A stretch of DNA of 64,000 nt, from contig NW_004797486.1 in NCBI RefSeq assembly GCF_000002075.1, positions 867,806 to 931,805 of the forward strand. The letters run 5' to 3'. The translations under genes were made by a program, and so were the position numbers. Under the pieces are notes generated by a model. It made no database searches and was not told the origin of the DNA. It worked only from the letters and a program-made list of their open reading frames with translations. Origin of the DNA: Aplysia californica. Lineage: Eukaryota. Shown one piece after another: positions 1 to 64,000 of the stretch. Positions within the stretch are counted from its first letter, which is position 1. Each line of letters opens with the position of its first letter.

Positions 1-445
1 ATGGCCTAGAGATTAAGGTATTCGCCTCTCATTCAAAGGTCCCAGGTTCGAATCCGGGTAGCGACAAAGACATTTTCTTCTCTAAAATTGTCTCCTTTCA
101 CCTATTTTTCCGCTCACTAGTCATATTCTGTCGTCTACTTTCGTTTCCACTTTCTGCCCCCACCCATCACCTCTTCAATTGCCTCCTCCTCTGGGCTCTT
201 GACCCTTTCTGCAGCCTTTCTTCTGCTTCTCCTTGGCTCCTTCTTACTGTTGAAAGATCTACACCTAGCCTTCTCGGACAAGGGCAACAAATTTCGGAGG
301 TCCCCTGTGCAAGTTGCGCATGTTAAAGATCCCTTGGTGTTCCAAAATCGGACAAAATTCAAAATTTCCTACCAACTGAAAATGCTAGGTGTGTCCCGCG
401 CGCTCATATGATCTTATGCAGTTGCGAGCGCCGTAAAACACTTTC
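1..445 (+). mobile_element. tRNA-headed SINE with Deu/Nin-like central domain (family 1), starting at the window edge
   Basis: B-box ggttcgaatcc; central cggaggtccc…ttaaagatccc motif; tail gcgctcatatga…gcgagcgccgtaaaac; at least 7 copies in the window. Confidence 0.8.
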
Positions 446-930
446 CACCCCCCAACAAAAAAACCAACAAAACAAATAAACAAACAAACAACAACCCAAC
501 CCTACTTGACCTACCACGCACATATACAGGGGTCTCCTCTTTCAGTGGGGTCACATTTGGGTCGCCGTGACGTCATGTACAATGTATTATGCTGTAACTT
601 ATTCTCTGAGTGGCGGTGGACCTTTCCTTTTTTCCTCACAATTTCTTTTGCAAACTGTCTACTCCTTGGTACCAGAGCTCGAGATTCTCTTGTGCTGATA
701 AGAGATGTTAAAAAAATATACAGTATGCGTTCTGTACAGACGTCTTGAGTGAAAACGAAGACGAACCGCTTGGTGAAGTCATGATGGTAACAAGTTGTAG
801 TGTGCAGTGAACACAACATCAAGTCAAAGACGAAGATGGCAGTCTTACTACAAGGCAGATGTCATCATCGTCACTTGCAACGGCGAAACTTCGATGCAGT
901 GCAGAAATTATAGGTGCAGACCTTTGACTA

Positions 931-1557
931 TAGTGCGATCAAAAATTCGTGGTGCAGCTTATTGACTTATTGTCAAATATTTTTCTAAACTAAAGAACAT
1001 AAACTCTCCAGCTTTTGCACAAGGACATGTATCAATTTGTTTTGACAGATCAATATTTTTGTAAAAAAAACTGTTAGCTGTATACTAGAGGTATGCTAGG
1101 GTGGTTTCTACAGATATTAAAATGTTTAAAGCTGGGACAATAATATCATCACTTTTAAGTCCGTCATAAAAAAAAAAAATCGCGACATTCTGCTTTTTGA
1201 ACGCGTGTTTTGAAAACCTTTTGTGCAAAAAAATGTGTTTACCATAAAATTTATATGATTATTTTGTAACAAGTTGTGTCATTGTTTAGCTGTGACGTAG
1301 GCCATATTATGCGTATGCAAAATGTGTGTGAGAAGCTGGAAGTGCTGTAAACAATTACATTTTCCAAATGACGGAGATTTGTTGTATTGTCTTAAATCTA
1401 GTCTCAATTGTTGTGGGAAAATAATAGATTCTAATACGATTAAGTTAAGACACATTGATACAAACTGCTGTTCAAAGTATGGGTAACACTGATTCATCCG
1501 TTAAAGACACAATATTATTTGAGGATAAGTTGCGCCCGTGGATTTTTGACTGCACTA
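931..1557. mobile_element. ~630-bp MITE with TAGTGC…CAAAAAT inverted termini; second, inverted copy at 56029-56657
   Basis: tagtgcgatcaaaaattcgtgg versus the reverse complement of cccgtggatttttgactgcacta; internal similarity to 56029-56657. Confidence 0.65.
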
Positions 1558-2856
1558 TTGTTCCACATCGGATGCCTTCCCAAAATCATGGGAATATCCT
1601 AGGAATGTAGGGTTTCCAAAACAGAAGTGCTCTGACAAGCAAAGGCCCAACAAAATCTGTTTCTGGTAACTGTCCAGCTGGAGAAACATCGGACACGCAT
1701 TCACACGTCATTACTCACATTATAAGAACTAGATTTACCTAAAAACATGAATAATCTGACTGCGTGTGGTATTCCTCTTCAAGGATGGGAGAGTCTTACT
1801 ACTGACTGTAGAACTTGGAAACTGGCTTCCCACCTGGGTATAGGTAAAAAAAGTAAGGGGAAAGCAGTCTCCGTGAGCTGAAACAAGAACGGAAGCGATA
1901 CAAAGTGGCTGCTTTTGCATACCATCAAAGTTTTTGTGCTTACACTTTTAATTTTGAACTGCAATGTCATATTTAGAGTCACAGACAACATCAAGGCACA
2001 AGGTGTGTTTGTTTTTCAACGTGGACAAATGCATTGAAGGTTATAACAATATATTATTNNNNNNNNNNNNNNNNNNNNNNNNNNNNNNNNNNNNNNNNNN
2101 NNNNNNNNNNNNNNNNNNNNNNNNNNNNNNNNNNNNNNNNNNNNNNNNNNNNNNNNNNNNNNNNNNNNNNNNNNNNNNNNNNNNNNNNNNNNNNNNNNNN
2201 NNNNTTGCATCTGTTTCTGATGCCGTGAATGCCTTTTCCACGAAAGCAAACACCGAAATAGATACAGCATCTTATTAGAGGCCACACTCAAATGCAAGTA
2301 GATAGTATGCACGACGTCATTGAGAGGCGGCTTAAAAAAAAACCACACACAAAAATACAGTCACTAGATTATGTTGCCATTTTCATAACTGTAATTTTTA
2401 ATATTATATCGACGAAGACCCTCTTAAAAGTGAAATTTGTGGAATACATTTTCCTCCATGATTTTTCCAAAATTGAAGTCCACAAAAGGGTCAGGTTGGG
2501 TAGACAAAAAGAAGACCAAACTGCTAATGCAATATGAAGCTTCTGATATACATAACTGGAAATTCTTTGCGAACTGAACTCTACCGAAGACTGTGAGAGT
2601 CTTCTTAAGTCCAGAGACAAGAAGGAAAACTTAACAAACACTTCCTCACCACTGTATTATTCTCTGTTAATAATCGCAAAGAGTAATTTTCAGGATCTGA
2701 GAGACAAAAAGAGTAAGACAATGAAAGATGATCTTTCAGTTTTTCACGGGGTATATAAGTTTGATACAAATCAAGTTCTCAACCCATCCCCCCCCCCCCC
2801 CCCCTTCTCCAGCCCAATAAAAAGGACATGCACTTACACACAATTGGAGAAAGAAG

Positions 2857-2858
<2 letters not shown>

Positions 2859-2924
<66 letters not shown>
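2859..2924. repeat. (GA)n microsatellite
   Basis: direct. Confidence 0.95.
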
Positions 2925-2927
<3 letters not shown>

Positions 2928-3924
2928 CAAATGAAGGAGTATGATTTCATAAAGTACATACGATGTACCATTCACGTAAGAATGACAGATGTTTTTAGAT
3001 CTAGAGGTAAACTAATAAATAGTTGTAATTTCATACTCAGTTTTAAATTGGTCTTGTAAAATCTTTTGTACAACAGTATTGCGTGCTTTCAAATATTTTT
3101 TAAAACATACCAGAACCTCTAATAAGAGAAAACACACTGCCGAATAACCGTGAATGCAACACCGCGTTTCATAAAACCTACTGATGAAACCGTGAATTCA
3201 CGACCGCATCAGGCGAGATTCGAATATGAAAATCGTGAATCCCACACTTTTTCGAACTAACAACCATCTACGGTAAAAAATGTACTACAGTATTTTTTCT
3301 AAAAGGTACTAGGTTAGATTCATCCATTTAGTTTATGTCTTGAGCACCAAATGACGTAGAAAATCCGTTTTTTTCTCTCTCCTGTAAAATTCGCTTCGTG
3401 TGGAATTCACGATTTCATCAGGCGACAGACGATATTAGAAATACACGTGCCTACCAACCCAGAACACCATTTACTGAACATTATCCACAGTCAACCAATG
3501 CTCTAAAGGGCTTTTACTTTTGGTCTGTACATTTAGGCAACCGACCTTGATACAGAATGGCTGCCTTTCACCTTTTCCCCAATTCTTTCAATACCAGAAA
3601 CATTTTACCTTACTTAGCTCACAATTGAAGACATTAATTCTTTAATTTCATAATTTTGGTGAAATGATAATGATTTTGCTTTTATATTGATTTCTTCTCT
3701 CTCTCTTAGTCTTATGTCAGAAAAAGAGTTTCAATTACTCATTTCCACGTTTTAGGAAAGTAAAACCCTGCATCCTTGGCTGGTCAGAGAAGTAAACTCA
3801 GGNNNNNNNNNNNNNNNNNNNNNNNNNNNNNNNNNNNNNNNNNNNNNNNNNNNNNNNNNNNNNNNNNNNNNNNNNNNNNNNNNNNNNNNNNNNNNNNNNN
3901 NNNNNNNNNCAAGAAAAGCTTCCC

Positions 3925-3928
<4 letters not shown>

Positions 3929-3967
<39 letters not shown>

Positions 3968-6312
3968 CGCGCACGCGCGTGCGTGCGCGCGTAGGCAGGC
4001 ACGTGCAAGTGCGCTCGCACAGACACACACATACATACACACATCGATTACGATACACGTGGGCTGTTCACCCTGCTAGCAATTTTGTTGAATCCGAGCT
4101 TGTTCATTTATGTGTTCGTTGAAAACGAAGTTAATTTTAAAAATCGATTGTAATGAATGAAAACCCCCCAGGGTATCCACCTCTTTTCGTTGAATCCGAG
4201 TTCCACTTGTACTTTACATAAGATGATTCATGATGCTGCCCTACACGCCGGGATGTAAAATGGAAGCAACATGAATCTCCACTGCCGCATTTATTGAATT
4301 CTTTTTGTTTTATTTTTACCAATATACATCAATATACAGGAAAATAGTTCCATGAGTACTTTTCTTACTTATTTTCTTACTTTTTAAAATAAAAATTCTG
4401 GTGCGTTTCGGATCGGGGGAGTGGCCGGAACAGTGGACGAGTTTTTAAAAATTTGGTCTACTTTTGCTTTGCTTCAATGATGTAAAAAACTATGAAGGAA
4501 ATGTTGATGAAACGTAATAAATGTACAGAAACTTTATACGTAGATCTACAGCACAACAAAGTTTGTTGACTTAAAAATCATAGGATGGCTTTCACGTGAG
4601 GTTGCTGTCTTCCTCAGAACTCGAAGTCATCCCCTTATATATTTTTTAAACACCTGAGGCAGTAGCATTCATTAGAGCTTGCCATTTGTATTTGAAATCA
4701 AGGTAATTGGCTTTCACTTTCACTGTACTGTTATATTGTTATTATTTCCCAGTCCTGTTCTAGAACCGTGCCGTAGCCGGATGAAAGTTGAGACGGTGGA
4801 GAGGTAATCGAAACCATACAACAATACACAAGATTCAACAATGACGTGCATGTCTTGTAATCAAAGACCGTGTCGACATTGACCATATTTTAATTACATC
4901 TGTCCTCAGAGTGTATGTCAAAGAGAAACAGATTTGCTTTTGCTATACTCTTTACTATTAAAAAACGGACAGTTTCATGAAGCTGTGATCAGGGGCCTGA
5001 ATTTAAATGTCCTGTGTGTTACGTGTAGGTATCTAAATAATGTAAAATAATAATTAAAACCACTCTAATGGCTAAGGGTAAATGAGTATGGCAATCTTCC
5101 AGTTTCGAAAGTCGTTATTCACATTTGCTTGATTCAATGGTAGGGTTAGCCCTATCTTAATCTAACACTTCTTGGTGAGGTTAGCCGTAACACAACGGTA
5201 GGTTGGGGCAGCTTCAACAGGTGTAGATCTAGTGCCGCATAAGTAACCGATAGCCTACTGCTCCCGCCTTTATAAAACAACACAGACCATCTTGGACTAG
5301 AGTAGTGTGAAGCAGCCATCTTAATTCTCTATTATTATTATATTCTTTACTCTGTATTCCGAATTTTCAACCAATCCTTATTTTCTGGAATACCCTTGCC
5401 TGTGGCAACTTCGACAGGGGTCTGTGCAAATTCATCGAGGGCAACTTCGACAGGGCCTGTGAAACGGACTTGTGGGCAACTTCGACTGGGGGCGGATCTT
5501 CAACAATATTGGGTTTATTTTCAACTTCTTTGCCCCCCCCCCCCCTTCTCTCTCAACTCTCTTCTCTGCTGAATTCTCTGTTTTCTCTCTCTCCCACTGT
5601 TCTTCTCTTTCCTTGCTGCCCCCGTCTCCCTCGTGACTCTCCGAGTGTGCGCACACACAAAGACAAGCACCAGGGCTTGAATTAGGTGTTCAGGAGGGCA
5701 GGCAAAAATTGCCTCGGTGGGGCCTAAAAATCAGAGGGCACCGAGGCAATTTGCTATAGGGCTCCAAGGCAAAAATTATAGGTGATCATTTTGTTGATTA
5801 AAGTTGGTAATACTGTATCGTGCATCACAACGTTTATATATAAATAACAATGCAATTTATTCGTGCTCTCTACAAAAGTATAGTTATAAATCACAGTAAA
5901 ATCACACCAAAATAAAAGCACTAAAAACCAGTTTAAAATCAAATTTATGATCACGATTGCATCTTACTTTTAAATACCTTTATGACTAGCTCTTATTGAT
6001 TGGATTAATATTTTTATGAATGAATATGACTGGTGATAATAGGGCACGATAGAAAACAGTAAATAATATGACCAATTAGGTAAGCCATTAATCATTTGAG
6101 ATTCAAACAGAGTGGTTTACAGGCAGTGTAGTGATAAAATAAAAACACATCATGGTAAATGAAAACAAATTTTGAACTTGTATGAAAAAGAAAAAATGAG
6201 GAGTGAAAACAACCTATGTACCTGTATGAAAAAAAAAAGAATTACTAAAAACTGCTGTCAAGCAGTTAAACAGTGTGAGGTTCTGACTGTTATATATTTA
6301 AGTGAAAACAAG
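3929..6312. repeat. haplotype A copy of a segment also present at ~7109-10120
   Basis: Near-identical sequence bounded by N gaps. Confidence 0.9.
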
Positions 6313-7105
6313 NNNNNNNNNNNNNNNNNNNNNNNNNNNNNNNNNNNNNNNNNNNNNNNNNNNNNNNNNNNNNNNNNNNNNNNNNNNNNNNNNNNNNNNN
6401 NNNNNNNNNNNNTATTTTAAAGCCCAGACTCTGATGACAGCCAAATGAGGCACTTCTCTCTCCTTTTTAAAATCCCCTCTATTCCAACTAGGAGGTCCGC
6501 AGCATAGCCAGCCCGTGGGCTCGGCCAAGTAAGGTAACTCCGGGAAGTGGGCAACGAATAGAACACCAAAAAGAACCTTGGATGGCTTAAGATATTCGAA
6601 AGGCATTAAAGATTAGAAATATGCTGACATTCGATGTACAGGAAGTTAAGAAACAGATTGAATGATAAGTGTAACTGACGAAATTGTGTAACATTATTCT
6701 TCTTTTGTAAATAACAGAGGGACAAATTGGCAACTAGAAGCCGTCTTTGCACTATGTGGGCAAAAGCTAGATTTGCCGGGGAGGCTGACGCCACCGTTGA
6801 GTTGATTGAGCGGGAGGTGTCCAGTGAAACCTCGCGTATATAATCCCACATCATGACGGGGGGCGATTTACATAAAATTTTCAAGTCTCTGTAGGGCGAC
6901 AACACACTAGTGAACCCCTATTGTTTCCCAGAGCGATTTCAAATCGGTCGAGTGCTTTTTGAATATTGATAACTTATTGATAAGTATTGTTTATTTAAGC
7001 TTACTTGAAACTAATTGGAAATTATTGTCCACAGATCAATCTCCTGTCCACTGTCCGACTAAAAGTGACAGTTGCCGCCGGTCTTGTCCAGTAAAAGAAC
7101 CGCTC

Positions 7106-7156
<51 letters not shown>

Positions 7157-8929
7157 CGCGCACGCGCGTGCGTGCGCGCGTAGGCAGGCACGTGCAAGTG
7201 CGCTCGCACAGACACACACATACATACACACATCGATTACGATACACGTGGGCTGTTCACCCTGCAAGCAAATTAGTTGAATCGAGCTTTTTCATTTATG
7301 AGTTCGTTGAATTAACTTTAAAAATTGATTGTAATGAATGAAAAAAACCCAGGGTATCCACCTCTTTTCGTTGAATCCGAGTTCCACTTGTACTTTACAT
7401 GAGATGATTCATGATGATGCCCTACACTAAAAATAAACGCCGGGATGTAAAATGGAAGCAACATGAATCTCCACTGCCGCATTTATTGATTTCTTTTTGT
7501 TTTATTTTTACCAATATACATCAATATACAGGAAAAAAGTTCCATGAGTACTTTTCTTACTTATTTTCTTACTTTTAAAAATAAAAATTCTGGTGCGTTT
7601 CGGATCGGGGGAGTGGCCGGAACAGTGGACGAGTTTTTAAAAATTTGGTCTACTTTTGCTTTGCTTCAATGATGTAAAAAACTATGAAGGAAACGTTGAT
7701 GAAACGTAATAAATGTACAGAAACTTTATACGTAGATCTACAGCACAACAAAGTTTGTTGACTTAAAAATCATAGGATGGCTTTCACGTGAGGTTGCTGT
7801 CTTCCTCAGAACTCGAAGACGTCCCCTTATATATTTTTTAAACACCTGAGGCAGTAGCATTCATTAGAGCTTGCCATTTGTATTTGAAATCAAGGTAATT
7901 GGCTTTCACTGTTATATATTGTTATTATTTCCCAGTCCTGTTCTAGAACCGTGCCGTAGCCGGATGAAAGTTGAGACGGCAGACGGTGGAGAGGTAATCG
8001 AAACCATACAATACACAAGATTCAACAATGACGTGCATGTCTTGTAATCAGAGACCGTGTCGACATTGACCATATTTATTTTATTTACATCTGTCCTCAG
8101 AGTGTATGTCAAAGAGAAACAGATTTGCTTTTGCTATACTCTATAGTCTATTCTATACTATTAAAAAACAGACAGTTTCATGAAGCTGCGATCAGGGGCC
8201 TGAATTTAAATGTCCTGTGTGTTACGTGTAGGTATCTAAATATTGTAAAATAATAATTAAAACCACTCTAATGGCTAAGGGTTAACGAGTATGGCAATCT
8301 TCCAGTTTCGAAAGTCGTTATTCACATTTGCTTGATTCAGTGGTAGGGTTAGCTCTATCTAACACTTCTTGGTGAGGTTAGCCGTAACACAAGGGTAGGT
8401 TGGGGCAGCTTCAACAGGTGTAGTGCCGCATAAGTAACGGATAGCCTACTGCTCGCGCCTTTATAAAATAACACAGACCATCTTGNNNNNNNNNNNNNNN
8501 NNNNNNNNNNNNNNNNNNNNNNNNNNNNNNNNNNNNNNNNNNNNNNNNNNNNNNNNNNNNNNNNNNNNNNNNNNNNNNNNNNNNNGATAGCCTACTGCTC
8601 GCGCCTTTATAAAATAACACAGACCATCTTGGACTAGAGTAATGTGAAGCAGCCATCTTAATTCTCTATGAAAGTGGCTATTCTCACCCGCCCGGAAGTT
8701 CTCGCAAGATCAACTCCTCCCCTCTTCTCTCTCTCTCTCTGTCTCTTTCTGAATACTGTCTATCGGTGTGGACGATCAAATTGACCAAAACAAAGTTTAA
8801 ATAATGATGTTAAAACACAAAAGTAAATTAATTTGATTGTCTACAAAGATGCAACGGCTATTTAACTTTTCGAATCGAGCCGAACTACGCGGGTCGCCAT
8901 TTTGTTTTGCCCGGAAATTCTCGCGCTAC

Positions 8930-8964
<35 letters not shown>

Positions 8965-11900
8965 CACTGCCCACAGACAAAATTGTACGCTTTTAGTAGG
9001 CTACAGTTGTAATGGAACGTTTGTTCACGGCACAGAATTCTACAATTTTTCTGTTATCACAGTGTAGAATTCTGTGGTTTAGGGTGAACGCAAAATTTGG
9101 TGAACGCGCACCGGGTGAGAATAGCCACAAGACTCGCCTGCACTATTCTCACTCCGGCCATTCTCTATTATATTCTTTACTCTGTATTCCGAATTTTCAA
9201 CCAATCCTTATTTTCTGGAATACCCTTGCCTGGGGCAACTTCGACAGGGGTCTGTGCAAATTCATCGAGGGCAACTTCGACAGGGCCTGTGAAACGGACT
9301 TGTGGGCAACTTCGACTGGGGGCGGATCTTCAACAATATTGGGTTTATTTTCAACTTCTTGTGCCCCCCCCCCCCCCTCTTCTCTCTCAACTCTCTTCTC
9401 TGCTGAATTCTCTGTTTTCTCTCTCTCCCCCTGTTCTTCTCTTTCCTTGCTGCTCCTGTCTCCCTCGTGACTCTCCGAGTGTGCGCACACACGAAGACAA
9501 GCACCAGGGCTTGAATTAGGTGTTCAGGAGGGCAGGCAAAAATTGCCTCGGTGGGGCCTAAAAATCAGAGGGCACCGAGGCAATTTGCTATAGATAGAGG
9601 GCACCAAGGCAAAAATAATAGGTGATCATTTTGTTGATTAAAGTTGGTAATACTGTATCGTGCATCACAACGTTTATATATAAATAACAATGCAATTTAT
9701 TCTTGCTCTCTACAAAAGTATAGTTATAAATCACAGTAAAATCACACCAAAATAAAAGCACTAAAAACCAGTTTTAAATCAAATTTATGATCACGATTGC
9801 ATCTAACTTTTAAATACCTTTATGACTAGCTCTTATTGATTGGATTAATATTTTTATGAATGAATATGACTGGTGATAATAGGGCACGATAGAAAACAGT
9901 AAATAATATGACCAATTAGGTAAGCCATTAATCATTTGAGATTCAAACAGAGTGGTTTACAGGCAGTGTAGTGATAAAATAAAAACACATCATGGTAAAT
10001 GAAAACAAATTTTGAACTTGTATGAAAAAGAAAAAATGAGGAGTGAAAACAACCTATGAACCTGTATGAAAAACCAAGAATTACTAAAAACTGCTGTCAA
10101 GCAGTTAAACAGTGTGTGGTCGCAAGAATGTAGACATTGGTACCAACGCAATTGAGTACATTTTTTCCCTATGTCGTAAACAGAAGAGTGAACAATCATG
10201 TCGTATACTATCCTTGATTTTGTGAGTGGTCCATGGCCTGATTTATAACTGATAACAGTAGTGATGTCATGATATAGTGATAACATAATACTGTTTACTT
10301 TTGTAGAGACTACGATCTGTTCCATTAGCACTTAGAATATTACTTAAGATAGACATTTTTAGGGAGACCTATGTTATCCATCTAGCGGGCTCATTATTTG
10401 GGTTGGGGTATGAAGCAGTTGCAGCGCTTGAATGAGGTAAAACTTGCCCTCATACCCCCCAAAATGAGCTTGTTATTTTCTTATATGATAATAAGACTTT
10501 GGTAATTCATACTTTTTTACTTGGCCTATTGATAGCCATCCCTTCTAGTCATAGTTATTTAACAGATCTCTCACTGCTAACCCAACCAAATCTGGAACTG
10601 GAACTGGTTTTCTAATCTTTTTTAAAGCCCTCTTATGTGTGACAAATATGGGTCAACTTTTAGCTTGATGCTGTACCCCAGCTAACAAGCTTATGTATGT
10701 TAGGGATGGGCAGGTACCGGTACCCAGTACCGGAACTCCTGGTTCAACCAAAGGAGGTGTCAGTACCGGCACCAGGCCCCCAGTACCAGCTCTGGGAAGG
10801 AGCTGTCCCAACAGTTTTTTACCGGGCCATGGGAAGTGTGCAGTGTGTAGGCCTAAGCCTAGCAGCTGTTACGTTAGATGCACAAGGCTTCGGGTGACCT
10901 TGTTACATGACTTCAGATTCAACATTGAATATCAAAAACCAAGTTTGCCTAAATCTAAATATGGCTTCGAATCAGGTTCCACGATAGCCACTTCGCTTAT
11001 TTTGATATGCTGATTCGGAAAATGAAATCAATTTTTAGCAGCGATAATTATTTAAAAAGTTTTGCATGCAAGGTTTAATCCCGTGCAGCGGCAAACTTCA
11101 AGGGTATTTTGCATCACAGCTCGCCTCTCCAATTCTGACGTGTCNNNNNNNNNNNNNNNNNNNNNNNNNNNNNNNNNNNNNNNNNNNNNNNNNNNNNNNN
11201 NNNNNNNNNNNNNNNNNNNNNNNNNNNNNNNNNNNNNNNNNNNNAAAAGAAAAAATGAGGAGTGAAAACAACCTATGTACCTGTATGAAAAAAAAAAGAA
11301 TTACTAAAAACTGCTGTCAAGCAGTTAAACAGTGTGAGGTTCTGACTGTTATATATTTAAGTGAAAACAAGTTTTGAAAATACATGTTTTAAAGTAACAT
11401 GTATGTTATTTAAAAAAGACTTATGACTAGATCAGAAAATTGAAAATATGTCGGCACACACAATATAGAAAAAGACTGGCTTACTGTTTGTCCCTTATGG
11501 GACAAAACAAGTGATTTTGAAAAGTATCACCAGAGAAGATGATTTCAGAGAATAGTGCTGTTTTATCAGGACGTCTAGTTGAAGACACATCTCTTGCCAC
11601 ATCTCTCACATCTGGAGTCTTCTTTTTCATCCAGAGCTTGTGTCAGACACTGCTGAGGTCTGGTCATCATTGATGTGAGTGTGTTTGTACTAGCCATGAC
11701 AAAATGGATACAATTGTCAAGCTGAGCAGTGTCTGACTGAAGCTTTGATGAGATTTCAGACAAGTCTGACAAGATTCCCCCCCCCCCCCGACGAGTGTAT
11801 CTTAAAAAAACCCCAAAACAATACCCCCCTTCCGGACTCCCATACTTCGCGGTGTTCAGACTTTGAATGAACTTTGGTGACCCCAACTACCAGTGCTCAC

Positions 11901-12186
11901 ACGATGCCGTATCTTTGTGATTAAGTTGTGATACGCGCAGGTTCACTGACCTGCCTCGGTGGCGAACCCGACAAGACGCTTGTATAACTTTTCTTTTCTT
12001 TTTCTTCCACAAGTGACACCACAAGGTAAATATTGATTTATGTTCATGGTGGCATATTAAAAAAACAAACAAACAAGGGCACAGCAAAAATTGCCGCGGT
12101 TGACCCTTTGATTTTAAAGGCATTACGGCAATTTGCAAAGGCACCAAGGCAAATTGCCACGGTGCCGCGGTCTATTTCAAGCCCTG
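5671..12186. mobile_element. non-autonomous hAT-like element (~1.45 kb) split across the assembly (5671-6312 + 11245-12186), with 6-bp flanking duplication AAGCAC
   Basis: TIR CAGGGCTTGAA(T/A)TAG at 5671 and, inverted, ending at 12186; aagcac at 5665-5670 and 12187-12192; subterminal ggcaccNaggcaa repeats at both ends. Confidence 0.7.
8670..9159. mobile_element. ~490-bp insertion present only in haplotype B, MITE-like
   Basis: Absent at the equivalent site near 5330; 17-bp inverted repeat GTGGCTATTCTCACCCG (8674-8690 / 9112-9128); flanked by ATTCTCTAT on both sides. Confidence 0.65.
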
Positions 12187-14221
12187 AAGCACTCATATTT
12201 CAAATGCATATACACACACACACACGCACGCACGCACACACACACACACACACACACTTATAGCTTCGAACTTGTGACAGTTGAGTAGTCTAGTCTAAGT
12301 CTAAATTTTTGCTAGTTTGTATCTGAGCGGTCGAGGATTTCGACCCATGATGAAAATGAAAATACGAGCAAGATTAAACTGAAATGTGATTGTTTGATTG
12401 ATTCTGCTTATGAAGCTAGTATTTTTGCTTGGCTTGAAACAAATCTGAGTCATGTCGAAATTGGCCCACCCCCTCTCAAAATTGCCACGTTTCTCCCTGT
12501 CGAATTTGCACTAGCCACCAAAATCTCACCCCGTCATTAAAAATTTAAGATCATATAAATTTCAATATTTCTAATTCTAGATGGATTGAAATGAAACTAA
12601 GGATACCAAAGTTTCGTTCTACCTGATCAATATTTTCAAGCTAGGATAGAGGCGTGTATAGTAATTGATGGGCAAAAGGACGATTAATTTCTTCAAGAGC
12701 GAAAAGTACACAGAGCGTAACAGGCCTTTTGCCCTGCTTACTCCGGTTCAACGGAAGCATGAAGTTGTAAATATTCATTATTTTGATCAGTCTGCACTAT
12801 TTTTTTCCGCCTCATCTACCTTAGACCTGGAGCATAATTTTATGTAATAGTCTCGCAAACACTGTTTCTAAACAAAGATCTGCACTAGTGTATTGACGGA
12901 AGTTGGAAGAAGCCTGACTTGAAATTTGAATCACCTTCACTTTGCTTGTACTAACTTTCATTCTTGACCTGATTGCTTACATTCTGTTCAACATAATCGT
13001 GATATTGACTGAAACGAAAATTTGAATTATAACAACCTCTTATTAGAAAAAAAATAATGTGGTTTCGCTTTCTGGGAAATGAGATTGGGGGGGGGGGGGG
13101 GGGAGGGAACAGAAACAAATTTGACTTTGTAGCATTTTTGTCTTTGTTGACCAAATAACCCGAGGCTACATAACCTTACTTTTTAAATAGAGAGGTATAC
13201 TGAATAAGTGAACTATAATATTATTCCATACACACACACTGTGATTTAAAAATACTCACTTTATTCTTTGTTTCCTTATATAGCTTGTTCGATGTTGTAT
13301 TTTGTCAAAAGTTGCATACACACAAGAGCAGGTAGTTGGAGGGGGGTCACCCTGCTTCTTTCTTCTCCCTTTGTTGTTTTTGCAGTTTGTATGACTTGCT
13401 TTTTCATTGCACTAAATGACCACTGTTACATCAAAGTGATTTTCTTTGCTCAAACAAGCAAACAAAGAAGAGGCTGCTCACTAAAACAGAGTGTCCACCT
13501 TATTATTCTAGGAACAAGAATATAAATCATGTGTTTCCTCAGTAATGTTGAAAAGTTTTGTTTTGTTTCAGAAAAAGTTCTTTTGTTACAATCATTCCTT
13601 GTCAAGATGACTCGTTCTTTAAAAAAAGTATCCTTATATCGCAAGAATGTAGACATTGGTACCAACGCAATTGAGTACATTTTTTCCCTATGTCGTAAAC
13701 AGAAGAGTGAACAGTCATGTCGTATACTATCCTTGATTTTGTGAGTGGTCCATGGCTTGATTTATAACTGATAACAGTAGTGATGTCATGATATAGTGAT
13801 AACATAATACTGTTTACTTTTGTAGAGACTACGATCTGTTCCATTAGCACTTATAGAATATTACTTAAGATAGACATTTTTAGGGAGACCTATGTTATCC
13901 ATCTAGCGGGCTCATTATTTGGGTTGGGGTATGAAGCAGTTGCAACGCTTGAATGAGGTAAAACTTGCACTCATACCCCCCAAAATGAGCTTTTTATTTT
14001 CTTATATGATAATAAGACTTTGGTAATTCATACTTTTTTACTTGGCCTATTGATAGCCATCCCTTCTAGTCATAGTTATTTAACAGATCTCTCACTGCTA
14101 ACCCAACCAAATCTGGAACTGGAACTGGTTTTCTAATCTTTTTTAAAGCCCTCTTATGTGTGACAAATATGGGTCAACTTTTAGCTTGATGCTGTACCCC
14201 AGCTAACAAGCTTATGTATGT

Positions 14222-14650
14222 TAGGGATGGGCAGGTAGTGGTACCCAGTACCGGAACTCCTGGTTCTACCGAAGGAGGTGTCAGTACCGGCACCAGGCCC
14301 CCAGTGCCAGCTCTGGGAAGGAGCTGTCCCAACGGTTTTTTACCGGGCCATGGGAAGTGTGCAGTGTTTAGGCCTAGGCCTAGCAGCTGTTACGTTAGAT
14401 GCACAACGCTACGGGTGACCTTGTTACATGACTTCAGATTCAAAATTGAATATCAAAAACCAAGTTTGCTTAAATCTAAATATGGCTTCGAATCAGGTTC
14501 CGCGAGAGCCACTTTGCTTATGCAGGCGGCGCAGATCGTGGCGTATGTGAGATGCGAGATGCTCTGTCTATGACGTCACCTCCTAGCCTTCTTTGCACCC
14601 AGTGCTGAGAAACTACCGACACTGGGTTTCACCGGTACCGCCCAGCACTA
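14222..14650. mobile_element. hAT MITE with 8-bp TSD ATGTATGT; allelic copy from 10701
   Basis: Termini TAGGGATGGGCAGGTA… and …taccgcccagcacta; TSD at 14214-14221 and 14651-14658. Confidence 0.85.
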
Positions 14651-14809
14651 ATGTATGTGCCTCTCTTCCTCTGCACCCACCTACCCACCTTTGTTTACTC
14701 TTGGAACCTCAAACTGTTACTTTCTAGAATTGTATGTTTACAAAGTGAAGCTTTTTTACTCCTTTACAGGTCTGATGAAAGAGAAAATACTCCACACTGC
14801 AGAGTGAAA

Positions 14810-14842
14810 ATGTCTTGGCAGCAAAACAGGGGCCCTGGGAGG
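14810..14842 (+). CDS. coding exon 1 (MSWQQNRGPGR); exon begins at the acceptor before 14770
   Basis: tttacag acceptor ends 14769; AAAATGT start context; AGG|gtgaga donor, phase 0. The frame is open upstream within the exon, so an earlier start cannot be excluded. Confidence 0.6.
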
Positions 14843-17800
14843 GTGAGAGAAAGTTGCTATTTCTTAAATGTTTCGAATTTTATGTTAAATGAGTACATGG
14901 TGTTGTGTTATGAAAATCAAGTGCATGATTTAAAGATTGTTTCATTCGCAGTGATAAAGTCAACTGTGTTTGTGTACAACCCCCCCTTCCCTTCCCCCAT
15001 GGAAGGTTTTATTCCACCTTTGTAAAGAGTATAACTCTGGGTAACCCTGGCACAACTCCGGAAATCCGAGCAATGTGTCCCTTCAGTGGGCTTGTTGATG
15101 GATTAGGAGCCTCAGAGTTGAACCAAACCACACCTGCATATATGGAATAAAAATACTCAAGTGACCCTTCTTAAGCTTTCAAAAAATATCTTGGGGTTTG
15201 TGGAAGTAGGTGGGGTCGTTGAGTCAAGCAAATCTATAATCACTAAGAAAAGGACTTTAATGGCTGCTTCTATCCACCTTCCTCCTATGGGAGCTTTCAG
15301 ATCAGATCTTAACCATCTAGAGTGCTGATGCGTAGAAGAGAATTACTGATCAAAGTCTGTCCAAGACAGGAAATGCAGCAAGACAAGCTTTGGGATACAT
15401 CCTTACTAATGTTCAAAAGCTGTCCTCAGGGGCGCTCCTTGTCAAATGGTTGTCAGAGAAAAAAGTGGTTGGACTTCTGAAACCACGTTCTTCGGCAGTA
15501 TCTTACGTGTCTGTGCATCACATCAAATTCAACAGCTTGAAGAGTATTGTTTGCAGCCATGAGCACCGGCATCTGTGGTGTAGTAGTTTGACGCCTAGCT
15601 GTCACATGCATAAGACCCAAGTTCGATTCCGGAGTGGGGAGAAAAGAGTCTCAAATATCTCTTGTCTTTCTGCTCAGATGTTGTATCCCTCTCAGCACGG
15701 GTTGGCCCTGACAGGCAAGGTCAGAAGTGCGCCTCATAATTGATCTAAATTGTCTCAGTGGGGGCGTAAAAAGACCTACATTAAAAAAACAAAACATTTA
15801 GCAGCTGTGAGCTAAAAGGCTTCTCAATGAAAGTAATTGTGGTCAACTATGAGGGTGTGGTTGAAGCCTGGTGGATTGCTCTTTTGTAGGGAGAGACCAC
15901 CCTTGAAATGAATACGATTGTCCTCACTTTCGATTTGTATCGCCCTCCTACCTCTGTTCGGGCTTCATACTTGGTCCTCAACACGGGACCCTGTGTGCTG
16001 AACCCTCTTCGCTGCTTCAAGTGTCAGAAGTTCGGCCATAGCCAGTTGCGATGCCAACACTCAACACATAGCTGTGAGTCCTCTTTGTGACAAAACTGGA
16101 CATCCTGAAATGGAATTGCAAAGCTAGCTCGTGCTGCCCCAATATCCATGGCGAGCTTATAGCTCTGTGCAAGGAGTGCTCAACTTGGCTCCAAGAATGC
16201 ACCATTCAACGATACAAAGTGTGAAATGGCTGCTCGTTGCAGGAAGCCCACAAAACTGTCTGCGAGTTGTGAACCCAGTCCCTGCCAGTCGTATGCGAAA
16301 GCCGTCCAGCCAGTCATGAGGTTGGCCTGTACTTCTACTGTCGACCCCGCAGAGCCCGTGGTCAACAGTTGAAAAACTGCACTCAAGAACAGTCTGGAGG
16401 AAAGGAAAGAGGAGCCAAGAGGATGTGGGGGGGAGGGGGGAGGGAGAGAAAGTGGAAATGAAAGCAGATGACATGACTAGAGAACAGGGAAGGAGGTGAA
16501 AAGAGAAAATTTTAGAGAAGAAGAGTTTCTTCTTTGTTGTCAGATTTTGAACCCGGGACCTTTTGAATGAGAGGCAAACACCTCTAGACCACGAGAGCCC
16601 CCTATTTCACCCTCTTAAACCCTATAATCATCAAGCTTCTCTAAAGGATTCACTCCTTGGTAAACCTGGAAAGCATAATATTGTGTTTGCATGGCTACCT
16701 AGTCATGTAGGCATCCAAAGGAATAAGCAGGTCGATCGTGTTGCTAAGGTTGTCCCTCCTGTTGGGATTAACGGAGAACACTCTCCCACATACAGACTTT
16801 AAAAACAAGGTCAAAAGCCGCACCAAAACACCTCCAGTCTGTGAGAGGAACAGAAGAGTCAACAAAGTGACAATAAACTCCATCATGTCATTCCTTTGTG
16901 TCCCTCTGGAAGAGCCGAAGTTTTTTAAAACGAAATTACGTATTGGACATTCCTGACATATAAAAACCTCCTGCAAGGAGATGAAAAGCCTTTGTGTCGG
17001 ATGCGATGCCGACTTAACGATCTGAAACATCTTAATAGAGTATCCAAACTTAGAAGAAACCAAGTAAATATTTTTAACGCACTGAAGGGAAGAATTTATT
17101 CTCTGTCTTTGATCCCCCCGAAAATTATTGATATTGTAAAGAACATTCATCTTTTCTCAAAGATGTAGATGGTGCTATTTTAAAAAAATGTGAACTACTG
17201 CTTTTGAAACGGAATTTTTACGGTGACATTTTTAAATTCAATCATTCGAACTTGGCAAAGTAAATTCAAATTGTGCTGTATCGTGAAAACAACAAGGTTT
17301 AGTCCCATGTGCTCATATAATATTATGCCGTTGTAAGCTCTGTAAAACTCTTACCAAACTGATGTTGTGTGTATTAAAAGAAAAATGTTAATGTCATCAT
17401 TTAGCTGTTGACTTTGGTAGCAGTATCACATATAATTAAAAATGTCTTTCGTTCTATTGGCTTACACCAAGTTTCTCAAAATTTTTCTTGGTCTTTGATA
17501 CCATATTTATTTGTCAGGGGTTATTTGGTTTAACACAATGTAAATATTTTCCCCCTTTTTTAAAGTGCTTTCAGTTTTTGGTGAAGGCAAGGCCAATCAA
17601 ACAATAGTTTTGGACTTTACTTTCATTGTTAGTTTTGTGCTGAAAGATTTTTGCCAATTCGTTTTAGATTGTTTTACAGTCTTGTTATTGTAGTCTTTAT
17701 TGACACAATGAAGAGGAAAAGGATACTAACACTTAACATGTTTATACCTACAGATTGGATTTATATTTATTCCTGATTTTTGTATTTATGGGAATATTTT

Positions 17801-20800
17801 GAAACAGCAAAGCCTTCCTGTGACAGCCCAGGCCTTAGAAGAACGGATCAACATGTACATAAGTGCAATGGACAAAGCTGCTGCACTGAACAACCTGCAG
17901 CAATCCTCACAGCTCCAGCGAGACATACAAGTAAGATGTGTTTAGGAAATCTACTTGTGTGTGCCGACTGTGCACTTTTTGACTCGTTTAGAAGAGGCCT
18001 TTTCTCTTTGCATTGACTGTTCTCCTGCTCTCGTCGAAAATATTAATGAGGCTTTTGGCTTGATGTAGTTATGTGGCTGATGAGTTATTATCGTCTTATT
18101 GTAAAACAACATGTATAGGGTACCCAAGTTGAAAGTCAATATGTATCCATGAAGCTTGCAGATGGAAAGCAAGGGAAATGTAGCTTCCTACGATGCCTTT
18201 CATGAGACAGTGATAGATGAGGATGCCTTTATTAATAGAAGACAAGTGTTTATGCTAGGGAAGTTGTGTTAGAATTCATGTCCGACTGTGCCTATTAGGA
18301 CACCATGTTATATTACTTAACACTTTGCCGCCTCATCTCGCCGATTGACGATGTTTCCCACCCAGTTTCTTTGGAATTTCCCCGAAATATGACAGTAAAG
18401 TGTTAATGGCCTTGCTATTTATAAAGCCTCCTTATGTAAAACAAAAAGCAGGCTGTTTGATGATAGCCCATGAACTGCTGGATCAATAATAACAGCATGT
18501 AAATCAGAGCTTCATGAACTTTTTCATTGGCTGATAGAAGTATGCTCTAGCTTTCATGACAGGTATTCAAGACAAAAGAAAATGCTGAAAATGTCTCTTA
18601 ATTTATTTTTTTGTATTTTTTTGAAATATGAGAAAAAAAGTGACCTAAGTTTTACATTTTTTTCTCTCAGTTGCTAGTGGATCTCATGGAGAGGGTCAGC
18701 GCTGGTCAGGCTGTTTGTGAAGCAGAAGTCCCTCCACCCCTTGATATAACACCTCAGAATGGTGAGTGGGTTGTTTTTTTTCTCCCTTCTCTAGGAGATA
18801 TTGGCTAATGTTTTAAGACATCTTCGTCTTGTTCTTGATGTTGTCATGATTTGTAAGTTAATTTAGACTATAATGATAATATGATAATTGATTGCATTTA
18901 TATTGTATGGAATCCCACTGGAAAGTAGGCTCTTTATGATTTACAAGTTATTGTTACCTGGAGCAGACAGTTTGACTTTTAGAAATATTTACAGATTTGT
19001 AGGAAACATTCAGTTAGGGTGCCATTTTACTAACAGACAAGATAAAACACATTATCTCCTGAGTAAATGGGCTTTTACTGATTTGAAATAAGTTTATGAG
19101 AAGCTGAGATGTAAGCATGATAATAAGTTAGTAATTCCCCCTAACCCTGTTCTGAGAAATCTGGGTTTGGAGTTCGAATTGATGTTTAAAAATCATTAAA
19201 AAAACAACAAATTTCTAATTGTTTTTCAAGCATATTATTTTAAGAATTTAAATAAGATAGATGTTCAAGTTTTTCATAGTGCACAGGACTCATTTTTTAG
19301 AATAGAATAAACCTTTTCACTTTATTGGATATCTCTACTTCAAAGCCAGCGACATCTTACTGATTTTCCTGTGGTGCCTCACACATGACCCTTTGCCAAT
19401 AGGCCGGGGTTTCTTCAAAAACCTTACAAAATGTGGTGGATGAATAAACTTGGTTAAAAAAGAGAAAGATTATTCTTTTTTATATCGGTTGCCGGGCCAG
19501 GTGCTGGTTAAACTACAAGTGAATATGTTGGAATTGCATTTTGTCAAGCGCTGATTTTTATTTTTTCTTATAAGGACTTATCATCAATAGTTATTGTCAT
19601 ATTTCTACTTTTTAGCCAGCAAACCAAATCCTTTCTTAAAATTTTTTTTAGCACTGTTCTTTGTGTATGTTCATCGCTCATGCCTTTTTTCTTTCTCTCT
19701 CTTTGTCGTTTATGTCTTTTTTTGTTTTCTCCTTAGTTATTTATTATTGGCACCATGATAGAGTCTTCCTTTAACGAATGACATAACAGTCTTTTTTTCC
19801 TGTGCCTATTTGTACCCAATTGATGCCATCTCTTTCATAAGTGTTGCAGAGGAAGATTCCAACAAATCATGTATTTTGTCATATGGTCTTTACTGTGTAA
19901 GTCTGCGTCTCTTTTGAATGACAAAGTTGCACACTTTGTGGGTGGTTGGCGGGTGCTCTGGTGTGCTTTGCTCCTTCTTTCCTATGAAACATCTATTTTC
20001 CTGATCTCTCCTTGTAACACCTCTAATCTTCGGCACTTATATGACCTAATTGTGTTGCAAGTGCAGTAAAACACTTATTAAAACTAAAAGTTGCACACTT
20101 TTGCCGATAGTTTTATGAAGTGTTTTCTGCTTTATTCTACTTACACGGCTCTCCAGTTATTCAGCTACTATAAAACATGATTTTTACAGATATTCTAGCT
20201 AACCCACTGGGTGAGCTGTCATCTAGAATGAGTGAATACCACAAGGCCCTCTACTTTGCTGAGGAAGAGCTGTCAGATCAGAGGATCAACAAAATAAAAG
20301 ACTTTCAGAGAGGATTGCACGTATGATTATTATTTGTGTTACTGTAGAGATATCAGCTCAGTACCTGTAGATGTTAAATGAAAATCAGATGTCTTTGGTG
20401 AGTGTGATCATACCAAACACTTGCGATGAATTTTTAAAATCTGAAATGTATTTTATCTTAACTTTAGTTGTTGTTCGTAGCTATCACAAGATGGCCAACG
20501 ACAAGTAATTTTTTTCATTTGCTTGTGGCATATTCCTTTTCTCTGACCTTACTTGACACAGAAGATTGTCTCATTTGGGGCATGTGTGTTAAATTTTTTT
20601 CAGTTTCTTTTTTGATTGATACCTTTGGTTCTTTCCAAACACACACTTTGGTTTCTCGGCACTTATATGACCTTATTGTGTTGCAAGTGCCGTAAAACTC
20701 TTTACTAAACTAAACACTTTGGTTTCTCGGCACTTATATGACCTAATTGTGTTGCAAGTGCCGTAAAACTCTTTACTAAACTAAACACTTTGGTTTCTCG

Positions 20801-23800
20801 TCACTTATATGACCTTATTGTGTTGCAAGTGCCGTAAAACTCTTTACTAAACTAAACACTTTGGTTTCTCGGCACTTATATGACCTAATTGTGTTGCAAG
20901 TGCCGTAAAACTCTTTACTAAACTAAACACTTTGGTTTCTCGGCACTTATATGACCTAATTGTGTTGCAAGTGCCGTAAAACTCTTTACTAAACTAAACA
21001 CTTTGGTTTCTCGGCACTTATATGACCTTATTGTGTTGCAAGTGCCGTAAAACTCTTTACTAAACTAAACACTTTGGTTTCTCGTCACTTATATGACCTT
21101 ATTGTGTTGCAAGTGCCGTAAAACTCTTTACTAAACTAAACACTTTGGTTTCTCGGCACTTATATGACCTAATTGTGTTGCAAGTGCCGTAAAACTCTTT
21201 ACTAAACTAAACACTTTGGTTTCTCGTCACTTATATGACCTTATTGTGTTGCAAGTGCCGTAAAACTCTTTACTAAACTAAACACTTTGGTTTCTGCCAA
21301 ATATTCTGAATGCCAGGAGACTAATAGAGCAGGTTCTGAAGCAGACTGTGTTGTCAGGCAGATTTCAAGGAATGCAACTTAGTTCTTAGCAGTTTGCTTC
21401 CCTTTACCTTCTATGTCTATTTTGTGATGAAATATATCCTGCTGGTGACACTGACTCAGGAGGGAAGAAAGAGATTGTTGTTTTTTATTTTTTATATTTT
21501 TTAGGGGGGTTGTAAAAAAATGAATATGTGTCACGATGCGGTGGAATTGGGGGCTTGTCAATTTTTGGGCATATAGAGTTATTGATGTCACCTTAATGCC
21601 TGTTCATTTGCTTCGCTTATCGCGGACCAAAAAATGCAAAAAATCACGACCCTGACAAACGCAGATGCTGGGTAAGTGTTTTACAGGGCTCGCAACTACG
21701 TAAGGTCATATGAGCGTGCGGGACACTCCAAATATTTTCAGTTGGTAGGAAATTTTGCCCGGGTGGTGGCCGAAGCCTACTCTAATCGATTTTGGACCAC
21801 CTAGGGATCTTTAACTTGCGGATCTTGCACTGGGGACCTCCGAGATTTTTGGCCCTTGTCTGAGAAGGCTAGGTATAGATCTTTCCTACCAGAAGATCAG
21901 GGGTATGGCTGAAAGACAGCAGTAAGAAGAAGCCAAGGAGTAGCAGTAGAAAAGCTGCAGAAAGAGTCAGGAGCCAATAGGAGGGGGAAAAGGAGGTGAG
22001 GGGGGTGGGAGTAGAAAGTGGAGATGAAAACAGACGACAGAACATTGCTAGAGAGCAGGAAAGAGTGTGCAATAGACTATGATAGAGAAGAAAAATTTTC
22101 GTGGCTATCCGGGTTCGAACTGAACCCAGGACCTATTGAATGAGAGGTGAACACCTTAACCTCCAGGCCACGAGAGCACCCCTTGGAACTCTATGGAACA
22201 GAACAAATGGTAACATTGCCTAAATGAAGGAAAGAGTGACCAGTGGAGGGGCCAGCTTTTTTATAATAGTCAGTTGCTTTGTCTGCTTATGAAGAACAAG
22301 CTATTGAACCATCTGACACTTGACCATGGACCTGCTTGGCAAGGCTCATGTAGTTTGCAAAAGAATGCTCTGTCTAACTGTGTATGTAGTGTGCACATTT
22401 CATTGCCCACTAAGCTACATCATCTCCACTTCCTTCACTCCAACCCCTTTTTCTACCAGCTTCCATTTCTTTTATTTAATATGACCCGTTATTTGTTGTG
22501 GCATGACATCACTTTGTTACTTATTTACCCCCTCTTATCTCCCCCACACTCCCATTACTGTGTTTTAGGGAACTTCATAACTTTGTAGAGTTTGTACTGG
22601 CCATGAAGAGTCACTTTGTATGCACAAAGTAAGGTAAAGCTGAATGCTTAGCGAAGTTTATTGCCCTAAGCTGAAAGTGGGCTCGTGGGCAGATTTTTAT
22701 TTTTATTAAAGATAGATTACTATTATAGAGAAAAAAAGTTCCATCACATAGTGAAAGCGGGCTCTTAGTTTAGGCACACAAGGTTCTTATGCTGCATGAT
22801 CTTAGGCAGAGATCAGTGTACTTGTTTACTTTTTCAGTTGATGCACAGTTTACAGAAGAGGGCTCAGGATGGTTTTCCTATCAGAGCAGATGAGATCCCG
22901 CCTTCTGTTGTCATTCCCAGTGATGATGGTAGGTACTGGTGATGGGTAGTTTCACTGAAAGTGCCTCCCTCTTCTATTCTGTTAACATATTCCTATTACT
23001 TTTTCAGCACCTATAATGTTTTACCATATTTTGCACCTAATTCATGGAATCAGAATAACTGATTGGATGGGCTCAGCTTCAAGTTGTATTTTATTTCCCA
23101 TTTTTATCCTTAGTCATCACATGAACTCTTTTGTTAAATAAATTGCATACCATACTCATTTTCACAGAAAAAAGATTGTATTTGCAGTTTTCGCTTACTG
23201 CCTCTTTTGGCGGCCTCTTTCAAGGCTACTACAAGGAGATGAAGTCGAAAACCCTTCAAAGTGGCTTTGTTTTCCAAAATGATATGCTCTACTGTTCTTT
23301 GGAGTGTAAATGGTAAAAGTGCATTCAAAGTCTTGATAAACATTTCCAATGCTAAAAGATGTTGCTGAAGAGCCATATTGCATTCTACTTGACCAAAACT
23401 TGCCAAGAGTGTATACATTAGCTGAATTCGACCTCATTTAATTCCTTTTGTGGCAGAAAAATTTTCTCCCTTATTTTTAAATATTTCTGACTCTGTATTT
23501 GGAACTTTTGTATGCTGTTGTATCAAGAATATTGGTATCCTTCACATTTAAGAATGATAAAGAGAGGAAGGCTGAAAAGTACTGGTAGGAGGGTCCTAAA
23601 TTCAGACTTTAAGGAGATAGAATACATCTTGACAGAAGTGGAGACTATAACCTAGGGTAGAAGTAGATAGAAGAGCTCTTAGATTATCCTATTTATCATG
23701 ATGAAAATTTTAATCAAATTTGAAATAAGTGAAGAGGAGATGCCTACTTCACTATGAGCTGCCTTTTCCCTGTTTAAACATTTTTTTTTTTCATCTGTAG

Positions 23801-26800
23801 AATTTGACAATGATGCTGTGAACACCTTAAATGGGAGGATCTCTCAGTACAAGGCTGTCTTGGCTTCTGCTCAGAATGGACAAGAAGGTGATCGGAGGAA
23901 AGTGCCCAAGATCCTGAGCGGATTACGGGTAAATGCCATTTTTAAACTGAAAAAGAGTTAGATATAATTGATTTTCTGCACTGTAGTATTCTGGGTACTG
24001 GTTGTGGAAATGAGGTGAAACAGCCAGTAGAGCTAAAATAGTCCACATGCTTATTTTATTTTTAGAACATAGGCTGTTTTGTGCTCCTGCCAATATCAGC
24101 AAACAACCGGCATCTGTGGTGTAGCGGTTAGATGCTTCACATTTGCTCTCCGGAGACCTGAGTTCGATTCAGGCATAGGGGATAATTTTTATCAGGTATG
24201 TTCATCTTCCTGGTGGGATCCAACAATCTCTGTCAACTGCGGATCATCTATATGGCATGGAGACTTTTGTACCTAAAACCTTTATTGAAGGAGGTCACCT
24301 GATTGCCATCTTTTCCTGCCTTGAAAAAGCGTTTTACTCAACTCAGAAGTACAATATTCTAAAAGACCTTAGTTCCATTGGCTTCCATTGTTATCTCTCT
24401 GCCTTGTTGGCAACTTTCTACAAAACTGTTCTTTGAAGGTTTATGTGGGATCTTGTTTCTTTTAGATCCTCACCAGCAGGAGGAAAGTGTTCCCCGGGGA
24501 AGCATCCTTTCTCCTCTCCTCTTTGAAATTACAGGCCCTCCAAAACAACATAGACAGCCTGATATATGTTGATGACTTTCTGATATGTTGCTGATTTAAA
24601 AATTCTCAAATAAGATCCCTGGAAAAACAGCTGCGCAGCTGTTCAAACTTGAAAAGTGGCCACGTGAAAATAATTTCAAAATGCCTGGCAGTGCGTTTTT
24701 GACATGTGTCACGACGCGGTGGAATCAGGTGCTCATCAATTTTTGGGTATTTGGAGTTATTGGGATCATCTTAAAGCTTGTTCATTTGTTGTGCTTCTGA
24801 TAAAAAAAATATCCATTTATTGTGGATACAAGTTGAGATATGGCGATTGAAGGAGGTGGTGGTCGCCTGGTTTCAGAGGTAAAATTAGTGAAAAAATGGC
24901 GGCCAAAGTTTAGTTATTTCCTTATCTTGAGAGTCAGTGGAAACTGAAAATTTAGATTTTTGGTCCTTTTAATCAATGTTTTCCAATAAAATCCACACAG
25001 AAATGTGTTTTTTAATGGGCATGAAAGGTGTTGAGCCCAAAAAAAAATTTTGATAAAAATTCCCAAACCTTCAAAAAAATGCCAGTTTCTTCACTTTCAT
25101 TAATACGACGAGCGCCTAATTTCACCACGCTGACTCACATATATATTTATACTCACTTTTAATATCTTGGAGGTCTTAGACATAGTATGTCAACAATGCT
25201 CTCTGTCAACACATAATAGTCTTTATACTGTATTGGCCTGTATTTTATGCCCAATGTTTTTGTTGTTTTTAAAAGCTTAGCCGATTAGGCCAATGTTTGC
25301 CACAAATACTGCTTGCAGTGAATGCCAGGAAAATATTGATGCTCAACCCTCTGTTGCTTTATCTATTGTCTTGTCAGATATTGCTGTTGCTGCTGCATCC
25401 TACTCTTTCATCTTGAAAATGGTTCACATTGGTTGTGGATACATCTACCTTGCCCCCCCTCCCCCGTGGGCAGTGCTACTGACTGAAGTTGTCTTTAGAC
25501 CATTCCCAAAGGGTGGATATTAACATGTCCTTATGCACAGTAGAATTGTATATTGGCTGATTTATCAATGTCATGCTCATACTGGGCCGGAACAACATAA
25601 TGGGAACTGCTGCTTTTTCTTTCCTCATCCTTACTTTTTCCTCTATTTCTTTTGTATGTTTATCACTCTCTTGTGAACTGCTATTTCCGGGGTGCCTTGA
25701 AAGTGGAAGCAGACTTTGTGCTGTTGAGGCTAGAGAGGTGGGCAGAGTAAGCGTGATTCCACGTTTGGACTACTCTGTTGACATCTACCCCTTGGAGATC
25801 ATATGACCTTATGCAGTTGTGAGCGCTGTAAAACCTTACTAAAACTAAAAATATCTGTCTTGGAAACACTGTATATTTTAATAGAAGTTGATTTTTTTGT
25901 CTCATTCCATTCCCTAGTCTTACATTACGTCTTTTGGAAGCCTTCTTAATGATGAAGGTATTCTAGTGGTCTGATCCTTCATAGTGTGTTCAGTGACAGT
26001 ACATTTGGAACTCATGAGTGTTCCTGTATGTCTGTCACTCTTTATAATTTTATGTTTCTATCTTGGGAAAAAGTTAATAAAGTAAATGTGAATGACAAAT
26101 CTTTTTCAGACTTTGGAATTTTTGATGACAAGAGCTAAAGCAAGAAGACCTGTGTGGAAAAGAGACATTCCTCCAGAATTTGATTACTATGGAGGAGAGG
26201 GAGGTAGGTGGTTTTCTTAGTAGCACCTTTTACATGATGAGATAATTTTTCAAAATTTAATTCAAATTTTTAGTTTAAAAAATCACATAATGGCTTAGTA
26301 TTTTCCACCCACGCAGCGTGCAGGGCGCACAGCCTTTGTCCCCATGTACCAGGATACAGTTAGGCTACATCAGTACTATACCTGTATTTCGGCAAAAATA
26401 CCCCAATCATTTTGAAATTTTCAGCACATTGAGAAAATTGAATGTGATGATCGTACGTTCTCCAAAAAAGGAAATTAAAATCAGAACTGAAAAAACATGA
26501 TGATCGTATGTTGACCAAAAAAGGAAATTGGAATCAGAACTGAAAACTTTTCATCTAGCACATACGTTACCCGAATTCTCATCATGGCATCAGTGTAAAG
26601 CAGCACTCATGCCAGGTCTACTTGATATTTTTCATTAAAATGTACTCCAATTGTTATAAACAAACTAATTTTCACCCTCAAAGGCACACAAACAATTCAG
26701 AAAGGAAATTATAACTTAAACAAGTGTGCATGCCTCAAAGGAGGTCATCCCTACAACATATTTGTTGCTATATCGTGCCGTCGCAGACCGGCGTCCCGTG

Positions 26801-29800
26801 AGGGAAAGAGATGGCCTCTTACAGTCGCCAATTGACGTTCTGTGGGGGCAAAGTGTTAAGCTAACTGGAATGTGAATATCAAAAGCATGGAAGAATGTGA
26901 TACTTTATATTTCTGTTTGAACATTATGGGCTCGGATCCAGGTGCTGTCTATTCTTTGTAACTAGAATGACTTTTTACTACATTTTTCTTTTATGTTTTA
27001 TCCTGCAAAGCACTTACATTTACAATGTATTATCAAAATGGATGAAGGGAATATGTCTTTACGGTGTTGTGTACTGTTCAGTTGTACCTTCTTTTGTTGT
27101 TCATCAGCTCAAGATTATGACAAGAGTATCAACAAGGCTAAAATTGTCCTGCAAGTCCGATCTCTCCTGGCAAGATGCTCAAAAGTTCACATAAAGAATA
27201 AGGAGAAACATCAGTCTTTTCAAAGTTTACTACAGGCAAGTGTAACTTTTGTGTTGATCATTGAAACACTTTGATATTTTTTAAAGTCTCACTTTTATTT
27301 TGGGTGGAAACATCTATATTCATTTTTCTGTGGGACTGCGCTGGTTCTTCTTACAATAAATTGTAACTGTTTGTATGGTAGACAGGGCTGCCTACTTCTA
27401 CTGATTTTTCTGGTATTTACCAATTTTGGACCTGTTCTACCGCCATATGGATAAAGTAGGTTGCATAAACTTGGCACGAAAGCTGACTGGTGGCCTTCTG
27501 AGCGTCTGGTTTAGATAAAAGCGGGGACTGAGTGTGCTCAAACGAAAGATGCTCTGTTATGTGACTGATTGCACAATCCTTTATATATGTCTCTTCAGTC
27601 AGGTTTAAGTCATGTTTTGCAATAAAGGGCTGCCCCATCCTGCATTATCCATTGCTGATCTCTTTCCTTGTAACCACAGGACCATCTCAAGGATTGTGCG
27701 AACTGATTTCATAACATTCAAATAACAATCTGCAGTGACTATTTGTGTGTCTCCTTCTTTATTGCAAAACGAAAATGACCATATCACTCATTGAGTGCTT
27801 AAAGCTACCCACGCTGTTTTTTTTCAACGTGCTTGTCTCTCTCATTCTTATCATGTGGTCTTTCTGTTACTCAATGCACATAATTCCTATAATTAATTTT
27901 TCCAGTCATGTAGGAATGAGCCAAATTGCTAAACCAAAGAGACGGTAGTAAATTCTCATTCTGTCTCACGTATCTGGAAAAACTACGCACACGTTTTTCT
28001 CTCCAAATCGTTGCCCAGGGTTATTCCTCGGTGCAGAGAAATGTGATATAGCTTCTTTTTCAGGTCATGCTTTAAGATCTGTAAGTCTGGGACTCGATGA
28101 AGCCTATTTCACCGTTGAGTGTCTGAACAGACTTCTTTGATTTCCACATTTTCCTCATTTTGCACTGTTTTGATAGGCCTTGGGTAGATTTCATTTCCTT
28201 GGTTTATGGATTTGATTGTGAGATTGGTATATATTGCATTATCCTTTGCCTCTTGATCTCAGTTTGTGTACTTTAGAAATGAAATGTTACTTGAAATTTC
28301 TAAATAACAATGGGGAAATGATGGTTTTCTTTAATGTTGACTTTTATCCTTTTTTTCCAGAGTCTGAGGGACATGGACAAAGCTCTCACTAGTAATCCAT
28401 CTCACGGAGAGTTAAAGAAGATTCACTCGAGTCTCATGAAATTGAAAATGGATGTGGATGGTGTGGAGAAATTTTCAGGTACTGGTAGTGATGTTTTATC
28501 TTGAAAAGTCAAGATTGTCCTGCGTTTAAGTATTGACGGTTTAGTAAATTCTCAGACTGTGTAAGTATTGCAGTTTTCAGAAATGTTCATTGCCATTTAG
28601 ATCTTTGATATATATCTATTTGACACCTTTATGTGTGGCTGGCCTGTGAGGACAATAAAGTGTTTGTTTCCTGTATTCACAAGACAGGCATGCCTGTCAC
28701 TAAGATAGGAAAAGTATGAGTGAGTTCTAACGAATTTCTTCGAAACAAACTAAGAATGTGATAATTTATGTGCATTGAATATCTTTAAAAAAATTATGAA
28801 TTAGATTTTTGGTGAGTTAAACAATTTTTCTTTTAACGACACACTTAACAAGAGCTACTTTCTGTTTTCCGTAAGCGTTTTACAGCGCTTGCAACTTGCA
28901 TAAGGTCATATGGGGGCGTGGAACACAATTTACATTTTCAGTTGGTAGGAAATTTTGAATTTTGCCGCGGTGGCGGGACTCTTATCGATTTAGGACCACC
29001 AAGGGATCTTTAGCGAGCGCAACTTTCACACAGTACCTCCGAGATATTTCGCCGTTATCCGAGAAGGCAAGGTGTGTAGATCTTACCTACCATAAGATCA
29101 GGGGTGTGGCTGAAAGACAGTAGTAAGAAGGAGCCAAGGAGTAGCACTAGAAAGGCTGCAGAAAGAGTCAGGAGCCCGGAGGAGGGGGTAAAGGAGGTGA
29201 AGGAGTGAGGGCAGAAAGTGGAGATGAAAGCAGATGACAGAACATTGCTAAAGAGCAGGAAAGGATGTGAAAGGAAAAATTTGAGAGAAGAGAATTTTTT
29301 GTCGCTATCCGGATTCGAACCCGAGACATTTAAATGTGAGGCAAACACCTCAACCTCTAGACCACGAGAGCCCCCTGAATGCTACTGAGTGACGAGGTGT
29401 TAATATAAGATACTGCATGAAGTGGTTTTAAAATGTGATCCATTCTTGTATAAAGTCGCTGCTGTTTTCGTTCAAATATACCATCAATGCAAGCCTCATT
29501 TTGAAATACTTTTCGAACCATCTAGACTATTGGGTGTTTTTTTTGGTTATAATAAACATAATCTGTCTTATGGGTCTTGCATTTGAAGTCACTGTGTTTG
29601 TAGATACTTTATCATTGTATGTTGTCTACCCAGAAACTGAAGATGCTTTGGCTGAACAGTTGCAGGAGGAGAAATCGAAAAAACGAGTTGAAGATTTGGC
29701 ATTGATTGATGCAAGAATAGGTGAATACAAAACAGCAGCTTTGAATGCAAAGAGGGATAATCAAGTTGAGCATGCCATAAAGCATTTCAAAGTATTGAAA

Positions 29801-32800
29801 GTGAGTATTGGTTTGTGAAGATTTGTCTGTGTATTTGATGAATATGTGATGTATTTTTCATGGAGGAAAGATGGAGGGAGAGACAAAATTATGTTGTACT
29901 TTTATGAACATGTGTTTGTTTGGGGATGCTAATACTAGATGATCGAAGAGAGTCTGAATATTGAGTCACATGGCTGCAAAGTTGCATCTTTGTTTGCACT
30001 CTGTTGATACCTCATTTTACAATAAAGTTCTCTATATAATCCTTTTCTTCCCAAGTGAATTCACCAGGAGATTTTCCCCACACCAAGTAAATTTTTGAAC
30101 TTTCAAGCTTAAGGATGTATGCAGAGGTATACCAATGAAAAGTGACACCTACCTAATGATTATCTGTGATATTCCTCTCAGTCTGTCTACAGGTATAAGT
30201 TTCTTCTCTCTGAATCCTTTCCATTGTTTGTCTACAGAGACCTTGTGCATGACCATGCATTTTTTGTACCACACCCGGCCCTCTCACAGGTGTAGATTTA
30301 TCTCCTGTATAGAATGTCTTTGTAGGGGTGCTTCCCTGAGGAAACATGGTCTTCCATTCCTATTATTATCATCTACAACACAATTTATTTCCATCACATA
30401 AATGGTATCAAAATCAACACCACTTTCAATAGTCTCTTCACTATCCTGATCCATAATAAATTCATCATTCAACACCTCAGCTTTGTAGGATCACTTTGCC
30501 ATCATTCATACTGTTCAAACTGTCTTACGTTCAAATGAATACTGAAACAGTTTTACAAAAGAATCAGATTTTCCTAGAGCACCCTCCCCCCCCCTCCCAC
30601 ACACACTCCTATTTCTGTGAAGCTTTTGTGATAAAAAGTAACAGTTACTTTTTAGAGGTATCACGTCAAATGGGAAATCCTCATGTGCAGGCAGCTGAGG
30701 ATGACTAGTAAGCATGAGAATCCCCATGTGTGGGCATGAAATGTGTTTGAAAAGTTTTCAGTAGGCAATGACATCATAACTTACTTCTTGGTATTATTTA
30801 TTTGTTTTTAATTGTACTTTCATGATAAAAATATGTTCTCAAAGTTGATGTTGGGAACAACCCCCCCAAAAAATTGAAATGCACTAAATGGTCTTAAGAT
30901 GATTAAAAATGTTTAATTTGCAATTTTCAGGGTCTGCAGTCTTTAAAGGAGCAGCTAGGAAGAGAAATTGATGTTGATATGACACTTGTGAGTATTCGGA
31001 CCTTGTGATGTATGGCAACTGCATGAAGCATAATTTTATGAGTTAAAATAAGTATTACTTAATGTGCACAGTGGAACTCGGATTTAACGAACTCTGATAC
31101 AATGAAATCTTGGATGCAACAAAAGGAGTTGGATGGATTCCCCATTTTTTAGATGAATAAAAATCAATAAAAAATAACTCAGATTTAATGAACACATAAA
31201 TGAGCAAGCTTGGATTCAACGAAGTTGCTTGCAGGTTGAACAGCCCCTGCTGATGTGGCTTCGCTAGTTTTTCTCCCGCAACGAACATGATCATTTCCTG
31301 GAAACCATCCATGGCCCCTGCATCGTGAACCATTATCACTTAGCCTATTGTTTATATCTTATGCAACCAATCAGCGGCCTTCTTTCCATGTGACTGTGTG
31401 TGCATGTGTTTGGGGCGGAGGAGGCACAAGCGTTCCGGAAGTGGAATGTCAGTAGAGATTTGTTTCCTTTGGCTACTAATGAATTATATTACAATGATAA
31501 GCACGTCCTGACATAGATCTAATTAATGAACTGTGTGCGGGACTGTGGAATCAAATGTTGCTGTATGCTAGGCTCTACACAGCAGCATAACGTTTTCAAT
31601 AAACAATATGTTATAGATGACAGATGATACAGGCTTGCATTTGAATGAAATGACCCTTTTGCATAGTGTATGCTTGGTAGAGTTCAGTGTAATTTCTAGG
31701 AATTTTCCAGCATTTCTTCGGTATGGGATCATACAAACGAAAATGCCTCTCATTTGAAACCAAACTACTTTTGATTGCTTGTAATTATCTACACAAGAAC
31801 CTCATGTTTGCTGTAAGGTACGCTCGGATTTAATTAAATTGAAGGTCAGGCCTGACGACTTAGTTGAATCAGAGTTCCACTGAATCTAGTTGTCTAGCGA
31901 TGCCTTATACTTGAACATAAACTTTAACATAAATTAAGAAATATTCTTACAATTTTTTTTGCTCAGGTGCCACCACCTCCTCCTGTGTTCACCCCAGTGA
32001 ATGAGTCTCAGCCTCCGCTACCCTCAGCTAGAGATGGCCCGGTGAGAAATTATGCTCTTAATGCTTTCAATGCTCCTCCTGGGTTTTGTGGGGATGTCTG
32101 TTGACCTTTGTGTAGATCTCACCCTTGCTATAGATTGTTTCCACGCAGTTTAGCACTTGAGGAATCCTTGGGAAAATTGAGTAAGCTCTCAAATTGGAAG
32201 CTGGCTGAAAAATATCATTTGATCTGAGAAAGAAATGCGAATTTGTCTATGTCCTGCTTCAGTGATAATGAATATGGAGGATTGGGTGGGGGAAGATGAA
32301 GGAGTTAATGAATGTTGCTGTCTACACTCTACATAATACATACCTGTACAGAACATCTAAATGTTGGGGATATGGGGTGGTCACTTTATGGTTTTTTATT
32401 GATTCAGGTTTCTTTCCTTTCACTTAATCAATGAGACTGACTTGGCTTCAAGCAGTAGTGAAAAGTTCACACCTCTCAAGTGCTATCCTTGCCTCTCTGA
32501 TAGTGGCATGTGTCGGTCTTACTTATCCACTGCCATGAGTTCTTGCATCACTGTTAGAAAAACAGATATGATTGAAGATTTCCTTTATTTCCACCCTTAA
32601 CCCCACCCATCGATGTAATAAGTACAATCAACCAATGCCACCACTCCCCTGCATGTAACAATGATTCAAAGAAATTTTTGTCTTGGTTGGCTGAAGATTA
32701 GGGTGGCAGGCAATGGTCAAATTAATTTCATATTCTGGCTACTGATGGAATTTCTTTGCTGGAGTGTTACTTGAGCTATTTCACAGGCGATGGTGAGATT

Positions 32801-35800
32801 TCACACCCACCTCATGTTGACCAACTACATTGCTCACTTGGATTAGGGCAAGGTCTATCCCCACACAGCATCCCTTCCCTCTTTCCTCTCCGGGAGGCAA
32901 GGCATAAAGGCTTAAGCCGATAAAATCGAAGTTGGGAGTAATACTTTAAATTAGGACTCTGAGAGCAAAGAGTTTTTCATCTCAGATAGGTTGAAACCCT
33001 TCAGGGAATTTTTCTTTCTGTTTTTATTTTGAGCAGGATTCTGATTTTAAGAAGTAATTAAAGAAGAATTTATCAATGGGGGAAATGGGGAGATTCTGTT
33101 ATGACAGATTTCTGTCTTGGACAGGTTTTCATTAAGACAGGTTCGACTGTACTTGCTTTTCAGGCTGGTTCCAGTGTGAATGGTGCTGCAGCGGATCTGT
33201 CTCCTGTCCTCCTTAAACCTCCCTTGGAGACGGCAGAAGACAGACTGGCCAAGCAGTTATCCTCATACCTCGATGAAGGAAATACAATGAACGTTGCAAG
33301 TGTCACGAATAAGAACTCAGAAAGTGGTGCTGTCAGTCAGCCTGAGTCTGTTTCTCTGAAGGCAGAGAATCCACCTGTAGAGGCCAATGAAAATTCGGAT
33401 ATTTCAGGTAATTCTAAAAATAGCAGTAGCAGAAGCCTGAGTTTGGATGAGATTGGCTCATTGCCGTGTGGTGAAGGTGGAGTGGAGCCACGTAGAAATG
33501 ATGATGTGCTGCCACAGGAGGAGAGCTCTGAGACATCCCCTGGGGCAGAGTTCAAAGTTGATGGGGCATTAAGAGATATTAAGCCACAGTTGGAAGAGCC
33601 TTCTCAGAATCCAGATAATGCTTTGTCATTCTCAGCAGCTAATGAAATTTCTTCATCCCCTGTGACAGAGTCATCTTTTAATGAAAATGTACAGGAGTTT
33701 GATGAGAAAAATACAAAAGGTGGAGATGGTTGGGGGGAAGGTGACGTCACGTCTGGAAGAACGCAAATGTCCGGTATAGCAGAGACGACTTCTGCAGTGG
33801 AGGAGGAGGCCCCAAGCCCTCCAAGAACTTCTGAAATCTACAACAGGAAAACTTTGGACAGTGTTGGTTTTCTTTCATGTCAAAATGTGCCTCAAGTTAC
33901 ATATAATCAAGAGAGCTTAATTGAAAGCTCTGCTTTAGTGCCTTCTGCTCAGATTTTCCCACCCGGTGTAAGAGAGACAATCAGTGAGGAAGTTAATAAT
34001 GTTTCTAAAGAAATACCAAGCTCACCAACACAGTCTGTAGAGCCATCGATTGATAATGCAGAAACTGTTTCGAATGATGTGGGAGGATTTCACAGTAGTT
34101 CTGGAGACCGGAAAATTGATGTAGAAGAGTGTGCAGTGGAGGGGCTTTTGTTGCCAGAGGAAGCAGGCACTCAAAGCTTGAAGGAAAAAAGTGCAAGCCA
34201 TTTAGTTATAAGTGATGCCCACCCACACTCGTCTCTTTCTTCCATTGATGGTCAAGTCACATCTACTGCACCTACTTCCCTTTCTGCTACGCAAGTGAAT
34301 GAGGGCGAGGTTGCCAGACCAGTACTTGACAGCTCTTCAAATCTACCAGACGTGACAGGAGGAGCGAATAGTTTAGAAGCCAACCTTAATGTAAAGAACA
34401 CTGTGCAGATACAGGACAACACAACAGAAATTCATTCAGATTCTGGGGTGTCAGCCACTTCAGCAGAATCACTGTCAAATCCAACAGAGCTGAAAGACAC
34501 ATCTCCTGTGACACCTCAAGAGCTGCTTGTTGGTTCAATGAGTTCTGAGACTGTGTTGAAATCAGACCCATTTAAGAATGAGAAATCAACTGGTGACTCT
34601 ATCTCTGCTAATGATGATTTAGAATTCCAGGATTTAATGGAGTCCATGTCGATGCCGAACATATCGGCTCAGGCGATACCACCTGTTTCCAGCGGTGGCT
34701 TAGATTCACTCTCAGTAAATGATGCTTCTTCGTCATCCGATACACATTCCTTGCCGGCTATACCTGGTTCACCAACATCTTGTGATAGAGAAAAATTGAG
34801 ATCAGTCCAGAAATCTGTCCCTCCTTCCAATTTTTCTCTAAGTAATCAAAATAATGAAATGGAGCACCAGGGATTGATGTTAAAAAATAACGTTTGTGTT
34901 TCTGACCAAGTGAATTTTGGGTCAAATCCTGCAACCATCAGCTCCCTGCCTCCTGTGTTATTGGTATCAAAAGAATTCTCCTCAGAGCCGCAGAACATTC
35001 CCACCTTTGAGAATGTGACCCAGCCACGTGGCCCTGATCTGTCGCTCCCGTTCTCCAGTGGTCACGCACCACCCATTCACAGTAGTCCAGGCAGTGGGAG
35101 TCCTGTGGTGAGACGATCTCCCATCAAACAATGTCCTTCAATGACGCAAAATGGACAAGGTTTTGACTTGAGGGACATTAAGATGATGGATCCAAATGCT
35201 GGAAATACAGAGTAAGTGCTGATTTTGGTTAAGTGTCTACTGTCAGTCACTACACCTGACCAATTGTCTTGTGTCTGTCAGACCAACAGTCTTTGTTGCC
35301 TTTCTGCTTTTAGCATGTTTTCTTCATGTCAATCTTTGTATTTTTTATTTTTTTTCTGCTTTTAGCATGTTTTCTTCATGTCAATCTTTGTATTTTTTTT
35401 TTTTCTGCTTTTAGCATGTTTTCTTCATGTCAATCTTTGTATTTTTTTATTTTTTCTGCTTTTAGCATGTTTTCTTCATGTCAATCTTTGTATTTTTTTT
35501 ATTTTTTTTTATCTATCTCCTTTTTAGGCATTCTTAGTTGTTGTCCTGCAGGAGACTGGAGTTGGCACTGTTGGCTTCTCTTTCTTTACTTTTCCGTTAT
35601 TGTTTCTGTCTGCTGGTCTTGCTTTTTTCCAGCACTAATTGCAATGACAGTTATTGACTAATTGACGACAGTTTTGTTTTCAATTCTGTGGAATATATAT
35701 ATTTACTAAATAAAGATGATAAGTGGGTAGTTGGCGGGTGCTCTGGTGTGGTTTGCTCCTTCTTTCCTATCAAACATCTATCGTCCTTATCCCCCCCCCT

Positions 35801-38800
35801 CCTTCTTTTTTATGTTTGTTACTCTCTTGTAACACCTCTAATCTTCTGGTGCTCATATGACCTTATGCAGTTACGAGCGCCGTAAAATCTCTACTAGAAA
35901 AAAAAAAAAGATGATAATTTAAAAAACCCATTCTATTACAATAATAAATTTGATCCCCTTTGGAAATTTGTTTTACAAAGGCATACACAAACACACAAAT
36001 ACGTTCTTTCAAAGATGCATGAATAATTCTCAGTATCACATATATTGACAGTCCACCCATCATTTCTGGTCGCCACTCTACAGCACCGTTTTAGAAATAA
36101 GAGTTAACGTATGTTCCCCAAGGACATACCCCAGAGACTGCCTTTGTGAATGCTATGTCACCGACACAAACTTGCCCTGTTTGTGCAGCTTTGAATCAAA
36201 ACAGAAAAGTGGACGCTCATATTTTAAAAAAGTGAATTTGGAAAGCTGGGGTTCTGATTTGGAGTATTCTTAATTCTATACTGATATACAGCAATGGAAA
36301 CTTTCAATTCTATAGATTTTTTAATGCTCAAAATCATGAAAATCCAGCTTTGTCATGCTCTTACAAATATTGGCTGCTGCCTTTGTATAGATTCTGAGCT
36401 CTGAAGAGTCTGTGGTTTCTTCTTAAAAGTGACACAAAGGTTGGCGTCGCCAGAATTGTTTATATATACATTCTTTTTTATTTTTTGGTATGTATATTTG
36501 TAAAGTCTAAAAATTACACATCTTGTGTGTGGGTGGTTGACAGGTGCTCTGGTGTGGTTTGCTCCTTCTTTCCTATCAAACATCTATCATCCTTATCTCT
36601 ACTCCTTCTTTTTTGTGTTTGTTTCTCTCTTGTAACACCTCTAATCTTCGGCACTTATATGACCTTAGTGTGTTGCAAGTGCCGTAAAACTCTTACTAAA
36701 ACAAAACATCTTGTGTCTGTGTTTGGTGGGCCCTGTGTCTTCTTCAATTATTTTCAGTGTTTTTGTTGTCCCAATCTGTTCCAAATAGAAGTTGACTGGT
36801 CATACTGACTAACCACCAGCTACCTCTCAACTGCTTGCCACATGCTTTTTTCAATTTCTTACGAGAAATAATGAGAAAGATTTTCTGCTACTGTGGCTCA
36901 TCCATATCCCTAGTACGTCGAAACACTTAATCATTTTTCTGAGACGCTGGTTAAGCTTACAAGTTGAATTCAACACATTAAACTTTAATAATTAGTTGTT
37001 GAAACAATCAAGACTTACCTGTAAGTTGATGATTGTATGTTTCTGATTTTGACGATATGTCATCGGGAATGGAGTGGCAATATATGGGATGTGCGCTAAC
37101 CGATCCAGTCACTCTTCAGCCAGTCACAGTAGATATGAGCATGCAAATAGTGTTATAGTACAACTGTGGCATGCACAATATAATATGATATTGTTATATA
37201 GCAATATAAATGAACTAAGCTTTGTATGTCATACATATTGGGAGCGATTAAGGGAGGGCATATTACCACTCCATTCTTGACTACAGATTCTCAAAATCAG
37301 AAACAATCATCAACTTATAGGTAAGTCTCGATTATTTCTATAATTTTAACTCAACTGCTGGTCAGGCCCTCTGTAGTAATATGGGATTTCAAAGCCTGAC
37401 TCCCTTGATAATCATTGTCAGGAGGGCAGAACAGGTCCTCTATTATCTTGCCATCTGATAACAGATTTCCAGTCTCCTCAAGGTTTGAATGAAATGCTTA
37501 GGTGGTCTCAGTCACATTTCTTGTCCATTTCTCGCTGCTTTTGTGTTAGCGCTTCTTTTTGCGCTTTGGAATGGGGGACTCACAAGAAATAGAAACAGAC
37601 TTTTTCCTTTTCCTTTTATTTTTGCACCCATTGACCTCAGCAATTATTCAGTCGCCTCCATATTTCTTTTAAGGACATCTTTCATAAAAATCATTGTCTT
37701 GCTGAACAAAGGAGGGAAATTTCATATTTTTGTTCACTGCGTCGGCTTGTGGAAGGTTCAGTAACAATCTTTGCTTCCGCAAAAATCTCATCCCCATCCA
37801 AATAGGGATCGTGTACAGACACAATGTGTTCTATTTCCATCATGATTTGTGATTGGAATCGAAACCGATAAAATAAAGGTTTAGAAGTTTTGGAAACTCT
37901 TCTTGAGCAACTTTGTGGCAATGTTTTATGTTCACTACATGTGTATTATTTCATGTGCTGAAAAAACATTTTTTCGTGGTAAATGTGTATACTTATGGCA
38001 TGACTTCTGCTGAGTCAGTTTATTTCTCTTGAACTCAAGTTGAGAAGTTGAAGAGCTGCAGAGGTGATGGGAATCTTCTCAGCGCTGGGTTTCATAAAAT
38101 CCCTTGTCTGAGTTCGTAATAGGCTGCCATCTGAGTTGCATAGCTAAGTGCATTTGGGATACTGATCCACCTGCTTTCGTTATAACTGAAATTCCGGTAC
38201 TTTTGGTTCTATTGGTATTTAGAGACTAGCATGTAGTAACCCATACAGTAATTCAACAAATAACAAATTATCCAATGGGGACTTTGCAAAATGTTTTTGT
38301 TTGTTACAGGGTGACTCTCAGATGTCTGGAAAACCTCAAGTATGATTTTCTCTTGGCAGAGACAAAGGCAAGTAAAGTATAGTTTTGAATGGAAAGAAAA
38401 AAAGCATTGCTCTTTAGAAAAATGATACATTGTCGTAGTTTAAAGAACAAGTCAAGTGAGGTTTTTTTTGGTGGGTTTTTTTAGCTTGTCTCTTAATAAT
38501 GAAATCTATACTCGAACCTGGGGTCTCTTGTGGTTTAGAGGTTTGGTGTTAGCCTCTCATTCAATAGGTCTCGGGATCCAGACTTGACAGTGACTGAAAA
38601 TTTTCTTCTCTAAAATATTTTCTCTTTTCACCTTACTTGCTCTCTAATTATATGCTGTCATCTGCTTTTGTCCTCACATTCTGCCTCCTTCATTCCCCTT
38701 CCCCCCTTGTTCCTTCCTCTGAGCTCTGGACTCTTTCTGCTGCCTTTCTGCTGCTGCTCCTTGGCTTCTTATTTCATGCTTTCTTTTAGTCACACCCCTG

Positions 38801-41800
38801 ATTTTAGGGTTGGTAAAATCTAACACCTAGCCTTCTCGGATAAGGACGAAAAAATCTCAGAGGTCTCATGCGCAAGCGGCACACCTTAACTCTTTATCGC
38901 CGAGGGGGGGTAAACCCACTACGCCGGGGTCCTTTTTTGGTGCTAAGTCTAAAACGTCATTAAATGGGTCTTTAAATCGGAACTAGCAAACTTATTTTGA
39001 AAGTTCTTCATCTAATGAATGAACTTCTGGTATTTTGCTGAAAAATAATTTGATGTCGAAGTGGTCTTAAAGGAATGTGCCCGAACCGCTGTCAGCGGCT
39101 CACCGGCACAGGGGTTCCGATTGCGAGCCGCTTGCCGGAGATATAAAGAGTTAAAGATCCCTTGGTAGTCCTAAAATCAATAAGAGTAAGCTTTGGCTGC
39201 CACGCGGGCAAAATTCAAAATTAATTCACACCAAAACTGAAAATGCTTAATGTATCCTGCATGCTCATTTGAACTTATGCCGATGCGAGCATCGTAAAAC
39301 ACTTACAAAAAAAAAAAACAATGAAAAATCCCTAGACTCAAATGTGGTTGATGTATGAAGAGGGATGGCGATGTAGGATGGATTTTGTGTCTTGTGAGTG
39401 ATCGGGATATGATTTACAGATGTGATAAAGTCATTCCAGTTTGCTGTATGGGTTTTCTTTACTTCCAAACATCTCAACTCTGGGCCTAGAGAAAAAAGAA
39501 AGCAGAATTAGAAAAAAAGGGCAAAAAAACAAAATTAGTTTCAAATACTTCGTTTTAAGCTTCTGGTTTTGAGCCAGACACAAGTTACTTTTTGTTTTGT
39601 TTCTTTTAGAATGACACTCTTGTTACTGAATGGTTTTTGTTGTTATTGTTTATCCATTCTTCCATCCATCATTGTGTATCCCCAACCATCCATTCACTGT
39701 CAACATTACTAGATGTGAGTAGGCCATTTTGAAGGCAGAACACTTGACTTGGTGGAAATGTTAAAGAAAAAGCTAGAAGTACATGCACCATACATCTTTA
39801 TTTGATGAGTATGGATGTTCATGGACCCACCCGGGGCAGTGCCACTGACTGAAGTGTCTTTAGGCCATTCCCAAAGGGGGGGAACATCTCGTTCAAGCAT
39901 AGTAGAATTGTAAATGGGCTGACTCATGTCACGCTCATAACTGTGCTTGATCTACAACAGGGAACTGCTGCTTTTTCTTTCCTGATCCTTACTATTGTCA
40001 TTTTCCTCTACTTCTTTTGTATATTTGTCACTCCCTTGTGACCTGCTATTTTGGGGTGCCTTGATAGTTGAAGCAGACCTTGTGCTGTTGAAGCTAGAGA
40101 GGGGAGCAGTCTAAGTCTGATTCCCTGTAAAGACTTCTCTGTTGACACCCACCCCTTGGTGCTCATATGACCTTATGCAGTTGCCAGTGCCGTAAAACCC
40201 TCTACTATTAAAAAAAAAAAAAAGAGAATGTTCATGTACACTTTTCTTTTGTGGGTTGACCTCTTTCAAGTGTGCCGTTATTAAGGGCATAGTAGGGTCT
40301 TTACACACTTACAAAAGTTAAAACATTTTAAGGGTTTGTGCTAAGCTTCCTTGGTGATGGAAGGGATTTTTTAGTTATTGCACTTTCTGTCTATAATTTA
40401 TTGTGAGGTTTTTATAATGTTTAAAATTTTATTTTTTCGCTTTTTGCAGAGTTCAAGTGTCGAGGCAGAGCAATTGAGAGATCAAATGAGCAAGATTAAG
40501 AGGAAACTGCGGAACGGAGGCAGACAAACATGGGATGGTAAATTGTTTGACACATTTGTTTCAGTCTGGCAGATTATTAATTCAGACCCTGTAAATTTTT
40601 TTTGGGACATAAAAATGGTAAAATCCTTACAATGTGGTTTTGCTGTAACTTGATATTGATGCAGCTCTTTCTTGGCACTTTTCAGATTTCACGTGTTTCT
40701 GATTTGTAAGCTCTCCTTAGCACAGGATACTTTACTGTTACATTGCAAAGGGTTCAATTCCTTTGTTTCTTTGCAATAGTAGTCTAATTTGACTGAGGCC
40801 TATTTTTGGGGAAAAATGTTCTGCGGTGACTGAATTTTATTCAAATTTTACCCTGCATTAGCTGGACGGTAGGGAGTGCAACTGGTAGATCCTCTCCTGT
40901 TCTCTTTTTACCTCTGCCTGAGATGATTAATTCCTCTATATTGTCTACCTTCTTGGCCTATGTCTCAGGGTTAACAAACTTCTTTAGGTTCTTTATCTCT
41001 AACCCACTGTGGTACTAGTTTTTGTGTATTCTGGGCGATTTTTGTTTTTCAGGTTAGGATGCCCCTTGTCTGTGTGGCAGCCGCTTGCTCATTTTCACAA
41101 AAATGGTTGGAGGGTGCTATGGTAGCTCCTTTGTCTTTATTTTATTAAACCAACTTGTGCTTGTTTTAACTTGAACAAACCAGTATGATTTTTCTAAGGC
41201 TGCTCCTCACTTTTGTGTCTCCGGTCTTCTATTATCTATTTGTGGTGGCCGAATTTTGCTATTCAAAAGGCTTTTTAATGGCTGCATCGATCGACATGCG
41301 GTTTTTGCCAAAAGATTCTTAAAAATATTCTCCAGAGCATGACGCCCTTGTTTTTTTCACTTTTGAGACAGTTTTGCTGCAAAAAACAAAATTTCTTTAT
41401 TTCGCCGATCGCTTTTGTAGGCCAACGCTTCTGTCTCTGTAATTTTAGAAAATCCAGAAGTGATATTTCGTGAGGCGCATTTTGTTTTGAGAGTATAGAT
41501 CTAGACCTTATAATTTTTTGCGTCTCTCAAGATTTATTGCCCCATTCCAGTAGAGTGTAAATATGGTAGGCCAATGACTTTTAGTTGATATTAAAGCACC
41601 GATCATTCCTTTCATGGAAAGGGGGCCCAGCTAGTCCTCTTATACAGTAAATTCTCCTTACTTCCATGCCCTCAGTGTATAAGCATTGTGTCCAGTCGGA
41701 ACTTGCATCCACGGAGAGGAAGATGGAGGAGATGAGATGTGCCCAGCAATGGGATGAGGTGCAGTTGTTATCCCAGAAGAAGACGCTGGCTGAGAGAGAG

Positions 41801-44800
41801 GTAGGTTGGATGTCGCAGAAAAGTACAGTCCAATATAATGGTTTGTATGTAATGTCATTTTCAACATTGGAAGGCAATTTAAGAGCACAGGCCTCCAAGT
41901 TTAATGCATGGCTTTGATAAGACTGAGTTCAGAGGGTGCTGAAGATTGGTAACAACTTCTCTACCAACCCAAGATTTGAACCAGATCACAGCACCACAGT
42001 CCACTATGCTAACAAATCGGAAGCACTGCTGGTTGTGTGTTCATGAGGATTGTCAAGCAATGTCAGGAATGACATCCTTTGATGAGTGACCACTGGGGTG
42101 TGCCCTATTGCTAGATATGTTAATTACATCCAAGTAGATACTTTGGTGCAGACTCTATTCCTGCAGAGGTCTATGCTTTTGGTGGAGACTATTATCTAGT
42201 TGAGGCACTGACAGAACAGTTCTGTCAAATGTGGGAATATGGAAGTATTCCTCATGGGCAAAGCTTTGCAGTCACCTTGGTGATTTGTCGTTGATCCCGA
42301 TATTTTCAAACCAAATACCGATTTTTTTCCCCCCTGGGATCGTGATTTTTAGATTTCATGGAGTGGCAGGTCTGTCAGTACGGATATGACATGAGGATTC
42401 TACGGCTGCAGGATAAGGCCGTGGTGCAAAAAACTGATGCTAAAATTTGATAAAATAAGTGGAAGTGGTGTTTGAAGGCTTTACACACACACACACTAGC
42501 AATGCCAATTGGGCTTTCCCGCGAGGCGAAAATTTGGTCCCCGTTTACGGGCGATTTTGCGGACCCGGCCGAAGCGTAGGTGACTAACTTTGTCAACCTC
42601 GGTCTGCTCTATTTCCGAACCAATCCGAATGAAACTCGGCTACCAATCAGAAAATAGGGCAAACTAATGATATGTGGACGTTGAAGTTCGTACACATAAA
42701 TTAAACCTATACTTTTGGTGTCGGGAACACTTTCGTATCGTGTACACCGAAAACTATAAGGAGTTTGAATTTCAACGCCCAGATGGTAATAGATCTATCT
42801 ATCCTCTATAGTGTGCTCAAATTTGAGAGTTCTGTGTCAAGTAGTTGTTTAGACCCGATCGTAAATCTACGACTACCCCCCTATCCAAAGCGGCTTCGCA
42901 CGGAGACCGGCCATTTTCCCCTCACTCCCGTGGCAAATGTCTGTGACCTACAATCCCCGCATGACTATTCCGGGCCCGTTCATTGGTCACTTGAAATAGG
43001 GCAATGGCGGGCGCGCGCATCCGGTTGTTTTTCTCTCTATTCCCCTGTAACATCGCAATGGGGGTATTCCGAGGCGAGGTTATCTCGTCTCGGGGTGTTC
43101 GCGTCTCAACGGGGAAAAATAATTTTTAATTGTACGGCATGCTAGATTGAATTAACTTATCTTTTACGGTTGGCATGGTCTAAAGTCATCATAAAAAGCT
43201 TTGCAATTATTTAGTCACGCTGCCCACATATATTCTTAAAGATCCCATGTTGTGATACGATGCTATAAATAAAATGGACTCATCCCGACACCCCTTTTTC
43301 ACAAAATCGTAATATGTACACCACAATTTTAATTATAACAAAATAACTACGAAATTGGTAGTAAATCTGACTGCAGAAATGATTTCTACACTCAAAAACA
43401 CATCGGGTAGCCAAGTTTCTCTCGAACATTTGGATTAGTTACCGAGATATCGTCGATTTTCTTACAGAATCTGCTACTGCGTGGTCCACTTTTTAGGAGT
43501 ATTTTCCTATATATGGGTCATCCATATTTTGCTGACCTTTACAACCCCATAACTTTTTTATTTATGAACCGTTTCTCAAAATTCAAGAAGCATAATTATC
43601 AGAATTGAAAATTCTTTCTTAGGTACCAAAAAAAAGGGGGCAAAAGTGAAAATTTNNNNNNNNNNNNNNNNNNNNNNNNNNNNNNNNNNNNNNNNNNNNN
43701 NNNNNNNNNNNNNNNNNNNNNNNNNNNNNNNNNNNNNNNNNNNNNNNNNNNNNNNNNNNNNNNNNNNNNNNNNNNNNNNNNNNNNNNNNNNNNNNNNNNN
43801 NNNNNNNNNNNNNNNNNNNNNNNNNNNNNNNNNNNNNNNNNNNNNNNNNNNNNNNNNNNNNNNNNNNNNNNNNNNNNNNNNNNNNNNNNNNNNNNNNNNN
43901 NNNNNNNNNNNNNNNNNNNNNNNNNNNNNNNNNNNNNNNNNNNNNNNNNNNNNNNNNNNNNNNNNNNNNNNTTTTTCTAAATATAATTACCCAATATCAC
44001 GAAAAACAAGCCCCGCTCAATTGTAACTACATGTTCAGGGGCAACAGTCTTCTTTTTTTCCCCTTCTTTGTCTTTGTACTTCCTGATTTTAGGTCAAAAT
44101 ACCTGAAATTGACCTTGAATTTACCTGAAATGGGAATTTTGAGGTAGGCAGCCCTCTGGCAGGGTTCCATATCATTATACCTGGCCAAGGTGATTGAATA
44201 TCCCTCTGAAAATCTTTGCGCTCTTTCGAGTTGAACCTGGCTGACCTCCCTTGAACTTTGTTGTTGTTTGCCCAATGGAATTACTTAATTGCCTTAAGTT
44301 TAATAAAAGATTATCATATCTGAAAAGAGGAAAAAAAAATCGGAACACATATGTGTCAATTTCATTTTATTTCTCAAGATCATTATTTTAGAGAAAAATG
44401 GCATCAATTTGAGAGGAAATCGAGGCTTTTCCCTGCTCTCACACACTTTTTCTGTGCTCAAATCGGGATTGTCGTAGTACCTGGTCTTGGCTAAAAGGAT
44501 GTTATGCTCCTGGGCAATGGCACAACCAATTAACTTGTTGTATGGGAAGAGAAGTACTGTGTAGAGAAGCTGTCTAAAAGATCTTAAAAAAATCTAGGTT
44601 TCTATAGATTATAGGCAAAAGACTGATATTTATTCCCACTTTGAATTTCACTGACGATACAGCAGTTTTGATCTGTTTGAAGTCAAAAATAATTTTTTTT
44701 AAAATCACTGCATTTCAGTTTTTTTTGTTTCGTTGCATGTGACCCATTATTGGATATTTATCTGTGTAAACAGGAGCTGTTACTTATAGTTTAATACAAT

Positions 44801-45084
44801 TACACTCACTTGTTGTTGCTGGAACTACTGGAAAAAGCTGTGTCGATTCTCAAGTCTTTTTTTCCCACTACTGGAAATGAGAGGAAGTCTTGAATACTAA
44901 ATGGTTGGCAGAAGGGAATATGCTTTGCTTTGCAAGTATTTACTGCATGACAGTAAATAATGTTTTTCCTAGGAAGCAAAGATTTTTATTAGCCCTAGAT
45001 CACATTCACCTTTGTTGTGACTGTTTCGTTTTTCTTTTCCAGCTTGCCGTGTTGCGAGTCCGACTTCCAGAGCTGAATTACTGA
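14810..45084 (+). CDS. CC2D1-like: Whole gene model: DM14-repeat protein of the CC2D1/Lgd family lacking the C2 domain; 17 coding exons, 1198 aa
   Basis: Exons 14810-14842, 17808-17930, 18671-18761, 20190-20320, 22838-22928, 23801-23928, 26110-26203, 27108-27235, 28361-28478, 29634-29800, 30931-30987, 31967-32041, 33164-35211, 38310-38367, 40450-40537, 41676-41800 and 45043-45084 join in frame with AG acceptors and GT/GC donors. The total is 3597 nt, ending in TGA. The translation shows four DM14 motifs and a CC2D1-like C-terminus. Confidence 0.85.
15566..15790 (+). mobile_element. tRNA-derived SINE (family 4) nested in the LINE; related head at 24106-24180
   Basis: A-box tggtgtagtag, B-box gttcgattcc, 3' hairpin gcgcctca…tgggggcgt, A-rich tail. 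Confidence 0.65.
16400..16602 (-). mobile_element. family 1 SINE 5' fragment
   Basis: Reverse complement of the family 1 head (accacgagagcccc). Confidence 0.7.
17808..17930 (+). CDS. exon 2, DM14 repeat 1 first half (QSLPVTAQALEERINMYISAMDKAAALNNLQQSSQLQRDIQ)
   Basis: aaacag acceptor, CAA|gtaaga donor, phase 0-0; LEERxxMYxxA DM14 start. Confidence 0.85.
18671..18761 (+). CDS. exon 3, DM14 repeat 1 second half (LLVDLMERVSAGQAVCEAEVPPPLDITPQN)
   Basis: tttctctcag acceptor, G|gtgagt donor, phase 0-1; GxxVxExEVPPP DM14 end. Confidence 0.9.
19938..20086 (+). mobile_element. short retroposon family 2 (tail type alpha), 15-bp TSD
   Basis: Starts GTGGGTGGTTGGCGGG; TSD aaagttgcacacttt. Confidence 0.8.
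20190..20320 (+). CDS. exon 4, DM14 repeat 2 first half (DILANPLGELSSRMSEYHKALYFAEEELSDQRINKIKDFQRGLH)
   Basis: tttttacag acceptor, CAC|gtatga donor, phase 1-0. Confidence 0.85.
20643..21295 (+). repeat. tandem array: 9 x 71 bp + 14 bp, unit = TSD + retroposon 3' tail
   Basis: Unit acactttggtttctcggcacttatatgacct(t/a)attgtgttgcaagtgccgtaaaactctttactaaactaa, starting at 20643, 20714 … 21282. Confidence 0.95.
21672..22180 (-). mobile_element. family 1 Deu/Nin-type SINE, full length
   Basis: Head, central domain and tail all present. Confidence 0.85.
22838..22928 (+). CDS. exon 5, DM14 repeat 2 second half (LMHSLQKRAQDGFPIRADEIPPSVVIPSDD)
   Basis: ttttcag acceptor, G|gtaggt donor, phase 0-1; 91 nt like exon 3; GxPIxxDEIPP motif. 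Confidence 0.9.
23801..23928 (+). CDS. exon 6, DM14 repeat 3 first half (EFDNDAVNTLNGRISQYKAVLASAQNGQEGDRRKVPKILSGLR)
   Basis: poly-T...ctgtag acceptor, CGG|gtaaat donor, phase 1-0. Confidence 0.88.
24240..24670 (+). mobile_element. LINE reverse-transcriptase fragment (I/Nimb-like)
   Basis: QEESVPRGSILSPLLF followed, after a frameshift, by YVDDFLIC. Confidence 0.7.
24705..25139. mobile_element. ~435-bp MITE family M (TGTG… termini, several copies TA-flanked)
   Basis: Imperfect TIRs; copies at 45653-48478 (interrupted), 48481-48916, 50797-51196, 58390-58813, 58817-59123, and a fragment near 21526. Confidence 0.8.
25453..25850 (+). mobile_element. short retroposon family 3 (tail type beta); second copy 39824-40222
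   Basis: Shared body ggcagtgc(c/t)actgactgaag…gggaactgctgctttttc and shared tail catatgaccttatgcagttg…gtaaaac. Confidence 0.75.
26110..26203 (+). CDS. exon 7, DM14 repeat 3 second half (TLEFLMTRAKARRPVWKRDIPPEFDYYGGEG)
   Basis: ctttttcag acceptor, G|gtaggt donor, phase 0-1; GLR|TLE...DIPPE matches the DM14-1 pattern. Confidence 0.9.
27108..27235 (+). CDS. exon 8, helical insert part 1 (AQDYDKSINKAKIVLQVRSLLARCSKVHIKNKEKHQSFQSLLQ), GC donor
   Basis: ttcatcag acceptor; CAG|gcaagt donor (an alternative in-frame GT lies at 27242). The exon is needed to bridge phase 1 (exon 7) to phase 0 (exon 9). Confidence 0.75.
27290..28260 (-). mobile_element. degraded Tc1/mariner-superfamily transposase relic
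   Basis: Minus strand reads WFSNLAHSY…G…N (WFSDEAHF-like) and FSFCNKEGDTQIVTADCYLNVM (GPFFF…TV…YLxML-like); many stops. Confidence 0.45.
28361..28478 (+). CDS. exon 9, helical insert part 2 (SLRDMDKALTSNPSHGELKKIHSSLMKLKMDVDGVEKFS)
   Basis: ttttttccag acceptor, G|gtactg donor, phase 0-1. Confidence 0.8.
28871..29375 (-). mobile_element. family 1 Deu/Nin-type SINE, full length
   Basis: Head, central domain and tail present. Confidence 0.85.
29634..29800 (+). CDS. exon 10, even-type DM14 first part (…LALIDARIGEYKTAALNAKRDNQVEHAIKHFKVLK)
   Basis: ctacccag acceptor, AAA|gtgagt donor; RxxEYKxAALxAK is the DM14-2/4 signature. Confidence 0.92.
30931..30987 (+). CDS. exon 11 (GLQSLKEQLGREIDVDMTL)
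   Basis: attttcag acceptor, CTT|gtgagt donor, phase 0-0; continues DM14 (VDxx motif). Confidence 0.85.
31069..31882. mobile_element. Tigger/pogo-like MITE
   Basis: TIR CAGTGGAACTC(G/T)GATT(T/C)AAC at both ends; the same terminus occurs near 4190-4208. Confidence 0.7.
31967..32041 (+). CDS. exon 12 (VPPPPPVFTPVNESQPPLPSARDGP)
   Basis: ttttgctcag acceptor, CCG|gtgaga donor; completes the DM14 VDxxxxPPPP ending. Confidence 0.88.
33164..35211 (+). CDS. exon 13, 2048-nt exon encoding ~682 aa of Ser/Glu/Pro-rich low-complexity, probably disordered sequence
   Basis: Lies within ORF 33101-35215 (704 aa, the only long ORF in the window); ttgcttttcag acceptor in frame; GA|gtaagt donor, phase 0-2. 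Confidence 0.88.
35301..35505. repeat. ~50-bp T-rich minisatellite, 4 copies
   Basis: tttctgcttttagcatgttttcttcatgtcaatctttgtattttt repeated. Confidence 0.9.
35723..35906 (+). mobile_element. short retroposon family 2 (tail type beta)
   Basis: TSD aaagatgataa. Confidence 0.8.
36529..36705 (+). mobile_element. short retroposon family 2 (tail type alpha)
   Basis: TSD acatcttgtgt. Confidence 0.8.
37001..37338. mobile_element. foldback element with ~50-bp inverted termini
   Basis: gaaacaatcaagacttacctgtaagttgatgattg…tttctgattttga mirrored at ~37291-37338. Confidence 0.65.
38310..38367 (+). CDS. exon 14 (EVTLRCLENLKYDFLLAETK), GC donor
   Basis: tttgttacag acceptor, AAG|gcaagt donor; the only phase 2-to-0 bridge I found; resembles the 'SLxVLxFD/YE' start of the CC2D1 C-terminal domain. 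Confidence 0.75.
38520..39320 (+). mobile_element. family 1 SINE interrupted by a TTAA MITE
   Basis: The SINE resumes at ttaaagatcccttgg after the insertion. Confidence 0.8.
38890..39150. mobile_element. piggyBac-like MITE, TTAA TSD
   Basis: TTAA|CTCTTTAT … ATAAAGAG|TTAA, inserted in the TTAA of the SINE central domain. Confidence 0.8.
39824..40222 (+). mobile_element. short retroposon family 3
   Basis: TSD-like atgttcatg on both sides; A-tail. Confidence 0.75.
40450..40537 (+). CDS. exon 15 (SSSVEAEQLRDQMSKIKRKLRNGGRQTWD)
   Basis: tttttgcag acceptor, G|gtaaat donor; LxxGG motif of the CC2D1 C-terminus. Confidence 0.85.
41676..41800 (+). CDS. exon 16 (VYKHCVQSELASTERKMEEMRCAQQWDEVQLLSQKKTLAERE)
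   Basis: ccctcag acceptor, GAG|gtaggt donor; LxxKKxLAExE matches the CC2D1 terminal helix. Confidence 0.88.
45043..45084 (+). CDS. exon 17, terminal (LAVLRVRLPELNY*)
   Basis: Long polypyrimidine tract ending ttttccag, phase 0, TGA stop; parallels the short LxxLR ending of CC2D1 proteins. Confidence 0.78.
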   Translation, partial: LAVLRVRLPELNY

Positions 45085-46002
45085 GCTAAGAAAGAAGAGA
45101 CGTAAAATGAACTTTCACCCTTTTTGAAGCATTTGCCAGGACGATAAAAAGCTCGGGTTTCAATTATAAGAAACTCCTTTGAGAATGGACAAAGGCCATG
45201 TGTTTTGTATTTTGAATGGGTGCAAATGGGCATTGTAGCTTCTTAAACCTGTTCTGAATAATTTATGCTTTCAGCAGTAAAATTGTTTTTCAATCTTTAT
45301 GGCTTGTTGGCTCCAAAGTGTTGACGAGGGAGCAGACAGATTACTCTTTCACTATACTGTCCATGTTTTTTTAATGAAATATTTTGGATGTGGGATTTAA
45401 AGCCGTTTGTAGAGCATCCTGAAAATGTTAATTTCCAGCGCTTAGAAGCTGGTTTGTGTTTGTATCTTTGTATGTGTGTGTATGTTGTGTGTGTTTGTCG
45501 GTTTGCATATAAGTTCGCTTGTGTGTGTGTGAGACTCTGAAGTTCAATAAGCTGAAATGAAATGAGTTTAGGTTTCATTCACTTCAGTGGGAATTTTAAT
45601 TGCAGATGAATTATGTGTATTCCTTTCATTTTTCAATGGGCACTTAAAATTTTGTGTTACGACATGTTGGAATCAGGCGTTCGTCAGTTTTTGGGCATAT
45701 CGAGTTATTGGTATCATCTTGAAGCTTTTTCATTTGTCTTGCTTAAAAAACAACAACAAAAAACCTTAGAAGTGGAGATATTTTGGATGGGAGGAGGTAG
45801 GGGTACCTGGTTTAAGAGGTAAAATTAGTGAGAAAATGGCCGCGCAAGTTGGTGACTTCCAAAACTGGAGAGTCCTTGGAAACTGTAATACATTTTTGTG
45901 TGCTTTACTCAATTTTTAAAAGTAAAAATCCACACAGGAATTTGTTTTTAGATGAACATAAAAGGTGTTAAACTTCCCCCCCCCCCCCTGAAACAACAAA
46001 CA

Positions 46003-48344
46003 TGTAGAATAATTGCTCACCTTCTGGATGCAGGTTCTTTCGATGTTTCTTGATAATAAAGATAGGGGGCCCCCTTCTGGATGGATGTTATTTCTGTTCT
46101 TCTGCGATCTAGTGCGACTCAACACCTCAATGGCTTCTGCTCTACGGCCCGATTGTCTCGGTCCCTTCTTGAACTCACTAGTGAGTGCACGGGTCTCTCA
46201 AGTCCTGTGAATCTGTTCAGGTCGGTGCGGGGTGAGATTTTTGCCAGTACAGGCTTGCCGGTGTCAACTTATTCTTTTACACCACACGCCCCCGTGATCT
46301 TAAGATCACCACAAACAACCCGACTGAACTTGTAATTTTTAAAGAAAAGTCATCTAACAACACTCGAATAACTCGCACAATAGAAGAAAAAGTCCAACCA
46401 AAAATAATTCAAATAATGCTGAATTGAAAATGTCCAAATGTAACACTCATACGTTCACATTTAAAGGCAGTCATATCCTTACACACCTATATATACAATA
46501 ACCCACCAATGACTGTTCGTATCAACCTACGTCACAGTCCTGCACCCACGCAGGGACGCGCCGATTTCGCTCCGGGTAACGACGCACTCCGACATCTGTA
46601 GGTACATTGTCTTGTAGCGGTTGCTCCTCCATCTGTGGGTTGACCACTGGTCTCAGATCCAGTACGTGTCTAGGCATTCCATCTACTTCAATATTGTTGT
46701 TAGAGTTGATCCCAGAAACTACTCCTTTTGTCCATTGCGAAGTGCACCTTGAAAAATGGCGGTTTCACCCAAACCTCATCACCGACACTCACGACCGGTT
46801 GCGTGCCTTCATGATCATTTGGGGGCTCCACCTCAGGATGCCTCCAAGAGTAAGAAAATACATAACGCTGGGGAATCGTTGACTCTTTTCTGTCCATTTC
46901 TGGGCGACATATTGTACCAAAAAGCAGCCTCCATGGGAGAAATCTGAGCTCTCTCTGCTATAGATCTTATGGTGCGATGTTTCTTTCAACTATTTCATTG
47001 CCAGATGCTCTATAAGCAGCCCTGTAATATGGCATAGTCCTCCACCGCCGCAAGAGCTCTCCCATCTCCGCTGATCTAAATGCAGTCGCATTATCCATTA
47101 GCAATTCATCCACAGGGCCTCTCCCGAAATACCTGCTCGATCTCTTCACAAATGGAATTTAACAGTCTCGTTTCTCGCAAACCTTCCTGGGCTGCAGTCA
47201 ACCATGGTCAGGTATGGAAGGTCTCGTTAGTGGCTCACATCTATGGCCATCCTCTTCCAATTTGAGTCTACCCCCAGCTCTCCAGGTTCATGCTGAGCGC
47301 TTGCAAGATTAATGGAATGGCATCTCTCACATGCATGCACCACCTTTTTCCCTGCATCTTTAGTCACAGAAGTTGAGAAGGGTCTACCCGTCTCGCCAGA
47401 TGCCAGGTTTGTTCCACACCAAAGTGATGCTGTTCATGCAGAGCCTTCACGTCCCCCAATGAAGCCGCGCACACCGATGACGGTATGCCATGTGTATGCA
47501 ACCACTTTCTCTTGACTCTAGTCAACTTATCTGCTTTGTTGGATGCGGACCCACGCATATGACTTCTACCTCCAGCCCTAGTTCTTCTATCAGACTCTGT
47601 TGTCTCTTTATCAGCACCTCTGCCGCTCCCTTGGTCTTTAGCTTTCTTTCTTCTGACAGCATTGTCCTGATCCACTCACACACGGTAACCAGAGTCTGTC
47701 ATCAGTTTGATGTCTTTCAACCCCCTCTGTACTCCAAGGTTCACTCCTTTCAAAGCCGCCTCCAACTCTGCAACATTGATGTGATTAAAGTCGTCCTTCT
47801 TCCTCTCTATAACCTCTGCATCTTCTTTATCCTTGTCGGACAACTCTAAATATATTATAAGCGAACACACTCCCTTCTTAGTATAATGGAATAAACGCGG
47901 CCAGATCTTTCACCTTAGTCAACCTCGCCTCCAGTTCCACTTTTTGAATCCATGCCCCAATGTCACCTTCCCCTCTAAACACCCTAACCATCTCTGACAC
48001 TTTGAGCGTTGGAAACGATTGTGAAGCCATGGTGAAATTTCTTTGTAGGCCGAAATAGCTTGTAGAATAATTGCTCATCTGCTGGATGCAGGTTCTTTCG
48101 ATGTTTCTTGACAATGAAGATAGGGGGCCCCCCTCTTGATGGATGTTATTTCTGTTCTTCTGCGATCTAGGGCGACTCAATGCCTCAATGGCCGCTGCTC
48201 TACGGCCCGATCGACTCGGTCCCTTCTTGAACTCACTAGTGAGTGCACGGGTCTCTCAAGTCCCATGAATCTGTTCAGGTCGGTGCAGGGTGAGATTTTT
48301 GCCAGTATAGGCTTGCCGGTGTCAACTTATTCTTTTACACCACA
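46003..48344 (-). mobile_element. internally deleted Ty3/Gypsy-type LTR retrotransposon; 284-bp LTRs; 5-bp TSD AAACA
   Basis: LTRs 46003-46286 and 48061-48344 with TG…CA ends; gag start MASQSFPTLKVSEMVRVFRGEGDIGAWIQKVEL; RNase H NHINVAELEA…MTDS; integrase HHFGV…CERC, LMDNATAF, SGNEIVER; VGDEVWVKPP. Confidence 0.9.
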
Positions 48345-48480
48345 AAACAAACAACCCCCCAAAAAAACACCTCAAAAAAAAAAAAAAAATGGATGAAAAG
48401 AACAAACGGGAAGAAAAATTACGTCTTCTTTGATTTAATTATTTTGACCAGTGTCTGGTTTCATCACGGTTCCTCACATA

Positions 48481-62720: not shown

Positions 62721-63229
62721 AGAAAAAAGATTAACGATTGAAAGCGAAAGGGTGCTCTCGTGGGCAAGAGGTTACGATGTTTGCCTCTCATTCAATAGGG
62801 CCCGGGTTTGCGTCCGGAAAGCGACTGAAAATTTTCTCCTTTTACCCCATTTCCTGCTCTCTAATAAAATTCTGTCGTCTGCTTTCGTCTCCACTTTCTG
62901 ACCCACACCCCCTCACCTCTTTTGCCCCCTCCTTTGGGCTCCTGGCTCCTTCTGCAGACTTTCTACGGCTACTCCTTAGCTCCTTCCTGCTGCTGTCTTT
63001 CAGCCACACCCCTGATCATACTTCTCGAGCAAGGCCGAAAAATCTCGAAGGTCCCGTGTGCAAGTTGCGCAAGTTAAAAATCTCTTGGCGGTCCAAATTA
63101 AAAAAGAGTAGGCTTCGGCCGCCACCTGGNNNNNNNNNNNNNNNNNNNNNNNNNNNNNNNNNNNNNNNNNNNNNNNNNNNNNNNNNNNNNNNNNNNNNNN
63201 NNNNNNNNNNNNNNNNNNNNNNNNNNNNN

Positions 63230-64000
63230 AGAGAACGTTACAAATGTATCTAGTTTGAGGCCTGTTCTCTTGATCATGGGAGGGTAGTGCGCCACTCTGG
63301 GAGATCTGTAGCTAGTTTCCAATCTTTTGCGGATCCTACAATGTTTTCACTCCTTGAAAAACAGGGCGGTTGATTTCTTCCAACCCATTTCTTCTTCTTC
63401 CCTGTGGTGAAGAATATCTGGGCTGGAGCTACTCCGCTGTCGGTGCCTGTCGCCAGGCTGCAGAAGATTGTGAGTCAGCTCTTTCAGCACACTGTTGTGC
63501 CGTCACTTGTATCTGCCATCAGCAAGGAATACCTTACAGGAACTGAGGACATGTTCCATTGTCTCTCATAGCACAATAGGCAGCGGGGATCTTCTTCATT
63601 TCCCACTTCACGAGATAAGCTTTCGATGGCAGCATATATGGCTCTGATGATGAAGCTTAGTTTCGGGGGTGCCATGTGCCACTCGTCGTTCCAGGTAAGG
63701 GATCTTTGCAAAGCATGGGTCCATTTTGTTCACTGGCCCTGTTGCGATTGTTGGATCGCTTTCTGATATGTCTCTTCTTATCTTCAGTATTCTTCACATT
63801 TTGGACCACCATGTCTCGGTGTTCTTTACCGTGTGCCCTAGACCACCACAGCACCTTCTCGCTTCCAAGTCGTTGTCATCCATCACGGCATCCAAGACTT
63901 CTTTTTCTGACAGTTCTCAGTGTTGGTTGAATTGACAAACATCACTTGCAGTTTTGTCTTGCCTGTTTTGTATTCCTCCACTATTTACTTTTGTAGCAAT
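63230..64000 (-). mobile_element. HERO-like non-LTR retrotransposon fragment, upstream part
   Basis: LTWNDEWHMAPPKLSFIIRAIY…CLLC…RHNSVL motifs; 63230-63355 overlaps 61579-61705. Confidence 0.7.

What the first reader, a model, noticed from the sequence alone, without database searches (positions are those of the whole stretch)
14810..45084. C2-less CC2D1/Lgd-family gene: candidate rewired ESCRT-III regulator
Seen: a 17-exon, 1198-aa open frame with architecture [DM14 odd x3]-[helical insert]-[DM14 even]-[~680-aa acidic low-complexity region]-[CC2D1-like C-terminal helices]. Established: CC2D1A/B and Drosophila Lgd carry four alternating DM14 repeats plus a C2 domain, and DM14 repeats bind the ESCRT-III subunit CHMP4/Shrub and control its polymerisation. 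Here the usual N-terminal leader, DM14-3, DM14-4 and C2 are missing, while the post-C2 tail is retained. Inference: this is a lineage-specific paralogue that could act as a scaffold or decoy for ESCRT-III without C2-mediated membrane targeting. I do not know of this architecture, but I could not search for it.
Basis: partly seen in the sequence, partly recalled or inferred. Interest (0 to 1): 0.85.

Follow-up and report, generated by a model that had tools for sequence, protein, structure and literature searches.

The report
Gastropod C2-less CC2D1/Lgd paralogue
This is a real, expressed sea-hare gene, conserved across snails and slugs, that arose as a tandem copy of the ESCRT-III regulator CC2D1/Lgd and then lost the membrane-binding C2 domain and the residues that normally hold CHMP4, so it probably does a new job.

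Summary
The 17 exons at 14810-45084 (+) reproduce exactly the 1198-aa public Aplysia californica protein 'uncharacterized LOC101854088 isoform X2'. The N gap (43656-43971) lies in the last intron. Orthologues read straight across that exon 16/17 join.

Pfam finds DM14 (99.5 bits, four stretches) and no C2. A profile of the canonical linker, C2 and tail finds no C2 exon in any frame of the 64-kb window, yet it finds all of them in the canonical CC2D1 gene on another scaffold.

- **Repeat units:** there are five two-exon hairpin units. Units 1-3 are all DM14-1 type, unit 4 is a decayed even-type DM14, and unit 5 is even type.
- **Rest of the protein:** a 682-aa acidic, serine-rich disordered exon follows, then a four-helix tail homologous to the canonical C-terminus.
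- **Distribution:** orthologues without C2 occur only in heterobranch and caenogastropod snails.
- **Origin:** in Plakobranchus the gene sits 8.75 kb downstream of canonical CC2D1 on the same strand, so it arose by tandem duplication.

The KARRxxR motif needed for Shrub/CHMP4 binding is intact in canonical DM14-1 and DM14-3 but lost in all three odd-type units. I read the gene as a neofunctionalised soluble scaffold: a new variant of a known kind, of moderate interest.

The scan had noted the DM14-1 triplication on this same stretch, not on other DNA.

The parts
14810..14842 (+). Exon 1: start codon and first 11 residues (MSW...). There is no long N-terminal leader.
   Evidence: Exact map of P0001. 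The MSW start is shared by the Elysia, Physella and Lymnaea orthologues.
17808..18761 (+). Unit 1 (exons 2-3: 17808-17930 and 18671-18761; aa 12-82). DM14-1-type hairpin, acidic, with KARRxxR replaced by QSSQLQR.
   Evidence: 47 bits to the DM14-1 profile against 22 or less for the others. Motif and charge. Helices 18-37 and 41-62.
20190..22928 (+). Unit 2 (exons 4-5: 20190-20320 and 22838-22928; aa 83-156). DM14-1-type hairpin and the most conserved part of the protein. Motif KIKDFQR in Aplysia (KIQxLQR in most orthologues).
   Evidence: 42 bits to DM14-1. Invariant columns N87-E109. Motif.
23801..26203 (+). Unit 3 (exons 6-7: 23801-23928 and 26110-26203; aa 157-230). DM14-1-type hairpin, strongly basic, with motif positions KVPKILS and a conserved block TRAKAxRPVWK.
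   Evidence: 37 bits to DM14-1. Net charge +6.7. Conserved block aa 196-222.
27108..28478 (+). Unit 4 (exons 8-9: 27108-27235 and 28361-28478; aa 231-312). Intron 8 has a GC donor.
   Evidence: About 0 bits in heterobranchs, but 18-30 bits as DM14 in Babylonia, Batillaria and Nucella. Hairpin 240-256 and 262-283 at pLDDT above 90.
29634..30987 (+). Unit 5 (exons 10-11: 29634-29800 and 30931-30987; aa 313-387). Even-type DM14, closer to DM14-2 than to DM14-4.
   Evidence: 55 bits to DM14-2 and 49 bits to DM14-4. PDB 9vhm_A (CC2D1A) matches aa 333-393.
31967..32041 (+). Exon 12: proline-rich linker that follows unit 5.
   Evidence: Conserved VPPPP block.
33164..35211 (+). Exon 13: 682-aa acidic, Ser-rich disordered region. 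It has three conserved islands: aa 432-450 (33221-33277, short helix), aa 640-653 RKTLDSVGFLSCQN (33845-33886) and aa 900-907 FQDLMESM (34625-34648).
   Evidence: Composition and islands. pLDDT about 30, with short helices at 436-449 and 897-906. Held by small runs, some shown to be transcript-derived.
38310..41800 (+). Exons 14-16 (38310-38367, 40450-40537, 41676-41800): most of the C-terminal four-helix tail. Intron 14 has a GC donor.
   Evidence: The tail profile hits the extreme C-terminus of canonical CC2D1 proteins at 15-36 bits, colinear. A spliced contig joins 35211 through exon 14 to 40450. pLDDT 91-97.
43656..43971 (.). Assembly gap (N run) inside the last intron. It is not in the coding sequence of this model.
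   Evidence: Orthologues are contiguous across the exon 16/17 join.
45043..45084 (+). Exon 17: last 13 residues and the stop codon (…RLPELNY*).
   Evidence: The C-terminal ...RLPELxY is conserved in Bradybaena, Candidula, Lymnaea and Babylonia.

Best explanation
LOC101854088 is a functional, gastropod-specific paralogue of the ESCRT-III regulator CC2D1/Lgd. It arose by head-to-tail tandem duplication of the canonical gene before caenogastropods and heterobranchs split.

The copy then changed in these ways:
- it triplicated the two-exon DM14-1 module;
- it kept one or two even-type DM14s;
- it lost the N-terminal leader, DM14-3 and the C2 domain;
- it gained a roughly 680-aa acidic disordered exon;
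- it kept the C-terminal helical tail.

All three odd-type hairpins have lost the KARRxxR patch that docks Shrub/CHMP4, and there is no lipid-binding C2. I therefore infer that it no longer works as a canonical CHMP4 chaperone. It most likely acts as a soluble multivalent scaffold. Its partners would be recruited by the new, strongly conserved hairpin surfaces (unit 2 helix 1, and the basic end of unit 3) and by three conserved short motifs in the disordered region.

The gene, its architecture, origin, conservation and expression are shown here. The loss of CHMP4 binding and the scaffold role are inferred.
For: Gene model and domains:
- Exact 17-exon model equal to the public protein.
- DM14 present and C2 absent in Pfam.
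- No C2 exon in any frame of the window. The same profile finds the canonical C550 exons at 22-74 bits.
- Canonical gene with C2 lies elsewhere in the genome.

Conservation and distribution:
- C2-less orthologues at 45-57% identity over the first 412 aa in eight heterobranchs, plus Babylonia, Batillaria and Nucella.
- Among 1.84 billion representatives, nothing outside gastropods scores above canonical level.

Unit identities and origin:
- Units 1-3 score as DM14-1, and units 1-3 plus canonical DM14-1 form one group in a unit tree (support 0.81 and 0.905).
- The intron inside each DM14 has the same position and phase in both genes.
- Plakobranchus has canonical followed by paralogue, 8.75 kb apart on the same strand. 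The Nucella gene model fuses the two.

Motif, fold and expression:
- KARRxxR is lost in units 1-3 but intact in canonical units. The motif is essential according to PMC11275157.
- Tail homology.
- AF2 model: five hairpins and the tail at pLDDT above 90, with the disordered region near 30. One hairpin superposes on Lgd DM14-3 (5vny) at 1.6 Å.
- A spliced transcript contig with exon-only depth in run X3.
Against: - No binding or localisation data exist.
- Unit 3 keeps a basic surface (net charge +6.7, with the cluster shifted two residues), so it might still contact the acidic face of a CHMP protein.
- The two polyA RNA runs that were laid had essentially no reads on exons 13-15, so expression is low or restricted.
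- Transcript evidence here covers only the junctions 13/14/15.
- The conserved disordered-region motifs have no assigned partner.
- In this Aplysia assembly the two genes lie on different scaffolds. The tandem origin therefore rests on Plakobranchus and Nucella.
Confidence: 0.6

Rival explanations
1. One reading: the protein still binds CHMP4/ESCRT-III through its DM14 hairpins and acts as a cytosolic decoy or buffer that cannot be targeted to membranes by a C2 domain.
For: - Its origin is in the DM14 family, and the hairpin fold is retained.
- The three odd-type units could give multivalency.
- Unit 3 is strongly basic.
- DM14s are also reported to bind CHMP2 and CHMP7 (PMC11275157 introduction).
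Against: - KARRxxR is absent from every odd-type unit in every orthologue.
- Unit 1 is acidic (net -4.8) and unit 2 is neutral.
- In Lgd, single Ala changes in this motif abolish onDM14 function and Arg-to-Lys changes weaken it. C. elegans DM14-3, with a decayed motif, is non-functional.
Confidence: 0.25
2. It modulates canonical CC2D1 by pairing with it through the shared C-terminal helical tail. It would then act as a regulator or dominant-negative partner and have no partners of its own.
For: The tail is the only non-DM14 part retained. It is homologous to the canonical C-terminus and is very well conserved, scoring 130-157 bits among full-length orthologues. The region after C2 is needed for Lgd stability.
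Against: - There is no evidence that the canonical tail mediates oligomerisation.
- In Lgd the extreme C-terminus packs within the same molecule, beside the C2 domain.
- The strongest conservation is in units 2-3, not in the tail.
Confidence: 0.1
3. It is an artefact or a dying gene: a mis-annotated model whose C2 exons are hidden in the assembly gap or in introns, or a pseudogene.
For: A 316-N gap lies inside the locus. Two polyA runs show almost no reads on exons 13-15.
Against: - The gap is intronic, and orthologues are contiguous across the join.
- There is no C2 signal in six frames of the window or of the 86-kb Babylonia locus.
- The canonical C2 region spans several exons over more than 8 kb, far more than the gap.
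- The frame is intact, with conserved hairpins, motifs and tail across gastropods.
- A spliced transcript contig exists.
Confidence: 0.03

Closest known systems
Lgd / CC2D1A / CC2D1B (LGD/CC2D1 family, ESCRT-III regulators)
   Same: - DM14 helical hairpins recognised by Pfam PF21528.
- The same intron position and phase inside each DM14.
- A homologous C-terminal tail.
- A position next to the canonical gene in Plakobranchus.
   Different: - No C2 domain and no roughly 135-aa N-terminal leader.
- Repeat order is 1-1-1-(even)-even, not 1-2-3-4, and DM14-3 is absent.
- KARRxxR is lost from all odd-type units.
- A 682-aa acidic disordered exon lies between the repeats and the tail.
C. elegans Lgd (LGD-1)
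   Same: It is a precedent for decay of the KARRxxR motif in an odd-numbered DM14 (KMKMNMR in DM14-3), with loss of that domain's function (PMC11275157).
   Different: The nematode protein keeps one intact odd DM14 and the C2 domain, and it is the sole orthologue. Here every odd-type unit has lost the motif, and an intact canonical gene is also present in the genome.
[quoted passage not shown]
   Same: The same architecture, colinear over the whole length and without C2.
   Different: These carry only automatic names, some of which wrongly imply a C2 domain. I found no paper that describes them.

Membership tests
LGD/CC2D1 family | DM14 repeats (the family-defining domain) | tested here: met
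   PF21528 at 99.5 bits with four stretches on P0001. One hairpin superposes on the Lgd DM14-3 crystal structure 5vny at 1.6 Å.
LGD/CC2D1 family | Four DM14s in the order 1-2-3-4, alternating odd and even | tested here: not met
   Position-specific profiles built from 29 canonical proteins show units 1-3 as DM14-1, unit 4 as a decayed even type and unit 5 as even type. No unit is DM14-3-like.
LGD/CC2D1 family | C2 domain C-terminal to the DM14 repeats | tested here: not met
   No PF00168 in P0001 or in the heterobranch orthologues. No C2 exon in six frames of the window, with a positive control on C550.
LGD/CC2D1 family | KARRxxR basic motif in the odd-numbered DM14s (the Shrub/CHMP4 contact) | tested here: not met
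   Unit 1 is QSSQLQR, unit 2 is KIQxLQR and unit 3 is [RK][IV]PKIQS. Canonical units have the motif in 29 of 29 cases.
LGD/CC2D1 family | Long N-terminal region before DM14-1 | tested here: not met
   Unit 1 starts at residue 20. Canonical DM14-1 starts at residues 72-257.
LGD/CC2D1 family | Conserved C-terminal region after the C2 domain | tested here: met
   The tail profile matches the last 80 or so residues of canonical proteins, colinear, at 15-36 bits.
LGD/CC2D1 family | Common descent from the canonical gene | tested here: met
   Shared phase-0 intron inside each DM14. Tandem position in Plakobranchus. The clade nests among lophotrochozoan canonical sequences, at low resolution.
LGD/CC2D1 family | Physical binding to CHMP4/Shrub and positive regulation of ESCRT-III | not testable with these tools
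   No complex prediction or assay is available here. Motif loss argues against the canonical binding mode.

The most novel reading that the evidence does not exclude
The DM14 hairpin, so far known only as a CHMP-binding module of Lgd/CC2D1, has been re-purposed in gastropods for a partner outside the canonical CHMP4 interface. One possible form is self-association or hetero-association between the acidic unit 1 and the basic unit 3, in the manner of ESCRT-III electrostatic polymerisation. The result would be a new, hitherto undescribed soluble scaffold that is present in the neurobiology model Aplysia.
Probability: 0.35. Interest if true: 0.6.

Novelty: new variant of a known kind. Interest (0 to 1): 0.45.

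Why it matters
The literature describes Lgd/CC2D1 proteins as always having four DM14s plus a C2 domain, with the odd-numbered DM14s docking CHMP4 through KARRxxR. Here a paralogue has been conserved since before the caenogastropod-heterobranch split, a deep divergence. It has removed the C2 domain, the N-terminal leader, DM14-3 and every KARRxxR motif, yet it keeps the hairpins and the tail under clear constraint.

This shows which parts of the fold are kept for reasons other than CHMP4 binding. It also gives testable material for what even-type DM14s and the C-terminal tail do, which is still unclear in flies and mammals.

The work corrects misleading automatic names ('C2 domain-containing protein 1A') in several mollusc genomes. 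It also flags a fused gene model in Nucella.

Tried and rejected
- **Exon-by-exon Pfam:** this gave only a 14-bit half-match on exon 2, because an intron splits each DM14. A whole-genome six-frame DM14 scan did not flag the window for the same reason.
- **Joined model:** I did not build or submit a joined translation of my own. The only full-length sequence searched is the public protein P0001, which a script showed to equal the 17 exons.
- **Contig look-ups:** The look-up of encoding contigs has no record for P0001 or for Nucella P0010.
- **Babylonia locus:** the gene plus 10 kb on each side shows no canonical neighbour. Adjacency was shown in Plakobranchus instead.
- **Whole-model Foldseek against the PDB:** uninformative apart from 5vny, because the model is long, repetitive and helical.
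- **ML tree of concatenated DM14-1, even DM14 and tail (222 columns):** it places the clade among lophotrochozoan canonical sequences. However, it groups the clade with the long Trichoplax branch, so I treat it as low-resolution.
- **Unit 5, DM14-2 versus DM14-4:** profiles favour DM14-2 by about 6 bits. The unit tree does not resolve the question.
- **polyA raw runs X22 and X23:** almost no reads on exons 13-15.
- **Pseudogene and hidden-C2 readings:** rejected (see the rival explanations).
Full report
**Identity and gene model**

The window is Aplysia californica scaffold C216:867806-931805. The long open exon at 33101-35212 matches, at 100% identity, a 1198-aa public protein, 'uncharacterized protein LOC101854088 isoform X2' (P0001).

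A script walked P0001 along the window and demanded exact translation and splice signals. It recovers 17 exons:

| Exon | Coordinates |
|---|---|
| 1 | 14810-14842 |
| 2 | 17808-17930 |
| 3 | 18671-18761 |
| 4 | 20190-20320 |
| 5 | 22838-22928 |
| 6 | 23801-23928 |
| 7 | 26110-26203 |
| 8 | 27108-27235 |
| 9 | 28361-28478 |
| 10 | 29634-29800 |
| 11 | 30931-30987 |
| 12 | 31967-32041 |
| 13 | 33164-35211 |
| 14 | 38310-38367 |
| 15 | 40450-40537 |
| 16 | 41676-41800 |
| 17 | 45043-45084 |

All acceptors are AG. Fourteen donors are GT, and two (after exons 8 and 14) are GC followed by AAGT, the usual form of genuine GC-AG introns.

I did not submit a joined translation of my own. The full-length searches used the database protein id.

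**The gap**

The N run 43656-43971 lies inside the last intron (41801-45042). Exon 16 ends in phase 0 and exon 17 begins in phase 0.

Seven orthologues from independent genome annotations carry the residues around the join (…AER|EL…) contiguously. They end in the same …RLPELxY motif with no insertion. The coding sequence of this model therefore does not depend on the gap.

**Domains**

Single exons give no significant Pfam DM14 hit; the best is 14.4 bits on exon 2. The reason is that each DM14 is split by an intron. On P0001, Pfam gives PF21528 at 99.5 bits (E 1.1e-28) in four stretches, and no C2.

I built a general DM14 profile and four position-specific profiles (DM14-1 to DM14-4) from 29 canonical CC2D1 proteins that each have four clear repeats. 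Scoring the five two-exon units of the protein against them gave the following:

| Unit | Residues | Best match | Score |
|---|---|---|---|
| 1 | 12-82 | DM14-1 | 47 bits (22 or less for other types) |
| 2 | 83-156 | DM14-1 | 42 bits (22 or less for other types) |
| 3 | 157-230 | DM14-1 | 37 bits (22 or less for other types) |
| 4 | 231-312 | none in heterobranchs | about 0 bits |
| 5 | 313-395 | even type | 55 bits to DM14-2, 49 bits to DM14-4 |

This pattern holds in all orthologues.

Unit 4 is still found as a DM14 in Babylonia, Nucella and Batillaria (30, 25 and 18 bits), and it is even type in Babylonia. AlphaFold2 predicts it as a hairpin at pLDDT above 90.

In a tree of all units, each of units 1, 2 and 3 is monophyletic across species (support 0.92-0.99). 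Together they form one group (0.81), and with canonical DM14-1 they form a group without intruders (0.905). This means the triplication happened in the paralogue and before caenogastropods and heterobranchs split.

**Absence of C2**

I built a 396-position profile of the canonical region after DM14-4 (linker, C2 and tail) and searched it against every stop-free segment of the whole window on both strands.

- It finds nothing for the C2 part.
- The only window hits are weak, colinear matches of exons 16 and 15 to the tail part.
- As a control, the same search finds the canonical Aplysia exons on C550 at 22-74 bits.

The canonical gene covers residues 16-903 of a bivalve CC2D1, including C2, at C550:221842-272556. 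The 86-kb Babylonia locus of the orthologue also has no C2 exon.

**Tail**

A profile of the last 106 or so residues, built from the orthologues, hits the extreme C-terminus of canonical full-length CC2D1 proteins. Examples are residues 940-1022 of 1024, 883-962 of 963 and 961-1040 of 1041, at 15-36 bits and always colinear. AlphaFold2 predicts four helices there at pLDDT 91-97.

**Disordered exon**

Residues 413-1094 are 17% serine with net charge -56 and have pLDDT near 30. Three islands are conserved across orthologues:
- aa 432-450, a short helix;
- aa 640-653 (RKTLDSVGFLSCQN);
- aa 900-907 (FQDLMESM), preceded by acidic residues and predicted helical.

**Distribution and origin**

A word-indexed search and a full HMMER scan of 1.84 billion representatives find strong relatives only in gastropods:
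- Heterobranchs: Bradybaena, Candidula, two Elysia species, Plakobranchus, Physella, Lymnaea, Bulinus and Biomphalaria.
- Caenogastropods: Babylonia, Batillaria and Nucella.

All intact, unfused models (Nucella's is a fusion, discussed below) have DM14 and no C2. Canonical CC2D1 proteins of bivalves, Octopus, Lottia, nemerteans and others score 72 bits or less, mainly on unit 5.

The intron inside each DM14 sits at the same position and in phase 0 in the canonical gene (…RGLK|TL…, …RIVK|QY…) and in the paralogue (…RDIQ|LL…). The copy therefore arose by DNA duplication and is not a retrocopy.

In Plakobranchus the canonical gene and the paralogue lie head to tail on one contig, 8.75 kb apart. 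The Nucella model P0010 is a fusion of a canonical half (with C2 at 493-607) and the paralogue (657-1311). Both point to a tandem duplication. In this Aplysia assembly the two genes are on different scaffolds.

A concatenated ML tree puts the clade among lophotrochozoan canonical sequences, but with poor resolution.

**Expression**

Eighteen runs from five studies hold half or more of the sampled words of the 2-kb exon. Many of them have only 50-140 million letters, too few to assemble a 927-Mb genome, which implies transcript origin.

I laid reads on 35100-41000:
- Run X3 has depth on exons only. It contains a 1170-nt contig that runs from exon 13 (ending at 35211), through exactly the length of exon 14, into exon 15 (40450-40537), and then 768 nt further. 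This confirms junctions 13/14/15, including the GC donor, and shows no extra exon between them.
- Two polyA raw-read runs had essentially no reads on these exons, so expression is low or tissue-restricted.

**Mechanism**

Published work on Lgd shows that:
- the odd-numbered DM14s bind the acidic face of Shrub/CHMP4 through the KARRxxR motif;
- single alanine changes abolish function, and even Arg-to-Lys changes weaken it;
- the C. elegans DM14-3, with a decayed motif, is non-functional (PMC11275157).

The C2 domain binds phospholipids in vitro (PMC7754597).

In 29 canonical proteins the motif positions are K/R, R, R and R in nearly every DM14-1 and DM14-3. Aplysia's own canonical gene has SKQRRLDR and SKARRMGR. 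The paralogue differs:

| Unit | Motif positions | Mean net charge |
|---|---|---|
| 1 | QSSQLQR | -4.8 |
| 2 | KIQxLQR | about 0 |
| 3 | [RK][IV]PKIQS, with the basic cluster shifted two residues | +6.7 |

For comparison, canonical DM14-1 has a mean net charge of +3.3.

The strongest conservation lies elsewhere:
- helix 1 of unit 2;
- the linkers GFPIRADEIPP;
- the end of unit 3 (LEFLMTRAKAxRPVWK).

I therefore infer a soluble scaffold that has left the canonical CHMP4-docking mode. The decoy idea stays as the main rival, chiefly because of the basic unit 3.

**Novelty**

I found no paper on a C2-less gastropod CC2D1 paralogue. The literature describes the family as four DM14s plus a C2 domain. 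The gene is annotated but uncharacterised, and it is mislabelled in some genomes. I rate it a new variant of a known kind, of moderate interest.

Noticed in passing
window 35691-35887, 36479-36872, 39828-40221 (introns 13 and 14): Interspersed repeats with read depth far above the surrounding sequence in both RNA and DNA runs. Many reads continue into A or T runs, and many variant positions are present. They look like a very abundant SINE-like family, and related copies appear to be scattered through other introns.
   Followed up: no
window 15890-16800 (intron 1): Decayed retroelement fragment: a CCHC zinc-knuckle-like ORF, and an ORF with a weak RNase H match (PF00075, E 0.003).
   Followed up: partly
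window 27235/27236 and 38367/38368: Two GC-AG introns (donor GCAAGT) in one gene. The second is confirmed by a spliced transcript contig.
   Followed up: yes
P0010 (Nucella lapillus, 1311 aa): The public gene model fuses canonical CC2D1 (C2 at 493-607) with the C2-less paralogue (657-1311). This is most likely an annotation merge of tandem neighbours.
   Followed up: partly
L021/L022 (Plakobranchus contig BLXT01002484.1): The canonical CC2D1 gene is split into several gene models (384 aa, 224 aa and 674 aa) directly upstream of the paralogue. [quoted passage not shown]
   Followed up: partly
window 2721-3059: A GA-rich microsatellite that reads as a run of ER repeats in one frame. In addition, nine N gaps are spread over the window.
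   Followed up: no
runs X10-X14 (organism B): Small runs from a second, closely related species hold 55-62% of the sampled words of the big exon. A near-identical orthologue is therefore probably present, and probably transcribed, in that species.
   Followed up: no
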